Assembly (NCBI GenBank): GCA_008632985.1
Contig: QPGO01000040.1
Coordinates: forward strand, 439,719-503,718
DNA length: 64,000 bases
From: Psammoneis japonica
Taxonomy: Eukaryota
Reading direction: 5' to 3'
Part shown: positions 1 through 64,000 of the stretch, one piece after another
How the letters are laid out: each line of letters opens with the position of its first letter
How positions within the stretch are numbered: the stretch's first letter is position 1
Notes under the pieces: generated by a model
Seen by the model: the letters and a program-made list of their open reading frames with translations, nothing else
Databases searched by the model: none
Told to the model about the DNA's origin: nothing
Made by a program: the position numbers and the translations under genes

Positions 1-1391
1 GGGATCACCCTTCGATGACAGCCCATTGATTGCCAAGCTTTCAGAATGATGCCAGAGTCCACATTCAAACCCGGAGAGACTGTATCTTGTGACCGAATGG
101 TACGCGGACCTGGATCAGTCAACTTTTATCGTGTACAGGGAACGGATGGTTGGGTGTTTGACAAACGAGGAGACAAGGTGATGATGACAGAAATCTCGCA
201 TTCACCCGTGTCCCACAACTTGCAAGTAGGGGGGTGGTCTCCAGATGAGGTCCGCCAGATTGCGTCAACAATTCCGGGTCTAACTGAGATTGGTCACAAC
301 GTTGAGAGCCGAGTCCTTTCCTTCCAAACCAATGGTAGCGCTCGTGTCAACATATGCTACACTACACGAACAATCGGTGCCGCACTGAACCACGACCTGC
401 AAGGCAGGACGCAGCTCTTTCGACGCGACTGCAGCACTTCTGAGCTTCGACAGATATTCGCTAATCCGAGAGTGCACACAGGAAAGGGATGCAAACAACG
501 TCGGTCCAAGAAGAGATCGCGGCATACACACGAATCTTCATCGAGCACACCAGCGAAGAGCAAGCCCTTCGAACTTCTCTGCAGGCGTTTGATGACGAGT
601 TGGCTCTTGTGAAACAGAGGCGCGCACAGGTTTTGTTGCAGCTGAAGCAATTTGACAAGGGGCACGCCGAAGCTGCATCAAAGCACCGGGGTAAAGTCGT
701 GGCATTTCAAGAGCGGCCTCAGAAGGTGAAGGAAGCCAAAGCAGCGTTGCTAGAGACACAGAAGCGAGGAGACAAAGTTTCGTCATACATGTATAATCCG
801 GATGAAATTGAGCTTTCTGGATCTGATGTCCTGTTTGCAATGGGCGGTACGGCCACGATGAAGATAAAGGGTGGTGATGGAGGATGGGCCTATACTTCAG
901 ACCTTCCAACATGCGTCCACAAATTGCTGCGTACTCGTGCATTGTCGCATCCCAAGCCTGACTATGTTGCTCTTGGAAAGGACGGTAGGTATTATATATC
1001 ATTTGAGAATGGAAAGGCAGAATGGTCTGAGTACGAGACCGAGTGGTTTGACGACATTGCAATGAAAGAGGAAGTCCAACATGCAGCGTTTGGGAGAGAA
1101 ATCAGTTCCTGTGTGATTTCGACCTCGTCCCATGCCTGTTGGAACAACGTTCCAGATCAAGTGGACAAGATTCTGAATGGCAACAAACCCATTCATAGTG
1201 TCAGCTTGGGACCGTCTGGCGAGTATTTTGTGGCTTGGGAGGATGGTACTTTCAAAGGCGGAGGCTGGAGTAACAAGCTGAACAGTGAGTTAGGAACGCT
1301 CAAACGAAGTGGCTGGCACGTCCGCGACGTCAAATTCGGAGATGATGACACCTACATCATTCGATATTCTTCATACTCCGGACCCTTTTAG
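1..1391 (+). pseudogene. Probably disrupted gene, 5' truncated by the window: conserved uncharacterised domain (..TQLFRR..NPRVHTGKG..), coiled coil, C-terminal beta-rich repeat domain
   Basis: Frame 1 reads GITLR*QP with an in-frame TGA at 16-18. ORFs 46-612 and 489-1391 overlap in different frames and both read as protein (switch near 545-555). Confidence 0.5.
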
Positions 1392-1825
1392 CTGGCTTCT
1401 GCCCCATACGCTTTTGCGAACGTTTTCGTTTGTCTATTTACTTTTGCGTAAACATAAAATCATTCATCTAGAGATTTCGTATTCTGACACTTCCGTCATG
1501 GAAAGCGCATGTTAAAAAATGATGTGGCAGCTGTGGTGCAAGGGAAGAACCTTTACATTGCATCACAACCTCGTCGACTGCACAATCTTTTTCCCAAAAG
1601 CTCAATTGCACCTCATCTCTCTACTAGAGAGTAGTAGTACCGTACCGGTAGCAGCTATTCTAACTGTGAGATTATTGGGCTCATCACCATCACCTGAGTT
1701 TGAACCACTCATAACCAAATACAACCTCATTTCTCATTGTCGCCAACTAAACAGCCAGCGGCAAGCCTATTGTGTTTGCGCTGTAGGTGCTAAGTCATTA
1801 GTACATTAGAAAACCCCAGCACAAC

Positions 1826-4373
1826 ATGGCGAAGAAAAACGCAAAGCAGAAGAAGAAGGGTAGAGGGAACAAAAAGACCTCGAAAGGTCCTTCATCTGAA
1901 ACGAAGCTCACATCGTGGGTTAGTGAAATCGGTTGGGTTTGCTGTTCTCAGAATGACAAAAACGGCGAAGAATCTTCTGAAACAATGCCTGACGCAAGAC
2001 ATTTTCCAAGAGTACAAACCAACGATGACGACGCGGTGTCTATTATTTCATGGAATGTTTTGGCTCAGTCTTATCTAACCAAACGATCTCATTGTGGCTT
2101 GCCTCAAAAGTTTCAGTCGATTGTCTTTTCTAGAAAACAGAGGCTTGCACTGCTGAGAAATTCACTCATCAGGCTGTCGTGCATCCGTGACAAGACCGAG
2201 GACGACTCAAAAATACAGACAGATATCCTATGTCTACAAGAAGTCGATCAACGTGAAGTTCATGAACAATTGAATGAATTGGGTTATCAGGGAGTCTCCA
2301 CACCAACTACGAATGGAGGTGGTGGTGGACGAGTCGATGCTTGTTGTATATATTATTTACAAAGCAAGTGGACTTTGGTGCGATCACTTGTGGTGCAACT
2401 AGATGATTTGGCCTTCAATACACGATCATCTTCCTCAGAACCGGCAACAACGCGTAGTCTGAAGGACGATCCACTAAGGGGTTTACAACAGGCCTTTCTT
2501 CGACGAAATGCCGCCATTCTGGTTGAGTTGCGAAACAGAACAGGTGACAAATTGGTTGTGGTAAACGCACACTTGTATTGGAATCCTTATCAGGAGCATG
2601 TCAAACTGTGTCAAATCCATTACGTGATGGAAAAGCTTCGCATGTTCAATAGTCAACAGTGTCCGTTGGTATTGTGCGGGGATCTGAACTCACTCCCGAA
2701 ATCTACTGTTCATCAATACCTTTCACGAGGACATGTCAACGCCAAACGAGTTGCTCCTTGGCATCATTGGGACGACACGGATAGAGATGAAACTGACCTC
2801 AGCAATGAAAAACAACAAATCGAAATGAATGGGAGCCACCGTGAGACTTCTACACCCGTATTAGATGAACTGTCGGACAAGTTGGCCAATAAACGTCTCT
2901 GGACGAGGCACCATCACGGGTCAATACCACAAACGAGTTCAACAATGGCGTCACACTCTCCAATGCTACAACAGCAACTCAGCTCCAGTCTACTCCATCC
3001 GTGAAATACATGTTGGATTTCACTCTCAATAAGCTGACAAGGTGGCTCCGCATATTAGGGATCGATGCAGCTCTTGAAACCACTGAAGAGGAACAGGCAC
3101 GAACCAAAGACGCCAACATGTAAGCGGTTTGCTCTTTCTATTATTGACTTTTCCTGTTGTTTGAACATGCACTCATCACATTCTTATCGCCGCATCATCA
3201 CCATCTTTCGCTTCTATGCAATACAGAATCCTTTTCAAACGTTGCCGAGAAGAAAAGCGAACACTTCTTACAACATCGTCAAAGCTCATGCTCCGCAAGG
3301 ACTGTCCTCCCGGCGCATACTTGGTCAATGCTCGAAACCTTGAAGAGTCTTTGGTGCATTTGCTGTTCTCTCATGGAGTAGTGTTGGAGCCACGTAACTT
3401 TTTAACGCGATGTGTGGTATGCAATGGCAGTATAATTGCTGTGACTGATGTGAACCACAAGCGCCGCATCTTTAGCGACCACGACGCTCCGGATCTGTCG
3501 GAGGAATTATCCGTGTACTGCTGCGATCGTTGCGGGCAAGGATATTGGTGGTGCGACAAACCTAGTAGCTCGGCGGCTCGAGTCAAGACGCAGGCAACAA
3601 AGCTGTTTGAGTTGTGCCTCCGAGGCGGGATACCCGTGAATGGCGACTTGCGCATGTTTGACTTTGTAAACGTCGAGCAACAACGAGAGGCCGGCAAAGA
3701 AGAGAGAAGAAAACTCGAAAATGACTGCCTCGATGTCATTGATTGGCTCAAAGACGAGCACTTGTCGCACAAGCTTCCCTTAAAAAGCGCCTATGCAGCC
3801 ACGACCGAAAGCAAGGAATCATACAAAGAGCTTTTGCCATTCACGAACGTGACAGCCGATTTTGTCGGTACGCTTGATTACATATTCTTCGACGAGGTCA
3901 GTCTCGGCCAAACACGACGTTTACACGCACCTTGTAGCTTTGAAGAACTAGGCGGTTCAAATGAGTTAAGAAACGGGCACTTGCTGCCGAGCAACATTTG
4001 GCCAAGTGATCATTTGGCTATTGGAGCTTGCGTGTCGTTTGGTCACTCTAAAAAGACAAGCAAAGAGTCGTCGCAACCGGCAGAGTCAACTGAGTCAGAT
4101 GTGCCTTTTTGTGGGATAGTCAATGCTAATCCGCCTATTCAGCCGGAGGTCTCTCACGGTACACGTTGCGATTGTGGTAAGCTCATGAACAATATCTTGT
4201 CTATTTTCTGGTGGCCCGTGTCTCTATTTTAAGCTCACGAGTTCTTTCGTTTTCGAATATTTCTAGGTTGTGTCCCAAACGTGTTGTCGCTGTTCGAGAT
4301 GGCTGAACTGCGAAAGCAGGCCAGGCTGAGAGCTGCCAAGCGAGAAGGTAGGAGGGCATCTGCCACTGCTTAG
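1826..4373 (+). CDS. CCR4/nocturnin/Angel-type EEP nuclease-phosphatase with an internal Mut7-C (PIN-like plus Zn-ribbon) domain
   Basis: EEP motifs SWNVLA, LCLQEVD, NAHLYW, LCGDLNS, GTLDYIF and PSDHLAI. Mut7-C motifs MLDFTLNKLTRWLRILGID (from 3001), RCVVCNG and CDRCGQGYW. GT-AG introns ~3121-3224 and ~4177-4266. Apparent 1-nt frameshift at ~2890. Confidence 0.8.
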
Positions 4374-4931
4374 TAATGCGGCATTGACCTCCTCCATTGG
4401 ATACGCGGTGCCGTAAGAAGCAACGGATTGCGGTTCCTCTCTTATGCATTCACCGAGTACGAGACTGTCCGACACAATTTGACGCTGGCCGTTGGTTCAT
4501 CCAAGGCGGAGATGGTGGTGATTTAACACCCGTGATCATCAGCTTGTACCAGATGAGCCCAAAACGGTGAAGGAAACAACAACCAAGCTTACTGAATGGA
4601 TTGAACAAAGTTTTGAAGGAGTAGAATGGCATGCTAACCAGTCTATCAACAAACCGTTCTCCCTATCAGCGAGAACTGTCTTTACCACATAAATGTATAC
4701 TCTAGAGTCCCCTCTTCGGCTATTTTTGGTAGTGGTCACCTGAGATAACGGATAAAGTGCGGCGACAAGAAGAAGAAGCTCAAGTGCAATGACATCTCGA
4801 TATCCAACTTGGAAGATGACACCCATCATCTAAGCCTTTCTATACTCCAACTCTGGATCGTTCTTCCGTTGATCATGGATGAAAAGTGAGCGATTGCTTT
4901 GACGTCGCCATGTTCATAATTGTCTTCTGTT

Positions 4932-6467
4932 CTACAAACAGTTGGGTCGACTGAGCATCCTTGAAGGAAAGAAGTCGCTAAAGAGAATGATGCGAAGTGC
5001 CTGGCGGTACGAAGTAATGGCCCCACTGTAGTTTTTTCGGCGAACGAGAATGTTTGACTTTTTGACAAGTGAGCGTGCCCGCGTGATTGTATCATTGTCA
5101 ATGACACCTCTGATCAGCGAAATTATTGTGTTGACAAGGTTACGAGCATCGAGAGCAGCCATCCGCGCAACGAGTGTAGCTTTCGACGACTCGGAAACCT
5201 GGGTAGCGGCACGAAGATTGTTCATGGAAGACAAGACATTTCCCGTTTTGGCGATCCTGACGGCTCTACTTAGCTTGTTTGACCCCTTTCTAGGAAGGCC
5301 TTTCTCGTCGTACACTCGCTTGATGTTATCGACCTCTCGGATGTACTTGCATAGGGCGGCTTCACTGCTAATGGGCTGACACTGTTTAAAAGTATCTTTG
5401 TTGGCAAAACCAAGTTGACCAGCAGCAATTCGCGCACCAGAATTCCCGGCAGGCTGGCTACCATCGTCGGGATCTGCATGAATAAGACAAGTACGCCCCA
5501 CCCACCAACGCAAGTCGGGAACATGAGGAACAGTAGTCATCAAGGTTCCTTCGCCACTAGCGTCCGCAATAATGTTTCCTGTATCACCGTAGTGGCGGGG
5601 ACTTGATCCCGGAAGGTCGTGCATGACACCAGTGGGGTTGTAGTGCTCACCAGCGCGTCCCAAGTCACGATCTTGTATATTGGGGATTTCTTTGAATTCA
5701 TATTCTTCACCGTACCAATGAACGTGCATACCGTGAGCCCCTTCGGTAAGTCCAGTCACATTTGCGGAAAACTCCACCACGCCATTACAGAAACGGGCAA
5801 GTCCGGTTCCAGAAATGCCTTCTCCCCGAACCCTACATACCAAAGCCTGAGGAGGAGCAAAGTCTTGTGCCATTACATGCTCCGTAACTTCCACGTTTCC
5901 AGGGACAAGCTCGTGATTTGCAATTCCGACTACACCAATGGCGAGACGAGGTCCTGCGTTGCCAGAAGGCTGGCTCACAAGGTCGTCAACATCACGGTGG
6001 ATAACGATAGAACGTCCAATGACTGAATTTCCAAAATCCGAAACAACGGTGGGTCTTGAAAAATCCCTCGTGAGAAATCTTCTCAAATACGAAGCCTTGT
6101 TGTCGATGGACTGAATGTTTCCCAAGTCGGCAACATGCCTACCGGGATCACCCGGACCAGCGTGGGGCACTTGATTGGGGTTGTAATGTCCTCCTGCTGC
6201 GGCACCATCACTGGCACCCACTTCATCACCATAAGTGTGAAAGTGAATCCCATGAAATCCATCCGACAAACCGACAACCTCCACTTGGACTTGGACCGTT
6301 CCTTCCGGTGTCTCTGTGATTTGTGCGAGACCAAAAATGCCTTCATTGCCTTCCGTTCCACGAATCACAGACGTCAAGACCTTGTTCATCGCATACGCTC
6401 TAGAAACGAGCATCAATAATAACAACGTTATAGCAGCAGTGAGGCGCTTCATGGTTTCTGATCGCAT
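4932..6467 (-). CDS. Secreted protein with two tandem Cu/Zn superoxide dismutase domains and a basic C-terminal domain
   Basis: Hydrophobic leader. Domain 1 has HGIHFH, GGHYNP, RHVADLGN, IGRSIVIH and GNAGPRLA. Domain 2 has HGMHVH, GEHYNP, RHYGDTGN, GRTCLIH and GNSGARIA. Single ORF. Confidence 0.9.
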   Translation of the reverse strand: MRSETMKRLTAAITLLLLMLVSRAYAMNKVLTSVIRGTEGNEGIFGLAQITETPEGTVQVQVEVVGLSDGFHGIHFHTYGDEVGASDGAAAGGHYNPNQVPHAGPGDPGRHVADLGNIQSIDNKASYLRRFLTRDFSRPTVVSDFGNSVIGRSIVIHRDVDDLVSQPSGNAGPRLAIGVVGIANHELVPGNVEVTEHVMAQDFAPPQALVCRVRGEGISGTGLARFCNGVVEFSANVTGLTEGAHGMHVHWYGEEYEFKEIPNIQDRDLGRAGEHYNPTGVMHDLPGSSPRHYGDTGNIIADASGEGTLMTTVPHVPDLRWWVGRTCLIHADPDDGSQPAGNSGARIAAGQLGFANKDTFKQCQPISSEAALCKYIREVDNIKRVYDEKGLPRKGSNKLSRAVRIAKTGNVLSSMNNLRAATQVSESSKATLVARMAALDARNLVNTIISLIRGVIDNDTITRARSLVKKSNILVRRKNYSGAITSYRQALRIILFSDFFPSRMLSRPNCL

Positions 6468-6876
6468 GTTTCTTCTTTTTGTGCGGTAAGTGAAGGCCAC
6501 GACTCAAAGCCGACACTTCAGCACTTCGTCGGTCGGATGAGTTGGACTTTTTCGACAGGGCAATAGTCGTAGCGCGTCCTAAATGATTGACATCTTGTGT
6601 AATGTCCAATTTTGATGTAGTAATTAACGATGAGACAAACATGACGCTCGGGACATTTCGATAATAAAACAACAGCAGCAAACGAACTGCTTCACAGCAC
6701 ATGCTGTCACACAGCCTGGGGATGAAGCACTCGAGCTTTGGATCAACAGTGACATTCCAATGATTGTAAGAACCACAAGAAAACCACACACTGAGAAAGA
6801 AGGTCAGAAGTGGCAGGGAGAGGTGACGAGAGTGGCTCACCCGAGGGGGGGCGCATGGTGGGGCCAATTGGGTGGT

Positions 6877-7266
6877 GACGCGTTCCAGCCCTAGGTGGGA
6901 CTCCGTGTGACATTGGGCCCGTAGAATTCTACGTGCGAGCTCCGTAGTACGAGAATTTAATTGATGGATATATTTATCTTCAACATCAAATAAACGGCCA
7001 AGTTTGTGGTACAATTATGCCTCTTACCACTCGACGTTTTTGCAAATGCGCCTGCCCTACGCGATTCTTAAGACATTATAGAATCGCGCTGTAACAAAAA
7101 ATGTCAAAAGTTCTTGGACGGATCGCTCAATAAGTGTACCGTAAAATGACACAAAATATAAAAAAAATCACGTAGAAATCTACGTGCGCGACATACGACG
7201 AGATTCAAAAAACTATCGATGTCACAGTTCAGTAGTACGAGGTCCCACCTAGACCTGGAACGCGTC
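6877..7266. mobile_element. MITE-like element, 390 bp
   Basis: 25-bp terminal inverted repeats with 2 mismatches (6877-6901 and 7242-7266), flanked by TGGT direct repeats (6873-6876 and 7267-7270). No convincing coding capacity. Confidence 0.55.
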
Positions 7267-7329
7267 TGGTGGCCCAGGAGGGGGCAGAGACAAGGCGGTC
7301 GCTTCTGCGGGAGCATCGTTGACTGGCAG

Positions 7330-9480
7330 GGCAAAAGGGGGGAGCAACACTCTCATTGGGGGCAGCAGCTGCTTCAGCCTTGAAAGCATCCTCCACCGTC
7401 AGAGATGCCGGTGATCACAGCGCAGCACGGTCAGCAGCAGCAAAAACTGAAGCTGCTGCTGGCATTGTGCGCAGCGCCACTTTGGGGTTGGCAGTGGCAG
7501 GTGTGCCATTGGCCAACAATGAGGAAAGGGCAGCCTCAATGGACAACAATTTGGCCCACCATGAGGGTGCCATTTTGGAGTGTGGCATTGCAGCAGCCGT
7601 GCATGATGACAGCCAAAATGCACAGCTGACTTCACTTGGTGCAAAGACAGCACAGGTGTCAGAAGCTTGACAGTGGAGGACTGATGAGAGGTGCAACATG
7701 TGTGGAAATGATGTCAAAAGACGTGCAAACAGCCATCACAAAAACAAACAGCCATGGTGTGAAAAGGAGTCCAGTGCACAAATGGTGCTGTCGTCGACAG
7801 TGCAGCAGAGCTCACACCACAAATGTGCTCTCTGCTTGTGTTGTTGACAATTTGAACAGAGAAGCATGTTGTGTCATCTTGCAGCAGAGGGGCCCCTTTT
7901 GAACTTTCATGCAAGCATTGCCCACAAGAACCTGACAGAGATCTCTGCATCAGTGTGGGAATGACGACACCGCTGAGACATGCTTGCTGCAAACAGCACA
8001 CTGTTGCATGCAGGCAGAAGTTGTGATCTTCAAAGAGTGCAGAGGGCCCAGCTGGAAAATGCCCACTTTGTGAAAAAGACACCCACAGATGTTGGCAACA
8101 AGCTTGCTTGGAAAACAAAGGTGGTTTGGTCAGTTTCCAACCCGCTGTGTTGGGATTGTCAGCCCCAACACAAGCTCTCCTGCCCAGGTGCTCTAGCCAA
8201 AAGCCACAGCTCTGTGTTTCTTTTTTGAGCTGCTTGCAAGGCAGCCATCCACCCAGGCAGCTTTTCTTGACAGTCATTGAATTGCGGGATTTGATGATGC
8301 AGCCCTCTGTCTCTCTCTCTGTCTGTCTCTCCATGTTTTTCATCATGGCAAACCTCTTGCAAACTGTCTTGTGCCCCAGCACACAAGTTGGCGCCAGTGC
8401 CACCATGAAAGGCAGAAGGCTGTCCTGGGCAAAGAAGCAGTGGGCATCCCTCCAGCAGTGTGTGCAGAGCTGCAGGTGTTGCACCACTGGCTCAACAAGA
8501 GCTTGGCAATGCAGTGCCTTCCCAACTTTTTGCAGCCAGGCTGATGTTTTCCTGAACCAGGAGCCCCCCCTCTGCAGGATTGCTCAGCTGCCTCCACCCT
8601 TTGCTGCTCTCAAGAAAGGAGACACATTTTGCTCCAGCATGTCAAGCAGGCACATGGCTGCTCATCATGCATTTTTTGCTTGCCAGGCACACCCTGCTGA
8701 TGCTGGGCTGCCACCTGACCTGCAAGATGACATTGAGGCCAACACACCTTGACACAAAATTTGAGTTTGATGATCCAACAGTGTGTTTGGAGAGGTGCCC
8801 CACCTGCTCTGGTGGTGCTGCAACACACAATGCCCAATGCTTTGTGGACTCATCTGTTGAGACCACATCCATTGGGTGATGCCCTCATTGACTCTGTTCC
8901 TTTTGGCACTCAGCCAGCTTGGGAGTGCTTTGTTTTCAGACACTGCTTGAGGCATCATTTTTTGTTCACTCTGACCACTGCAGCGGCTTTGCACTTGGAG
9001 TTCTTGATGGAACTTGAGTCTCAAATGCCGGGTTTCATTGTTTGGTTCTGCACAGGTGCACCTTGTGTTTTGGAGGTTGTCAAACTGCTGACTCACTGTC
9101 ATCACCTCATTTGTCACCGCAACAACATGCTTTGCTCTCTGACTCCAGCAGCACTTTGGATTGGCTCATCAAACTTTTTGCACATGATGTGCAACAGAGT
9201 GAAGTGCTTTTTTTTCTGGAAGCTGCACTGTGTGACCATTGAACATTGAATGAGGCCACCAGAAAATTCTCAACAAGAAGACAGTGTCTTGACATCTTCT
9301 GTCTCATGGAAAGTGGCCATGAAGGAGCTTGTTTGGATGGAATCTGAGTGCTGGGGTGGGAGGATGGAGAAGCTTGGCCTCATTGCAGGTGGCAGGGGGG
9401 TCAAAATGGAGCAGATGTGCAGTGCTGCCTGATGATCAAGCCACAGTTGATGCCACAGATGTGTCAAAGCCTGCTCACTC
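7330..9480. other. CpG/TpA-depleted block A (left part): decayed sequence of unknown origin, possibly a transposon relic
   Basis: Very few CG or TA dinucleotides, excess TG/CA, many overlapping Cys/His/Gln/Trp-rich ORFs. No intact partner recognised in the window. Confidence 0.7.
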
Positions 9481-9489
9481 CTTGAAAAG

Positions 9490-10350
9490 CTTTTTTAGCC
9501 CTCTTCTTTAAACACATTTTTGGATGACATTAGGGTTGTGTTTCAAGAACAAAAAGGCAAACATCTCTTGTCTCACTGTGAGGACCCACACCATCACATT
9601 TGGCCAAATCATCACAGTGGGCATGCCTCTTTTTTGCAGCGCAGCAACAAGAAGCAATGTCCAGAGGTGTCTCCTTGACAGGCACAAGAAAGCAAGGTTC
9701 ATTCTCCAGTTTCTTTGGGTGCAATCTTTGGCTCACAACAAATGGGCAAATGAAATTTCTCAAAATCTGCTGGCAGTGCCAAAATGTCTTTTGGAATCTG
9801 AGTCAAAAGTTTGCAAAAAACGGTTGGACAGATCCAACACTTTGAACGATGTTTTTGGCACTCCCCAGGTTGTGCAGAGGGCAACTGGAAATGACAAGGT
9901 TGCCCCACACTTGGTCAAACAGAGCACACAGTCAGATTGACCAGACTGCTTGTGCCATTTTGAAGCAGTCCACTCAAGCCTCCTGCAACTCAAAAGTGCA
10001 CGTGCAAGTTGAGGAGCTTGCCTGGCCAGCGGTCTCTCAGCGGGGCGGAGCTCAGCCGCGTGAGATGGCGCCACTCTCTGAGGACAACATGTGTGCAGGT
10101 GCTGCTCAAGATTCAACATCTTGAAAATTCTAGATGGAAACTGAATGAGAGTGAGTCACATGATGCGTCCTGTCAAAGACAAAAGAGACACTCAAAACTT
10201 GGCAGCTGGAAGAGCTCGTCGGGCAAACCCAGCGATTTTTGTGCAGAGTTGAGTTCTCCAGCAGCTGCTCCTCTGGGCAGTGCTGGCAAGCAATGACAGG
10301 GGTGATGACAATGCGGTTTAGAGTCACCAATGGTGGTTGCATTGTCATTT
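9490..10350 (-). pseudogene. Decayed LRR-family gene relic (block A, right part)
   Basis: Translation IWPNVM..FAFLFLKHNPNVIQ matches the C-terminus LWPHVL..FVFWFLKHNPNYVK of the LRR gene at 38359-39533. CG/TA-depleted. Confidence 0.55.
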
Positions 10351-10595
10351 TGATTGGAGTGGCATTGTCGATCTTCGCCCGAACAACCGGTCATTCTTCT
10401 ATCTGTTTACCTTGCCTTGTGGTGTCCGTGTTTGAATGATCTCAGAGTGTCATGTCTGTGCATGCCGTATGACCGACGACCGACCACGTGTCCCAAAAAG
10501 ACCGCTCTACGTAGAAGCTTACGTGAAATGAGTACCAGTTAATTGTTCATGAGATGTACCGTTGTTTCTTTCTCAGCATTTTTCGCTTTCAGGCA

Positions 10596-12298
10596 ATGAC
10601 CAGAGTCGCTGTTACTGCACTGAAAATGGTTCGTCGTGTTGCTTCTCTTGCGGTTCTGTGCATGGCTGCTACATGCACAGCAGCAGATCGTTCTCCTGAA
10701 GAGGATTGGTCCGCTGGAAAATGGCGTTCCAAAGGAGAAGAAGCCATGGCTTTGGGGAATATGCAGGAGGCACTGAAATCCTATCGAAAAGCAATTCAAG
10801 TCGAACCGGACAATGGTGTAAATTACTACAAATTGTTTCGTGTTCACAATCGAATGAGAAAATATGCGGATGCATTAGTAGATTTGACGAATGCCTTGGA
10901 AAAGTCACCCACGCAGTCCGAGTACCGTGTGCATAAGGCGAGATTGTTGGTTTCGCTGGGGCAGTGTGAAGAGGCTGTGGAGGAATACACAACTCTTACG
11001 ACAAGTTCTGAGAACGACACGAAATGGTCCTCTGAACAAGAAGAAGCGAAATTGTGTGCTTCTGAAATTAAAGATGCGCAACAGGCGTATTCTATGGAGG
11101 AATGGGACCGTGCGGTGGATTCCTTCAATCGCGCTCTTTCGCATGTGGAGCAGGCTTCTGATTTGCTCTTTATGAGAGCTCAGTCCATGTATCATACAGC
11201 GGATTACTATGGAGCCATTTCCGATACAGGTCGTATTCTCAAAGCGCACTCAAATCATTTAGAAGCATACCAGTTGCGCGGAGAAGCTTATTCGCGTCTG
11301 GGCGAATTGGATCTGGCGGTCAATCACTTTCGTGAGGGACTCAAGCTCGACCCAGAACACAAGGGTTGCAAGGAGGGACACAAGTATGTCAAGGGAATTA
11401 TGAAAAAGGACAAACGCGGTGATGAAGCCTTTGCAAGTGGAGAATATCAGCAGGCTATCAACCACTGGTGGACGGCCATCAACACGGACACGGACAATAT
11501 CGAATTCTTTAGGAGGCTGCTGTTGAAGATTGTCAAGGCGCACAGCAAGGCTGGTCAGCACGACCAGGCTATTTTGGAAGCCAACAAACATGTGGAAAAT
11601 AGAGAAACCGTGGAAGGATTATGGGTCCTGGGAGACGCCCTTCTTGCGGCAGAAAAGTTTGAAGAAGCAGTGCGAATCTTTCGTCGTGCAGATGAAATCG
11701 CGGTTAGTGTAGCGAAAGCAGTGACAATGCTTAATTGCTGTTCTCTGATATGCTGTTTTGTCGATCTTGTGCGTTTCTAATCCTTCTTCTAATCCACCTC
11801 GTGTTTGTATAGACTAATGAAGAGCAGCAGGAGGCTCAGAACAAGGTGCGCGAGGCCGAGGTCGCACTGAAGCAATCCAAAGAAAAGAATTACTACAAAA
11901 TCCTTGGCGTGGCTCGGAATGCCAGTTCAAAGGAAATCAAAAAAGCATATCGCGGTGAGTACAGTGATGTTGTCGGTATTAGTTTGATAGTGTTTTTCGT
12001 CAATCTGATTCCTTTCTATTCCATTTTCTGTGTACCGGTAGATTTGGCTCTCAAGTGGCATCCCGACAAGAATTCAGAAAACAAGGAGGAGGCAGAAAAG
12101 ATGTTTCATGATATCGGGGAAGCCTACGAAGTGCTTTCAGATAAGGAATTGCGGGCCAAGTATGATCGCGGAGAAGAGGTCTTTGATAATCAAGGAGGAG
12201 GCGGTGGGCACCATACGAATGCGCATCATTTCTTTCATCAACAATTTCGACAGCAGGGACGTGGAGGACAACGAACATTTCACTTTCGTACGGGTTAG
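10596..12298 (+). CDS. DNAJC3: DnaJ homolog subfamily C member 3 / P58IPK-like ER co-chaperone (TPR repeats plus J domain)
   Basis: Signal peptide, multiple TPRs, J domain ([31 protein letters not shown]). Introns ~11703-11812 and ~11955-12041. Confidence 0.88.
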
Positions 12299-12671
12299 CA
12301 ACATGCCATTAGAGAAAAAAAATTTGCGACCGTTTCTTCGACTCGTTGTTTTGCATGCACTATGCCTGATATGAAATACTATGTGCTCTAGAGCGGTCGG
12401 GTCACTCGCACTGGTCACGATTTTCTTTTTGCCACGACCCGCCCCGTACAAACAATGCAGTCTTGCGAGTCTCGTTACCATCTTTATCACGTGGCTTTCT
12501 CTTGTCACATGGCAGCAGCAAACGACCCTCTTCGAAGCTGCTGCTCCCCATAATCTGTACCGGTACGCAGGTGATGATTCCTTGGTCATCCTCGCCACAT
12601 CTGTCCATCCCCAGTTGGACGCATACGCAAAATCTACACAATAGGGAAACAGGTCCACATCTCTCGACTCT

Positions 12672-14617
12672 CTAGACGAGAAATACGAGAGAACACACAG
12701 CGCAAAAACATAACCAGGGCAACCAAGCAGTCCTTGATGCCTCCCCACCGGAAATCGTATCTTCATTTTGTGGTGGAACGATGTTTTCAATTGGTGGTTG
12801 TTTCGTTGGCGCTGTTGTTGGGGCTTGAGAAGGCGCGTCAGTTATTCGTAGTGTTGGCGGCGGGGTTGGTGCGGCTGTCGGGGACGTGGTGATTAAGGTG
12901 CATCCGCAAGTGTTCTTGGCAAACATCTTCACCATTAGGCAGTTTTCCTTGGTGATCTTTCCTTGTCTCCCCATCTCCATGGCATCCTGGCAGTTGTTGG
13001 CTTCAAAGCCAGGGACATTCATGCGAGCCGCAGGAAGCATTGGCATATATCCTTCCACGCAAATGCTGCAGACTCGCTGCGGTTTACCAACGGTCCAAGC
13101 CATCACGTTTCCTTTATTGTCACCGACGAAGAGAGTATAACCATCAGGTGACAATGACATTTCGGAAGTCAGTGCCGCATTGACAGGCTGTTCCCATATT
13201 GTCATGCCGTCCAATGCCCTCACCGCGTGTAGCCACCCTCTTGATTCTGAAAAGTAAACAATCTTGTCGTCACGTGAAATAAGCGCCTCGGCCTTTACTT
13301 GAGACTTTTCTCTTCTCCTCGTCGTAAAGGCTACTTGGTTTCCAGTGAGTGGCTTTCGCCATGCCAAGTTAAGATTGGAGTGGAAAGCAGCCATATAACT
13401 GTTCGCTAAGCCAACAAACATCATTGAACCATCGCTGGATAATACCGGACTGTTGTAAGGAGGCTTCTCGCGATTTCTAGGTGCTTTACCGAGCTCATCC
13501 ACCTTGTATGTTGAACTCTGCGTAAACATGTTGTATTTATCTCCCTTTCTCCCTACCCAGGCACGGAATCGATTAGCGGTGACACTAAGATACAGTCCAT
13601 ACCCATTTCGTGTGAAGGCAGGTGCCGCAATGGATCTCCAACGCAAACCCCATTGTAAATACTGAGAAAAGAGCCCGTTGGTGCCGCCTCCGTAATAGGG
13701 TGGAAATTGGAAAGCAAGCAAGTTTCCGTTATCATTGCTACCCGAGGGTGAAGGAGCAGTTGCCCACATTAGCAAATCGTTAGTATTTCCTTCCCCACCT
13801 GAGACACATAAGAAACAAATGTCATATGGTAAGAAAGAAAGATGAAGGAGGGAAGAACGCATCATTGGATCTTGGAAATTATCACGAGCTTACCCGGAAA
13901 GTAGCCTTCCGCTGGATTGTGCAAGATGCCAAGCGGTGCGTACGGTTTGCTGGGGTCCCGTGAGCTCAGAAGCGTAGTGCCTCGCTGTCGAGCTAGCAAG
14001 ATTGAGAAAATTCCTTGAGCTCCATTTCTCACGTTACTGTTAAGGAAGACATGATTTCCGTCAGAAGAAACTTTTGGACTACCAGCAATATTGCCATTCA
14101 CGGGTGACGAGACCCAAAGAACGTTCCCGGATGGGTGCTGCACGGAAACGACGCGTCTGAGATGATTCAAAAAATACGCCTGAATAGGATGAGAATTGAA
14201 GGAACAGAAAAGACAAGCAAAAGACCTGTTGTTTGTCACTTACGTTTGGTTTGACACTCCGGCCAGCGATACATCTACGACTGCATAGACGGCGTATGCC
14301 CCGTTGCCCATTGCGTCCCCCGCATAGAATGAAACTCCACTCGCGCACGTCATATTAGTTTGTGCAACGGGCGCTGGCTTGTATTGAAACAACATTGTGC
14401 CAGAAGTTGGATCGAAGCCACTTAGTGTTCCGTCAACAGAGGTCACGTACAAAACTTTGCCGTCTGGTGATATTTTCACCGCATTGCCATGGCCGATCTC
14501 GGCAGGAGCAGATGCTGTGAACAATAAACTTGGCTTTGAAACATGAACAAGACTGGAATTCGTCAAGCATAGTTGGCTCAATAGCAGAAAGAGGAGAAAG
14601 TGATAGAACCCGTTCAT
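12672..14617 (-). CDS. Secreted or membrane-anchored beta-propeller (PQQ-like repeat) protein with Cys-rich module, PTxAP linker and hydrophobic C-tail
   Basis: ORFs 14240-14617, 13862-14239 and 12672-13865 joined by plausible introns. Repeated SPDG/SSDG-x-LYV/LFV blades and an N-terminal signal peptide. Confidence 0.7.
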
Positions 14618-14934
14618 GGTGATGATGATGCTCTAGAGTCAATCGGACGAAAAATGGTGTCTCGAGTCGCTTTGAGACCAAAAAAATGTGGCATCGGATG
14701 TTCAAAGTTCAAACTTTTTATCCAAACCTCAGATTTGTATTTCTACTTATACTAGTTACACTTCTTCAGATTGAAGATCTTTTAATAACACAACGGAAAT
14801 TGAAAAATTCTATTGTGCGAAAACCGATACTAAATATGAATGTACTGATTACTTAGATGATAGTAAAAGGATATCATGAAGACAGAGCCTTTGGATAACG
14901 GTCGTCAACCACAAGTCAATCACGACACCCTCTC

Positions 14935-15520
14935 ACCGCAGGCAGTGCACACAGATTGATGTGTGGCATCATTTTTTGAGAGTGCAGCAGATGCCGAAGT
15001 CCAGAAGCAGGGTCTCTGGCTCCTCTCCCACACTTGTCCCCCCTGCCCATGCAGTGGTGTGGAGAGGCTCTGTCTGCTGTGTGCCAGATGTTGCTGGCTT
15101 TTCTGTGCAAACTTTCGAAAAAGGGGGAAAAAAAAGCTGCTGTGGAGTCCAGAAGAAGTGCCAAAGCAAAAGAAAAGATGCAGGTTGCAACACAATCTAA
15201 ACTAGCAAAGACCAGAGTATTGGTCAAAATGGAAGGCAGAAAGGCACAGCACAAAGGCAAAAATGGACACCAGCAAGTTTGGCTGGTGCTGCAAACAGAG
15301 GCAGCGATGCCAACCAGCGCTGCTTTGGTGCTGGCAAGGTGAGGCAACATGTTGTGATCCTCAAAGCAAAAACTCACAAAAGTTGGAAATTGAATCTGAG
15401 AGTTCCTGCTGGTTCTGATGGATGCTGGACTGTTGGGTCTCTGCTGCTGCAAACCATCTGTGTTGTTTTTGGTCCTGTGTGCTATGGCCGCTGGTTTGCT
15501 CGTGGTTGTGCAGGTCACGG
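14935..15520. other. CpG/TpA-depleted block B, origin unknown
   Basis: Same dinucleotide signature as the other blocks, flanked by AT-rich normal intergenic DNA. Confidence 0.65.
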
Positions 15521-15861
15521 CTAAATCAAGAGTATCCAATCTGAAGATCAACATAACCAAGTTTTGGCGCGCAATCTTGTGAAATTTCCTACTCAGTACG
15601 GATCTACATACGCAAATTTGAAATGATTCGACAGATAACGGTAGGGTATCCCAAATAATTGAAATGTACACAAATTTGTACACACTCTGCCACTAAGTGT
15701 AGAAATATTCTTTATTCGCATACGTAGGCGATGAAAAGCACGACTGCGGTCACTCCTCGTCACTTTTTCTCCGGCAGGCACAAACGCCGCAACTCCCTCA
15801 ACCACGACACACAATCACCTTTGCAACGTTGCCATTAAGAACAAGAAGAAGAAGAAGAACA

Positions 15862-16868
15862 ATGGCTGACGCCCAAAGTCCTATTTATCATGAGCAAGCT
15901 TGGCCTGTTGTTTCAATGAAGAAGGAAAAGACTGTAATTGCTCTATCGAGGAGGCCTCGTGTTCGCCCGCGGCCCAATTTCTTTGTACCAGGCATCACCG
16001 GAAAACCGCGATGCTTGTCCAAGAATTTGCAAAAGTTTGAAAATAAGAAGAAGTTCGCGGCGCCGCCCGTACGAACGTCAAGGCCGCAAGATTTTGAACA
16101 AGTGCTTTTGGACATTTGCCGAGAAAGGAAGCAAGCCGATTGTGAACGCGAAATTGTGAGACGCCTCAAGCAAGATTTGGAACAAGGACTCATTCGAGCA
16201 GCCGGAGACATTCAAGAGCGACTCGAATTTCACGCCAACGTCATTGCATCTGAACCTGATACTACTGAAGGAGATAAGCAAGTTGAAGCAACCGTCGTTT
16301 CAGACGAAACTGCGCAATCTTGTCGTCATATCGAGGAGAAGAAATCACTGAGGAAATTGAGTCTCCAACGAGTCCCGACGATGAAGACATTCTCGAGAGG
16401 TGCAGTCCCGCAACGACAGTTTCCAAAACTTCAGAGGATAGCAATGTGGTGGACAAGTCGTTTCATACCAAGAGCACCGTTTCAACAAGCGAAAGCGAAA
16501 GTGTCGTCTCGGACGACTCCAGCATTAGGTCCGATGACAGCTACTCGGAGGAGAGTCCCGATGGGTGCTACGTCATTGCCCCCATTCCATCGACAGAGAG
16601 TGCCGCTCTAAAACGCAAGGCGGATTGCTATTTGATTGAGCGTATTGCTTCATCAGACACGGAGGAAACCATTGACGTCTATGAAGATGACGCCTCGTGC
16701 TCTTCCTTTCATACTGTGGAGACGCCAATCAAGCGAACTAGTTCTCGCCGATCTCCAAAGTATTATTCTACGTCGGTAGCTACCTATCAACGTTTGGCAG
16801 TTTCTGAGAAAGGAAAAATGAGCTGTATGGTGCATCGTCGACTATTTGCAGAGCAAGCAAATACATAA
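15862..16868 (+). CDS. Hypothetical protein with Ser/Asp/Glu-rich C-terminal half
   Basis: ORFs 15829-16611 and 16320-16868 overlap. A frame switch near 16320 gives a continuous acidic low-complexity protein. Confidence 0.5.
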
Positions 16869-17121
16869 TGCATATGACCACAAAACACGATTGACAGCCT
16901 TACAGCGCTTTAATATCGTACCATAAAGAGTCCATAACAAGTATCTAACGCAGAGTAATATTCACAAAGCATGTTTCCGAAAACAAACAGTTTCTGCCCA
17001 CACAAGTTATTTCCGCAAGCGATGAGTTCTCGAGATGAAAGTAATATTTACCATCGTAGAATGTTTGGGCAGTTTCTGAGAAACAAAAACCACGATTGCC
17101 AGCAACTAGCTAGGAGGACCC

Positions 17122-18906
17122 CTACAGTATCCAGAGTAGCTTGCAGTTATAGCGCTTTAATCGTAAAGAGTCTTTACAAGTACCTATAACAGCGTAATAT
17201 ACACAAAACCTGTTCCAACGAAACACACAACAAGTTTCTCCACCACGTACTAGCTTGTGTTTCCCCGAGAGAGATGCGTCCCTTTTAGAGATTGAAGCAT
17301 TTCTTGGCAATACACCAATGATGAGCAAACACCACAAGGAAAAGGAAATGGCAGCCATGACAAGCGCAGCAGTCAGCTGCGTCTGGTCACTATCGGTAAA
17401 GTTGTTGCCACCATATCCAAGGCACGGCCTGCTCGCTGCTGACCGTGACCGTGCTTTGCATCTCTTCAATCATGCTCATGAGGAGCTCGCGCTGCACATC
17501 GGCTCCACTCCTGCGCTTGACCGAAATGACATAGGGACCTTGACCTGCTCCGACCGTCGTGGATTCTTCAAAGGTCCACTCGGGTGCTTCAGCAGACTTG
17601 GTAATGTTGTTAATGGCCGCCAAGGCACGAGTCTTGACAGTCTCTGGCGCAGGAGTGAACCCAAACTGCCTGCACTGATCAAAGATGTCGTCGTTGTAAA
17701 TCGACTTGAGAAAGGCAATAAGCAGCCCTTGCTCCTCTGGGTGTTCAATGTAGGTGATGTCCTTGCGCACAAAGACATAGGACATGGCAACAATGGGCCA
17801 GGTGAATTCTCCCACCTGAAATCCAAGTGAAAGTAAACAAAAGAGGAAAATAATGAGTCAAGTACTAGTCTAACAAAGCAAAACAAGTAGTACAATGAGC
17901 AAGAATATCGCTCACCTTGTCAAGGTAGTTGATGTGGCCAAAGCTCTGATCAAACGTATCAGGCAGATTGTGTTTTCCGCAGCACTGGCAATACCACCCT
18001 TAGAGGCGGCCTCCTTGCTCGAAAGCAGAGTTCCGTCCCTGTTTTGGAGCTCGATTTCAATCAAGCCTTCCGAGTGGCCGTGGCCAGAGTCAATGTAACC
18101 AATGGCGCCTGGGTTGTTACGAATGCAACGCGTCATGCCACCACTGCCCTCACACTCCAAGACACCATCGTCCTCGGGCCAGTCAATTGTAGATCCTACC
18201 AATCCGGAATCCCAATCATTGGGACACGACGTGTTGAGGTACTGTAGAAAGCAAACGTCAAAAGCATGGTGAGACAAAGTTACATAGGACTACCAAGAGG
18301 CTACACACTACTCACCGACGTGACAGATGCCGTACTGGAAGAGCCCTGACACGATGAGCCAGAATGATAGGATAGTCGCTACTTGGCAACTTGGATTCAA
18401 GGTTCGGATTGAGGTCCAAAATCTCTTCATCATCCCAGACCGTAATCTGGCGACGGAAAATCTTGGCAATCAAACACGAGGTAAGGTTGAGTCCGCCAGC
18501 TCCTTGCGGAACGTTGGGAATCGAGTGAAACACACTGATCGCTCCAAGGGCAAACGGCAAGTGATCATTTCCTGTCCAGCAGCCGCGAGGGCGTTGAACT
18601 TGCCCGTAGGGACGGGAATGTCTCCGCTTCCAAAATCATTGTAGGGCACGAACGCGCCGACGCCGTGTTGTTCTCACCGAGAAACTCAGCGATTCCGGTA
18701 GAACTACCGACAGCACGGTACGTCAAGTGGACTGGATCGCGAGTCCTATCCATCATTTGACCCATGAGCAACCAGAAGCATTTAGAGGGGTTTGTCGTTC
18801 CCGAACCATGGACGGCAAACAAATCATGCTCCGCTTGAGCGAAAACTGGTGCAGAGAGCAACAGAGTCGAGGTCAACCCAAGCAAAAAAGATCTCATCAT
18901 CAACAT
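17122..18906 (-). CDS. PstS-like phosphate-binding protein with signal peptide and C-terminal TM helix (several apparent indels; 3' end uncertain)
   Basis: Motifs HGSGTTNPSK, YRAVGSSTG, PFALGAISVFHS, EGSGGM, GAIGYID and WPIVAMSY are spread over ORFs 18565-18939, 18312-18560, 17912-18277 and 17390-17815. Confidence 0.75.
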
Positions 18907-20255
18907 AGTTTCTCTTCCTCTCGTATTCCAAAGTATCACTCTTAGCTAGGTCTATCTGCCCTGAGAAAGTGTGTGGGCAAGGCTATTAGCTCACTGCTTC
19001 CCGATCTCTGCGTGTTTCACACGATTTGTTGCACAGCCGATGACGCGACGACGGAAAAAGATGTGAGATGTGAGGGCTGTTGGGTTGCAGTTTCCCGCCA
19101 AATTGTCCGTGCGGACCGTCAGTATCATTTCTACAGTACCATGGAAATCGTACGGTACCGTAGTGTCTCTTGTGACGTATGCGAAATGCCAATGGATGGA
19201 TGGACAGGAATCTGAATGAATCTCGAGAATGCCAAAAAAGGATTCCGAATTCCTGTCAAATTCTATGAGTAGTCGGTTTGTCTGTCTCTCGTCCAGGATG
19301 GACGAGTGCAGTCTCCTACTACTAGCTATCATAGAGTAGAGAGTAGAGTTGCAGCTTTATGTTAGCATTTGAATCGATTGTACTAGCCTCTATAGAGACT
19401 ACAACGAAGGTATTCATTGTCGCAACTTCAACATTGTTCGCATTCGCCAGGTCAGACAGGATCGTGTCGCAGAGGCTGTTAAATCAAAACAGTGAAAATC
19501 ATGTGTGATGGATGGTGGAAATGGCGCTTCATGCATTCGAGGGGTGCTTCGACAGAGGCCAGCCCATGATAAGATTCCTGTCACTCTTGCCCCAGAGGGA
19601 GTGAAGTGAACCTTTGGAGGTCCAAGGTATAAGATCCCTTTCGCACGAGCCAACCGGAAAGTGAAGTTCTGTGTAATGAAAGACTCGTGACTCAGAGGCA
19701 TCTACAAGAGATCATGCCACCGCAGTGTCCCTTCTTTTCCAAAAATATTTATAAGGACAATCAATCGTGCCACCTCAGAGACGGTTCTTTATGCAAAAAG
19801 ATTTATCTTGCCCGAAAAGTGTAAGAGATCGAAAAAATGGTGAGGCTTTCCGCAGTTTGATCCTGCACCAAAAGACTTCTTTCGGGACTGACAAGACTCA
19901 AAACTGTCTTACATACTACGTTTCTACGACATTAACATACTACATTTTAGTCACGACTCCTATGATCTACTGATACGAATACAATTCAATACGACAATAA
20001 ATATAATCGAGAATTTCAGACAAACTTTACTTAGACGGTCTTGTCTTGGAGGCGGTACGAAATGTCCGGAATTGGAAAGAAAATGTGAGGGCAAGGCAAA
20101 CCCCTCTTCCTCCTACAATCTTGTAGTAAAGTCTACGGAGATGAGCGATTGATAAGTGTTTCAGCTACGACGCAAAGCGATCATTGACCATTGAAATCGT
20201 CTCACAATTTTGATTTTTCTCACTCCCTGCAGCAGTGCAAGCCGGATTTTGAAAA

Positions 20256-20792
20256 ATGAAGATTTTTACCTCAATCCTCTTGTTGGTCGCCCTTGCCTTC
20301 CAAGGTGCCACGGCATCGCAGCCCTATGCCAGCGAACCTGTCCTCTGCCGGTACATCCAGAAGATCAACAAGGTGTTGCGTGTGTATAATAGGAAATACG
20401 ATAAACCTCTTCCGGGAAGTGGTGTCGTCAAGATCAAGGGAGCCATCAAGGCTGCCGTTGCCGGGAACGTCATGGGATCCCTCGACTTGCTTCGGGCCGC
20501 CACCAAGATCGCCGAGGGTGTATCTGCCGTTGCAGGAGCAGAGGTTGCCAAGGTCTCTTGCCGCCAAGCTCGTAACCTAGCCATTGTATTCATTCGGCTC
20601 TCCGCCGGCAAGGTCCCCAAGGGACCGTACAACCGGTCCAAGGGAATGCTGAACAAATGCAACGCCATGTTCAAGGCGAAACAATACAGTGGTGCTCTTG
20701 ACATGTGCCGTCAGGCCACTCGTGTCATTGTTTACAGCTCTGTATTCTCTTCGCCCAAGTTGTTGCCTCCTGTTTGTCCCAAGAAAGTGTAA
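20256..20792 (+). CDS. Small secreted basic protein, homologous to the C-terminal domain of the tandem SOD
   Basis: Clean 178-aa ORF with signal peptide and strong codon bias. Alignable along its mature length to the last ~145 aa of ORF 4932-6500. Confidence 0.85.
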   Translation: MKIFTSILLLVALAFQGATASQPYASEPVLCRYIQKINKVLRVYNRKYDKPLPGSGVVKIKGAIKAAVAGNVMGSLDLLRAATKIAEGVSAVAGAEVAKVSCRQARNLAIVFIRLSAGKVPKGPYNRSKGMLNKCNAMFKAKQYSGALDMCRQATRVIVYSSVFSSPKLLPPVCPKKV

Positions 20793-21430
20793 GAAGATGA
20801 GCATACGTGAAGCGAGGGATGGAGAAAATCCGAGATTGATGCAGTCCAAGGGAATACACTGTACTTTTAGGTCTGTAGCTTGATAAAGCATTGTTTTTAG
20901 AGAACCAAACATGTATTATTCTTTTGATGTGTGATAGTAAGGAGTAAGGAAGACAGTGTGAGGTCGATAATCTCATTTCATTAAATGTCGGATCCATCCT
21001 TGTACGATCGTACACATTCGAAGGGCAGATTTTTTAAAAGCGTGTTTCCCCCTACCCGTACTCATTAGCCCTACTTATAAGCGGGCCAGAAGGACATCCA
21101 CGCCATTGGATCGTAGCTTCTAGTCATTGGTCGTTCTGAGTTTTGGGCGAAGAGAAAGTTGTGAGATGCCCACTTCACAAAAAATATATTGTTTTCACAT
21201 CCTTAGATGTTTATTCTTCGAAATCTGCCGCCGACGATGGTGCAACTTCGTATTGAAGCTACGTACGTGGCGAGTGGTACTTCATCGCGTACGTGTTGCA
21301 AGTTTCCCTCCACCACCCTCCAATCCAATCTCACCGAAATCTGCAAGATCACAATCACCGGGCGACAGCAAAAGGAAGAGAAGATCGAATCCTTGTGTGC
21401 ACTCAACCCTCTCTCTCTTTGGTTGTCGAC

Positions 21431-22981
21431 ATGACACTCGTGATTCCTCGCTTTTCTTGTTTCTTGATATTGCTACTTCATTCTTGTGTTGGATTCTGTC
21501 GTCCTGCTCCGTTTGTATCTCAAAAAGCTTCATCATCTGCCATGAGTAGTACTGCTGCTGAAACCGAGACGGATGCCTACAGTTATCTCGACAGTGTCGA
21601 ACAGGTAAGAAGTTCTTCTGCAGTTGTTTTGTATAGTTAATAACACATACGGGCTCAATATGTTGCCTTTTATCAATTAGGGGCCTCCGGATGCTATTTT
21701 GGGTATTGCATCGGCATTTCGTGCCAGCACCGATCCTCGTAAAGTCAATGTCTGTGTCGGTGCGTACCGCGATGCCTCGGGCAAACCGTGGGTGTTGCCC
21801 AGTGTTCGCGAAGCAGAACGTCAAATGCTTGATCAAGGCCAAAACAAGGAGTATCTACCCATTGAGGGGAACTCTGCCTTTATCGCCAAGGCATTGAAAT
21901 TTGCCTATGGCGAATCGGTAGACTTGGCCCATGTTGCCGGTGTACAGTCGCTGTCGGGTACGGGTGCGTGTCGTGTGGGTGGTGATTTTCTTGCACAACA
22001 TTACAAACCAAGTGATGCGAGTGAACAAGCTCCTCGTATTTACATTCCCACTCCAACATGGGGAAATCATTTGGCGATTTTCAAAAAGTCGGGCTTGACT
22101 GTGGAACGCTATCGCTATTATGATTACGCCAAGAACGGACTAGACCTGAGCGGCATGTTGGAGGACCTCAAGAACGCACCGAAAGGATCCATTATTCTCT
22201 TGCACGCCTGTGCGCACAATCCCACTGGCTGTGATCCCACCCACGATGAATGGAAACAGGTGGCTCAAGTCATTCAAGAGAAGGAGCACGTTTGTTTCTT
22301 TGATTCTGCCTATCAGGGATTTGCTTCCGGTGATGCGGAACAGGACGCATGGGCCCTGCGGTACTTTGCAAAAGAAGCCAAGGTCCCCGTCATGTTGGCG
22401 CAGAGCTTTGCCAAAAACTTTGGTCTCTATGGCGAACGATGCGGTACTTTCTCCATTGTGTGTGCAAGTCCGGAGCAACGCGAAAAAGTCATGAGTCAGC
22501 TCAAGCTTGTCATTCGTCCCATGTACTCGAGTCCGCCTATTCATGGAGCTGCCATTGTCCAGACTGTCTTGTCGGATGAGAAACTGACGGCACAATACTA
22601 TGAGGAATGCAAGAGCATGGCGGACCGTATTTTGCAAATGAGAAGCAAAATTGTGTCGACTCTCAAAGACGTGGGTAGTACTCATGATTGGTCCCACATT
22701 ACCTCTCAGATTGGAATGTTTGCTTGTAAGTTGTGCTGAAGAGCTTTTTTACGCAAGTGGCTTGCTCTTGAGCCCATGACTAATCCAGTTGCTCTTGTTA
22801 CATAATATATGCTATAGACACGGGCATGAATGCCGAAATGTGCGATGAACTCACTTCGAAATACGAGATTTATCTTACAAGGGATGGCAGGATATCGCTG
22901 GCTGGCTTGAACGATTCCAATGTGGAATATGTGGCCAAGGCCATTCATGAAGTTACCAACGGAAAGAGCATTACGGCATAA
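21431..22981 (+). CDS. Aspartate aminotransferase (class I PLP-dependent), likely organelle/plastid-targeted
   Basis: Motifs VGAYRD, QSLSGTGA, LHACAHNPTG, FFDSAYQGF, SFAKNFGLYGER and GRISLAG. Introns ~21605-21680 and ~22727-22817. Leader ends in VG-F. Confidence 0.92.
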
Positions 22982-23242
22982 CTGGGTTTTTTGGCTTCTT
23001 GAAAGAGTAGTGTGTGGTATGTATGAAACAGTAACATACGGTAGCATAAGGTACTCAAACTCTGAATAAATAGAAAGCAACTTAAAGTGGGTCGTAATGT
23101 ATGATACAAGCCTTACTACAATGCTTAGATAGAACGTCTCTGAATCTCTCTACTGAGTTAGTAGTTGCATCCATCAAGAAACCTCTTAACACACAAAATA
23201 ACAGAAAGGCTCTCCTCTCTTGAGCACACAAACAATACATCA

Positions 23243-25026
23243 CTACTCGGCAGACCACCGTTTTTGAAGCGAATCCAACCTCGCCTCATATTCTTCTCTC
23301 CACAGCCGAGCACTCGTCGCAAAGCTCTCTGCCACTTCGGACAAGTTATCCAATTCATCCGGCATGGTAATCGAATCCCCCGCTCCGGCGTCATAGGCCA
23401 GTTGTTGTTGCTGTTCTCGCAACAAATTCTCCGTCGTAAAGGACACGACACGATTGGCCAACGGACGAGAATCGGCCGCGGCGGCCGCCGCCGCAGCGGC
23501 AGCAGCCGCACGCCGTGATCCAAACGACCGCGGTGGTGCCACGGCGGCGGTGGATAGAATGGAACCACTGGCCAAACTCGAGGGATCGGCCGTTCCGCTC
23601 TGTACCGTCAGTGGCGAGTGCGATCGACTCCGTGGCTCGTCCAAACGACGAGCGGCAGCGTCGTCCGTCAACATGCGACCGCGGACACTGTCGCCTCGGG
23701 TCGTGGCTGTCACCACGGTGGACGTGAGGGTCGAGTTGGTGACGCTTGTGGCCAGACTGGAATTGCCATCGGGGTCTCCGCGAGTGGCGCGGGTGGACGT
23801 TCCGTGTTCGCTGACTTCTCCCAGCATGGGATTGAGTAAAATCGATTCCAGTGTACCGCCAAATGGATGATGGCGTGACGATTGAGTCGGTGCTGTCATT
23901 CAGGAAAAAGATAGAAAAGGAACACAACAAATTAGCATACAGAGCAACAACTTCTCAAGTCATTCAGCACAAGCCACACACAATATCAACTTACTCGAAT
24001 CCGATCCATCAATAGATCCATTGTCGTCATGAGAATGAACATGATGATTTCCATCTTCATCCGCCGCATCATCACTCTTGTTGTACAAGTCTTCTCCGTA
24101 TTCATTAAATCCCTCTTGCGTCACTCCACTCGCCAAGGACGCTCCACTCGAAATGACGGCAATGTTGGTGGGTCCCTCCGACGGCCGCGGCAAACGATTT
24201 TCTTCAATGGTCCGAAAGGGTCGACGCTGTCGTTGGGCCGCCTCGCGGCGTTCCACCTTGGCTTCCAACCGTAACAGCTTGAGCTCCATGGCCACCATGG
24301 TTTCGCTTTGCATCAATAACTGGGAATGCAAACGACCCTCGAGTGCCGTGCGTTTGGCAGATTCAGCCTGTAATACACTCAAAACTAGAAAACAAAGAGA
24401 TTAGCATAAAGCACGTTTCAATTCATTCACGATATATTCTCAAGAAACAAAAAATAAAAATTCATACCTTTTTCAAAATCCCGACGACTCTGATCTCGCA
24501 ATTCCCACAAGGTCTTGTCCAAGTGTTGTTTGAGATTTCCCATGAGCGCTTGCATAGTATCATTGGCGGTGGGTGATTTCGTCGTCAAGTTACGTGGCGT
24601 CGTACTAGTACTCGCTTGCTCGTCCATTTGTACCACGAGTCCCTCTAAATCTTCGGTATTATCATGATTTACCACTTGTCCCGAAGCTACCGAATAGACA
24701 GACGATGTCATGCTAAAATCAGCACGAGAACGACGTTGTTGTGGTAGTATTGAATTCATGGGTGGAAGTTGTAAGACTTGATCCGGTGGTGCTGCTGCTG
24801 CGGAAGAAGAAGCATTTGTCAGATTGGTGGCTGAAACGGGAGTGTCGAGTTCATTCATGGTGAGATTGCGTGGTGGTGTTGAAATACCGTCTTGATGATT
24901 GGTGTTGATTTCCGCAACAACGTCCGTCAGTGGTGGAGGAGGAGCGTCTACTTCTTCTTCTTCGTCCTCTTCGACCCGCTTACTGTCAATGCTGCTGCGT
25001 TCGTTATTGTTGTTGTTGTCGCTCAT
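23243..25026 (-). CDS. Hypothetical low-complexity/coiled-coil protein, 3 exons
   Basis: ORFs 24427-25026, 23960-24382 and 23243-23899 are collinear with intron-like gaps. Coiled-coil segment and EEYEARLD C-terminus. Confidence 0.6.
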
Positions 25027-25329
25027 GGTGGTGTTGGTTTCTTTGCGCTGTCAGCGACGACGCGAGTGCCGAGGTTTTTTCGGTCCGTTGACGTTGAAAT
25101 TATATATCTAAGTGACTGTAGTAAATGTATGTTCTTTTTGAATGGGTTCTTGATCAACGTAAAAGACAATTCCGAAGGACAACGACTCACTCGACTTGGT
25201 TCTGCGATTGTCCCGCCCATGACCCCTGACCGCAGACTCTCTAGCTAAACCGAGCTGGCTGCTAGAGGGAGAGCTTGTCGCAGCCACTCTAGAATGGAGG
25301 TTGATTAGCACAGCAGCCACCCCAATCAA

Positions 25330-27710
25330 TGCATGTTAAAATTGCAAGAAAGCTCAAAATGTGATCCAGAAGATTTTGCGAGGACACCCAACAATGCAGT
25401 GTGTGTGTGCATGCCCCCCCCCCCTCAAGAAGAGCCACAAATCAAGATGGACCTGTGCAGCCTCCTGAAGCCACACCAGTTTGTGTCAAGTTCAGTGGCC
25501 TGGAGAGATTTTCAAATGGGCTGCAGCAAACAGCTTTGCGTTTGCAGTGCAGCCCTCTCCACCAGCTCTTCTTCTTGTTTTGCTGTGTGAGAAACACAAA
25601 ACACAAGAAGTGCCAGGGGGGCAACTGTGAAAGAGAGGCACCAAGTTTTGCTGCCCTCAATCAACTGAGTGAACTGCCTGTCCTTTCCAGCCAGCTTTCA
25701 AAAATGACACCATGCCTCTGACTGACAATGACCCTCTCAAAACTGATGTGTCAAATGCTGTGCTCAGTTGCTTGGTGGATGCTGGTGCTTTTCTGTGTCT
25801 TGCACCTGCAAACACGCAATCTCCCTTGTTGCCACCAGGAGCACACAACAAGAACCAATCTCTGCTCACTCAAGGTGAGGCCAGCTCTCAAGGGAACAAC
25901 TGGCACTCTGCACCACTTTGCTCAGCAAAAGAGCTTGCATTTTGTGGCTTGAAGAACAACAGTCTGGTGATGGTCATGACACAATTTTGCCATCATCAGA
26001 AGCCATGACAACACGGCCAAAGTGGAAATTTGGACCCAACTTGAAATCAAGAGAGCCTCAACTCCACCAAGTTTTTCTTCTTCTGTGTGGTGCTCTGGGG
26101 AAGCATTTCTGAATGGGCTTCAAGCTGCAATGCAGCAGGTTGGGTTGGCAGCTGGCACTTCCCCGAGAGCAACACAAGGCCTGGCTGGTTGCCTTTGTGT
26201 TGTCACACCTTGCCAGCAGAAGAGAGTGGGTGCATTGTTGGCTGGCTGCAGCTTTTGCTGAATGGGGCAGCACAACTCAATTGCTGCCGCATTCAGCGCA
26301 CCATTTTGTCAGCTGCATCGCAGTTCATGAGAAAGAGCATGCACACTTTGGCATCTGTGCCATGAGGTTTCTGCAGGTGCATGACCAACTTTTGTGCACC
26401 TCACAACCATGGCAACTCCCAATGGCAAATGACACACCAACAGCAGCCTCTGAGAGGTCCAAATCATGTTCAGGCACACCCTCATCTTTCCTTTGTGGAC
26501 TCTTGCTCTCCAATCACACAAAGCCATTGTGCTGGGCTTTTTGCATCATCTCCATCTTTGTCTTTGCAGGAAGCTGCCCAAGCTCTTGAATTCACCTGGA
26601 AAAGAAGCACCTGACGAGCTTGTCATTGCACACTTGTGTGGCAAAATGTTCCTCAACACACTCTTGTTTGGCTTTTTGTTCACACATGGCTCATGCACAC
26701 AACACTCTTCAGAGGGAGCAAAGCTTGCCATCCTCACACTCTCTTTTTCTTGTCATCCAAGTGGGTGCTTCAAGCCATCTTTCTGGGCCAGAGTTGAGTG
26801 CAGGGACCAAAAGCCATCACTTCCTTCTGCCAGTTCTTGCAAAAAGACCAGGCAGAAACAAACAAAATTTTGTCAGAAATGTCGCAAGCAAGCGCACAAG
26901 AAGAGATTGGCTTCTCAAGGGCTCCTTCTACATGGGTCAAGCAAATGACAAGTTTGGGTGGAATTTTCATGAGAACAACCAAGCCCACCTTTGGCATGGA
27001 CTCATTGAGAAACATTGGCCCCTTGTTGCAGCCCCATGTGCTGAAATGGCCTTGTTTCAGCAAACCATCTTGAGACAAAAACTGGCATGCACCTCATTCT
27101 TTTCTTTGGCACCCTTGCATCTTGCACGCCTCATGGTGTTTTCTGTCTGTGTTGGCCCATTTCAAAATTGTTTCAAAGTCAGAATGCCAACTTTTGTCCA
27201 CATGCCCGTCTCCCCCTCCTCCTCTTGGAGAGCAGGCAGCCGCACAGCTTGTTTCTTGTTGTCTGGGAGCAGATGCACTCAAGATTTCTGGCCAAAGCAA
27301 ACAAACCCATTGCAAAAAGACAAAAAAGCCAAATGCTGGCCACCAAAACATGATTTCACAATTTGGAGCAGAGTCAGACTGCAGCCAAGAAACACCAAGA
27401 GAGATGGAAGAAGTGGCTGTGTGAGCACATGGAACGTTGCGATTTGTGTGCAAGCACAGTGTTTTGGCAGCTGAGGAGAAAAAGTGTGACAGCATGGTTT
27501 TTTTTGTTCCCTCCATGATTTCCTAATGCCTCACATGCTCATAAAACACGCGAAGCACTCTCAGGCAAAGTGTTTGTAGAAGTGCTTTGCAGCCACAGCA
27601 CTTGGTGCTGTCTTTTCCAAAATGTCTGTGTGTGCAACAGTGTGAGGCGCCAGAGCAGGTGACACACCACCAAATTGCAGTCTGCCAATGAGGAGGTGAT
27701 TTCATGTCAC
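25330..27710 (-). pseudogene. Block C: hypermutated copy of the SET-domain gene and its flanks (partner ~32900-35400)
   Basis: ~26960-27330 aligns to ~34640-35010 (e.g. ATAGACTCGT vs ATGGACTCAT). ~25445-25550 aligns to ~32955-33050. CG/TA nearly absent. Confidence 0.85.
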
Positions 27711-27910
27711 AGAGGGCGGCGGCCTCGGGATTGTCGTGGGAGAATGGAATGCAGGTCTACACGTCACGAACGAAACCTCCGTGTTGAAGATTCGACGACA
27801 TTCCAACGCAAATCATACGACGCAGGCCAGACATTTGCGCGGGAAAGGCAATCACTACACTTGAGTAGAAGCTTCTCATTTTTTCGACTGGATGATTCGT
27901 TCAGCTGACC

Positions 27911-29449
27911 ATGACGATTACCTTTGCCGGAGAACGCTTTCTTGCCCCAGACACGGGTCTTCCCGACTATGAATCAGAGCGATTCTGGATCGTCGTGAAA
28001 GCAATTATTGTTGTCTTTGTTTTCGTCGTGGTTTTGCCCGTCACACTGGCGACTCCGGTTGCGGATGAAATTGTGGTTAGGCCAGAACGCAACAAGCAAC
28101 CGACAAGCAAGGCAAACAAAAGGGGAAAGAAGGTGGTTGAAGAAATCAAAGAGGGAGAGACCAAGAAAGAAGCTCCTGTACAAGCTCCACTTTTGCTCCT
28201 AAACATTTTGGTAAGGCAACTTGCAGTCTGAATCGTATCATTGACAGTCAAACCTCCATATTAGAATTCGCATTCGCCACACCGACAGCACCAATATTGC
28301 TCTCTCACAGTTTCACATGCCATCTTACCTTGCCGTTATTCTCTCTTTATCAGTGCATGTTTACACTATTGGCCTTGATCATGACGTCGTCCAACAACAA
28401 ACTAACGGCGAGATCTTCGTTTGCCGCTCCGCTCTTTTCTGAAGAGGAATGCCAAACAATTCTGGATTTTTCTCACAAGGCGGCCCAAGCCAATGCGAAA
28501 CAAAATCCTGGCGATGAGCTCCTGTCACTTTCGCCAGTTGGGTGGCGAAAAGACCGGCACAAGTCCTACCCCACCACCGATTTGAACGTTGTTACTGACC
28601 CATTTACCAAGGAAGATCGATTGTTCTTAGCGGAACGTCTAAACAAGAGGCTTGGTCCTCTTATTGAACGTATCTATGGAATTACACCAGCGGCGATTCG
28701 TGCCAATGATGTAAGTATGGACACTTATCGTAAGTGGTATTATACTGAAACTTGTCTAAACCTTCACGTTATTGTTCTCTGCGTAGATGTTTGTGGTTCG
28801 ATACGATGCCACCAAGGGACAGTCTCATTTGCGACGACACACGGATTCTTCTCATGTGACTTTCAACGTGCTGCTGAATGACGAATTCGAGGGTGGTGGC
28901 ACTCGCTTTCATAACAGATGGACCGAACAATACAAGACGGTGAAACCCGAGGTGGGACAGGTTTTGATTAACAATGCAAACATTGTCCACGAGGGAATGC
29001 CCACCACTGGTGGGACGCGGTACATTTTGGTGGGCTTTACATCAATTGATCGATTTGATCCCTTTACTAACAAATCAACAGGACTTTCTTGGTTTGCCTC
29101 GTGGTTGTCCTTACCGTGGGTACAAGTGAGAATGAAGGAGGGGACGGAAAGTTGGAGAAAGCAGCGGACTCATCCGATTTTCAACAACAAGTACTTTCAA
29201 TCACTCTTTCGCGACATTCATGTAGCCTTCACGTGTTTGGAAGATTGGTTGGCGCCACACCGGATCGTAACGGTAGTGGAGACTGCCAACACCACTCAAT
29301 ATCTAGCGACACTAGATGCCTCGGATGATTCATTGTCGGGAAATGCAACGTGGTTCTCGGGTCAACAAATCAACGTCGACGTGGATGGTACCATTACGGA
29401 GATGTGGAATAGCCGACAAAGCAACGAAAGAGCCTTTCGAGAACTGTAG
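27911..29449 (+). CDS. 2OG-Fe(II) oxygenase (PLOD/P4H-like catalytic domain) with N-terminal TM segments, copy 1
   Basis: HTD..FNVLLND.FEGGGT.F, VHEG and RYILVGF motifs. Introns 28211-28333 and 28711-28786. Confidence 0.85.
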
Positions 29450-29779
29450 TGAAATAGATTGTGGGCGATTAAGCCCACTGTTAAACAAAAACTCAATTCG
29501 TAACTAATTCGTTTCGTAATGGTGTTGCTACCAACATTGGAAAAAACGCACGAAGCGCACTTCTTTCTTCCCTGCTTTTAGAGTCAATAGAAGCGCAAGG
29601 ACACTCTAGAGGGGTCCTTTTCTTTTCGTCTGTTGCTTGCGTAGCAGCAATTTTGCGGCTCGGTTCTCTGCACTGGATCATTAATCCGTTCCATTCTTAC
29701 CGTGAAACAAAGTCCCTGAGGCGACACATGCTCGTCGGTAAATGCAACGTGGCTTTTGGCCCGACCAGACGATGAGAGT

Positions 29780-32700
29780 GCCACACGACAGACCTGTCTT
29801 CCACTGCTTCTGTTGGATGGTAATGCCATGCGACAAGTGATTCCACAGAGAATCCACCAGCAGATTGTTCAAATGTCTTGGCATTGTCTTTCCCTTGGAA
29901 AGCTGGCTGCATTTTTGTTAAGACATTGGTTGAGTGCCAGGGCACAGCTGCAATCTGAATGGTGCCAACGGGACATTCATTGGGGTCTGGAAAGCACACT
30001 GATGGAAAGGAGCTGCACTGTGCTAGAGTCCACACAAAATCTGCCATCATTGAACTGAGGCCACTGTCCACACAGAATTGGCTGTTCCTTGCCAGCCCAC
30101 CAGGCTCCTCTTTTTTCAACTTGCATCTTGACAGAGTTCATGTTGCACTCCAAGAACCAAAGCACAAGTTCTCATCACTTGAATGACCAGCCAAGAGATG
30201 TGCTGCCAGAGAGCACACCAGCAGCAACTTGAATGGGTGGCATGTGGCTGACTGTGGCTGCTGCATGCACCCACTCTGGCATTTTCTGTAAAGCCACAGT
30301 GCAGGGATGCCGTCATTTTTCTGAAATTGCTCTGCTGTGTCCAAAGGCCCAGCTGCCAGCCCCAGCTCATTTCAGACTCCTGCAATGCAGCCAGCATGTC
30401 AAGATCTGATGGTTGACATTTCTTTCTCTCTGCTGGACTCAAATCTGGCTGAGGATGAGGAGCACATGAAGCACTGTGTTGGACCCATCATCTCTGTGGT
30501 GCCCCTCAAGTTTCCAAGGCTGCTCCACCAGATTGGCTCCATCTTTTCAGCAGACAAATGTGCGCTTGTTGATCAGGGTGGTGTGAGCAACATTTTGAGC
30601 ATGATGGCTGACGTGGTGGTGCCATGCACTCTGCCAGTGCGGATGCCTCCAGCCAGAGTGGCTCTGTTGAACACAGTCACTCAACAGTGGCAAATGTGAT
30701 CCAGGCAATTTTCCATGCATTGCAAGGTCACCTTGAATCTGGCTTTTTGTGATGTGAGAATCATGTGTCAACAAAATTTTGGTGAGTGTGAAACTTGTTT
30801 TCTCAGCCGAGCTGCTTGTGACAAGTGTTCCCACACATCCACACATGAACACAAGCACATTTTTCTTCTTTTTTGGCAGGTGGATGACTTTTCAACCAGC
30901 ACATGACTGCAAGAGTCATGACACGCGATCAAAATTTTCACAAACCTGGCATGGCTCCTCAGCTTGCTGCTGGAGAAGATGACACACTGTCCACGCATCT
31001 TGTTTTTTGCAAGGAGAGTTCAGTGGGACCAATGTTCACCAGTGCAATGACTTTGCATTGCTTTCATGCCACAGCTGCATTGACTGTGTCCTGATGTTGC
31101 ATGGTTGGCTCATGGTGGCCACTGATGAACACACTTCTGATTGTCAGGAGGTGACCCCACTCCCAGTTGAGTCAGTTTTCAAGTCACACTCTGAAGTTGG
31201 GCCTGTCAAGAGCTTGTCCAAACACAATGAATTGGCCATGGCTCAGAGCCTTGGCCATCGCAGCCAACCTCCTTGGCGAGTTGCTGTTGTGTGCACACGT
31301 CATTTGTCATCTTGGCATCAGCCATGACATCATGAAACTTTCCACCAAGCTCACCTTCTTGCTGGCTCCAGTTCACCACACTGCCTTGAAGGGTGTCACA
31401 AAGTGCCTTTGATGCATGAGATGCACTCCAGCCCCACAATGAGGGCATGACTGCATGTGACATGGGTCTGCAGAATTCTGCATGCAAGCTCTGCCACTTG
31501 TGTTCTGGTCAATGGATGTGTTTGTTTGCAGTGAATTCAAACCTCTTCGTGCTCAATGCTTTTGAAAAACTGCCTTTGCCAGAGCATTCTTAAGACATCA
31601 AAGAGTGGCTTTTGGCAAAAAAATGTCAAAAAGTTGTTGAGTGAAGAACCACCTGACAATTGCACTGCAATCTGCAAGAAACCCAAGAATGGCTCTTTGC
31701 CATCTGCTCATCCTTTTGAGCATCTTGTGGTGAACCCATCACTGCCTGAATTTCCTTGTGCTGACTCACCCCCCCCCCCCAACCGGCGGCTTTCTTGGAT
31801 GCCACATGTGCAGCAATGATCTCTGCAGCTGCCTTTCTGCCACAGGGCATGGGTGTTTGTTGGCAGGTGGTGTGATTTCATGTAGATGCAAGATGCAATG
31901 ATCTGTCGCTGCAATGAACTCTGTCAAGGCTGTGAGCTCTGCACTGCTGGTCCTGCTCCTTTGTTTGTTGACAGCAAGCTGACTGCCCGAGCGCACTCAC
32001 ACCACATTGATGTTCAGTGGCCACTCGTGCTTTAAGATTGGAAGGAAGCTGGGCAAATTGTCGCTTGACATGTTTCTGGCATTGTTGACACAAGTGATCA
32101 TGCCCAGCACACTTGTCAGCTTGTGGGACACCACTGGTGCTGAGACATGTGTTTGTGATTCTTTGGTCATGATCTGGTTTGCAATGCATGCTGCTTGCTG
32201 ATCACACCACCTCTCCCTTTTGTTCTGTCTCTGATCTGCATTGTCCAGCTCAGACATGTTGGATCAGGGGAGGGTGTCAGCCAATGGGTCACAATGTGGT
32301 GTGTGGCCAGACTGTGTTTGTGAATGATGGTCAGACGCATGGCTCAAACAGCCGAGCAGATGTCTCCTTCTTGCTCTTGTTCGCTGTTTCTCATGTTGTC
32401 ACAGTTGCCCATTTGCACATCACAGAGATCCCTCAAGCTTGTTTTTCTTGCTGCTTCCATTCCAACATCTGCAGCTGAGATCCCCCTTGGAACAACACTG
32501 GGCACATTGGCCTGCTCTGCTGTTGTCAGCACTGTTTTGAAGTGTGCCTGAAGCAGCTTCTTGTCAATGAGGGAAAAGCTCCTCCTCATGCCAACTTCAA
32601 TTTCTCTGGCACAGTTGTTCTGTGCAGGAGGGACACCATTGACTGCTGGCACAGAGAGCTTGCCAACCTTGATGAATTGCTGCAGATTGGGATTGATTGA

Positions 32701-33260
32701 CTTTTTCATTTTGTGCACACTCAACCGTGGTGGTTTGCTGGGCCAAATTTGCCCCAAATGAGGTCACCAACAAGAGACTTTGTCTTGCATGGACAAGTGA
32801 TCACTTCTTCAATGATTTCCACTTTTGACTGAAAATCCATGTTTGAAGAGCTCCAACATTCATTTTGTCAGCTCTTGAAGCATGAAGCTGCCCAGCAGTG
32901 CCACGCTTCTGACTTCCAAGGCTTCCAAGAACATTGTCTGCCCATGCCAGGTTGAGATGGATCTGTGCTGCCTCCTGAAACCATTTTGTGTCAAGTTCAG
33001 ATTTTCAATTGAGCTGCAGCAAATGGCTTTCGATCTGCAATGCAGCCTGTTCCCCTTCTGCTGAGGGACATCATCATGAATGCCGGGGGTGGGGTGGGGT
33101 GGGCAACTGTGAAAGAGGGGTGTGCCAAGTCTCGCAAATTTGCACCATTTCAGCAAGAAGAATCTGGTGATCATGATGCCAAAGAATCTGTCACACAATC
33201 ATGCCAGCATCAGGAGCCACGACAGCAGCAAAAGTGGCAACCGCGGACCTGACTTGAAAT
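29780..33260. pseudogene. Block D: decayed LRR 3' end (~30100-30450), an unidentified ~2.4-kb decayed insert, and decayed flank shared with block C
   Basis: 30110-30230 aligns to 38385-38500. 32955-33300 aligns to parts of 25445-26090. Whole block is CG/TA-depleted. Confidence 0.7.
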
Positions 33261-33498
33261 CGAGAGAGCTACGATTCTGTGAGGTTTTTCTTCTGGGCCT
33301 TGTGTGTACTTCCACTGCAACAATGATGGTGTGAGCATGCAAAAAACATGTCTTTCATTGGCGGATAGATTAAAATAGTTTACAATCTGTGGCGCTGCTG
33401 CTTTCCTGAGACGATCCCGCACTCTCTGCTTGATTAAAGGGCTGCATGCAGTGCAAAGGTTGGATTATGGCTTGCTGCACTCTACTTGATTCCCCAGC

Positions 33499-35040
33499 TC
33501 ATTCTGACGACTCGGCCATTGAATTCACGCGAGCAAAGGCGCGCATCGCATTTCGACGAACTTTTTCGTACACACTTAAAAGCAGTTGGTGATATTCGGT
33601 CAGCATTGTCCAATGCGGATGATGAGCCAAAAACTTCTCGTTTACTTGTGGTACGGGCCCGAGCTTGGAAAGGACATTATCGGCCTCTTGAAAAAGACAG
33701 AACCATACTTTCTTGGCGTACTTATGATGCATGTCATTCAATGCATCAGTGTCATTGGTAGAAGCAAAAAGGGATTCCACCATTTTCAAGTCTTGTGCAG
33801 CAGCGATAATCTCGCTTGGGTTTTTACCATTGTAGAGGTCACGGAGAATGACAAAGTAGAGCATGGCGTCAACCACTCGGTCTGGAATGGCGCCGTCTTC
33901 AACACGAAATGCAATGGTCTTGTAATCCATAAAGCCCAGTGCAAGTGCTTTTTCTTCGACTTCTTTGCTATTATACGACGAGAAGGAATTAATAATGGAC
34001 GTAGCGGGTAGCATGTCAAGCGACATATCACAGAAACCATAAACCACGGGGAAGCGAGGGGCGAAATGCTCATGCCCATAATTCAAAAAGTGTTCATCAT
34101 TTGAATCGTCGTCGAGTGATGCAAGGTTCATCATTAGCACCGCGTCTTCTATGGACCCTTGCTCGACAAACACCGAGCCATTGGATCGGTGATTGAACAA
34201 ATCTCCCAAACAGACAAGATTCATTACATCGTCTCCATCTTTATCCTTGTAGGAAGCTACCCAAGCTCTTGAGTTCATAATGGAAAAGACCCACCTGACG
34301 AGCTCGTCATTGTATTTGTGCGGTAAAATATCCCTCAACGCATTCTGATAGACATTTAGCTTTTTGTCCACGCGATTCATGTAGGACTTGAGAGGGAGTT
34401 TGTTAGCATACTCTCTTTCCTCGTCATCCCAATAGATGCTTGAAGCCATCTTTTTTGGCCAGAATTGAATGTAGGGGTACCAAAAGCTATCGCTTCCTTT
34501 GGCCGTTTCTTGCAACAAGACTAGAAACAAACAAAATTCGGAAACGTCGCAAGCAAGTATACAAGAATGGCGTTCCAGGCTCTTTCTGGCTAGTTTCTTG
34601 AGGGATCCATCCACATGGGTAGAAGAAATGACGAGTTTGGGGGGAATCTCCATGAGAACTTCAGAAAGCCCACCTTTGGCATAGACTCGTTCCGTAACAT
34701 TGGTCCCCTTTTTGCAACCCCATGCACCGAAATAGTCTTGTTTCAGCAAAGCATCTTGAGCCAAAAACGTGACATGCGTTTCATTCTTTTCTTTGGCGTC
34801 GTAGTACGTCTTATAATACTTTGTGACTGTGTTGGCCCATTCCAAAACTGGTTTAATGTCGGAACGCTGACTTTCGTCCGGGCACCCCTCTCCTCCTCCT
34901 CTTGGGAGAGCAGACAGCCACGCAGCTCGTTTGTCACCAAGGAACGGACGACGTTCAAGATTTCTGACTGAAGCAAACGAACCCGTTGCAAACAGACAGA
35001 AAAGACAAACGCTGCCTGCCAGAACGTGATATGATTTCAT
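33499..35040 (-). CDS. SET-domain methyltransferase (Rubisco LSMT/SETD3-like) with signal peptide
   Basis: SFWYPYI..W, WVFSIMNSRA, DLFNH and FLNYG..VYGF motifs. Single 500+ aa ORF. Confidence 0.85.
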   Translation of the reverse strand: MKSYHVLAGSVCLFCLFATGSFASVRNLERRPFLGDKRAAWLSALPRGGGEGCPDESQRSDIKPVLEWANTVTKYYKTYYDAKEKNETHVTFLAQDALLKQDYFGAWGCKKGTNVTERVYAKGGLSEVLMEIPPKLVISSTHVDGSLKKLARKSLERHSCILACDVSEFCLFLVLLQETAKGSDSFWYPYIQFWPKKMASSIYWDDEEREYANKLPLKSYMNRVDKKLNVYQNALRDILPHKYNDELVRWVFSIMNSRAWVASYKDKDGDDVMNLVCLGDLFNHRSNGSVFVEQGSIEDAVLMMNLASLDDDSNDEHFLNYGHEHFAPRFPVVYGFCDMSLDMLPATSIINSFSSYNSKEVEEKALALGFMDYKTIAFRVEDGAIPDRVVDAMLYFVILRDLYNGKNPSEIIAAAQDLKMVESLFASTNDTDALNDMHHKYAKKVWFCLFQEADNVLSKLGPVPQVNEKFLAHHPHWTMLTEYHQLLLSVYEKVRRNAMRAFARVNSMAESSE

Positions 35041-36167
35041 TGTTTGCACAGAATGCAATCAAGGCGTCTGAACCAAGAACGCTGCCGCAAGGAACACTGA
35101 GAGGGACACGAAGTGATTGTGAGCACGGAATGTCACGATTTTGTGCAAGCCATGGTTTTGCAACCGAGGAAAAAAAATGGTGACAGCGTGGTAATTCTTT
35201 TTGTTCCCTCGACGGTTTCGCAATGCGTCACACGCTCACGAAACACGCAAAAGCACGTTCACGACAAGTGCTCGCACTCCGCAGATCCGCAATGTCTGTT
35301 TGCGACGATGTGAGGCCAGTGCAGGACGTGTCACAATTACGACATCGATGAGATTATTTCACATCGCTGACGGTAGCGGCCTCGGAAGTGTCGTGGGACG
35401 GGATGCAGTGCAGTATGGAGTTACGACTAGCACAATGTGAACTGTAAAAAACGTCCCGAACACCCGTATCGCATTTTTTGTACAACAATATTTAACGATA
35501 ACGGTTTTTAGCAAATAATTAGGGCATTTTTACAGATGTAACCCATACAATTTGTACTCAAAAATCGATACTTGCAACACAATTAGAAGATTTTTCATAT
35601 GTTTCCTATTCAAATTGGAACTCAAATTTTGATATTCTTTTACAACTCCGACTGCTTCATAATCAATAAACAAGTTCGAATGTTTTATTAAAAGACGTGG
35701 CCGGCGTTTCGGTCCATTTTGGCGGCTCCGACATTTGAATTTACTTAACACCAGACATTTCTATAGGACATCAGTTCGTAGAACCTTAAGTACGTAGACT
35801 GGTACAAATTCTACATCATGAGTCATGTGCAGTCATTTTACATACCGATCATTCAGACATGAACTATATATACAAATACAAAATATGCAGTTCGTTATGG
35901 TCTATTTTGCACATTGTGCTAGTCGTAGCCTCATAGGATCATGAGGGAAATCCTGGGGAGCGGCATTAACGTAATTACATATAACAATAAACTGGAATGT
36001 ACACGTCACAACCGGAAACTCCGTGTTGAAGATTCGATGATGATTCAATGCGAGGCTACGGACGCCAGACAGACATTTGCGCGGGAAAGGCACGCATACA
36101 TCACGCATCAATCAACACAACCAAGGGTGAAGCTTCGCGATTTTCTACTGGATTCGTTCAACTCACC

Positions 36168-37712
36168 ATGACGATTACCTTTGCCGGAGAACGCTTTCTT
36201 GCCCCAGACACGGGTCTTCCCGACTATGAATCAGAGCGGTTCTGGATCGTCGTGAAAGCAATTATTGTTGTCTTTGTTTTTGTAGTGGTTTTGCCCGTCA
36301 CACTGGCGACTCCGGTTGCTGAGGAAATCGTGGTTCGGCCAGAACGCAACAAGCAACCGACAAGCAAGGCAAAGAAAAGGGGAAAGAAGGTGGTTGAAGA
36401 AATCAAACAGGAAGAGACCAAGAAAGAAACTCCTGTACAAGCTCCACTGTTGCTCCTGAACATCGTGGTAAGGCAACTTGCAGTCTGAATCGAATCATTC
36501 CAATTCACATTTATAATTGTTTCTCCCTCATTAGAGTTCGCAACACCAACAGCACCAATATTGCTCTCTCACCATTTCAAGTGTCATCTTACCTTACATT
36601 ATTCTCACTTTTTCAGTGCATGTTTACGTTATTGGCCTTGATCATGACGTCTTCCAACAACAAACTAACGGCGAGATCTTCGTTTGTCGCTCCGCTCTTT
36701 TCGGTGGAGGAATGCCAAACGATTTTGGATTTTTCTCACAAGGCGGCCCAGGCCAATGCGGAACAAAATCCTGAAGATGAGCTCCTGGCACTTTCGCCGG
36801 TTGGATGGCGAAAAGATCGGCACAAGTCCTATCCCACCACCGATTTGAACGTTGTTACTGACCCGTTTACCAAGGAAGATCGATTGTTTCTAGCGGAACG
36901 CCTTAACAAGAGGCTTGGTCCTCTAATCGAACGTCTCTACGGAATAACGCCAGCGGCGATTCGTGCCAATGATGTAAGTATGGACATTTCTTGTAAGTGG
37001 TATTATACTGAATCTTTTTAAACTTTCACGTTGTTGTTTCTCCGCTTAGATGTTTGTGGTTCGATACGATGCCACCAAGGGACAGTCTCATTTGCGACGA
37101 CACACGGATTCGTCTCATGTGTCTTTCAACGTACTACTCAATGACGAATTCGAGGGTGGCGGCACTCGCTTTCATAACAGATGGACCGAACAGTACAAAA
37201 CGGTGAAACCCGAGGTAGGACAGGTTTTGATTAACAATGCAAACATTGTTCATGAGGGAATGCCAACCACGGGTGGGACGCGGTACATTTTGGTGGGCTT
37301 TACCTCGATTGATCGATTTGATCCCTTTACCAACAAATCAACTGGGCTTTCTTGGTTTGCTTCGTGGTTGTCCTTACCGTGGGTACAAGTGAGAATGAAG
37401 GAGGGGACGGAAAGTTGGAGGAAACAGCGGACTCATCCGATTTTCAACAACAAGTACGTTCAATCGCTCTTTCGCGATATTCATGTGGCCTTCACGTGTT
37501 TGGGGGATTGGTTGGCGCCACACCGGATTGTAACGGTAGTGGAGGCTGCCAATACCACCCAATATCTAGCGACACTAGATGCGTCGGATGATTCATCGTT
37601 GGCAAATGCAACGTGGTTTTCGGGTCAACAAATCAACGTCGACGTGGATGGCACCATTACGGAGTTGTGGAATAGCCGACAAAGCAATGAAAGAGCCTTT
37701 CGAGAACTGTAG
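36168..37712 (+). CDS. 2OG-Fe(II) oxygenase, copy 2 (near-identical protein to 27911-29449)
   Basis: Same exon structure and catalytic motifs. Only a few amino-acid differences in the last exon. Confidence 0.85.
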
Positions 37713-38358
37713 TGGAATAGATTATGGGCGTGTATGCCTACTGTCAAGCAAAAACTCTCAATTCATGATTCCATTAGTTTCGCAATAGGATTTTCCCAAT
37801 GTTGAAAACACGCAGGGTGTGCCCTTCTTTTCCCCTGATTGTAGAGTCAATACAAGCAAAAGGATACCAGACATCGTTTTATTTTCGTGTGTTGCTTCAG
37901 CAGCGGCTATGGTGCTCTGAATTGAATCATTTCCGTGTCGTTCTTACCGTGAAACAACGTCCAGCGGCGATACATGCTCGTCGGTAAGCACAATGTATGT
38001 GGCTTTCGGGCTGACGGCATATGACAGGTCCGTGCTGTAGACGTGTAGCAAGCATTTCAAGTAGTGTGCTCTTCTGCTTCTGTTGGATGGCAACACCATA
38101 CGACAAGTGCTTCCACAGAAAATCCAACAGAAGATTCTAAAAAATCTCGGCGTTGTCTTTCTCGTGTGAAGCTGGTTGCTTTGGTTATGTATTGGTTGAA
38201 TAGAAAAGGCATGGCTGCAATCTGAATTTTATCAACGGGACAGTAATTGGGTCTAGCAAGCGCATTCATAGAAAGCTACATTGCGCTAGTCTACATGTCA
38301 TCTACCGTCATAGAACTGAGACCCCTGTGCATGTTTACGAACATCCACAAAACACTTG

Positions 38359-39533
38359 CTATTCTTCACGAGCTCTTTTGGTTCCTCTTTGTTCAACTCG
38401 GTTCTTGACATAGTTCGGGTTGTGCTTCAAGAACCAAAACACGAAGTTCTCGTCGCTTCGACGACCCGCCAAGACGTGCGGCCAGAGAGCATCAGGAACT
38501 CCATTTTCCCGACGTAGCAGGTGTCGTCCAGCCTTGTTCATTTTGCAATAGCAGTCCATTTCATCTTGGGATGCAGAGGCGGGCATCTGCACACTTTCAA
38601 GAGAATACGAAGCCTTGCCGATTTCTTCGGGAGAAATGGTGAGCGCATTGCAACCCCCCAATTTTAGCCATTTGAGACTCGGCAGCGATAGAACCTCTTT
38701 GCTAATTTGAGTCAATTGTTTACAGTGCCTCAAATCCAGCCCCTCCAGGTTTCGAAGTGATCCCATTTCGTGAGGCAGCTCTTCAAGGTCAAGAGTGTCT
38801 CTCAAATCCAAGATTGTCAGATTCAACAAACTGCTTGTGCCAATTCTTTGCAAGCATTTTGCAGTGTGTATTGTGACAAGGCATGCAAGCGGAGAGTTTT
38901 CAGATTGGATAGCTGACCAATCTCAACAGGAAATTCAAAGAGACTGTTGCACCCGGAAAGGTGGAGGACTTCCAATTGATGCAACTGTCCCATTCCCGCT
39001 GGCAGCCGAGTGAGAGTCTGGCAAAAGGACAACATCACCCTTTTCAAACTTCTTAAACAGAAAATGTCATTTGGCAGCCCCTTGAGACTTTTGCAGTATG
39101 ACAATTTCAACAGCTCAAGACGCGAGAGCTGATGCAAACTACGAGGCAACCGTTCGAGCTTGAAGCAACAATCCAATCGCAGTTCCTTCAAGCTTGTCAA
39201 TCGCCCAATCTCCTCTGGCAAGGTGACGAGATCGCTACATTCACCAAGCTTCAGCACTTCGAGTTTTGTCAATCTCCCAATCTCTGGAGGCAGTCGCTGG
39301 AGGTTTGCGCAACGCATCAAGTCCAACTGCACCAGTCGGTGCAACATGCCGATCTCAGGCGGCAATTCAACCAATCTTGAGCTCCACACTCTCAGTATTA
39401 TGGCGTTTACGTATCCTTCATAACCTTCTTCAACTATGACATGAACTCCCTTCATAATTCCTAATTCCGAATCTGACAGTCCTGTGACTCGTGCCAGTGC
39501 ACTCTCGATTCTAGCAGATGCGTCGTCCTCCAT
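38359..39533 (-). CDS. Leucine-rich repeat protein (plant-NLR-like LRR units), one frameshift near 38850-38890
   Basis: Repeated LxxLPxEIGxLxxLxxLxLxxC units in ORFs 38823-39590 and 38359-38853. Confidence 0.75.
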
Positions 39534-40144
39534 TCTGCAGCAATGGGGAACTGGATGCGCAAAGGCGACTTGTCTCCTCGAATTCAGCACAGTCTTTCAC
39601 AATAAAAAGTAAAAGATGCATCTCACGAGTGAGGAGTCCAGACAATGACGCAAACAGTTGATGGTGACTGTTATCGACCGCAAAACTGAAACCGTAGCAA
39701 GCCATCACGCAAAAATTAGAGCCGATCGTGATTTTCACTACTAATTTCGCCGATTTGACACTCATATTCAAATAGAAGTAGAATATTTTTGCGTTTTTCA
39801 TGTTTTAGGCTCTTTTCCGAGCCATTTCTCCCTCATACAATCTACAATCTCTATTCTCTCTGATCTCTGCAGATAGATGCAATGGTCTGAATGCCGTCGC
39901 TGGTCGCTGGTCCTCTGTGTATTCCATTGCCAAGCGTACCGGTAGAACTAGAGAGGAGAGTATGATTTGAAAAGATAGCGATATTGCCTTGATTATTTGA
40001 AGTCTAAACGATGAACGAAGTCGGACCAACATCGTTTGAGGATGGAGTTTCTTCGTAAGTGACTGCAACATACCGTTTTGAAGCGTGATAATTGTGACAT
40101 GCTGCTCATGCCTTACGTTTTGCTTTGTCTCTGATTGTAGCATC

Positions 40145-42415
40145 ATGATGGTTACAGAGGAATTAAAACGAAGTCTGCGTGATGTTTCTGAGGTTGATAT
40201 GGGCCTTGCATTAGAGTGGCAGAGAGATCTCGATTCCATCGCTGAGAAGCTAGACTTGTTGTTGAGGCTTACGTTGGATTCTCCCGGCGACGATGTAAAG
40301 AATGATTTGTATCTTCATTGTGCACAGCGGGCTTGTGATGCTGCCATACTCGTGCTTGACCACGTCACAAAAATTCATACCGAAACGAACGAGGTGCCAG
40401 ATCTCGAACCGCACATGGAAGGACAAGCTGCAATTGCTAGAATTGCAGAACTTAACCTTGTCCTGCTTGGGATGTGGATGCAACAACAGCGCGAAAAGGA
40501 TGATACGCAAATCAGTACCATTATTGAATCCTACACGTCTTATCAACGACAGGTACTACGACAACGATCCAAGCCACCCATTGCTCAATTAGCTACCTGG
40601 CGAAAATCACAACACGTGGCACACGATGACGAGGACGAAGAGCAAGTCAAGCAACCGCATATACACGCCATGACAATCATTTTAGGGCAAGCGAGTGCAT
40701 TACTGCATCCCCTCTTGCTGTGGGTACAACAGATACCCCCGGAAACACCCTTGCTCAACATGTGTAATTCTGCCATTGTCACCCTGGATGAACAAGCGCA
40801 GACCCTCACAAAAACGATTTGCAGTTGGTTTCACGAAGACAGAAAGATTGAGGAGTGGATGTCCATGACCACTGAAACGAATGAATCAAACCATCAGCAG
40901 CCAACTGACTTAGCAGAGTTGGACGCTCTGTGTGAAGAAATGAGCTTCGGGTGTCAGGTCTTGGCTCGATATGATCTTTTGATTCGACAGACGGAACAGT
41001 CATGCCAAACTATTGTAGCACAAGAGCTACTACCTGAATGGACATGGCGATATGCTACACTAGAGCGCTTCTTGTCGGTACGGCAGTGGCAGTACGCCCT
41101 AAAAATGGCTTGTCCGGTTGAGATTGTCATGGGCACTTCCATCAAGGTTCCCAGCGTTGTGGAGGATGCTCAATATTTGAGTACTCGTGCCCTTGAACGC
41201 GCCTCGACAACCTTGTCTGTTCAAGCCATGGGGACGGTCGCCCATGCGGTGACTCATGATGTCTGGAGTACAGAAGATAACATAGGTGGCGTGCATCATG
41301 CACTCGTGCACGAATTGGGTTGCTGGGCGCAACCGGCAGAAACCGAAGAAGCTGTAGTCGAAAAGGTGGCGTCACCGCCGGCTTCCAACTCGTTTGCTTC
41401 GGCACTGTTGGGCGCTCTAGACGATGATTTGAGTTCGAGCAAAAAGGGGTCGGAACCATCCACACCTTCCCGTCCTCCCAAGGCGCCATCGTCGGGTGGG
41501 CTATTAGGAGGAATCGTAGGAAGCCTGGCGGGAAGTCAAGAACAGAGGCAAATGAGGATCGATACACAGTTGTGTAACTTGAACGGTATTCATTCCGCAT
41601 CAGTGGCATGCTCCTCACTGGTGACGCTGTTGGAAAATCTCTTGGAAGACAACGCTTCTGACGAGCACGGTGAGACGAGCAAATCGTCGGGTACTTCCAT
41701 GATTGAACTGGCACGCGATGAATTGATACGGTACGACAATGCTTACCAAGAACTATTGTTCAATACTATTCGACAAGTCTTGTTAGAGTGGTGCATGTCG
41801 AGGGGGCAGTGTTTGCACTTGCTTAGGGAATTTTTGTCCAGTGAAAGATACGAACTGGATGCCACATCTTTTCGTCACGCGGAATCTGAGGACAGGCTAG
41901 AACGGGACATGATGACTCCGTTACGTCGGAGCCCCGTTATACGTGATCTTGAAAAGTGCGATACGCACGTTACGACGCAGTTGGCTCGAGAATTGAGTTC
42001 TGTAGTATCACATCTCATTTTGGAAATTCTTTGGGAGCAGCGAGAACCACTAGAGGGGGGTAAGCAGCAGCGGAACGTACGGTCATTCAATGACTGGGGA
42101 GCGTTACTTCTCTCCAAGCAAGTTCGACTTCTGTCTCAATTTATGGTTGGACTGGTACAAAACTCCAGCAATGATAATCAGCAAGGCTCGTATCAAAACA
42201 CAACAATCGTTATGGATCAGTGGGAGGAGTTGTCACAAGTTGTTACTCTGCTGCAGTTGGAGAAGCCATCGGACTTCTCTGCTTATCAAGCTACTTGCAG
42301 TTTGACTGCAAAAGAACTTGAAAAGACTTTGTCCCTTCGTGTTGATTTCCCCAAGGACGCTATTCTCGCTATAATACAAGCATACAGTAAATCCAAAGGA
42401 CAGGAATCGTCCTAA
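40145..42415 (+). CDS. COG4: Conserved oligomeric Golgi complex subunit 4-like protein (start uncertain)
   Basis: Long helical ORF. C-terminus FNDWGALLLSKQVR..LSQVVTLLQLE..LTAKELEKTLSLRVDF resembles the COG4 C-terminal domain. Confidence 0.65.
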   Translation: MMVTEELKRSLRDVSEVDMGLALEWQRDLDSIAEKLDLLLRLTLDSPGDDVKNDLYLHCAQRACDAAILVLDHVTKIHTETNEVPDLEPHMEGQAAIARIAELNLVLLGMWMQQQREKDDTQISTIIESYTSYQRQVLRQRSKPPIAQLATWRKSQHVAHDDEDEEQVKQPHIHAMTIILGQASALLHPLLLWVQQIPPETPLLNMCNSAIVTLDEQAQTLTKTICSWFHEDRKIEEWMSMTTETNESNHQQPTDLAELDALCEEMSFGCQVLARYDLLIRQTEQSCQTIVAQELLPEWTWRYATLERFLSVRQWQYALKMACPVEIVMGTSIKVPSVVEDAQYLSTRALERASTTLSVQAMGTVAHAVTHDVWSTEDNIGGVHHALVHELGCWAQPAETEEAVVEKVASPPASNSFASALLGALDDDLSSSKKGSEPSTPSRPPKAPSSGGLLGGIVGSLAGSQEQRQMRIDTQLCNLNGIHSASVACSSLVTLLENLLEDNASDEHGETSKSSGTSMIELARDELIRYDNAYQELLFNTIRQVLLEWCMSRGQCLHLLREFLSSERYELDATSFRHAESEDRLERDMMTPLRRSPVIRDLEKCDTHVTTQLARELSSVVSHLILEILWEQREPLEGGKQQRNVRSFNDWGALLLSKQVRLLSQFMVGLVQNSSNDNQQGSYQNTTIVMDQWEELSQVVTLLQLEKPSDFSAYQATCSLTAKELEKTLSLRVDFPKDAILAIIQAYSKSKGQESS

Positions 42416-42461
42416 ACTGGAAATAGCGGCAATTGTAGAAGTAGCTTTACTCCGATCATTA

Positions 42462-44666
42462 TTACTTAATTCTTCGGAATACGAAAACTGTATCTGTCGA
42501 TGTGCTTCCTCTCATGATTCTCAAATCGTTGTCCAGGTATGTCATGTCGAGTTGGTTGAGTGGACCTAAACTCTTCCAATGATCTGCTCGTGTGCTAGTC
42601 GGTCCATACATTACTCGATCTGGAGTTACACTCATTATCAACGTTGGCTCCCCGGTAAAGAGAGACACGCTGCCTCTTAAACTCCAATCACCATTTACTC
42701 TCACATCAAACGATGCTGTATCAGGATTCACTTCTATACGTTCAATGTATTCCATATCAGTTACGTATCTTCGTTCGACACAAAACCAGAGATTCCTAGT
42801 TAGAGTGAAACAAATCATGAATATCATTCAAAGAACCAAACAAAGCACTCACTTGTTAGCTTGAAGCTTTTGCACCAGTCCACCAAACCGTCCATTAGGA
42901 AAGCTGCCTCCCAGCCCACTTAATCCCTTATTGAATTTAAAGGCGGAAGAGCTTGCGTATAGTAGCTCCCAGTCTCCCGCTAGCTCTGTTTGTTCAATAG
43001 CTCCACCAGACAACTTGATCTGATTCGTCGGCTCTGTTTCCATTGCGCTAAGGATGGTGAGAACTTGTTTCTCTTCCAGTTCTGTACTTTCCAGTCCACA
43101 CGGAAGCCGTTCAGTATCACTGTTCAAATTATCCAAAAATGAAAGAAGTTGCGCCTTGATTGCACCATCGCTGTCTTCGGCCGGCTCTGGAGCTTGCGGT
43201 TCTTCCTCGTCATCCTCATTCTCAAACAAGTCATCGATTGCTTGATAGAGCGCCAAGAAACCCTCTTCGTTTAGCATTTCACGCTTCTCCTTTACAATAC
43301 CTTCATAGATGTTCTGGAGCTCTAGCGGAAGCAAGTCTCCCTCTGCAAGCATGTCCTGCAGGTCCCCCCATCGTTTCAGCTCCTCCATACCCACCAGTTG
43401 CTCTTCATTGGCCAGCTCGGCGAACAGAACTCCAGGGGGTAAGTCGTCTCCAGTTACCATCGGCTTGTCCACAATAACCTTTTCCACCGTGTCATTTTCA
43501 GAAACTATATCAGTGTCGTCGTTGTCCTCTTTATCTTCCTCGTCATCAAACACAAACAGTTCGTCAAGGGCGACGTTGAAGCTCAGGAACCCGTCGACAT
43601 CGAGTTGCTCCGGAGATCCCGGGCTTTTCGCTGTCTTTGACCATATGTCATCAAACTCATCCTCTCCCAACAATCCGTCCTGCAAAAGCTTTTCGATTTC
43701 ATCCCACTTTCGCAGATCGCTTTTTGTTATGAGGCCATTGTCGTCACCGAGGGATTTGAATAGCTGTTCCAGTTCCTCTTCGTCTCTGGCAACATCATCG
43801 TCCTGCTCCTCTTCGTTGTCGTCTGTGCCGACGCTAACATCTACATTGCTATTGGCTACTGCCGTACCAGACGTTTCGACATTGTTGTTCTTTGGTGCAT
43901 CCTGTTTCTCCGCCAAGACGTTTTGATCGTCATTCTCCTCGTCGTCCTCGTCTTCAAACATATCGTCAATGTCACGATAAATCTGAATAAACGAATCTAC
44001 ATCTATTCTCTCGTCATCCGCTTCTTCTGGAAATTTTGGCGCCGCATTCCAAATGTCAACCAACTCTTCCTCTAGTAAATCGCCATCTTGCTGTGAGCGT
44101 GTAACAACGAAGGAAAGAGAAGAAAACGCGCATGAGAAAATTACGCAAGTCGGATCATGGATCATGCCATCCGAGACATTAACATGGTTCATGTCGGCCT
44201 CGTATTGGATAAAAGTGGTTTCCTGCATTGTTTGCGGAGTAATTCTAGAGCAGTTTGTCATCGTCATTGGCCCAACGAAACGCTCTCCACGTCAGCTACG
44301 TACCAACATTTCTGCAATTGCTGCAACCTTTTTGAGAGTACCAATCGTCATGAGCCCATCACTGTCACATTGTTTTGAAAATAGCGCTTGCAAACCTTCC
44401 CCATCTTGTGCCTCAACAAACAAAGCATCGTCGTCGTTGTCAGTACTACTTGTCGATACCGTCATGAACAGCTGTTGTGAAGACGATTGAATTCTGCTCC
44501 GAGAAACAAAACATCTTGCTTGAGAATCATTGCTCAGAAACGCTTGAAAGGGCCATCTCGAAGTTGAAGGTGATGTTAATGATGTGAATGCATAAACTCC
44601 TCTTTTCAGAAAAAATGTGAAAGACAACAACGAAAACAAGCCCAGAGACCCCCTCATTTTTCTCAT
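42462..44666 (-). CDS. Plastid-targeted protein: acidic EF-hand-like repeats plus C-terminal PAP/fibrillin domain
   Basis: Leader ending VYA-F, repeats of W..I..LL.DG.L...E...IW, and fibrillin motifs LAGDWELLYAS and TYLDNDLRIMRG. Two introns. Confidence 0.75.
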
Positions 44667-45095
44667 TTCTGTGATTAGTTGGTCTGCAACTTGATGAACT
44701 TTCTTATGGTGGAGCTTCGTCGTTCCTCCAAGACCAAGAAAACTTTTTTCCTCCGTCTGTTGTGTTACTCCTGGGTTAGCTTTATCGGATGCAGACCGAA
44801 TTTTAGCAAACCATTGTCCCCTCACACGATGAAGAACTGAATCAGGAATGCCCACAACGATCTTTCGAATGTTGCAGTCGTCACAATTTCCCTCCACCTG
44901 GACCGTTGGACGTTCGCCTTCGAAGATTGTACCAGGAATCGTGTAGGTTCTACATACGAATGCGCTCATACGTTCTTGTGTACAAACACATCTACGAGCT
45001 CAAACGACGGAGCTCGTGATGAAGCCTGTCCGTAAACCCAACTTTCATCCGCTCTTCTCATCTTCACGTCACACAAACGCACCCGAGCATCGAAA

Positions 45096-45773
45096 ATGGC
45101 GTTCCGACTTGCCTTGACTACAGCGGCCCGGCGTCAACTGCTTCGCGGATCATCGCTTGCCACAGTGTCAAGATCAGTACCAAGGGCATTCTTCTCGTCC
45201 GAGGCAGTTGTTCCTGGCGTCGGAAAGGGCAAAACATCAACCGGATTGGTGAGTGCGAATTATTTAGCTCATGTTTTCTTGTTTTTCGTTGCTGTGTGTC
45301 GGAGGAGTTGTAGCCCCGTCATGCGTATAAAATCATCTAGTACTTGAAGAAGTTTACATGATGGGTGAGCTTACCTTCTGACTGTACTTTAGGTTGGACT
45401 TGCGGTGGATCACGATGCTGTTCCCAAAATGATTGTCAAGTACCAAGCCCTCTTGGATCGCATGGCGGAGAGTGACATGCCGGAGGATGCTCATTACCGT
45501 GTGACAGTAGAGAAGATTGCACGCTATCGCATTCAGGCAGCCAAAGATAATTTGGATGATCCCGAAAAGGTAGAGGAATTGTGCAACTGCGGACAAGTGG
45601 AAGAATTGGTACAACAGGCGGATGATGAAATGGAGGTGTTGGAAATGTATCTGAGGAATCGTTGGTGGGAGTATGTGAAACCGGCAGATATTGAATACAA
45701 CCCTACTGAGGAAGAAGAGCAAGATGATCCAGAATATGCTGAAGATCTCAAGAAGAACGAAGAAAGTAGCTAA
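45096..45773 (+). CDS. NDUFA5: Mitochondrial complex I subunit NDUFA5 (B13)
   Basis: Mitochondrial-type presequence, then [32 protein letters not shown]. Intron 45249-45392. Confidence 0.88.
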
Positions 45774-46497
45774 GAGGAACAGCATTTGTGAGAAGCTCGA
45801 TGTTTACCTTGATTGGATTGGTTGTTCGCGCATTCGTCCATAAGTGATGAATCGGATTGTAGAAATCATGTTTATTATTACGTGTCTGTTTGATGTGGTG
45901 TTGCTTCACTATCGTGTACGTAGCCCCTCTGTTGACAAAGCACGTGCTAAACGCTGTTTCCTGTTCCCTTTCTTCTGGCGACCAGGAAACTACGGATGGG
46001 GCTGAAGACTTGATGTTACAAGTTGAACGATTCAAGGATTTGAACGCACAGCTTGTTGAGTTGTGCCAACAAGTAGCGTCGAAAGATGAAAAGAAGACGC
46101 CATACATTTGCAATGTCGAGATTGTGGCGAGGCATCGTTTTGAAATAGGAGTTGCAGCTCGCGGGGAACAAGAAATACGAAGCAAGTGTGACTACTATAA
46201 TTCGACAGTTCCTGAGCTCATCAAACAGGCAGAAAAGGAGATTGAGGCACTTAAAGCATACATGGCGTCAAGAAGAATGTAATGGTAAGCTGGCTGTACA
46301 TCGTATGATAAGAGATGCATCTGGCATGCTAATTGTCGTTTTCGTCGCTTCAGTCAAAAGCGGTAAAAGGATTTAGAATGGCTTTCTCTCACATTGCTGT
46401 CTTCTCCAGTCTTTTCTTTTTAGTTTTCCTAACCTTGCAGGGTGTTTCTTTATAAAAGAATTGATAGAAGAATGAAGGACCTGTAACGTACTACGTA

Positions 46498-47278
46498 CAA
46501 GTAAAAAACCGGTCTGTCCTCTACTTTTTGGTGTCTTTGTAAAAGTCGATTTTGTTTCCAAAATCGATGGGGTTTTCACTATACAATGCTTCTTACGTCT
46601 TCTACCATTGTCAATTGACATGTTCTCATGCCTGTGTTCACCAGAGTCACGGTTCTGAACGCCATAACTAGTGTCGCAAGAGGGGGCTTTTTTTGCTCCA
46701 AGAGGACAGACCGGTCGTCAGTAGAATTCTACGTGGAAATGTACCGAGAAATTTACAAAGTTTTTTTTCTCGCTTGTGGCCATCGTCTCTTGCAACGGCA
46801 GCATGGTAAGTCCATAATACACACTCGTATCGAATTATATGGGCCCATAAGCTATGATTGATTGCTGTTTTGCTTTGTTACTCGCACTGTGTATGCAGGT
46901 GTTTGTCACTGGTCATCATTCATCATGACACATGGGGCAACTTCTTGTTGTCGAAAACTCAACAAAACGCAGCGCGATACAGTGTTAAAAAATATTAAAT
47001 AATGAAGATAATTAATGAACGAAAATCTCTGTAAAATTTCAGACGGTGCATTTTTTTTAGAAAATGGCGATGTGCCGTTTTTAGCCCCCGATTGCGCTAT
47101 GATGCAACATTCTTTTGTCCCGCTGTTTTCACCATGATCTCTATTGACGTTCTAACTGAAGTTTGTAGGTTGGGTTTGGATGGCAAACAATGGGAAGTTA
47201 CTCATAGAGTTGCTTTACAAAGTTTGCTCTTCCAAGAGGACAGACCGGTCGGAAGAGGACAGACCGGTTTTTTACTTG
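46498..47278. mobile_element. Tc1/mariner-type MITE candidate, 781 bp
   Basis: Perfect 28-bp inverted repeat (46495-46522 and 47254-47281) that includes a flanking TA on both sides. Extra internal copies of AGAGGACAGACCGGT near 46700 and 47235. Confidence 0.7.
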
Positions 47279-47454
47279 TACCGTCGATCTTCGATTTGGG
47301 CAGTCTTGCTGTCATGTTTTCCGCGCGATTTGAGATTTTTTCCTTGTGTTCCGCGCGAGTTTGAACGTTACCCCCGCGAGTTTTTTAGCGATCCACGAGC
47401 TTGCAACGGCTACTTTCAAAAATCCTTCCGCGCCTCCACAGAACACTATGTACA

Positions 47455-48639
47455 ATGGCGGCGCGATCGTCCTCAGTCGACATCAGTATGTCAATTCCAA
47501 GAAAAGCGCTAAAGGCGATAAGCTGTAATCAGTCTCAAGACATCACGACTCCACTTTCAAAGGAACAGAATGGTGTCGCGAAACGAAAAGAAAAGTCTGA
47601 TTCTCCAGAAGTCGGTGATACCGAACGAGAAGTGATGTTTGACAAGGTGTGTAGAAAGCGATGCGCTCGAGACTACGATGGAGATTTACTTGACAAAGGT
47701 ATCCGCGAGTGGTCTTTGGACGACTTTGAGTTCGTGAAACCGTTGGGAAAGGGAGGCACAGCTTCTGTGTTTTGTGTCAAGGAGAAACAATCACGGCACC
47801 ACGTTGCACTGAAGGTACAAAAGGCAACAGACGAAGGCATACTTGAAGTCGATGTCCATGAGTCACTTTGCCATCCGTCGGTTGTCAAAATGATAGATTA
47901 CTTCTATTCTGACGAGACTTTTGGACAGCAGGATTGTGCTGAAAGAGAGAAGAAGGGGGAGGAAGACGATGAACAGGGCATTTATCCCAAGAAGTACCTG
48001 TGTATGATCATTGAACTCTGCAACAAATCACTCTTTGATGCTATTCGTGATGCAAAAAGAGGATGCTTTTCGGAAGAACAAGCAGCGTGTTACTTTCGTG
48101 GTGCTGTCAACGCGATGCAACACCTGCATGATAACGAAACTATCCATTGCGACTGCAAGTCACTGAATTTCTTGCTCACCAAGGATGATAAAATCAAGCT
48201 TGCCGACTTTGGAATGGCTGTGCCGTTTGACGATAAGGAAATCGTAGGTGGATCGCCAGCTTTCATGGCACCAGAGCATCTAATGGCGTGGCGACTCATG
48301 ACGAACGAGTTCGACTATCGCACGGACATTTACAGTTTGGGCATAGTGCTCTTTGAGATGCTAGCGGGATACTTGCCATATGAAGTGGTCGAGAATGATG
48401 AAGATTCTCTGTTGGCAGAAATGGACGCCTTGGCCATCGATGAGGGGGATTTCTCTATTCCTATCTTGGATTTACGAAAGCTAGATGATCATACAAGTGA
48501 GGAGCCATTCTACATTCCGCCACCCATCTTCCCTGAATCCATGTCAGCAGAAGCTCAAGACTTGATCTTGAGACTAACAGAACCCACAGTGGAAGATAGA
48601 ATATCACTTCGAGAAGTCAAAGAGCATGCTTGGCTATAA
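47455..48639 (+). CDS. Ser/Thr protein kinase (Aurora-like)
   Basis: WSLDDFE..LGKGGTASV, VALK, HCDCKSLN, ADFG, GSPAFMAPE and DIYSLG motifs. Intronless. Confidence 0.85.
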   Translation: MAARSSSVDISMSIPRKALKAISCNQSQDITTPLSKEQNGVAKRKEKSDSPEVGDTEREVMFDKVCRKRCARDYDGDLLDKGIREWSLDDFEFVKPLGKGGTASVFCVKEKQSRHHVALKVQKATDEGILEVDVHESLCHPSVVKMIDYFYSDETFGQQDCAEREKKGEEDDEQGIYPKKYLCMIIELCNKSLFDAIRDAKRGCFSEEQAACYFRGAVNAMQHLHDNETIHCDCKSLNFLLTKDDKIKLADFGMAVPFDDKEIVGGSPAFMAPEHLMAWRLMTNEFDYRTDIYSLGIVLFEMLAGYLPYEVVENDEDSLLAEMDALAIDEGDFSIPILDLRKLDDHTSEEPFYIPPPIFPESMSAEAQDLILRLTEPTVEDRISLREVKEHAWL

Positions 48640-48989
48640 CAACATCACACGTGGAGCAACGATGAGAATGGTCCCCTTTAGTCCCTGGGTTGGGAATTTG
48701 AAAGCAAAAGGGCATTATTATTGATGGGAAGGAAAAGGTTGTGATGGAAATAATGCAGCCTCAGAAATGCGATTAGATCGTAACGTACCATATACCGTTA
48801 GTCATGGTTTGGCATCGCACGGAGAAAAAACCTGGTTTTGTTTTTCGATAGATTGATTCGTGATGCATTTTAGATGCTGGAAAATTTGCGTTTGAGTTGA
48901 ATTGCCGGTCAGCCAGCTGCTCGCAAAGTATGTCTATAAGCCACTCATGTGCCAGAAGCTTCTTGTGGACAAGTTTGACGACAAGTGGG

Positions 48990-50400
48990 TTTGTTGGCCA
49001 AGAACTGCTTTTCAATGCATGAGGTCATGCAGAAAGCAGCACACACAAACTCCACAAAACCAATGGAGCCCAACCTTGTTCATCTTGCAACAGCAATCTG
49101 CCAGGGTTGGTTTTGCTCCCATCAAGCGAATGTGACAAGTCCATCTTGAAATTGAATGGAGAGGATCTTCAGCCATGGCTGACAGCTGGAAACCCATGTC
49201 TTCCTATTTTGTGTTTGGCATTGGCCACTTTGCTGCTCTTGGGCATTCTCATGAGAGTCACTGTGTGGGCCCACTTGCTGGCAGCAACACTTCACCTCCA
49301 ACCCTGGTGCCCACACACCCACTCCTGCCATGATGCCAACTTCGACATGATGAAATGGCAAGACAATTCATGGCCTTGGCGAGGCAACACAGAGTCTCAA
49401 ACATGCTGAACCAACAAGTCAATGTTGCCAAAAGGGAACCCCACAAGGTTTCCTGCACCACTTGTTGCTCTTGCCATGGTTGCTGCAGTGGCTGTGGTTT
49501 GCCTGGAAGTCCTCAACAAACTTTGACATTGTGATGTGATGGAGTGCCTGCTGATGCCACAATGCATTTCATGCGAAGGTTGGCGAGATCAGCAATGAGC
49601 ATGTTTTCATTTCCAAAGTGTTGCCCCAGACATCCACTGTGCAAGTGCTGGGCAAAGTGTCTTCTCTTCAATGACTCCATGCCCAGGCTTCTTGTGCTTC
49701 CTGCTTGTTTTGGATGATGGTTCGACAAAGCAGCCCAGCACACCCGAGTGCAAGGCAGTGGATTGAACCAAAAACCAGTGCCCCATGGCCCACAGGGCTT
49801 GACCACAGCTGTGGCATGGCAGTGGCAAAAGCAACAACAGCCAGTCAGCCAGCTCCAATTCCTGCAGCATTCATGGACATGGCATGAGGTGCAGCTTGAA
49901 TGTTCATTTTCATGTGCTCGTTGAAGCAGCGCCATCACTTTGCCTGGTGCTTGTGGTTTCCTGTGACAGACTGGCTGGAAAGGAGGCAACAATGCAACCC
50001 TGCACTCAGGGTGCAGCAGCAGCCACCACCAAGCTCTCACACAAGTGGCGATGGCCACACCCCAAAGTGCGTCGCTGTGTGGAATGATGGAGCTGGCTGC
50101 CCGCCGCCCAAGCTCCACGAGATCATGTGCCCACATTGTTTGGCCACCACTGGCTGGTGATGCCAAACATGCAGGCATTGCCAGCAAGTGCACCCAAAAA
50201 TGTTCAAACCAGGGTCACAGTGCAAAACACTCCGAAACAGAACACCTGCTGTGCTTTCCATTTTGTGACATGCAGGCAGCACAGCCCTTTCATGGCACCG
50301 CCAACTTCGTCATCAGCGCAAGTGCCGTTGTGGCCGAACATATGTCATGTGCACAACTGCCGGCACTGCATACACTGCAATGAAAAATTACAGCACATGC
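48990..50400. other. CpG/TpA-depleted block E; left part duplicated at ~53500-53660 and ~56740-57100
   Basis: 49170-49350 aligns to 56860-57045. Dinucleotide signature ends abruptly at ~50400. Confidence 0.7.
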
Positions 50401-50791
50401 TGTAGCTACTAGCTCTGCTAGTAGCCACCACCAGCTCTCTCTAGCTAGAGAGTAGAGAGAGGGCCAGAGAGACTGCTGGCTAGTTTGAGAGACAGAGCCC
50501 CCTTCTACCGTATAAAATGAAGATTAATTTTGTACAGTATCGTCTTTTGAACGCAACGGAAAAATAATGAATAATGTCCTCTTAACTGTATCTGCATTAA
50601 CCATATAATACTGACTTTCTCTTTATTCTTGAATACATCTATTAAAAAATTTCCTTCCAACGCTTGGCGTTCCCGCCATCTGCATCATCATTCGCACACA
50701 TTTTTTATTTTGATTTTGTGTGTGTGTGTGTGTAGTAATAAACCGGCCAACACTTACTTTATGATTTCGCATTGAAGCCTTTCAACTAACC

Positions 50792-52995
50792 ATGAAAATG
50801 GGAAACGCCGCTTTGCTCGTCACCTTTTTGCTGATCCTGCAGTCACCTCGTGTTTATGGAAGACAGTGGTGTCCCGTTTGGCCCTTTCGATGTCCTCCGA
50901 CAATTAGCGAACAAGAACGCACCGATCTGTGCGATGCGTATTGTAACGAGTTCGCTGTGGCATGCCCCAATGTGGATATAACATCTCTTGCCATATCCAG
51001 TGAGAAAGCTACTGGTTCTCCCGTCAGTCACAAAGAATGTGTTGCAAAATGATGGATTCAAAAATGAAATTCGATGGAACGCCCCAAGACTTTGACAATG
51101 TCGATAGCATTCAATGTCGAATGAATCATGCGCGAATGCAAATCCAACAAAAGGACTTGGCAAGCTCCGACCATTGTCTTCATGCCATGATTCGTGGTCG
51201 ATCACGGTGTGATCCGAAGAACCCTGAAGCGCGCGCCATGACCGTTCTCTTTGATATCGGCCGCAGCGTGTTTTATGATCCTTTGGGCAGTACGCTTACA
51301 GCGGTGAATCGATTGGCGAGCTATGCTGTGGGCGCTATCTATCTATCTGCTTTTCGAGAACGGCTGCTGGTATCCTATCCCTATGTGGAGATTCCAGACG
51401 AAGATGTGACTTGTTCCGATCCCGAAGACACTCGGTTCCGAACGGCAGATGGTTCGTGCAACAATGTGGCCATGCCAAAGATGGGAGCCACCGGAACGCA
51501 AGTGAGTCAGTCGTTTGATTGAACACATGCGATTGCCTCGTAATCGGTTAATTTTCTTTTTGCTCCGTTTCTTCTTTCTGTTTTGTTTAACGGTCAGTTC
51601 ATACAACTCTTTCAGCCGTCCACGCGACAGGGACTTCCGAGTCCCGAAGCGGTTGCAGAGATTATCAAGAGACCAGAGTCATCAGTCCGCCCGGAGCGAC
51701 TCGCTCCCTTTTCGCAACTTGCGGTCGCTTGGATTCAAATGATGACACATGATTGGTTCGCACATTCTCCCAATGATCCCGGCAAAAATCAAGTGTCGCA
51801 TTGGTGGGATGCCTCGCAATTATATGGTTCCAAAGAAGATCAGGCGACACCGCTCCGTTTGGACGATGGCAAGCTGCATCTGGATATCAATCAAGAAGTA
51901 GATTACGAGGACGGCAGCAACATTCCTCGTACAGGATTTACAGACAATTGGTGGGCAGGTCTGCACGCCATGCACACTCTGTTTATTCGGGAACACAACT
52001 ACATTGTGGACCAATTGGAGGCGCAGTACAAAGGAATGTACGATGAAGAGGAGAAGTATCAATTGGCACGCCTCTCGGTGTCGGCCCTCATTGCCAAGAT
52101 TCACACTGTGGAATGGACACCAACCTTGCTGGATAATGATGTTTCGACCATTGCCCTAGAGACGGCGTGGTGGGGAATCGAGTCGGCGATTAAAAAATAC
52201 GGAAGTGAATTCTTGTTTGATCTGGGCTTTCCTTTACTTGGCGACTTTGCAACGCCGCACGCAGGATCCCACTCGACCGAAGAAACCTTGTACAATACAA
52301 CCTTTCAAATGACCGAGGAATTTGTGGCTGTCTATCGCATGCATCCCCTTCTTCCAGACCACATAAAAGTTCCGGACCCAGCGACGGGAGGAACCAAAAA
52401 GTTTACGTTGAATGAATTGGCCTTTGCCGATGCCCGGCAACTTGTTGAGGAAAAGACCACCCAATCCTTCTTGGAAGGGTTTGGCAAGACTCCGGCGCGC
52501 GCAATTACCTTGCAAAATTATCCACGACAATTGTACGGCCTGGAAAAACCGGGCATGCCTCGCATTAACCTGGCCGCCATTGACATTCAGCGAGACCGAG
52601 AGCGCGGTCTTCCTCTTTACAATGATATGCGCAGACTGCTCTTATTGGAACCCTATGAGTCGATTGATGATTTGACTAGCGATGCAAACGATCGTAAGTT
52701 GCTTAGATCCGTCTACAACGACATTGAAGAAGTCGACCTCATGGTGGGCAGCATGGTGGATCAACAATTACCTTCTGGCTTTGGTTTCGGCATTGTTCCA
52801 TTCCGCATCTTTCAAGCGTTTGCCACGAGAAGGATTTATAGTGATCGATTCTTCATGCAAGACTTTAAGAAAGAGGTTTACACAGAATGGGGTTTCAATC
52901 ATGTGCAGACGGAGACGTTTTCTTCCGTGATTGCTCGGCATTATCCCGAGCTAAAGTCCAAAATGCCCGAGAATCCATTCATGAATTGGGCATAG
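50792..52995 (+). CDS. Secreted heme peroxidase-cyclooxygenase superfamily protein, alpha-dioxygenase-like, with N-terminal Cys-rich domain
   Basis: RTADGSCNN, WIQMMTHDW, HWWDASQLYG, TLFIREHN, AKIHTVEWT, EEFVAVYRMH and RDRERG motifs. Intron 51502-51597. One base missing at ~51051. Confidence 0.9.
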
Positions 52996-53097
52996 CTTAG
53001 TTCGAGCAGTCGATTAGAAAAGTGATGGTATCGCAATAGAGTCAATCAATGTTAGTCGTGTCGAGTTGAGCCATACGGTACGTGAAAAACTATCTGG

Positions 53098-53680
53098 CCG
53101 AACCCATCCTAGAAGATAGGATATCACTTGGAGAAGTCAAAGAGCATGCTTGGCTCAAACAGCATCACACGTGGTGCAACGAGGAGAACGGTCCTTGCAT
53201 CAACAGCATTGATGGGGAGTAAAAGGTTGTGATGGAAATAGCGCGGTCACAAAAACGCGAATACATCGTCACGTATACTCATTAGTCATGGTACGGAGAA
53301 AAGTCCGGTTTCGTTGCTCGGTAGATTGATGTACCGTAGGTCCTATTTGCCTTTGAGTTGAACTGCCGGTCAGTTATGCTCGCAAAGTATGCCCACAATG
53401 CCAGTAAGCTATTCGTGTGTCAGAAGCTTCTCTTGGTTCCGCGTTTTCTGTACGGTGTCTTTGGATGACAAGTGGGTTTGTTCCACTTGTATTCTTAGTA
53501 AGAAAGCAGTGTCGCAAGCTCAACGAAACAAAAGGAGCCCGACGTTGTTCATCTTACAGCAGCAATCTGCCAGGGCTTTCAAGGATGGGTCTTCAGGTCC
53601 TGCTCCCATAAAGGAACATGACAAATCTGCCTTGAAAAGAGTTGAGAGGATCTCATGACAGAGTAATAATCTTTTAGCAT
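53098..53680 (+). repeat. Duplicated fragment of the kinase 3' end and downstream region (partner ~48578-49175)
   Basis: GAAGATAG.ATATCACTT.GAGAAGTCAAAGAGCATGCTTGGCT occurs at ~48591 and ~53113, with continued collinear similarity. Confidence 0.8.
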
Positions 53681-53689
53681 GACAAGCGA

Positions 53690-55695
53690 TTACTGTATAT
53701 AAAATTGCGAACTGGCATACACAATGCCTCGTCCATCGGGCAGGCGAATCTTGAATTCCGCCAAGTAACAACCAGGTCCACCGAGATGGTTGTACCGCAG
53801 TTCCGGTTTGAACACCCAATTGCCTTTTTTTGAAAAGAGACGCAGTTGTGCATTTGTGCGCCATGGCCTGTCTTCCTTTTCATCACCAAGTTTTATAATG
53901 CGATGTACCCTTGGCTCGAGTCCGACCAGGTCGTCCGTCACCAGCTCGTTCGCGCAGGTCTTCAACCGAATCTTCAAAGCCAGCCTCGAAACGTTAGTGT
54001 GCGTGGCTCTGCTCTTTAAGTACGATGGGCATGATGAGAACCTGTATCGAGGCTTGGAACGAATGCGGAGTCGGCCCATGGGTGGCTTGCCAATGACTCG
54101 CAGACGATTGTGGTCGGCATTGAACGGACAAAGGTCGCAAGCGTCTCCAATGCCGTCGCCGTCGCTATCCTTTTGATCCGCATTGACCACCGACGGACAA
54201 TTATCCACGTTGTCCTGCACACCGTCGCCGTCACGATCGTTCTTTGACAGCTCCAACACAAAAAGCTTACGCCCTTGGCCATCATCGGCAGTAAAGTACA
54301 GCTTGTTGTCTTCAATGGGGGTCAACAAACGCGGAGAAGATTTCGAATCCTCGTCACCCGGTTGGAGATCCAGTACAATTTCCGTTTTGTGACGCAATGG
54401 ATCGTGAACCCAAAGCTCAGACCCATGCTTTTTATCGCTTGCACTGAAAAAGAGCTTTCTATCCAATGGAGTTAACCGTGATGGGTTGGACGACTTTTTG
54501 CCGAAAAAAATATCGCGCACCATTTGCGTTTTTCCAACAACAGGATCATGTACCCAAAGCTCCGATCCGTGCGTGTCTGTCCTGGCTCTGAAATACAGCT
54601 TGCCATTCAAAGGTGTTATAGACTCTGGGACCGAACTATCTCTACCAGGACGAATGTCCGTGACCATTTCCGTTGTGTCACTCGCTGGATCGTGAACCCA
54701 AAGCTCCGTTCCGTATTTGTATCCATCCGTAGCTGCAAAGTACAGCTTTCCATCCATGGGCACAAGTTCCAGTAGAAAGAAAAACGATGATTCGGAACCC
54801 GGCATGATATCCTTGACTATTTTTGTGATGCCACTGGATGGATCATGTACCCAAAGCTCCCTTCCGTGCGCTTCATCCGCTGCGCGGAAGTACAGCTTTC
54901 CATCCATGGGGGTCAAGCCCAGTGGAGACGAAGATTCCTCACCAAAATAGATGTCTTTTATCATTTCCGTAGTGAGATTCAAGGGATCATGTACCCATAA
55001 CTCCCTTCCATGAATCCCATCATCCACAGTAAAGTAGAGTTTACCGTCCATTTGTGTGAAATACAATGGAAACGAATTACCGCTTCCGGGATGAATGTTC
55101 TCTATCATTTTCGTTTTGCCACGGACCGAATCGTGAACCCAATGCTCATTTCCGCGCTTTCCGTCGTTTGCAGAAAAATACAACTTGTCATCCACAGCTG
55201 TCAAACCCCCTGGATCGGAACCCTCGCTCCCAGGGTTAATGTCTTTTAACATTTCTGTTTTGCCAGTACTGTAGCGGGATCGTGCACCCAAACCTCCGAA
55301 CCCTCTTCAAACTCTCCATAATTGAAAATTTGACTGGAAATAAAGTACAGCTTTCCATTCATAGGTACCAAATCGCTGCTTCCAAAAACATCAGGAGAAA
55401 AAGTCTCTCTGACATTTGCTGTTGTGTTGAGTACGGGGTCGTGCACCCAAAGATAACCTCCGTACCTCTCATCAACAGCTGAAAAGTAGAGCTTGCCATC
55501 CATGAATGCCATTTCTTGCGTGGGCTCCAAGGTGGTTACTTGATTGAGCTCAAAGGACAAAGTTTCTGTTAACTGACGATTGGTTTGCTCTTCCTTGTTT
55601 CGCAGACGAATCTCCTCGTTCGCCAACGGAGTGCGAAGAACTTTTTTTGCATCAGCAATGCAGAGGAGCGTAACAAAGCCCAACAACAGCAACAT
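53690..55695 (-). CDS. Secreted ELWxxDGT-like repeat (beta-propeller) protein with thrombospondin type-3 repeats
   Basis: About 8 repeats of GKLYF.A.D..HG.ELWVHDP, then [27 protein letters not shown]. Signal peptide. Frameshift near 55270. No introns seen. Confidence 0.85.
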
Positions 55696-56464
55696 TGTTT
55701 GAAACGAAGCGTCTCGGAGGAGAGAGCTTAGAACATGTGCTTCTGAGAAAAAAAGCTGTGTGTTGCGGCGATGTTTGCCAAACGCGGTTGCGGGTTGAGA
55801 GTTCTGTTCTTGTTTCATAAGTCTCAAAGGACATTTTTCAATTGCCCTTCAGAATGACTTAACGAAATAATCGAGGCAATGATGAGCTCTTGCGGTTCAC
55901 TGCTCGTCATTTGTTGGCAAAGTCCGATGAGCGCCGTTTTGTAAGGAAGGCACAGTTTGCACTCGTCGGACAGATCATCGGTGGCAGCCGGAAGGGATGA
56001 GGTGGGGGATGTAACTTGCAACAAAGAGTCAAACGAAAAGCATCCTTTGAGATCACTTCAAACAAAACGACGAGCTTCTGCAGACGAAACCACCTCTCTG
56101 CCATTTGGTGTCTTGAACTCCGCTGCATGACAACCCACACCACCAAGCTTTTTAGAATCTGCTTTAAAGACCCAGCTTCATTTCTTTTTGGAAAGCTTCA
56201 GTTTTCCATCCAACAAACCAGCATCCTCAACCACACGGTTGCCACCAACTTTTGCAAGGCGCGCAGTTGCCAAGACCCTGTCGCCCGCAAGTGCGCCATT
56301 CCCCGATTTTTTGCAAAGTGAGGTGCAACAATTTTTTTTTTGTTTGATGTTTGTTGCATTCAAACACTTAACCCTGAGTCATGATGCATCATTTTCAAAT
56401 TGTCATGACATCAATGAGGCGTTCACAGGGCCTTTGTTGTCTCACATTTTTCCCTTCGCCGATG

Positions 56465-56675
56465 ATCTTGAATTCTGCCAAGTTGCAGCCAGGTCTGCTG
56501 AGATGGTCATGCTGCAGCTCTGGTTTGAACACCCAATTTGAACCCAAGTTCATTTCTGCACTTTCTGTCATTTGCACAAAAATGCAACTTCTTGTCACCC
56601 ACACCAGCTGTCAACCCCCTGGTGGATCAGAGCTCTCGCTCCTTCAGAGTTGATGGCTTGTTCCAGGGTTGAGTT
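56465..56675 (-). pseudogene. Internally deleted, hypermutated relic of the ELWxxD-repeat gene
   Basis: 56470-56538 matches 53752-53820 and is joined directly to 56539-56670, which matches 55134-55238. Confidence 0.75.
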
Positions 56676-57480
56676 GTGCACATGGACATGCAAACATTCA
56701 TTTTGGCCCATTTTCACAAGGTGCCAACTTACAACAATCTCTTTGACAGCAGCAAAAAAAGCTTGTTTTTCATGTGCTGTCAAAAATGGGTCTTGAGGTT
56801 TTGACCCCATCAAAGAATGCAACAAGTCTGTCTTGAAATTGAGTTGAGTTGATTTTCTGCCATGGCTGATGGCTGGAAACCCATTTTTTACAATGCACAC
56901 TGGGCACTGGCCACTCCCACTCTTGGTGCACTGATGAGAGTCATTGTGTGGGCCCACTTGTTGGCAGTGACACTTTCTTCCACTTCACCTCCAACCTGGG
57001 TGCCCATGCCCCACACCCACTCCCGCCATGATGCTTGCTCCGACGAAACAAGGCAAAATGGAGAAACAGTTTGTGGCCCAGGCAAGCAACACAGTGGAAG
57101 AGCCTGGCACACCCAAGTGCATGCAGCAGACTGGGTTAAAAGCCAAGATCCCTGGGACTTGATGAAGCAACGTGGTGGCACAACATCCAAACAGCCAACA
57201 GAAGAAGAGAAAACATGAGCCTGCTGCACAAAACCAGTTTTGAGGCCCAAACACATTACATTCGATCATTTGCAGCATGAGACAACATTGTTTTGTCTCT
57301 GGACAACAAAAAGTGGCAATGAACAACATCAAAAAATCCATTCTTTAGAGATTTCAATTAAAAAAAATTCCTCCAACATGTTCCCGTGGCCATTTTCACA
57401 CATCGGTTGTTTTGATTTTCCTTTTTTGTGATGAACAAATAAAAGCACATCTCATTGAAGCCTTTCAACTTTCAACCAAC

Positions 57481-59640
57481 CATGACATGGGAAATGCTGT
57501 GTTGCTTGTCACTTGTTTGCTGATCCTGCAGTCACCTCGTGTTCATGGAAGACAGTGGTGTCCCGTTTGGCCCTTTTGATGTCCTCCGACAATCAGTGAG
57601 TTTGCTGTGGCATGCCCCAATGTGGGTGTAACATCTCTTGCCATGTCCAGTGAGAAATCTGCTGGCTCTCCTGTCAGTCACAAAGAATGTGTTGCAAAAT
57701 GCATGGATTGAAAAATGAAATTTGATGGAATGCACCAAAACTTTGACAATGTCAACAGCATTCAATGTCAAATGAATCATGCGCAAATGCAAATCTATCA
57801 AAAGGACTTGGCAAGCTCCAACCATTGCTTGCATGCCATGATTCATGGTCAATCACAGTGTGATCCAAAGAGCCCTGAAGCACGGCCGTGACAGTTCTCT
57901 TTTGTGTCGGCAGCAGCTTTTTAATGATCCTGAGGGCAGTGCCCTTGCTGCTTTAAATCGATTGGTGAGCTGTGCTGTGGGCGCCATCTGTCCATCTGCT
58001 TTTCAAGAATGGTTGCTGGCATCCTGTCCCTGTGTGAAGATTCCAGACAAAGATGTGATTTGTTCCAATCCCAAAGACACTCGGTTCCAAACGGCAGATG
58101 GTTTGTGCAACAATGTGCCCATGCCAAAGATTGGAGCCACCGGAATGCAAGTGAGTCAGTCATTTGATTGAACACATGCTCCATTTCTTCTTTCTGTTTT
58201 GTTTGATGGTCAGCTCATGCAACTCTTTCAGCCATCCACACAACAGGAACTTCCGAGTCCCAAAGCAGTTGCAGAGATTGTCAAGAGACCAGTCGAATGG
58301 ATTCAAATGATGACACATGATTGGTTTGCACATGATTCTCCCAATGATCCTGGCAAAAATCAAGTGTCGCATTGGTGAGATGCCTTGCAATTACATGGCT
58401 CCAAAGAAGATCAGGCAAAACTGCTCCATTTGGACGATGGCAAGCTGCACCTGGATGTCAATCAAGAAGTGGATGATGAGGACGGCAGCAACATTCCTCA
58501 TGCAGGATTTACAGACAATTGGTGGGCAGGTCTGCACGCCAAGCACACTCTGTTTGTTCAGGAACACAACTGCAATGTGGACCAATTGGAGGCGCAGTGC
58601 AAAGGAATGTGTGATGAAGAGGAGAAGCATCAACTGGCATGCCTCTTGGCATCAGCCCTCATTGCCAAGATTCACACTGTGGAACAGACACCAACCTTGC
58701 TGGATGATGACATTGCAGCCATTGCCCCAGAGACGGCATGGTGGGAAATTGAGCTGGCAATTAAAAAACATGGAAGTGAGCTCTTGTTTGATCTGGGCTT
58801 TGCTTTGCTTGGTGACTTTGCAACACTGCACACAGGATCCCACTTGACTGAAGAAACCTTGTGCAGTGCAACCTTTCAAATGACCAAGGAATTTGTGGCT
58901 GTCTGTTGAGTGCATCCCCTTTTTCAAGACCACATGGAAGTTCCGGACCCAGCAACGGGAGGAACCAAAAAGCTTGTGTTGAATGAATTGGCCTTTGCCA
59001 ATGCCCAGCAACTTGTTGAGGAAAAGACCACCCAATCCTTCTTGGAAGGGTTTGGCAAGACTCCAGCATGTGCAACTGCCTTGCAAAATTGTCCACAACA
59101 ATTGCACGGCCTGGAAAAACTGGGCATGCCTTGCATTAACCTGGCCGCCATTGACATTCAGCAAGACCAAGAGTGCGGTCTTCCTCTTTACAATGACATG
59201 TGCGGACTGCTCTTGTTGGAACCCTGCAAGTCAATTGATGATTTGACCAGTGATGAAAATGATCGCAAGTTGCTCAGATCCATCTGCAATGACATTGAAG
59301 AATTCAACCTCATGGTGGGCAGCATGGTGGATCAACAATTGCCTTTTGGCTTTGGTTTTGGCATTGTTCCATTCTGCATCTTTCAAGCTCATGCCACAAG
59401 AAGGATTTATGGTGATCAATTCTTCATGCAGGACTTTAAGAAAGAGGTTTGCACGGAATGGGGTTTCAATCATGTGCAGACGAAGACGTTTTCTTCCGTG
59501 ATTGCTTGGCATTGTCCCAAGCTGAAGTCCAAAATGCCCAAGAATCCATTCATGAATTGGGCATGGCTCAGTTCAAGCAGTCAATTAGAAAAGTGATGGC
59601 ATTGCAATGGAGTCAATCAATGTCAGTCATGTCAAGTTGA
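57481..59640 (+). pseudogene. Nearly full-length hypermutated copy of the peroxidase gene, with intron and flanks (block F)
   Basis: Collinear with 50791-53070. In-frame TGA stops, small deletions, catalytic YRMH changed to C*VH, retained intron. Confidence 0.95.
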
Positions 59641-59699
59641 GCCACGCAGTGCGTGCAAAACTGTCTGCCCTTTTGTTGCAACACATGTCATCTCTAAAC

Positions 59700-60460
59700 T
59701 GCTCAGCCGGTGACATCTGATTTGCTCCGCCATGTTGGGCCACGCATCAAAGCTAAAGGCACACAGTGGCAATGACAGCCCGCCAAACACACACCTGGAA
59801 GTGACTCAGTTGCTTTGCAGTTGCAAAACACTGCAATTGTCGAGATGCCCGATTTCAGGTGGGTGAGATCTGAAACAAATGCACCCCCTTCCTGGCATGA
59901 GTTCAGAGGTGACCCATGTCTGCAAGAAGTCAACAAGACTGCACAATGTGGCTAATCCGGCTGTTTGCATTGACACAGCCTCCCAAGCACAGCTTGGAAT
60001 TCATCCAGGCACAGCAACAGTTCAAGTCCAAGACAGATGGCTTCTTGAGATTGGCGCACTCAACGGGGATCTTGGCAAGACCATGACATGCATGAAGGCT
60101 CAATGATTGAAGGTCGTGCAATTGTCCAACACCAATGGGTGAGGTCCAAAGAGAGTCAACCTCGACCATTGGCTAAACTCTGCGGGCAGCTGTGTGCATG
60201 AAACAATTGTCAGCAACACAAGCTGACCAACTTCCGGGACAGACGGGTCAACCCATCACCATCCCAGCTCAAGAACTTCAAATCGATTGAAAAAGCTGAT
60301 TTCAGAAGGCCATTCAACCATTTTATTGCAATGCTTGAGGTTGATGTCTCGGGAATTCATGAAGACTTTGCCTTCATCTTCTGCACTGAGGAGTTGAGAA
60401 GTGGTGTTTCGGCAGCTGTTGCGAGTGCTCCAAGCAAGCCATCCGAGAAATCGCCCCAGA
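59700..60460 (-). pseudogene. Decayed LRR gene relic
   Basis: Fragments GQLHDLQSLSLHACHGLAKIPVECANLKK and INLKHCNKMVEWPSEI in CG/TA-depleted DNA. Confidence 0.6.
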
Positions 60461-60854
60461 GGTTCATTCGGCCGAGACTGAGACAGTGACAAGTTTTAGT
60501 TTGAGCAGAGACACAGCACTGACCACATTGTCAATCGCGAGGCGAGTGAATCGAGATGATGGACGCTGTGCCTTGTTGACAGAAGAGATGCCACTGCAGT
60601 TGCAGTCCGCGTCATTTTCAGAGACCAGATCGTGACTCGGTCATCTTTTGTAGGGTCTTCTTCATTGTACACATTATTTAGACCCGTCGTACTTTGTACT
60701 TCAGATATTTTTTTAAATTAAGCCCCTTCGGTCGGACTTTTTTCAAATCACAAGGTCTTGGGGTCTTGGGTCTCTCTATCTAATGCTATGTAAAAGACCA
60801 AAAGCAACGTCCAGTAACATCCACATCATCACTCTTTTGCAACTATCAACTGCC

Positions 60855-63800
60855 ATGGATACGATAGCGTCGAACTCTCCAGAGAAACTGTTGTTTTGCT
60901 TGGCACATAACGATCTTTTGCCTCAATCGACAAGAACGCTCTGGCGCTTTAAGTGCAGATTGCATTTGATTCTTGGATTGTTCCTCCTTCTCACTGCATC
61001 TGTTGCTGTCAAGGCCGCTGAACAAAATAAGGGAATCGCTATTTGGGCCAATGGTGACGATGCTCCTCCGGGCTATGCTGTATGGGATGGTAGTGAATTC
61101 TCCTTGCTGCAAAGCATACAAAAACAGGACGCGACGAGATGGCAGTCCATTAAAGGTGCAGCGTCAAGAACACGTGATGAAGTAATTTTGCTCGGGCTCA
61201 TGCCTAATGGGAAGGTCGAGGTCCTAATTTACAATGGAAAAAGTTGGAAGGAAGCAGCCTTTTCGCCACTTAACGATAAAACGACACGATATTGGTCGGG
61301 TCACGACATTGAGTACGAGTCTAAAAGTGGAAATGCTGTCTTGGTGTACCATGACGGTATCGACGACAAGATGCTTTACCAAACCTGGAATGGCTCCTTC
61401 TGGAGCTCGGAGACAAGAATCGACAGCGTACCGGCTAACAGAGGCTCAACAGTTGATCTTACTCTCGCAGCAAGCCCCATATCAAACGAAATGGTGCTAA
61501 TGGTGGGCCCATATAGAGGCTCCGACTTTTGTATTGTTTGGAACGGTGCAAGTTGGAGCAACGGGCTGGACTTGCAAAATGAAATGCAAGGTCTTAGGAA
61601 TGTCAATGTAGCCTATGAACAACTGAGCGGAAGAGCAATGGTGGTTTACCCTAGAACATCCAACAGACTACATTACCGGATTTGGGACGGAAAATGGAGT
61701 AGAGACGAATCTCTACAACCACCATCAGGTATCACGAACCGATATGGGATAAGGCGAATCATAATTTGCGGGGATCCGACTAGTAACCGCATTGCTGTGG
61801 GTGTTGCTTCATTCACCATTAATGCCTTCTGGCTTGCCGTTTGGGATGGAAGACGTGAGTGGGGATCCGTCACCACCGCTACATCGGGATCATCTAGAGA
61901 TAGGTTTCGTGGTATTGCCGTAGCCTTTGAAGGTAATTCGGGCAAGGCTCTGGCAGTCTATTCTCTGAGCAGTAAACTACGGTATCGAACGTGGACAACA
62001 GGCTGGTCAAGTGAATACAGCGGTCCCGACCTTGGTGACGCACCGAACACTATGAACCTTGATGCATCTCATGGTAGCAATGCGATCATGCTATCAGTCC
62101 AAGACAACAGTCGAGACGCCAATTTTTGCGTCTGGGAGGGAAATACATGGCGTAGTGTCCACCGTATGACAAGCGATACCGGTGACACTACAAACACAAG
62201 GTACCCCTACTTGTTTCTATGGAAGCCCAGTCTTGGGGAAAGAAGGTCAGCCCCGGTGCCATCAAGACCACCTACAGTGCTACCGACATCGGCACCGACT
62301 GATCTCCCTACCCCATCACCAACTCAGAATCCATCCAGTCGCCCTACAAGCGCAACATCTCCTGAACCCACTCCATTGCCATCGATAGCACCTACGATGC
62401 CACCTACATCGATGCCAACCCCAAAACCGACGAATCGTCCCACCAGTGCTCCATCTGTGAAACTCACTCCTTCACCTTCGGCGAATCCAACAAAAGCACC
62501 AGCTATGCAGCTTACATTTAATCCAACGAGTTCCCCAACAAGAACACGCACTGCTGCACCAACAGAAGCTACCCAAATTCCAACTATTGCGCCCACCCAG
62601 AAGGTAGCTCCAATTCCGACCATGATGCCAACGCCGTTGCCGACTGCTTTTCCGTCAAAGGCGCCCACTCCATCACCTACAAGAGGTCCGCCCTCACTCA
62701 AAGACCCAACGCCATCAAACTCTACGATACCTGCTTCAAGGCAAGGGACGACTCGCGACACTGGAAAGTTTTGCTTGAGCGATTCGGATTGCAAGTCAAA
62801 AACATGCCGAAGCGGTGTATGTATGGCAACGTCTGAATGCTATCCAATAAGGCATGAATTCGGGTCACCCTTTGATAAGCACAGGATTAACATTGTGTTT
62901 GTCGCCTCCGGTTTTGACACCGAAGATCACGAAGTGTGGCGTGCTAATGTCAACAGGACCTTTGGATACTTCGAATATTTCAAAATGTTTGACAAGGAAA
63001 TCGAAACCCTCAACGCCTTTATTGTGGATCCAAACGAGTTGGATTCGAGCTTCTGTGCTCATGGGTGTTACGGCGTTGATCGGTTACTTTGCTGCGATAT
63101 CGACCGAGCTCATGACTTGGCCAGCAAATGCTTTCCTGTCGGGTCTAATCTACAGACTATCGTCATCCATAACTCATTGGCCTACGGAGGCGCAGGCTAT
63201 GTCGATCAAAATGTTGCCACTGTTTCCATACATCCAAAAGCTCCATTGGTGGCAATACATGAGCTTGGTCACTCGCTCTTTGAACTCGGTGATGAATACG
63301 TGTACGGTGACGGAACCGACGCGGACCCGAATTGCTGTGAAACATGTGATAAGTGGGCGGATCTTATTGGAAGAAAGAATACGCCCCGAGGGTACCCTGC
63401 TGTGCAGTGCGTCCCTGGTTGCAAGGACGGCGAATACTACATTGGGTTCAACTCCAACATGCGTACTTTAAGCCAAGGCATTGGGGCGGTGAATGCTAGA
63501 TTCACGTGTTGTACCTACCTTGCCATAACGAAGACCATGCCTCCGTTCTGCCAGGCATTTGACTTTTCGCCAGGATATCTGTTGAATTACTGTGTTACAA
63601 ATGACTTCCAGAACTATGGTGCAGCGAACTACTATGATGACGCTACGACGCGTATTGGTGGAAATTCAATGCCAGTTGACGAAAGTCTTATCGATCTCTC
63701 CAAATACCTTTTCCTGAGAGATCCAGTGTTGGTGAAAGTTAAATTGCGAAGAAACGGCAAGGCTGTTGTCAGGGACGACCCCGCACCTTTGCCAACTGGA

Positions 63801-64000
63801 CTGTATCGCAAGAATAAAGTGAAAGGGGATTATGTTCGGCTTAGGGATGCCGCAAAGGACGGATTGGACTCATTGGTGAAAGTGAAGATCTTCTATAACT
63901 CTGGAAAGGAGACATTACTCTTCTCCAAGAAGACCCGAATCGATGTCCCGTTGCCACCTAATGACGGCAATACCACTCGAAATGATAAGCCCCGCCGTAT
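60855..64000 (+). CDS. Large secreted metallopeptidase (M64/IgA-peptidase-like) with N-terminal W-[DN]-G-x-x-W repeat domain and Pro/Thr linker; runs off the window
   Basis: Hand translation from ATG 60855 stays in frame through LHLILGLFLLLTASVA, WDGSEF/WNGSFW/WNGASW repeats, a PT-rich linker, INIVFVASGF, YGGAG and HELGHSLFELGDEY. Absent from the ORF track, consistent with no stop before 64000. Confidence 0.85.
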   Translation, partial: MDTIASNSPEKLLFCLAHNDLLPQSTRTLWRFKCRLHLILGLFLLLTASVAVKAAEQNKGIAIWANGDDAPPGYAVWDGSEFSLLQSIQKQDATRWQSIKGAASRTRDEVILLGLMPNGKVEVLIYNGKSWKEAAFSPLNDKTTRYWSGHDIEYESKSGNAVLVYHDGIDDKMLYQTWNGSFWSSETRIDSVPANRGSTVDLTLAASPISNEMVLMVGPYRGSDFCIVWNGASWSNGLDLQNEMQGLRNVNVAYEQLSGRAMVVYPRTSNRLHYRIWDGKWSRDESLQPPSGITNRYGIRRIIICGDPTSNRIAVGVASFTINAFWLAVWDGRREWGSVTTATSGSSRDRFRGIAVAFEGNSGKALAVYSLSSKLRYRTWTTGWSSEYSGPDLGDAPNTMNLDASHGSNAIMLSVQDNSRDANFCVWEGNTWRSVHRMTSDTGDTTNTRYPYLFLWKPSLGERRSAPVPSRPPTVLPTSAPTDLPTPSPTQNPSSRPTSATSPEPTPLPSIAPTMPPTSMPTPKPTNRPTSAPSVKLTPSPSANPTKAPAMQLTFNPTSSPTRTRTAAPTEATQIPTIAPTQKVAPIPTMMPTPLPTAFPSKAPTPSPTRGPPSLKDPTPSNSTIPASRQGTTRDTGKFCLSDSDCKSKTCRSGVCMATSECYPIRHEFGSPFDKHRINIVFVASGFDTEDHEVWRANVNRTFGYFEYFKMFDKEIETLNAFIVDPNELDSSFCAHGCYGVDRLLCCDIDRAHDLASKCFPVGSNLQTIVIHNSLAYGGAGYVDQNVATVSIHPKAPLVAIHELGHSLFELGDEYVYGDGTDADPNCCETCDKWADLIGRKNTPRGYPAVQCVPGCKDGEYYIGFNSNMRTLSQGIGAVNARFTCCTYLAITKTMPPFCQAFDFSPGYLLNYCVTNDFQNYGAANYYDDATTRIGGNSMPVDESLIDLSKYLFLRDPVLVKVKLRRNGKAVVRDDPAPLPTGLYRKNKVKGDYVRLRDAAKDGLDSLVKVKIFYNSGKETLLFSKKTRIDVPLPPNDGNTTRNDKPRR

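Follow-up and report, generated by a model that had tools for sequence, protein, structure and literature searches.

What has removed most CG and nearly all TA dinucleotides from certain stretches of a diatom chromosome, and left the DNA beside them with ordinary composition? The question arose from a first-pass annotation of Psammoneis japonica contig QPGO01000040.1, which described a two-state mosaic of six sharply bounded depleted domains and proposed that the unit of mutagenesis is a chromatin domain, rather than a transcript or a TE family. We addressed it in one 64-kb window of this contig, which is the whole stretch of DNA analysed here and to which all coordinates refer.

Segmentation and composition of the window

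Blocks were called with sliding 500-bp windows and a two-state HMM on CG and TA events, which returned six depleted segments with a total length of 14.8 of the 64 kb. The HMM segments (B1 to B6) with their CG and TA counts, and one margin that is depleted of TpA alone, are as follows:

7476-10000: B1, 15 CG and 4 TA; the core of a depleted stretch at 7330-10350 (33 CG and 6 TA versus 340 TG and 344 CA), TA-free from 7250
14938-15482: B2, 4 CG and 3 TA, with 68 TG and 50 CA; the smallest block (545 bp), with no recognised content
25307-27716: B3, 19 CG and 5 TA; a decayed copy of gene U and its 3′ flank
29832-33219: B4, 28 CG and 6 TA; the opening 384 bp (29832-30215) share homology with the 3′ end of an intact LRR gene (38102-38491)
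48938-50298: B5, 17 CG and 1 TA; upstream of the expressed peroxidase gene
55488-56304: TpA-only margin; observed/expected ratio (o/e) 0.86 for CpG and 0.20 for TpA
56305-60409: B6, 60 CG and 25 TA; a composite of dead duplicates and the least saturated block

Outside the blocks, the density is ~55 CG and ~40 TA per kb. The pooled o/e in the blocks is 0.18 for CG and 0.05 for TA, compared with 0.97 and 0.57 in the rest of the window, and both TG (1.83 versus 1.19) and CA (1.81 versus 1.19) are enriched. The G+C content of the blocks and the rest is near-identical, and the sum of CG, TA, TG and CA per base is 0.242 outside and 0.229–0.256 within the blocks, which indicates that the total number of Y-R steps is conserved. 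When the window was subjected to 200 dinucleotide-preserving shuffles, the longest TA-free gap had a mean of 253 bp and a maximum of 487 bp, compared with 1592 bp observed, and 500-bp windows with at most 10 CG plus TA, which number 21 of 128 in the real sequence, were absent from every shuffle. The two-state model beats a one-state model by 699 nats, the o/e distribution is bimodal rather than unimodal or gradual, and no further depleted 300-bp window (at most 6 events) lies outside the six blocks in the 64 kb. Since the HMM segments also agree with the positions first noted to within tens to ~250 bases, the six-block mosaic is borne out for the window; its description as a property of the genome is an extrapolation, because only these 64 kb were examined.

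The switch to normal composition is as sharp as had been noted and takes ~20–60 bp at most of the 12 block edges. CpG and TpA depletion were said to coincide, and they do occupy the same six domains (Spearman 0.52 between CpG and TpA o/e, p 2e-10), but their footprints differ at 3–4 of the 12 edges, where TpA depletion outreaches CpG depletion by 200–800 bp. Besides the margin listed above, TpA-only depletion is seen at 60410-60630 and 7250-7475. The wider TpA footprint at these edges suggests two activities under one chromatin state, not one enzyme. A single dual-specificity DNA deaminase (ADAT2/TadA-like), which would attack A in TpA and C in CpG within marked domains without cytosine methylation, is the opposing view. 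Such an enzyme would account for the six domains and most edges being shared by the two losses, for their common product (the TG/CA step), and for the fairly steady proportion in which TA and CG are lost: the -ln survival of TA divided by that of CG is 0.99 in B2, 2.67 in B5 and 1.45–1.89 in the other four blocks. However, the TpA-only margins do not fit with one enzyme, and the flank preferences of the two losses differ, in that WCGW is most lost among CG sites, whereas RTAY is most lost and TTAA is spared among TA sites. We regard the single deaminase as unlikely.

Decayed duplicates in the blocks and their normal partners

All recognisable content of the blocks consists of decayed duplicates of cellular genes that survive elsewhere in the window. 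This observation is biased, because a pseudogene needs a paralogue to be recognised, and large parts of B1, B4 and B5 have no recognised content. The intact genes and the relics are the following:

27758-29831, plus strand: 2OG-Fe(II) oxygenase gene copy 1, with its partner at 36000-38100
33499-35058, minus strand: gene U, an intact 519-aa ORF without a Pfam family; normal partner of the B3 relic
38102-39596, minus strand: intact LRR gene; normal partner of the start of B4 and of the LRR relics in B1 and B6
50767-53099, plus strand: animal-haem-peroxidase gene (PF03098, E 5.5e-76), intact and spliced; the reference of normal composition
51502-51597: intron of the peroxidase gene, with a GT..AG joint (51501/51598) in a contig of run X2
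~9478-9956, minus strand: LRR-gene relic in B1 (tblastn E 1e-10, and blastn)
26541-27572, minus strand: gene U relic in B3 (match to the gene U protein, E 3e-35, 39% identity)
56465-56659: TSP3-repeat gene fragments in B6
56797-57094: spacer Y' in B6
57450-59670, plus strand: peroxidase pseudogene in B6
59987-60157, minus strand: LRR relic in B6

The blocks had been thought to hold genes, introns and intergenic DNA alike. They do so in that upstream DNA, exons, intron and 3′ flank are all struck, but the genes in question are decayed duplicates and none of them is a working gene. B6 runs unbroken across four unrelated relics and the spacers between them, the right edge of B3 falls within the spacer that separates two divergent genes, and the final 265 bp of B4 are the beginning of a second tandem unit. 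The ends of the duplicated segments are not matched by block edges, which lie inside or beyond the homology. At the left edge of B4, the paired alignment shows that CG and TA are conserved before ~29832, and that copy 1 thereafter keeps 1 of 27 CG and 0 of 17 TA. The blocks share only segmental-duplication homology, and no TE or viral Pfam family was detected among 161 block ORFs, in agreement with the proposal that they do not represent a TE family. Among them, the 119 stop-free ORFs of 50–89 aa contain no TE or viral family, their sole match (DUF4200, E 0.003) being at chance level. Rfam gives zero matches in the window.

Each recognisable block piece thus duplicates a gene elsewhere in the window, as would be expected of a RIP-like, homology-triggered and perhaps meiotic defence, and the blocks resemble the targets of fungal RIP in that context-specific transitions have wrecked duplicated genes. 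This support carries the bias of paralogue-dependent recognition stated above. A candidate enzyme is at hand, since diatom DNMT4 groups with fungal RID and no function is known for it (PMC9998398). Spacer Y is also in keeping with such a defence: its homologous parts in B5 and B6 are discordant at 9 TG/CA outcomes and concordant at 42, where ~10 discordances are expected if every change arose independently after duplication, which suggests that both copies were struck independently once the duplication had taken place.

The gene pairs point the other way. In each pair found (peroxidase, gene U, LRR 3′ end and TSP3), the partner copy is of normal composition. The two 2OG copies, which are 87–93% identical over ~2 kb, are both undepleted; they keep 83 of 107 CG and 47 of 66 TA, and their changes are symmetric both ways. 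Untouched partners and an unhit pair disfavour a fungal-type RIP. In addition, block edges and homology ends fall at different positions, and spacers as well as long stretches without a paralogue in the window lie within the blocks. In fungal RIP, all changes are C to T, chiefly at CpA, so that TpA arises, whereas here it is destroyed; RIP also mutates both copies across the duplicated length and in strand runs, and these blocks show none of these traits. A RIP-like process is accordingly given a low probability, below that of the single deaminase.

Directional mutation in the peroxidase pair

The peroxidase pair provides the most direct record of the change. The copy in B6 has two in-frame stops and deletions of 17 bp (frameshifting) and 48 bp. 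When the normal copy is aligned with it, 102 of the 131 CG are changed (52 to CA, 44 to TG and 6 to other dinucleotides) and 29 are kept, and 63 of the 72 TA are changed, including 41 to TG and 18 to CA, with 9 kept. The direction was read from 12 diatom outgroup proteins: among 89 differing residues, 56 match the normal copy and 3 match the depleted copy, whereas 15 match neither and 15 are undecided. Transitions per base amount to 0.33–0.39 in CG, 0.26–0.58 in TA and 0.02–0.03 at all other bases, and the excess at CG and TA is ~30–40x the background as a time average. Changes of A to G or T to C make up ~40% of the total.

Similar rates of change are found in the upstream DNA, both exons, the intron, the 3′ flank and codon positions 1, 2 and 3, which upholds the earlier statement that the unit is not a transcript. 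The surviving sites are randomly placed (runs z 0.98), with no clustering of a nucleosome-like pattern, and no strand runs occur among TG versus CA outcomes (z -0.55 for CG and -1.25 for TA). TA to TG exceeds TA to CA in this pair (41 versus 18, p 0.004), an asymmetry that is absent block-wide. The signature is hence one of directional mutation that is confined to CpG and TpA, is strand-symmetric and accumulates site by site, and the paralogue alignments together with the outgroup polarisation confirm that the composition is a mutational fossil.

Two readings dispense with local mutation altogether. Modified bases lead to systematic long-read miscalls, and the blocks would then be a base-calling or sequencing artefact. 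Many RNA viruses avoid CpG and UpA, and selection against CG and TA, either of this type or for restriction avoidance, would deplete the same steps. The k-mer contigs of DNA run X1 span 44001-64000, which includes B5 and B6, at ~55–70x word depth; they carry B5 with 0–1 differences at ~60x, and elsewhere the differences are bidirectional, although the check covers B5 and B6 and X1 may be the sample behind the window assembly. The indels and stops of the depleted peroxidase copy, together with ordinary substitutions spread evenly over codon positions, indicate that it is not under selection, and the conserved number of Y-R steps argues against artefact and selection alike. These readings are largely refuted, and we give them the lowest probability of all.

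If the differences between the window and X1 are taken as allelic, 22 of the 40 listed (out of 50) are exchanges between CG/TA and TG/CA, 12 in one direction and 10 in the other, and on the same basis B6 has 13 of 25 listed differences of this kind, which corresponds to ~23x per target base relative to other bases. All 5 differences listed for the margin 55488-56304 are such exchanges. Hypermutation is possibly still active.

Run X2, which is labelled 'DNA?', is RNA-like, with three GT..AG joints and one CT..AC joint. Its contigs fall on the normal peroxidase copy (50785-53238), and B5 ends ~490 bp ahead of the start of the spliced contig. X2 contigs are absent from B5 and B6 and likewise from normal genes at 47336-48669, 54006-56006 and 60409-64000, so that their absence is uninformative on silencing. 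Upstream of the gene, the two peroxidase units (49392-50767 and 57094-57450) show no homology, even with purine/pyrimidine recoding; that copy 2 lost its promoter is a guess.

Known mutational systems and the proposed explanation

The single report to date of locally targeted TpA hypermutation concerns Bigelowiella natans, where it affects only integrated viral DNA (Mettrop et al., bioRxiv 10.64898/2026.01.13.699255, 2026). This chlorarachniophyte, a rhizarian, and the diatom studied here are both SAR-clade algae. In both, TpA is converted to TpG/CpA on both strands, and TpA-confined A to G or T to C change of the B. natans type accounts for 59 of the 72 aligned TA in the peroxidase pair, which became TG or CA. 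Both processes strike discrete regions only, here the six blocks, with unexceptional change in the 2OG pair. The preprint further describes 124 TpA-poor, TpG/CpA-rich clusters, transcriptional silence of the larger of the targets, and a process that, like the one here, is independent of copy number, its NCLDV region being single copy (10.64898/2026.01.13.699255).

The differences are equally clear. Nearly all changes in B. natans are AT to GC according to the preprint, in which CpG goes unmentioned, whereas 96 of 131 CG became TG or CA here, in the same domains as the TpA loss and at a comparable rate. The B. natans targets are giant-virus and virophage insertions of 25–186 kb in which TpA is still 3.3%, in contrast to blocks of 0.5–4 kb that consist of decayed host-gene duplicates with near-zero TpA and edges of ~50 bp. 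The excess reported there is ~1000-fold and was measured in mutation-accumulation lines; the ~30–40-fold value obtained here is a time-averaged inference. Diatoms do not appear in the preprint (10.64898/2026.01.13.699255). An AT to GC spectrum also counts against the single dual-specificity deaminase, although ADAT2 enzymes are cited there as DNA deaminators of both A and C (10.64898/2026.01.13.699255).

The CpG half of the signature has a closer parallel elsewhere. In mosaic methylomes, methylated CpG decays, CpG o/e is bimodal and sharp domains lie beside unmethylated genes. The blocks share with such decay the change of CpG to TpG/CpA, the bimodal CpG o/e, the sharp bounds and the gradual, site-by-site build-up; the decay leaves TpA alone, however, so that the TpA half has no counterpart there, and a depletion to o/e 0.03–0.3 is extreme for a unicellular eukaryote. 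In animals, the hypermutation of retroelements and viruses by APOBEC and ADAR enzymes takes place on single-stranded DNA or RNA intermediates, and the resulting scars in the transposed copies are strand-asymmetric. These systems, whose deamination is directed against unwanted sequence, have in common with the blocks that the transitions are clustered and favour certain neighbouring bases, but the change described here is strand-symmetric and occurred in situ, within tandemly duplicated cellular genes.

A TET/JBP-type dioxygenase that oxidises 5mC in CpG and T in TpA, with mispairing that yields C to T and T to C, would cover with a single chemistry exactly the two palindromic Y-R steps, both of which end as TG/CA, and TpA is said to be the favoured site of 5-hydroxymethyluracil in dinoflagellate DNA. 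A literature search on bases of the 5-hydroxymethyluracil type gave dinoflagellate reports and none for diatoms, and T to C on one strand is indistinguishable, by sequence, from A to G on the other. We consider the oxidative route very improbable, more so than RIP.

Our preferred explanation, held with moderate confidence, is that the six blocks are chromosome domains, defined by chromatin, that have undergone near-complete conversion of CpG and TpA to TpG/CpA by one or two context-specific DNA-mutating processes. Each self-complementary Y-R step would be turned into TpG or CpA by a single transition. The change strikes dead copies of cellular genes together with the intervening spacers, and the homologous working copies nearby are spared. 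Chromatin or methylation control is inferred: the domain would be set epigenetically, by chromatin that is inherited in a silent and probably cytosine-methylated state and forms over DNA without an active promoter. Diatom transposons are methylated by DNMT5 (PMC9998398). CpG would be lost through deamination of 5-methylcytosine or cytosine, and the loss of TpA would reflect enzymatic conversion of adenine to inosine by deamination within DNA, as has been proposed for B. natans; the two activities would be steered by one chromatin state rather than belong to one enzyme. A bolder extension, which we offer tentatively and think more doubtful than the preferred explanation, is that diatoms possess a chromatin-guided base-editing system, possibly a single enzyme for A and C, that rewrites CpG and TpA in marked domains until no such step remains and so permanently erases promoterless duplicates and other unwanted DNA. 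Taken with the TpA editing in the chlorarachniophyte, it would point to an old, editing-based genome defence, SAR-wide or wider, that operates in vegetative cells and needs no sensing of homology.

What is new relative to the B. natans precedent is the occurrence in diatoms, the co-targeting of CpG, the saturation and the host pseudogenes as targets. If the explanation is true, the phenomenon extends to diatoms as another SAR lineage, and an ecologically dominant one, redundant genes of the host itself are also vulnerable to it, and TpA hypermutation is coupled to CpG loss. A search of openly accessible papers and preprint main texts gave no account of RIP, of TpA hypermutation or of CG/TA-free blocks in diatoms. 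The natural 'before and after' pairs allow rates, context rules and domain edges to be read directly. Stretches of 1 kb or more that lack TA but retain the usual density of Y-R steps would serve as an inexpensive, sequence-only marker for mapping such domains in any diatom assembly and would aid the hunt for the responsible enzyme and chromatin mark. A metagenome scan with an aspartate aminotransferase fragment gave a single 1.5-kb locus, which is too short for block detection.

The blocks also contain long ORFs of 289, 241 and 294 aa, which are rich in Cys, His and Gln and have no Pfam match. We read them as by-products of the missing TAA and TAG stops, and long ORFs annotated in blocks of this kind should be treated as artefacts of absent stop codons.

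Extent of the six depleted blocks

Six stretches show CpG observed/expected (o/e) values of 0.03–0.4 and TpA o/e values of 0.00–0.13 in sliding 500-bp windows, with TpG/CpA raised to 1.6–2.1 and G+C still near 0.47–0.55. A two-state HMM on the CG and TA positions returned exactly six depleted segments and none extra, which confirms within this 64-kb window the six blocks reported by the first-pass annotation.

Depleted segments (two-state HMM), numbered left to right
B1: 7476–10000
B2: 14938–15482
B3: 25307–27716
B4: 29832–33219
B5: 48938–50298
B6: 56305–60409

The block pattern is real and far beyond chance. The blocks (14.3 kb) hold 143 CG and 44 TA, and the remaining 49.7 kb of the window holds 2,654 CG and 1,957 TA. 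The five longest stretches free of TA measure 1592, 1302, 1302, 1237 and 1136 bp, whereas the median distance between TA sites is 16 bp; the largest such gap averages 253 bp over 200 dinucleotide-preserving shuffles and reaches 487 bp at most. Windows of 500 bp with 10 or fewer CG+TA number 21 of 128 and occur in none of the 200 shuffles, and two states gain 699 nats over one. The CG+TA count per window is bimodal, not unimodal, most edges are 20–60 bp wide, as the sharp boundaries annotated earlier imply, and the window contains no seventh small block outside the six.

The two losses had also been taken to be co-located. They are correlated (CpG o/e versus TpA o/e, Spearman 0.52, p = 2e-10) and share the six blocks, but at 3–4 of the 12 edges the loss of TpA extends beyond that of CpG.

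TpA-depleted margins
7250–7475
55488–56304: CpG o/e 0.86, TpA o/e 0.20
60410–60630: 13 CG (14.9 expected), 1 TA (6.9 expected)

This wider TpA footprint argues for two activities of slightly different reach. A single deaminase with dual specificity would suit the shared blocks and fits the margins poorly; we consider it unlikely.

Direction and rules of change in duplicated genes

Two tandem segmental duplications lie within the window (~25445–32955 versus 32955–40465, and pieces of 48580–53821 versus 56465–59670). In several duplicate pairs one copy lies inside a block and the other is of normal composition, as in the pair of peroxidase copies; the best named matches of the peroxidase are in Fistulifera and Odontella.

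Animal-haem-peroxidase copies
50767–53099: copy 1, intact; Pfam E 5.5e-76; spliced in a contig of X2, a run labelled 'DNA?'
57450–59670: copy 2, in B6; two in-frame stops, 17-bp and 48-bp deletions

The 131 aligned CG of copy 1 correspond to 52 CA, 44 TG, 6 other dinucleotides and 29 CG in copy 2, and the 72 aligned TA to 41 TG, 18 CA, 4 others and 9 TA; TG is unchanged at 163 of 174 sites and CA at 146 of 157. Within CG, the C shows 0.33 and the G 0.39 transitions per base; within TA, the T shows 0.26 and the A 0.58, versus 0.020–0.032 at every other base. The CG/TA transition rate is ~30–40 times background (saturation-corrected, with all background change charged to copy 2), and no dinucleotide in the pair is hit twice. 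When 12 diatom peroxidases are used as the outgroup, their majority residue equals copy 1 at 56 and copy 2 at 3 of the 89 residues that differ between the copies, equals neither at 15 and is undecided at 15. Gene U (33499–35058, minus strand, an intact 519-aa ORF of no Pfam family) and its B3 relic show the same pattern. Taken together, CG, TA, TG and CA number 0.242 per base outside the blocks and 0.229–0.256 inside, which indicates that the missing CG and TA are present as TG and CA. Judged from these alignments, the depletion is mutational and directional.

Across peroxidase copy 2 hit rates are similar whether the sites lie upstream, in either exon, in the intron (96 bp) or in the 3' flank, and all three codon positions are hit alike. 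Its ordinary substitutions are also even over codon positions (18, 14 and 11), so this copy was never under purifying selection. The remaining CG/TA sites are randomly placed (z 0.98), strand runs are absent from the TG-versus-CA outcomes (z -0.55 and -1.25), and whole blocks are strand-symmetric; the sole asymmetry is found in the peroxidase pair, where 41 TA→TG changes stand against 18 TA→CA (p 0.004). Flanking bases have a slight effect: TTAA accounts for 13 of 46 surviving TA, GCGC is the best-surviving CG context, and WCGW and RTAY are the most often lost. Among the large blocks B6 has the lowest saturation, with survivors at 27% of expected CG and 15% of expected TA, compared with 15–22% and 2–5% in B1, B3, B4 and B5. 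Where B5 and B6 are homologous, 9 aligned pyrimidine-purine steps are discordant for TG versus CA and 42 concordant; ~10 discordant steps would be expected had every hit occurred independently after the duplication. In these blocks a mutational process that is local in reach and specific to the dinucleotides CpG and TpA has left its saturated footprint on the DNA of a diatom.

Content and boundaries of the blocks

The only homology among blocks is that of the segmental duplications, with no repeat family, and none of the 161 block ORFs of at least 50 aa matches a transposon or viral Pfam family; the earlier statement that the unit is not a TE family stands. All recognisable content consists of decayed duplicates of cellular genes surviving elsewhere in the window, namely relics of the peroxidase, of gene U, of a TSP3-repeat gene (fragments) and of an LRR gene, the last with relics in B1, where B4 begins and where B6 ends. 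Much of B1, B4 and B5 is not recognisable. The partner of each recognised relic has normal composition.

The 2OG-oxygenase gene copies, 87–93% identical over ~2 kb, are both of normal composition, and their changes are symmetric (CG kept at 83 of 107, 14 changed in each direction). The paired alignment switches at ~29832, within the duplicated unit, beyond which copy 1 keeps 1 of 27 CG and 0 of 17 TA. On this evidence homology is no predictor of which DNA is hit, and a homology-triggered RIP-like process, to which the duplicated genes might point, is very improbable.

B6 runs unbroken across four mutually unrelated relics, spacers included; on its right, B3 ends inside the spacer of two divergent genes; and B5 stops ~490 bp short of where the spliced peroxidase contig begins. 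From these edges and the relic content, the unit appears to be non-functional DNA lying between active genes. The natural candidate for what defines the blocks is a chromatin state, which the first-pass annotation proposed as the unit of mutagenesis. Probably, a heritable silent chromatin state would guide the process and two deamination activities would carry it out, one on 5mC or C at CpG and one on A at TpA.

Several neighbouring features were also recorded. The tandem duplication at 25445–40465 has a unit of ~7.5 kb with three genes (gene U, 2OG-Fe(II) oxygenase, LRR protein); both units retain the oxygenase, whereas gene U and the LRR gene decayed in the first only. The intact LRR gene has intermediate values at 38501–39250 (CpG o/e ~0.55, TpA o/e 0.17–0.26); codon and repeat composition could account for them, or they could mark the beginning of the decay seen in the blocks.

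Other reading frames
4932–6503, minus strand: 523-aa ORF adjoining B1, two Cu/Zn superoxide dismutase domains (PF00080, two stretches, E 7e-58)
38359–38922 and 38823–39596: LRR gene ORFs, overlapping in different frames (intron or frameshift)
53690–55306, minus strand: 538-aa ORF between the two peroxidase units, thrombospondin type 3 repeat; internal direct repeats 54397–54756 versus 54838–55194; truncated fragments in B6
7714–8583 (minus), 8027–8752 (plus) and 26590–27474 (plus): block open frames of 240–290 codons, Cys/His/Gln-rich, with opposite-strand overlaps

The long open frames in blocks arise because TAA and TAG are absent, and would mislead gene callers.

Related systems and the sequencing runs

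Full-text literature searches returned no account of such blocks in diatoms. This kind of process has been described once before, and the diatom case differs as a variant. According to a 2026 preprint (10.64898/2026.01.13.699255), two integrated viral regions in Bigelowiella natans mutation-accumulation lines mutate at ~6e-7 per site per generation versus 3.5e-10 elsewhere, almost only by A→G and T→C and exclusively at TpA. The hypermutation is present in some lines and absent in others, the larger viral region is single-copy and transcriptionally silent, the genome contains 124 TpA-poor, TpG/CpA-rich clusters, and an ADAT2-like adenine deaminase is the proposed agent; that text mentions neither CpG nor diatoms. 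Set against it, the TpA half here matches in context, products, locality and copy-number independence. In contrast, TpA loss in the diatom is coupled to CpG loss, strikes host pseudogenes, is driven to near zero and occupies small, sharply bounded blocks. The CpG half is similar to the usual decay of methylated CpG. Diatoms methylate transposons via DNMT5, and many of them have DNMT4, which is related to the RIP enzyme of fungi and whose function is not known (PMC9998398). Fungal RIP itself fails on every defining feature tested (context, both copies hit, strand runs, extent). With these blocks, a type of genome editing about which very little is known extends to a major lineage of algae, and its rules can be read from natural paired sequences.

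Contigs of X2 and of X1, a DNA sequencing run, were compared with 44001–64000. X1 contigs cover 30 of 30 bins at ~55–70x word depth, with 0–1 differences in B5. Accurate reads carry the depleted sequence in this range, and X1 is possibly the window's own source sample; an artefact, or oxidised-pyrimidine chemistry, is left with the small remaining probability. X2 contigs (44001–53514) skip stretches of 96–213 bp with GT..AG ends (CT..AC for the opposite strand), including introns 45248–45391, 46284–46408 and 51502–51597, so X2 has the character of a transcriptome from the same sample. The best matches of an aspartate aminotransferase exon are in diatoms (64–71% identity; first named, Gedaniella sp.). 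Such protein matches and the GT..AG introns indicate that the window is nuclear diatom DNA, with no close relative in the protein collection searched.

The window and X1 contigs differ at 50 places, and the 40 of these that are listed include 22 CG/TA↔TG/CA changes, with the mutated form in X1 at 12 and in the window at 10. Among the differences listed, such changes make up 13 of 25 in B6, where 91 target dinucleotides are at risk and differences affect ~7% per target base versus 0.3% per other base; the target/other ratio in the normal right flank is ~4. If the differences are allelic, these small numbers, from 40 of 50 places, hint that the process was active after the haplotypes split. The density of differences is uneven: 38 of the 40 listed (of 50) lie right of ~55.5 kb (55488–63006) and 2 in the 11.5 kb leftward (44001–55487), which suggests a heterozygous/homozygous switch or a haplotype switch in the assembly.

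Follow-up and report, generated by a model that had tools for sequence, protein, structure and literature searches.

The mutating process that has stripped CpG and TpA from parts of the stretch of Psammoneis japonica DNA analysed here (the window, 64,000 nt) appears to follow silent DNA domains rather than sequence repetition. It is probably a region-limited mutator that acts independently of homology in locally set domains, likely silent methylated chromatin, and that has spared a live oxygenase gene lying between two such domains.

Two collinear units around an oxygenase gene

The start codons of the two oxygenases lie at 27911 and 36168, as the earlier note had them, with an offset of 8257 nt. 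The tandem duplication described there was recovered by blastn as two collinear units in one orientation, but 2.6 kb without homology (30217-32822) separate them, and in place of a unit of ~8 kb we find ~4.9 kb on the left and ~5.7 kb on the right. Nor is there a second full LRR gene: the duplication took in no more than its last ~43 codons with the 3' flank (38111-38492 on the right, 29841-30216 on the left), and the nucleotide homology stops at 30216/38492. The homologous duplication and its one-sided mutation thus stand, whereas the size, the double LRR gene and the near-identity of the oxygenases (see below) do not.

25320..30216, no strand: left duplicated unit (SET-like remnant, oxygenase-L, LRR 3' end), from blastn and purine/pyrimidine-coded blastn against 32823-38492
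26542..27352, minus: left SET-like pseudogene, recognisable in its N-terminal half alone (tblastn with the right ORF, 39% identity over 237 aa, E 2.7e-34)
27758..29840, plus: unmutated island, the oxygenase-L transcription unit (CDS 27911-28210, 28354-28710, 28787-29449; 439 aa; 2OG-Fe(II) oxygenase, PF13640)
30085..30216, minus: left LRR gene fragment, last ~43 codons (tblastn E 1.9e-5, residues 145-187 of the last ORF)
30217..32822, no strand: hypermutated spacer, 2.6 kb, no homologue detected in the window
32823..38492, no strand: right duplicated unit, running on into the remainder of the LRR gene (blastn, RY-coded blastn, transition-blind alignment)
33502..35058, minus: right SET-like ORF, 519 open codons (ORF list; an X2 contig lies on 33410-35341)
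35414..35935, no strand: TA-rich unmutated element of 522 bp, missing from the left unit, with 26-nt terminal inverted repeats (88% complementary)
36168..37712, plus: oxygenase-R (CDS 36168-36467, 36617-36973, 37050-37712; PF13640, E 8.4e-9, 36.7 bits, cutoff 27)
38362..39596, minus: right LRR gene, seen as two ORFs that overlap and differ in frame (Pfam LRR_14, E 1.1e-22; LRR_8)

The blastn pairs, left with right, are 25445-25554 with 32955-33047, 25979-26081 with 33193-33294, 26541-27572 with 34224-35270 (72% identity) and 27758-30215 with 36000-38491 (83%); the left edge of the left unit was set by a transition-blind local alignment (score 100, shuffles at most 57). Contigs of the DNA run X1 span all three junctions (24001-25920, 29359-31780, 31830-35415). 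The runs X1, X2 (transcript-derived contigs) and X3 come from one sample, possibly the assembly's own source, and hence do not count as independent support.

The SET label of the earlier note is tentative. The right ORF has weak matches to SETD3/Rubisco LSMT in PDB (E 0.002-0.008, residues 174-328) and Atlas neighbours with scores of 0.94-0.95, of whose members 12-23% carry SET and 12-73% SET or Rubis-subs-bind; the ORF had no Pfam match at E<=0.05, and a separate search for relatives returned none. On the right LRR gene an X1 contig has one additional G behind 38858. In the region 29700-33300, tblastn detected nothing significant besides LRR residues 145-187. For the spacer, neither RY-coded blastn nor tblastn of all window ORFs gave a homologue in the window; it has no Pfam match, and none of the terminal or tandem repeats that were looked for. 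The 522-bp element lies unmutated between live genes; X1 contigs are interrupted on either side of it (35411-35413 and 35935), and a word depth of 588-694 for the contigs on it, against ~62 alongside, indicates that it is apparently multi-copy.

One-sided loss of CpG and TpA

Hypermutated blocks were delimited with a two-state HMM on CG/TA versus TG/CA steps, and the positions of leftover CG and TA were also mapped. Two such blocks lie in and between the duplicated units, and a third encloses one member of a haem peroxidase pair elsewhere in the window.

25309..27710, no strand: hypermutated block 1 (HMM; TA 5, CG 19, TG 250, CA 288)
29789..33238, no strand: hypermutated block 2, running across the LRR fragment and the spacer and ~415 bp into the right unit (HMM; TA 7, CG 30, TG 434, CA 378)
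50781..53096, plus: clean haem peroxidase gene (An_peroxidase, E 5.5e-76; RY identity 96-99% with 57469-59667)
57471..59667, plus: hypermutated haem peroxidase pseudogene, within the HMM block 56312-60405

In agreement with the earlier note, CG and TA are nearly absent from the left SET-like copy and from the DNA beyond 29789, both by the HMM and by the observed/expected ratios per kilobase. In the fully mutated kilobases (26, 30, 31 and 32) these ratios are 0.12-0.15 for CG, 0.02-0.03 for TA and 1.6-2.0 for TG/CA. The edges are sharp: 25309 is 259 bp from the end of the neighbouring ORF, 27710 is 201 bp from the oxygenase-L ATG, 29789 is 340 bp past its stop, and 172 bp separate 33238 from the point where a transcript-derived contig ends.

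Comparison with the right copies gives the direction of the changes. Among 33 TA of the right SET-like copy, 23 are TG/CA on the left, none is kept, 5 fall in gaps and 5 have other fates; the corresponding counts for 53 CG are 33, 5, 6 and 9. Survival at aligned sites is thus 0/28 for TA and 5/47 for CG, with 23 of the 28 TA converted against 2 in reverse, and the whole left segment holds 3 TA and 10 CG. The pseudogene carries two in-frame stops (CGA to TGA and TCA to TGA) and ~18 frame-breaking gaps, and former Tyr codons have become His or Cys codons. Similarly, in the LRR fragment 8 of 16 TA are converted and none kept, and 11 of 19 CG are converted and one kept. In the peroxidase pseudogene, TG/CA stands in place of 96 of the 130 aligned CG and 60 of the 72 aligned TA (a target loss of 77-87%), with only 3 CG and 2 TA in the opposite direction; 158 of the 240 differences between the copies are one-way changes of CG or TA to TG/CA, 36 are transversions (in ~2200 nt), and CpG events are as frequent as TpA events (96 CG versus 62 TA).

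Blocks cover both copies at the left end of the units (25320-25673 and 32823-33157). Of the 49 pyrimidine-purine steps that the copies share there, 10 read TG on one side and CA on the other, as compared with only 5 of 314 in the oxygenase island. Such mismatches indicate that mutation followed the duplication and struck each copy independently. Between the window and X1, CpG differences inside the blocks run in both directions (7 one way and 3 the other, among 23 differences listed).

The oxygenase twins and their unmutated island

Oxygenase-L has an open spliced frame, GT..AG introns matching those of oxygenase-R, and a PF13640 match well above the cutoff (E 5.1e-9, 37.4 bits, cutoff 27). 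Spliced X2 contigs omit 36467-36615 and 36974-37049 in oxygenase-R, both GT..AG, and the translations contain H-x-D and a later H, which we take to be the 2OG-Fe(II) oxygenase motif. The island extends from ~200 bp upstream of the ATG to ~340 bp beyond the stop and includes both introns. That the left oxygenase is intact and normal in CG and TA even in its introns, as previously noted, is confirmed by 767 nt of pooled non-coding sequence (CG o/e 1.11, TA 0.65; for oxygenase-R 0.99 and 0.65). The island retains 90 of 125 CG and 49 of 79 TA of its twin, and its changes are symmetric, with 18 CG of the right copy appearing as TG/CA on the left versus 16 in reverse, and 14 versus 11 for TA.

The twins, previously called near-identical, are in fact old duplicates, which differ at 20 of 439 residues with dS 0.237; identity is 92-95% in exons and ~85-89% in the 5' flank and intron 1. 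With both copies intact and dN/dS 0.087, both are under purifying selection. An X2 contig covering left exon 1, spliced to exon 2, hints that oxygenase-L, or an L-like allele, is expressed: over 97 nt of exon 1 there are 6 left/right differences, of which one is listed as unlike the left copy, and at that site the DNA run X1 has the same letter on the left copy as X2.

This spliced X2 contig is mosaic, being left-like in exon 1 and right-like in the last three exon-1 letters and the start of exon 2 (joint 28206>36616), and an X1 DNA contig leaps from 28246 to 36586. In that sample the twins may have exchanged sequence, or a haplotype may have been collapsed.

Local domains or homology as the guide

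The claim that duplication alone does not trigger the process is upheld by the oxygenase pair, unmutated in both copies, and by the SET-like and peroxidase pairs, each with one mutated copy. Together with the unmutated repeat, these observations make homology look neither sufficient nor the guide, and silent domains that stop 170-340 bp short of live genes are the better fit. The proposed protection of a live transcription unit gains indirect support from the clean island, which spans flanks and both introns. The alternative offered alongside it, homogenisation by gene conversion, found none: hypermutation of the entire left unit, with the oxygenase afterwards restored or kept clean from the right copy, is improbable. 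The two mosaic joints in X1 and X2 speak for it, as do the first 150 nt of exon 1, with just 3 differences, and the position of the island within the longest homologous stretch. Nevertheless, dS is 0.237 and no conversion tract was found; the longest identical run, 74 nt, is no excess over shuffles, and the longest between exon 2 and exon 3 inclusive, 65 nt, equals the shuffling expectation (P 0.46). Transversion divergence in non-coding parts of the island (21/150, 21/229 and 44/370, or 9-14%) is no lower than in the mutated SET segment (76/1018) and LRR fragment (35/363) that flank it; island and flanks are of equal age, and conversion is not needed. Nor does the clean zone track homology, which extends ~375 bp into block 2 (29841-30216). 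Since the peroxidase lost its targets fast relative to transversions, a single old conversion would not have left the island clean until now. It is somewhat less doubtful, though still unlikely, that the mutator strikes all duplicated or non-genic DNA and that selection removed the lineages with oxygenase damage. Purifying selection on both oxygenases and the confinement of mutation to dispensable copies agree with this, but the 767 nt of island introns and flanks have normal CG/TA and symmetric changes where neighbouring blocks lost every aligned TA, and coding selection cannot maintain full TA content in the 3' flank (390 nt) and the introns (219 nt), barring indivisible domain-wide bursts.

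We likewise give little credence to a RIP-like sensing of homology that began when the copies were identical, with one copy per pair escaping by chance or selection. Four of the window's mutated blocks do hold copies or fragments of window genes (SET-like, the last LRR codons, peroxidase and weak LRR-like fragments), and both copies are mutated at the left edge of the units. On the other hand, the oxygenase pair from the same duplication event is unmutated in both copies, the 2.6-kb spacer is partnerless within the window, the apparently multi-copy inverted-repeat element is clean, and the mutated zone begins 375 bp inside the homology and overruns its limit at 30216. It is very improbable that the blocks are artefacts of assembly or of base calling on modified DNA, as X1 contigs, possibly the assembly's own data, repeat them with 5-6 letters different over 2.4-3.6 kb, and the mutated copies contain indels, stops and transversions as true pseudogenes do.

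RIP in Neurospora and other ascomycetes is set off by sequence duplication, usually marks both copies, and raises TpA through C-to-T changes that fall mainly on CpA. The blocks described here resemble its products in their dense transition-only mutation, sharp limits and destruction of duplicated genes. However, TpA, which RIP creates from CpA, is here destroyed (o/e 0.02-0.04 in the blocks, where TG/CA climb to ~1.9), one or neither copy of a pair is mutated, and the zone ignores homology limits. In methylated silent DNA, deamination of 5-methylcytosine makes CpG decay to TpG/CpA; the CpG changes in both the SET-like and peroxidase pairs, in non-expressed DNA, agree with such decay, which leaves unexplained why TpA has gone from these blocks even more completely. 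The retention of the oxygenase pair under selection beside a dead SET-like copy and LRR piece is that of an ordinary segmental duplication, except that the dead parts decayed mostly by two context-specific transitions, with no neutral spectrum.

For a process erasing TpA and CpG, our literature search found a single published precedent, a 2026 preprint on Bigelowiella natans, where integrated DNA of giant viruses and virophages undergoes local hypermutation targeted at TpA (Mettrop et al., bioRxiv 10.64898/2026.01.13.699255). The preprint reports a spectrum of almost only A:T to G:C. The larger Bigelowiella region is single-copy and transcriptionally silent, so that there, too, the trigger is not homology. 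Both cases share the change of TpA to TpG/CpA within delimited regions next to normal DNA. They differ in that CpG is erased here too, so that the exclusivity of A:T to G:C is lost; in the targets, here dead host-gene copies and a spacer without Pfam match, with no recognisable viral DNA (for the spacer alone a foreign origin is possible); and in the lineage and the material, fixed paralog differences here against mutation-accumulation lines there.

Under the domain-guided reading, at about dS 0.24 a piece of ~5 kb (SET-like gene, 2OG-Fe(II) oxygenase, LRR 3' end) would have been copied a few kilobases upstream. In the new copy purifying selection would have kept the oxygenase, while its redundant SET-like gene and its truncated piece of LRR died. 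Two domains would then have taken in this dead DNA together with the 2.6-kb spacer and ~0.4 kb of the adjoining unit. Their extent would depend on the state of the DNA at the site, most likely that of silent, methylated chromatin, rather than on homology, and inside them a region-limited mutator would turn TpA and CpG into TpG/CpA. As such domains would end 170-340 bp beyond the coding ends of live genes, the oxygenase with its introns and flanks would remain untouched. Judging by the geometry, these would be chromatin domains, with transcription or active chromatin as the barrier; selection against lineages whose oxygenase was entered by a domain could help to set the edges. If the spacer is a dead mobile element, it, and not silence as such, could be the trigger. 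As to the chemistry, CpG would be lost through deamination of 5-methylcytosine, and TpA either through deamination of adenine, as proposed for Bigelowiella, or through a mispairing modification of thymine.

More tentatively, the organism may possess a homology-blind, domain-guided system that permanently rewrites silent DNA of any origin, dead host genes and mobile elements alike, stripping it of TpA and CpG, the two self-complementary pyrimidine-purine steps, with insulation down to single transcription units. Behind both losses there may be a common logic: a base modification that is placed on TpA and CpG, both of them symmetric sites, where chromatin is silent, and that then miscodes. If this is true, the duplicated locus, in which erased domains with four mapped edges flank a live gene, would be a ready test site for the determinants of their boundaries.

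The duplicated units and their limits

The oxygenase carried by both duplicated units belongs to the 2OG-Fe(II) family (PF13640, bit scores 37.4 and 36.7, cutoff 27) and has a hydrophobic stretch at its N-terminus, visible in the translation. Its gene model was fixed by spliced contigs of X2, a public run with transcript-derived contigs, which skip 36467-36615 and 36974-37049 (GT..AG) in the right copy. Both proteins have 439 residues and differ at 20 of them, and roughly 80 fixed differences separate their CDSs; with a dS of 0.237, a dN of 0.021 and a dN/dS of 0.087, the copies are old and under selection, and not the near-identical twins described in the earlier note. The two ATGs lie at 27911 and 36168, with a spacing of 8257 nt, and blastn detects collinear homology around them in four pieces.

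Collinear homology between the left and right units (blastn)
25445-25554 and 32955-33047, 74% identity
25979-26081 and 33193-33294, 75% identity
26541-27572 and 34224-35270, 72% identity
27758-30215 and 36000-38491, 83% identity

After purine/pyrimidine (RY) recoding, which hides transitions, the identity of the two long pieces increases to 86% and 91%, and the end of the homology stays at 30216/38492. The left end lies near 25320/32823, as judged by transition-blind local alignment (score 100 versus at most 57 in shuffles). These limits give units of about 4.9 and 5.7 kb with a non-homologous 2.6-kb spacer between them, in place of the unit of about 8 kb that had been proposed. Nothing in the window and none of the Pfam families matches the spacer (30217-32822), nor did it show terminal or tandem repeats. 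Its transition-blind local alignment to both flanks scores 245-281, below the shuffled controls (275-296), and very permissive tblastn on this region returned noise only, the last 43 LRR codons excepted. The greater length of the right unit is mainly due to a TA-rich element of 522 bp (35414-35935), bounded by 26-nt terminal inverted repeats and present in the right unit only. X1 contigs (X1 being a public DNA run) stop at its ends, and its X1 word depth of 588-694, against about 62 nearby, is about tenfold raised, a depth that does not equal copy number. The live intergenic region that separates the right SET-like gene from the right oxygenase has escaped hypermutation, this element included.

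Of the LRR gene, no more than the final ~43 codons are present in the left unit (tblastn E 1.9e-5), whereas the right unit runs on into a full LRR gene (Pfam LRR_14 E 1.1e-22); at this end, therefore, the left unit is the derived one. The earlier view of a SET-oxygenase-LRR unit occurring twice therefore holds for the SET-like and oxygenase parts and fails for the LRR. Within the right LRR gene, two ORFs in different frames overlap at 38823-38922; behind 38858 an X1 contig carries an additional G, whereas an X2 contig agrees with the window, and the frame break could reflect either a frameshift that differs between alleles or an error in the consensus.

A SET identity of the SET-like ORF is weakly suggested by matches to SETD3/Rubisco LSMT chains in PDB (E 0.002-0.008) and by Atlas neighbours at 0.94-0.95, in which SET or Rubis-subs-bind is found on 12-73% of members; Pfam gave no match to the ORF and a large protein search no relatives at E<=0.001. 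The left copy of this gene is thoroughly dead: its frame is interrupted by two stops and broken by about 18 gaps, and codons for Tyr have become codons for His or Cys. Mis-assembled haplotypes were set aside as the origin of the two units: the copies stand at a dS of 0.24, their flanks are different, and they are joined by contigs of X1, possibly the assembly's own sample, which span all three junctions (24001-25920, 29359-31780, and 31830-35415).

Hypermutation in the blocks and in two duplicated pairs

In eight segments delimited by a two-state HMM, hardly any CG or TA is left and the frequencies of TG and CA are raised about twofold, at normal G+C. Together they cover 15,192 of 64,000 nt, or about 24% of the window.

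CG/TA-poor segments in the window (HMM)
7320-10027
10072-10366
14939-15480
25309-27710, block 1
29789-33238, block 2
38771-39116, short and doubtful, weakly CG/TA-poor
48942-50296
56312-60405

Pfam analysis of 104 ORFs in the blocks gave no family for 103 and one single chance-level match (E 0.041). The segment 14939-15480 (542 bp) has 3 TA, 4 CG, 68 TG, and 50 CA, and overlaps a 258-codon minus-strand ORF without a Pfam match. The mutated block 7320-10366 holds a weak LRR-like pseudogene fragment (9478-9956, tblastn E about 1e-9) with homology to the C-terminal region of the right LRR gene.

With the right copy standing in for the ancestral sequence, the fates of individual dinucleotides in the left copy were followed separately in three segments.

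Fates of right-copy dinucleotides in the left copy (the remainder of each total is gaps or other changes)
SET-like segment: TA, 33 in right, 23 to TG/CA, 0 kept; CG, 53 in right, 33 to TG/CA, 5 kept
LRR fragment: TA, 16 in right, 8 to TG/CA, 0 kept; CG, 19 in right, 11 to TG/CA, 1 kept
Island around the left oxygenase (27758-29840): TA, 79 in right, 14 to TG/CA, 49 kept; CG, 125 in right, 18 to TG/CA, 90 kept

In agreement with the earlier note, the left SET-like and LRR parts are hypermutated; the left SET-like segment has 3 TA and 10 CG in total. Changes in the island are symmetric between the copies (18 versus 16 for CG, 14 versus 11 for TA). The left oxygenase is intact and, as had been stated, normal in CG and TA even in its introns: 767 nt of pooled introns and flanks have an observed/expected ratio of 1.11 for CG and 0.65 for TA, the same as its twin (0.99 and 0.65). 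Since this pair arose in the same event and is clean in both copies, the claim that duplication alone does not trigger the process is supported. Where both copies lie in blocks (25320-25673 and 32823-33157), they have 49 pyrimidine-purine steps in common, and at 10 of these one copy reads TG and the other CA, versus 5 of 314 in the island, as expected if the copies were mutated independently after the duplication. In nine of these ten discordant steps the left copy has CA and the right copy TG, so that a left and a right block edge show strand biases of opposite sign.

The one-sided pattern is repeated in the same window, with a cleaner spectrum, by a second pair, found by RY-coded blastn (50779-53096 and 57469-59667, RY identity 96-99%).

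Haem peroxidase pair
50781-53096, haem peroxidase gene, clean copy (An_peroxidase E 5.5e-76)
57471-59667, young haem peroxidase pseudogene, mutated copy, inside block 56312-60405

Among the 146 CG of the clean gene, 96 are TG/CA in the pseudogene, 29 are kept and 16 fall in gaps (96 of 130 aligned CG converted); for the 76 TA these numbers are 60, 9, and 4 (60 of 72 aligned TA converted). The reverse direction accounts for 3 CG and 2 TA. The 240 differences comprise 158 CG/TA-to-TG/CA changes, 36 transversions, and 46 other transitions; thus, at a background divergence that has yet to reach 2%, the targets of the process are already saturated. On the sense strand, TA to TG (42) exceeds TA to CA (20), and a runs test for strand clustering of the converted sites was not significant (70 runs versus 78.4 expected, P 0.098). 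The same block holds thrombospondin-repeat gene fragments (56464-56538; the gene adjoins the peroxidase) and an LRR-like piece (59987-60157).

In the blocks of the window taken together, most surviving TA have a T before them or an A after them (37 of 47, versus 798 of 1956 outside; Fisher P 2.3e-7), and in the peroxidase pair the TTA context occurs in 8 of 9 retained versus 17 of 60 converted TA. Judged from this context, the hypermutation target seems to be wider than the TA dinucleotide.

Letters differing between X1 and the window were available as 40 listed of 77, of which 32 were examined, the 8 in the inverted-repeat element being left out. Of these, 23 lie inside blocks; among those listed, they are enriched for CG/TA-to-TG/CA steps, with seven cases of CG in X1 versus TG/CA in the window, three of the reverse, and one TA to CA, which hints that the decay is still in progress.

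Gene conversion and the clean island

The earlier note had suggested that the oxygenase, as an expressed gene, is either protected or homogenised by gene conversion. Transversions, which are blind to the hypermutation, were used as a clock.

Transversions per aligned nucleotide between the copies
SET-like segment, 76/1018
Mutated LRR fragment, 35/363
Island 5' flank, 21/150
Island intron 1 region, 21/229
Island 3' flank, 44/370

The neutral DNA of the island and of its flanks is equal in age, and island transversions as high as those of the flanks, together with the dS of 0.237, speak against homogenisation. The longest identical run between the oxygenase copies is 74 nt, and the longest from exon 2 to exon 3, 65 nt, is as in shuffles (P 0.46), which gives no excess of identity. 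A single old conversion is also unlikely to have kept the island clean, since in the peroxidase pair targets are saturated at a background divergence below 2%. Moreover, homology reaches into block 2, about 375 bp farther than the clean zone, and the extent of clean DNA therefore does not match that of homology.

Exchange is nevertheless a possible reading of the first 150 nt of exon 1, with three differing sites only, and of mosaic contigs. Across exon 1, one contig of X2 resembles the left copy: of the six left/right differences there, one only is listed as unlike the left copy, and at that site X1 also has this letter on the left copy. At the exon 1 end and exon 2 start the contig is right-like. 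Contigs of both runs link the left oxygenase (28206-28246) to the right one (36586-36616), skipping 8339 nt in X1, where the contig passes from 28246 straight to 36586, and 8409 nt in X2. These features may stem from exchange between the copies, with a conversion tract, or from haplotype collapse in the sample concerned. As the main cause of the clean island, gene conversion was considered and set aside as very improbable.

Block edges, proposed trigger and chemistry

The four edges of blocks 1 and 2 were compared with the nearest genes.

Block edges and neighbouring features
25309, 259 bp from the upper end of a minus-strand ORF at 25050 (X2 contig to 25047)
27710, 201 bp upstream of the left oxygenase ATG
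29789, 340 bp downstream of the left oxygenase stop
33238, 172 bp from 33410, where the X2 contig of the right SET-like gene begins

Block 2 continues across the unit boundary at 32823. Homology thus appears to be neither sufficient for the process, as seen in the oxygenase pair and the inverted-repeat element, nor its guide, as seen from the edges and the spacer. The data agree with a mutator that acts only in silent domains and whose reach stops shortly before live transcription units; X2 has zero cover across 25135-27969 and 29671-33072, which is not usable as evidence of silence. Opposite fates of segments from one event, with a clean live gene among them, favour a chromatin-domain trigger over a RIP-like one that responds to homology. 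The direction of change here is also opposite to that of RIP as commonly defined, and the homology features of RIP are not found.

As for the chemistry, CpG would be lost by deamination of 5-methylcytosine. TpA would be lost by adenine deamination or, speculatively, through a mispairing modification of thymine at TpA, for which hydroxymethyluracil and base J form the background. Adenine deamination is what Mettrop et al. propose for the TpA-directed hypermutation of viral inserts in Bigelowiella natans (bioRxiv 10.64898/2026.01.13.699255), the only report of this process among the papers listed in a literature search on CpG/TpA hypermutation, diatoms included. Both systems have the TpA signature and regional confinement in common; the present one differs in that CpG is lost too, host pseudogenes are hit, and the lineage is an unrelated one.

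New here are a test of the trigger and four mapped edges around a spared live gene. The locus is a natural experiment, in which a live gene, introns included, stays clean between two saturated domains. The process erases host pseudogenes, which bears on gene annotation and on estimates of duplication age in such genomes.

Follow-up and report, generated by a model that had tools for sequence, protein, structure and literature searches.

Results

The window, that is, the whole 64-kb stretch of diatom DNA analysed here, contains an intact animal-haem-peroxidase gene (copy A), a decayed duplicate of it (copy B), a second intact gene with its own decayed counterpart, a pair of paralogous genes that served as a control, and six islands poor in both CG and TA (Table 1). 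The copy A peroxidase shares 57-60% identity with its diatom homologs, which marks the source of the DNA as a diatom; a protein atlas assigned the family but was uninformative on taxonomy. Its intron is skipped by a spliced contig of run X2, showing that the gene is spliced and expressed, and it retains both CG, with an observed/expected ratio (O/E) of about 1.0-1.16, and TA. Run X2 behaves as RNA and gives no cover over copy B or the islands, which does not show that they are silent. At least one indel error of the kind common in long-read assemblies is present in the window, a T after 51051 being found in both runs.

Table 1. Genes, decayed copies and CG/TA-poor islands in the 64-kb window
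Feature	Position	Strand	Details
Copy A, intact animal-haem-peroxidase gene	50783..52995	+	Pfam PF03098, E = 5.6e-76
Copy A gene structure	exon 1 to 51501; intron 51502-51597; exon 2 51598-52995	+	GT..AG intron
Copy B, decayed peroxidase copy (pseudogene)	57478..59666	+	alignment to copy A
Intact 519-aa single-exon gene	33499..35058	-	no Pfam family; parent or paralog of decayed copy 26537-27750
Control paralog, 2OG-Fe(II) oxygenase gene	27850..29900	+	non-island; same tandem duplication as decayed pair
Control partner	36100..38170	+	paralog of 27850..29900
Island holding copy B	55501..60450		core 56301-60450: CG 64, TA 25, TG 449, CA 458
Island upstream of copy A	48901..50300		CG 20, TA 4
Island with decayed gene copy	25301..27700	-	CG 19, TA 6; 26537-27750 is the decayed copy of gene 33499-35058
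Island with edge inside duplicated segment	29751..33250		CG 35, TA 7
Island without recognisable parent in the window	7351..10350		CG 33, TA 6, TG 340, CA 341
Small CG/TA-poor island	14901..15550		CG 10, TA 6

Copy B has lost CG and TA by transition to TG or CA

Copy B carries two in-frame stops in the equivalent of exon 2 and three deletions of 33-48 bp each, and its stop codon has changed from TAG to TGG. Aligned with copy A by MAFFT over 2187 bases, it shows 240 differences, of which 204 are transitions and 36 transversions; these transversions together with the three deletions indicate a genuinely old pseudogene. The changes are concentrated at two dinucleotides. CG was lost at 101 of the 130 sites present in copy A (52 became CA and 44 TG; 29 were kept) and TA at 63 of 72 (41 became TG and 19 CA; 9 were kept), as against just 20 of 327 TG/CA dinucleotides altered (Fisher tests against TG/CA, p = 2e-53 for CG and 2e-45 for TA). 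Per site, the change thus amounts to 0.30-0.58 where the base belongs to a CG or TA, as opposed to 0.03-0.05 elsewhere. Double hits are nearly absent (CG to TA, 0/130; TA to CG, 1/72). Since CG and TA are both converted to TG or CA, these two dinucleotides are the end states and the GC content stays constant. Two-step flips from TG to CA occur in excess (4, 13 and 7 in three pairs), as expected if newly made CG or TA was quickly mutated again.

An earlier note on this DNA had described the pattern from a hand alignment of 52441-52680 with 59012-59251. Its 240-bp comparison was reproduced, with no gaps and 24 differences, those outside CG and TA all being transitions; TA loss was 7/9 and CG loss 12/15, or 13/16 with the inclusion of a CG that spans the right-hand edge. 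The pattern extends through the whole duplicate. The span that the note assigned, 57481..59640, was too narrow: the copy runs from about 57478 to 59666, the island around it from about 55.5 or 56.3 kb to 60.45 kb, and five more islands lie elsewhere in the window.

To assign a direction to these changes, 88 amino-acid differences between the copies were compared with 21 outgroup homologs. The ancestral residue lies in copy A at 70 of them and in copy B at 7, the other 11 being tied; the changes therefore arose on the dead copy B (70 of 77 informative differences). The earlier note's claim that one copy was hit, in a dinucleotide-specific manner, is borne out, and the changes do not map equally onto both copies.

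Sequence context of the changes

The A-to-G rate in copy B depends strongly on the 5' base, being 43% after T (62/144), 3.8% after A (13/342), 2.5% after C (8/323) and 1.9% after G (6/318). AT-to-GC transitions are thus restricted to TpA (62/144, compared with 27/983 after A, C or G combined), TA is at least 11 times as mutable as AA, and the possibility, raised in the earlier note, that A-to-G change is equal across contexts can be dismissed. Transitions make up 97% of the changes at TA sites (61, with 2 transversions). For cytosine, C-to-T is found at 95 of 258 sites before G and at 19 of 784 other sites (about 2-4%), with 6 of 325 before A; both strands are affected at CG (43 changes on the plus and 52 on the minus strand), and CG loss is quicker where the flank is A or T (W:S = 52:21 in strand competition).

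The 3' base also matters at TA, in the order C>T>G>A (TAC 23/35, TAT 21/44, TAG 9/28, TAA 9/37), and competition between the 3' flanks of the two strands gave 29:15, a difference that at these modest counts corresponds to p = 0.049. The TAs that survive in the islands point the same way: TTAA accounts for 12 of 46, compared with 4% in background, and ATAT, GTAC and ATAC for 1 of 46, compared with 30%. A preference for T-A-Y with protection of TTAA is therefore seen twice independently, in pair rates and in surviving island TAs, although counts are modest. Among AA contexts, AAC (6/66) and AAT (5/98) lie slightly above background, as compared with AAA (1/94) and AAG (1/84). A transcription-strand bias was considered, given that TG exceeds CA as the outcome at TA on the sense strand (42:20, A over T changes, p = 0.007), and was rejected, since the excess is explained by flank composition and sites with symmetric flanks gave 18:17.

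Replicate pairs and spared DNA

Two further pairs show the same decay. In the decayed copy of the 519-aa gene, 8 of 61 CGs were kept (23 became CA and 18 TG) and none of 31 TAs (12 became CA and 11 TG). In the third pair, the first roughly 470 bp of the island at 29751..33250 are homologous to non-island DNA at 38027-38492, with 8 of 33 CGs and 2 of 19 TAs retained, and the duplicated segment is cut by the island edge at about 29750. In contrast, the control pair, which stems from the same tandem duplication, shares 83 of 107 CGs and 48 of 71 TAs at 87.9% identity, with 136 transitions and 109 transversions, and shows no dinucleotide decay even when non-coding flanks are included. Non-island DNA outside long open reading frames (13.1 kb) has a CG O/E of 0.99 and a TA O/E of 0.65, values above those of coding DNA; TA is moderately under-represented genome-wide (O/E about 0.55).

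As a control for composition rather than a test of generality, we used 80 metagenome loci from a scan with a 20-sequence peroxidase alignment. These loci show mostly 34-42% identity and are probably bacterial, just two short ones reaching 50-51%; a metagenome scan with the peroxidase sequence alone found nothing. None of 1819 one-kb windows from these unrelated loci (0.97 Mb) has the composition that defines an island, as against 21 of 127 here.

Six sharply bounded islands

The six islands, all within one genome, have sharp bounds and total about 15 of the 64 kb. Their GC content (0.46-0.52) is close to the overall value of about 0.47, and their TA O/E of 0.00-0.05 amounts to near-total depletion. 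TA-free runs reach 944 and 1302 bp in the island at 7351..10350, and 1.3-1.6 kb in the island stretches without a parent (7.4-10.4 and 30.3-33.3 kb). The edges are steps within about 150 bp that are common to CG and TA, with a shoulder at 55.5-56.3 kb of the copy B island where TA is low and CG is still near normal. The expressed genes next to them are spared, as are other paralogs and ordinary non-coding DNA. The changes are thus confined to regions rather than genome-wide, with sharp edges and with the control pair and non-island DNA spared, which supports the earlier note in this respect.

Upstream of copy B, its island is a mosaic of decayed pieces akin to 53.3-55.3 kb and 49.1-49.8 kb; segment 49109-49451, in the island upstream of copy A, is homologous to 56797-57160. 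The island at 48901..50300 also includes a multi-copy repeat (49303-49736, at word depth 363 compared with about 60). Judged by a word depth of about 60, island DNA is for the most part single-copy. None of 62 six-frame island reading frames of at least 90 aa matches Pfam at E <= 0.01, and three islands searched for LTR or TIR structure yielded no direct or inverted repeat of 30 bp or longer. A purine/pyrimidine-recoded self-search of the window, with noise of about 130 bits by reversed controls, found parents for the decayed segments described above only.

Base confirmation and allelic variation

Contigs of a separate public run (31-mer word depth about 60), from one sample, possibly the one from which the assembly was made, carry the same CG/TA-depleted island sequence. 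They show the same TG and CA, which speaks against the base-calling artefact that the earlier note had allowed for. Window and separate run disagree at 49 positions, at 47 of them by a transition. Of the 39 differences listed for run X1, almost all lie within 55.5-60.6 kb and 22 have CG or TA in one allele, in the window at 11 (CG 5, TA 6) and in the run at 11 (CG 6, TA 5). A half-depth heterozygous TG/CA dinucleotide lies behind 56916. Both kinds of change thus segregate as alleles, and the process is still active. The island at 48.9-50.3 kb shows one difference from the separate run, so that the rise in polymorphism differs between islands and could in part stem from haplotype structure. The remaining 17 of the 39 X1 differences are transitions outside CG and TA, for which a model of two processes makes no specific prediction.

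Discussion

We propose that in sharply bounded regions of a few kb, CG and TA are selectively lost through in-place transitions to TG or CA, that the DNA so treated consists of host pseudogenes and repeat relics, and that the CG part would be due to 5-methylcytosine (5mC) deamination and the TA part to a separate process like that of the alga Bigelowiella natans. We assign this reading a probability of about 0.8. It builds on the spectrum, direction and regional confinement of the changes and on their continued activity, all of which are directly observed. The islands would represent transcriptionally silent, CpG-methylated chromatin in which 5mC deaminates, faster at A/T-flanked CG, and in which a separate, faster TpA-specific AT-to-GC process acts on 5'-T-A-Y-3' (R-T-A on the other strand). 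Assuming an identical mechanism, this process would be of the same kind as in B. natans. Its chemistry may be deamination of adenine by an ADAT2/TadA-like enzyme, giving hypoxanthine, or may involve a modified thymine (5hmU or 5fU, for example) that mispairs or is repaired; given that TA is palindromic, the two are indistinguishable from sequence alone. A TpA-specific adenine deaminase or modification had been among the candidates of the earlier note and may still apply.

Region-targeted mutators such as RIP, APOBEC and AID are rare and informative. To our knowledge, a TpA-specific DNA mutator was not known before a 2026 preprint on one rhizarian alga. The earlier note knew of no description of such mutation, a statement superseded by that preprint, in which TpA-only hypermutation was measured in B. 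natans: in mutation-accumulation lines, 230 of 231 hypermutations were A-to-G or T-to-C at TpA (20/20 virophage, 210/211 NCLDV), at a rate of about 6e-7 per site per generation, and TpA-depleted clusters number 124 (Mettrop et al., bioRxiv 10.64898/2026.01.13.699255). As far as the accessible part of the preprint goes, both systems make A-to-G or T-to-C transitions from TpA to TpG or CpA, are confined to discrete regions and raise polymorphism there; B. natans rates lie orders of magnitude above background, and the islands show a per-site excess of at least about 10-fold, which is a relative and not an absolute rate and precedes saturation correction. The differences, within the same part of the preprint, are several. 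The diatom (Stramenopiles) has a CG-to-TG/CA component of similar size within the same boundaries (95 changes in 2.2 kb), whereas CpG goes unmentioned and no C-to-T component is seen for the chlorarachniophyte (Rhizaria). Host pseudogenes are proven targets here, three decayed segments being copies of host genes, as opposed to NCLDV and virophage inserts. Depletion reaches a TA O/E of 0.00-0.05, compared with a Rho of 0.45 for the B. natans NCLDV insert, and the 3' flank order C>T>G>A is described only here. The TA half has therefore been reported once before, in an unrelated alga, and the dual loss of CG and TA and its occurrence in a diatom are new as far as found: no report of diatom TpA hypermutation, or of CG and TA co-depletion anywhere, was found in a literature search outside which most subscription journals lay.

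The CG component resembles the 5mC-driven CpG decay of vertebrates and plants in that TG or CA replaces CG on either strand, within certain regions and more quickly at A/T flanks, with methylation here presumed from this likeness. Diatom transposable elements are CpG-methylated by DNMT5a, according to the accessible part of the source (PMC9998398). However, 5mC decay alone would cause no TA loss and would lower GC, whereas in the islands TA is lost and GC unchanged, because the TA-to-TG/CA changes compensate for the CG loss.

For the TA component, deaminases offer partial precedents. ADAR prefers the motif 5'-UAG with a 3' G, as given in one table of the source (PMC10661471), and the 5' order seen here (T 43% > A 3.8% > C 2.5% > G 1.9%) is ADAR-like; in contrast, a 3' G is poor here (TAG 9/28 against TAC 23/35), and ADAR acts on dsRNA, unlike the change seen here in genomic DNA with the intron retained. 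TadA and ADAT2 target A34 of the anticodon ACG, and trypanosome ADAT2 is also able to deaminate C in ssDNA, as stated in the same accessible part (PMC10661471). The best context here, T-A-C, with TTAA as the best survivor, may correspond to their U33-A34-C35, with the reservation that counts are modest. In tRNA, A34 is preceded by U33, and early TadA base editors showed a 'YAC' preference. On the side of thymine, dinoflagellate 5hmU, which marks silenced transposons, is a C5 modification placed preferentially at TA (and TC) that is concentrated on repeats, coincides with 5mC and serves in silencing (PMC11572971, accessible part). It is a mark from another SAR lineage, but an epigenetic one, with no mutational consequence reported in that part of the source.

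Two known mutators come close enough to be weighed as rivals. Neurospora RIP is likewise transition-only and dinucleotide-biased and inactivates duplicated or silent DNA in place. It mutates both copies and prefers CpA, creating TpA and lowering GC. A homology-triggered defence of this type, in which duplicates are sensed and mutated, perhaps via the RID-related DNMT4, would fit the presence of decayed duplicates of nearby genes in at least three islands; DNMT4 is present in many diatoms and groups with fungal RID, according to the accessible part of the source (PMC9998398). We nevertheless consider it improbable. Mutation is limited to a single member of each pair, and both copy A and gene 33499-35058 are intact; the paralogs that arose in the same tandem duplication show no such decay; one duplicated segment is crossed by an island edge; island DNA is mostly single-copy (word depth about 60); and TpA is nearly eliminated at constant GC, the opposite of RIP, whose creation of TpA the earlier note had also held against it. 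That note had instead offered C deamination followed by error-prone patch repair by a Pol eta-like polymerase, with WA-to-WG changes as in AID-driven somatic hypermutation. The combination of CG decay with A-to-G at WA, the slight elevation of AAY and the apparent sense-strand excess of A over T changes (42:20) all recall that process. Yet Pol eta prefers TA over AA only modestly, and roughly half of the changes at A:T in somatic hypermutation are transversions. Here TA far exceeds AA (43% vs 3.8%), 61 of 63 changes at TA are transitions and the strand excess disappears at symmetric flanks (18:17), and the B. natans signature, in the accessible part of the preprint, arises without any C-to-T mutations. 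We therefore abandon this candidate as very unlikely.

The remaining alternatives dispense with a targeted mutator in these islands. If CG and TA were hypermutable everywhere and kept by selection in functional DNA, the islands would be at neutral equilibrium; that they consist of pseudogenes and unrecognisable relics, with 62 reading frames lacking Pfam signal, and that TA is moderately low genome-wide (O/E about 0.55), would be in keeping with this. However, the 13.1 kb of non-island DNA outside long reading frames keeps its CG (O/E 0.99) and TA (0.65), the control pair at 12% divergence has no excess of CG or TA change, and island edges are steps of about 150 bp, so that the neutral-equilibrium reading is already contradicted by these data and has hardly any probability left. 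Miscalling of modified island bases as TG or CA deserves even less credence. The indel error after 51051 does attest to long-read-type error in the window, but the CG/TA-free sequence recurs in contigs of a different run (31-mer word depth about 60), the differences between window and run go both ways (11 sites in each direction), copy B has three deletions and 36 transversions besides, and double conversions are absent, as real sequential mutation predicts. The orphan islands (7.4-10.4 and 30.3-33.3 kb) might finally be foreign viral or transposon DNA that was CG/TA-poor on arrival, given that they have no parent in the window and no recognisable domain, and that the B. natans targets are integrated viruses, according to the preprint's accessible part. 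This too we regard as very doubtful: their composition is indistinguishable from that of demonstrably decayed pseudogenes, their surviving TAs have the same flank bias, LTR or TIR structure was not found in the islands searched, and their TA-free runs of 1.3-1.6 kb exceed those of any of the 1819 control windows.

Under the proposed reading, in which 5mC deamination and a separate TpA process act side by side, a TA signature near saturation in a diatom, in host pseudogenes and together with CpG decay, would extend the phenomenon to a second major, ecologically important lineage, and the host-pseudogene targets argue for chromatin state rather than viral origin as what defines a target. More speculatively, diatoms and chlorarachniophytes may share an old, SAR-wide silencing-coupled system that marks both self-complementary pyrimidine-purine dinucleotides of silenced DNA, CpG (5mC) and TpA (5hmU/5fU or adenine deamination), and whose outcome, inevitable or deliberate, would be to erase CG and TA irreversibly and GC-neutrally until only TG/CA is left. 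The 'antiviral' TpA hypermutation of B. natans would then be one face of a system through which pseudogenes and repeats of the host are removed as well. We hold this wider view only tentatively and think it may well be wrong.

The flank preference for T-A-Y with TTAA protected can discriminate among candidate enzymes, and a TpA-specific activity converting A to G in DNA would be interesting as natural base-editing chemistry. Islands of this kind add to transition polymorphism and distort estimates of diversity and of the molecular clock, and transgenes landing in them could be degraded. They are not detectable by GC content, and they contain long spurious open reading frames because the stop codons TAA and TAG have been erased.

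An erasure of CG and TA confined to islands

The dinucleotide profile and segmentation of the window delimit six islands, about 15 of the 64 kb, in which observed/expected ratios are 0.05-0.3 for CG, 0.00-0.12 for TA and 1.7-2.0 for TG+CA, while GC is unchanged at 0.46-0.52. Together they hold 46 TA and 161 CG, where 577 and 782 are expected at background density; the longest TA-free run is 1592 bp, and TA loss is fuller than CG loss. Island edges are steps within about 150 bp that coincide for CG and TA, with TA loss reaching slightly further at some of them (55.5-56.3, 9.9-10.35 and 50.0-50.3 kb). By the same criteria, 21 of 127 one-kb windows here are island-like, versus 0 of 1819 from 0.97 Mb of unrelated metagenome loci.

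Islands and paralog pairs in the window
Feature	Coordinates	Partner	Description
Island	7351-10350
Island	14901-15550
Island	25301-27700
Island	29751-33250
Island	48901-50300
Island	56301-60450		contains copy B
A/B pair	50783-52995	57478-59666	intact peroxidase gene (copy A), decayed pseudogene (copy B)
Pair 2	34220-35400	26537-27750	intact gene segment, island
Pair 3	37900-38560	29630-30290
Control pair	27850-29900	36100-38170	two 2OG-Fe(II) oxygenase genes of the same tandem duplication

Decay of one peroxidase copy

Copy A encodes an animal haem peroxidase (PF03098, E = 5.6e-76) and is expressed, since a contig of the RNA-like public run X2 is spliced exactly over 51502-51597 (GT..AG). In copy B the counterpart of exon 2 is interrupted by two in-frame stops, and the copy has lost 33-48 bp in each of three deletions. 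A MAFFT alignment of 50500-53100 with 57230-59700 gave 240 differences in 2187 well-aligned bases, 204 of them transitions. Copy B retains 29 of the 130 CG sites of copy A (52 became CA, 44 TG) and 9 of its 72 TA sites (41 became TG, 19 CA), against 20 of 327 TG and CA sites altered (Fisher tests versus TG/CA, p = 2e-53 for CG and 2e-45 for TA). The four CG/TA positions have per-site changes of 0.30-0.58 and all others of 0.03-0.05, with 61 transitions to 2 transversions at TA sites and 95 to 5 at CG sites. Double hits are nearly absent (CG to TA, 0/130; TA to CG, 1/72), which fits a process halting once the dinucleotide is gone. The 240-bp sample on which an earlier note had based this signature recounts identically at 24 differences, with 12 of 15 CG lost (13 of 16 if the one straddling the right edge is included), 7 of 9 TA lost and only transitions among the rest. 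That note had also placed the mutations on one copy, and polarisation agrees: at 88 amino-acid differences, 21 homologs, of which the best share 57-60% identity and two are named, both diatoms (Fistulifera solaris, Odontella), favour A as ancestral 70 times and B 7 times, with 11 ties, so that the changes occurred on copy B.

Both X2 and the public DNA run X1 carry an additional T after 51051. Exon 1 of copy A thus lies in two frames in the window (ORFs 50765-51052 and 51004-51522), and the missing T is probably a 1-bp assembly indel error rather than a genuine frameshift; copy B reads CA where T-corrected copy A would read TA. At 52183 of copy A the X2 contig has C, as does the aligned copy B base, versus T in the window and X1, which marks either an allelic difference that is expressed or one between RNA and DNA. 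A (GT)n microsatellite, at which X1 contigs appear to break, lies just upstream of the gene (50700-50742).

Replicate pairs and controls

Because transitions keep the purine/pyrimidine class, the window was searched against itself in a two-letter alphabet, which revealed, besides the A/B duplication, a tandem segmental duplication (~25.3-30.2 versus ~33.2-38.5 kb). Pair 2 retains 8 of 61 CG (23 became CA, 18 TG) and 0 of 31 TA (12 became CA, 11 TG); pair 3 retains 8 of 33 and 2 of 19. In pair 3 the opening ~120 bp, which lie beyond the island, are conserved and keep their CG; decay begins at ~29750, so an island edge crosses a duplicated segment. In contrast, the control pair (87.9% identity; 136 transitions, 109 transversions) has 83 of 107 CG and 48 of 71 TA in common, with symmetric exchanges, and the 13.1 kb that lie outside both islands and long ORFs have observed/expected ratios of 0.99 for CG and 0.65 for TA, above those of coding DNA. 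The decay is therefore regional, neither a genome-wide bias hidden by selection nor triggered simply by duplication.

In the ~5 kb duplication units (25300-30200, 33200-38500) a 519-aa ORF survives in one copy only and a 2OG-Fe(II) oxygenase gene (PF13640; not of the TET/JBP family) in both. Two neighbouring genes, 3165-4229 (+; Mut7-C RNase domain, PF01927) and 1802-3001 (+; endonuclease/exonuclease/phosphatase family, PF03372), are probably unrelated to the decay.

Flanking context and strand

With strands pooled, A-to-G change in the A/B pair affects 62 of 144 A preceded by T (43%), versus 13/342 after A, 8/323 after C and 6/318 after G; within TA it ranks by 3' neighbour as C (23/35), T (21/44), G (9/28) and A (9/37). 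C-to-T change affects 95/258 C followed by G, versus 6/325 before A, 5/240 before C and 8/219 before T, and within CG depends on the 5' neighbour (T 47/88, A 21/52, C 15/62, G 12/56). Where the two strands of one site are in competition, the pyrimidine-followed A wins 29:15 at TA (p = 0.049; modest statistics) and the A/T-preceded C wins 52:21 at CG (p = 4e-4). The surviving TAs of all islands provide an independent check, again on modest statistics: TTAA makes up 12 of 46 versus 4% of background TAs (p = 3e-7), and ATAT, GTAC and ATAC together 1 of 46 versus 30% (p = 3e-6). A sense-strand excess of TG over CA (42:20) becomes 18:17 at sites with symmetric flanks and is thus a composition effect. 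Double flips between TG and CA number 4 in the A/B pair (~0.2 expected there from two independent background hits, by our own arithmetic), 13 in pair 2 and 7 in pair 3, an excess that fits newly arisen CG or TA being quickly returned to TG or CA.

Allelic differences

X1, a run from the one public sample found to contain the stretch, which may be the assembly's own source (platform not recorded), was compared as contigs over 48001-61000 at a 31-mer word depth of ~60. Its contigs repeat the CG/TA-poor sequence, leaving miscalled modified bases, the artefact raised in the earlier note, unsupported. Relative to the window they show 49 differences, of which 47 are transitions; 38 of the 39 listed fall within 55.5-60.6 kb, and just one difference lies in the island at 48.9-50.3 kb. 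Within single contigs the differences are confined to the island part and spare flanking genes (in record 5, six in 55488-56869 and none in 52740-55487). One allele has CG or TA at 22 of the 39, in both directions (window CG 5, TA 6; X1 CG 6, TA 5), and several are at half depth, hence heterozygous, including a TG-versus-CA dinucleotide behind 56916 and another at 58638-58639. Since the differences are symmetric, an assembly base-calling artefact cannot produce them; on the simplest reading, both haplotypes went on mutating at CG and TA after divergence.

At 54169-55452, in a gene (53690-55306) with thrombospondin type 3 repeats, X1 contains a back-joint as well as half-depth joints that skip 711 and 581 bases (depth 28.8), which suggests a haplotype structural difference or repeat collapse. 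In X1 the segment 49303-49736, lying within the 48.9-50.3 kb island, stands at a word depth of 363 versus ~60 elsewhere and has numerous loose ends at 49402-49519; it is a repeat dispersed in roughly six copies, the sole clearly multi-copy island part within the 13 kb compared.

Discussion

The process is transition-only, dinucleotide-specific, regionally confined and in place, and is currently active or recently so. A RIP-like sensing of homology fails, as the earlier note had argued from the removal of TpA: TpA is indeed destroyed at constant GC, one partner of each pair and the co-duplicated control pair are unmutated, and an island edge runs through a duplicated segment. The patch repair by a Pol eta-like polymerase that the note had named as one candidate is contradicted by the ratio of TA to AA targets, by the scarcity of transversions at TA and by the absence of true strand bias; moreover, the TA signature of Bigelowiella natans comes without any C-to-T. 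Neutral equilibrium is contradicted by the non-coding and paralog controls, and a sequencing or assembly artefact by the same bases in independent contigs. Native composition of foreign DNA is possible for two orphan islands only.

We favour two co-localised processes in silent chromatin, with a probability of about 0.8. The CG half would reflect 5mC being deaminated where silent chromatin is methylated. Diatom transposable elements are CpG-methylated in a DNMT5a-dependent manner (PMC9998398; PMC2806351), and CG was the most mutable dinucleotide in a P. tricornutum mutation-accumulation study (PMC6604790). The TA half has a single precedent. In B. natans mutation-accumulation lines, 230 of 231 hypermutations were A-to-G or T-to-C at TpA (20/20 in a virophage and 210/211 in an NCLDV region, both of them integrated viral DNA, with a rate of ~6e-7 per site per generation), and 124 clusters show depletion of TpA and enrichment of CpA+TpG; Mettrop et al. 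proposed an ADAT2-like adenine deaminase, and CpG, diatoms and flanking context go unmentioned in their text (bioRxiv 10.64898/2026.01.13.699255).

Given two co-localised processes, adenine deamination has somewhat less than an even chance of explaining the TA half. In tRNA, U33 precedes A34. The TadA/ADAT2 target is A34 of anticodon ACG (PMC10661471), with which the preference for T-A-C here is compatible, whereas the 5'-UAG preference of ADAR does not match our flank order. A modified thymine such as 5-hydroxymethyluracil would be equally compatible with the sequence, and we hold it possible though rather unlikely; something else takes the remainder. C5-oxidised thymines can pair wrongly with G, which leads to T-to-C change. 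Dinoflagellates have 5-hydroxymethyluracil in place of T preferentially at TA and TC; it is a silencing mark on transposons there and overlaps 5mC (PMC11572971). TA being palindromic, the sequence is silent on whether A or T is damaged.

The earlier note knew of no description of such a process. The TA signature itself is no longer unprecedented; for diatoms, full-text literature with few subscription journals yielded neither TpA hypermutation nor a joint erasure of CG and TA. New here are the extension to a second eukaryotic supergroup lineage, the targeting of host pseudogenes, TA loss coupled to CpG decay within shared sharp boundaries, near-total depletion and a flank preference defined, on modest statistics, in one 64-kb window.

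As TAA and TAG stops vanish with TA, many long overlapping open frames run on both strands of all islands (e.g. 7714-8583 (-) and 26590-27474 (+)); they have a high content of Cys, His, Gln and Trp, and gene finders could annotate them as orphan proteins.
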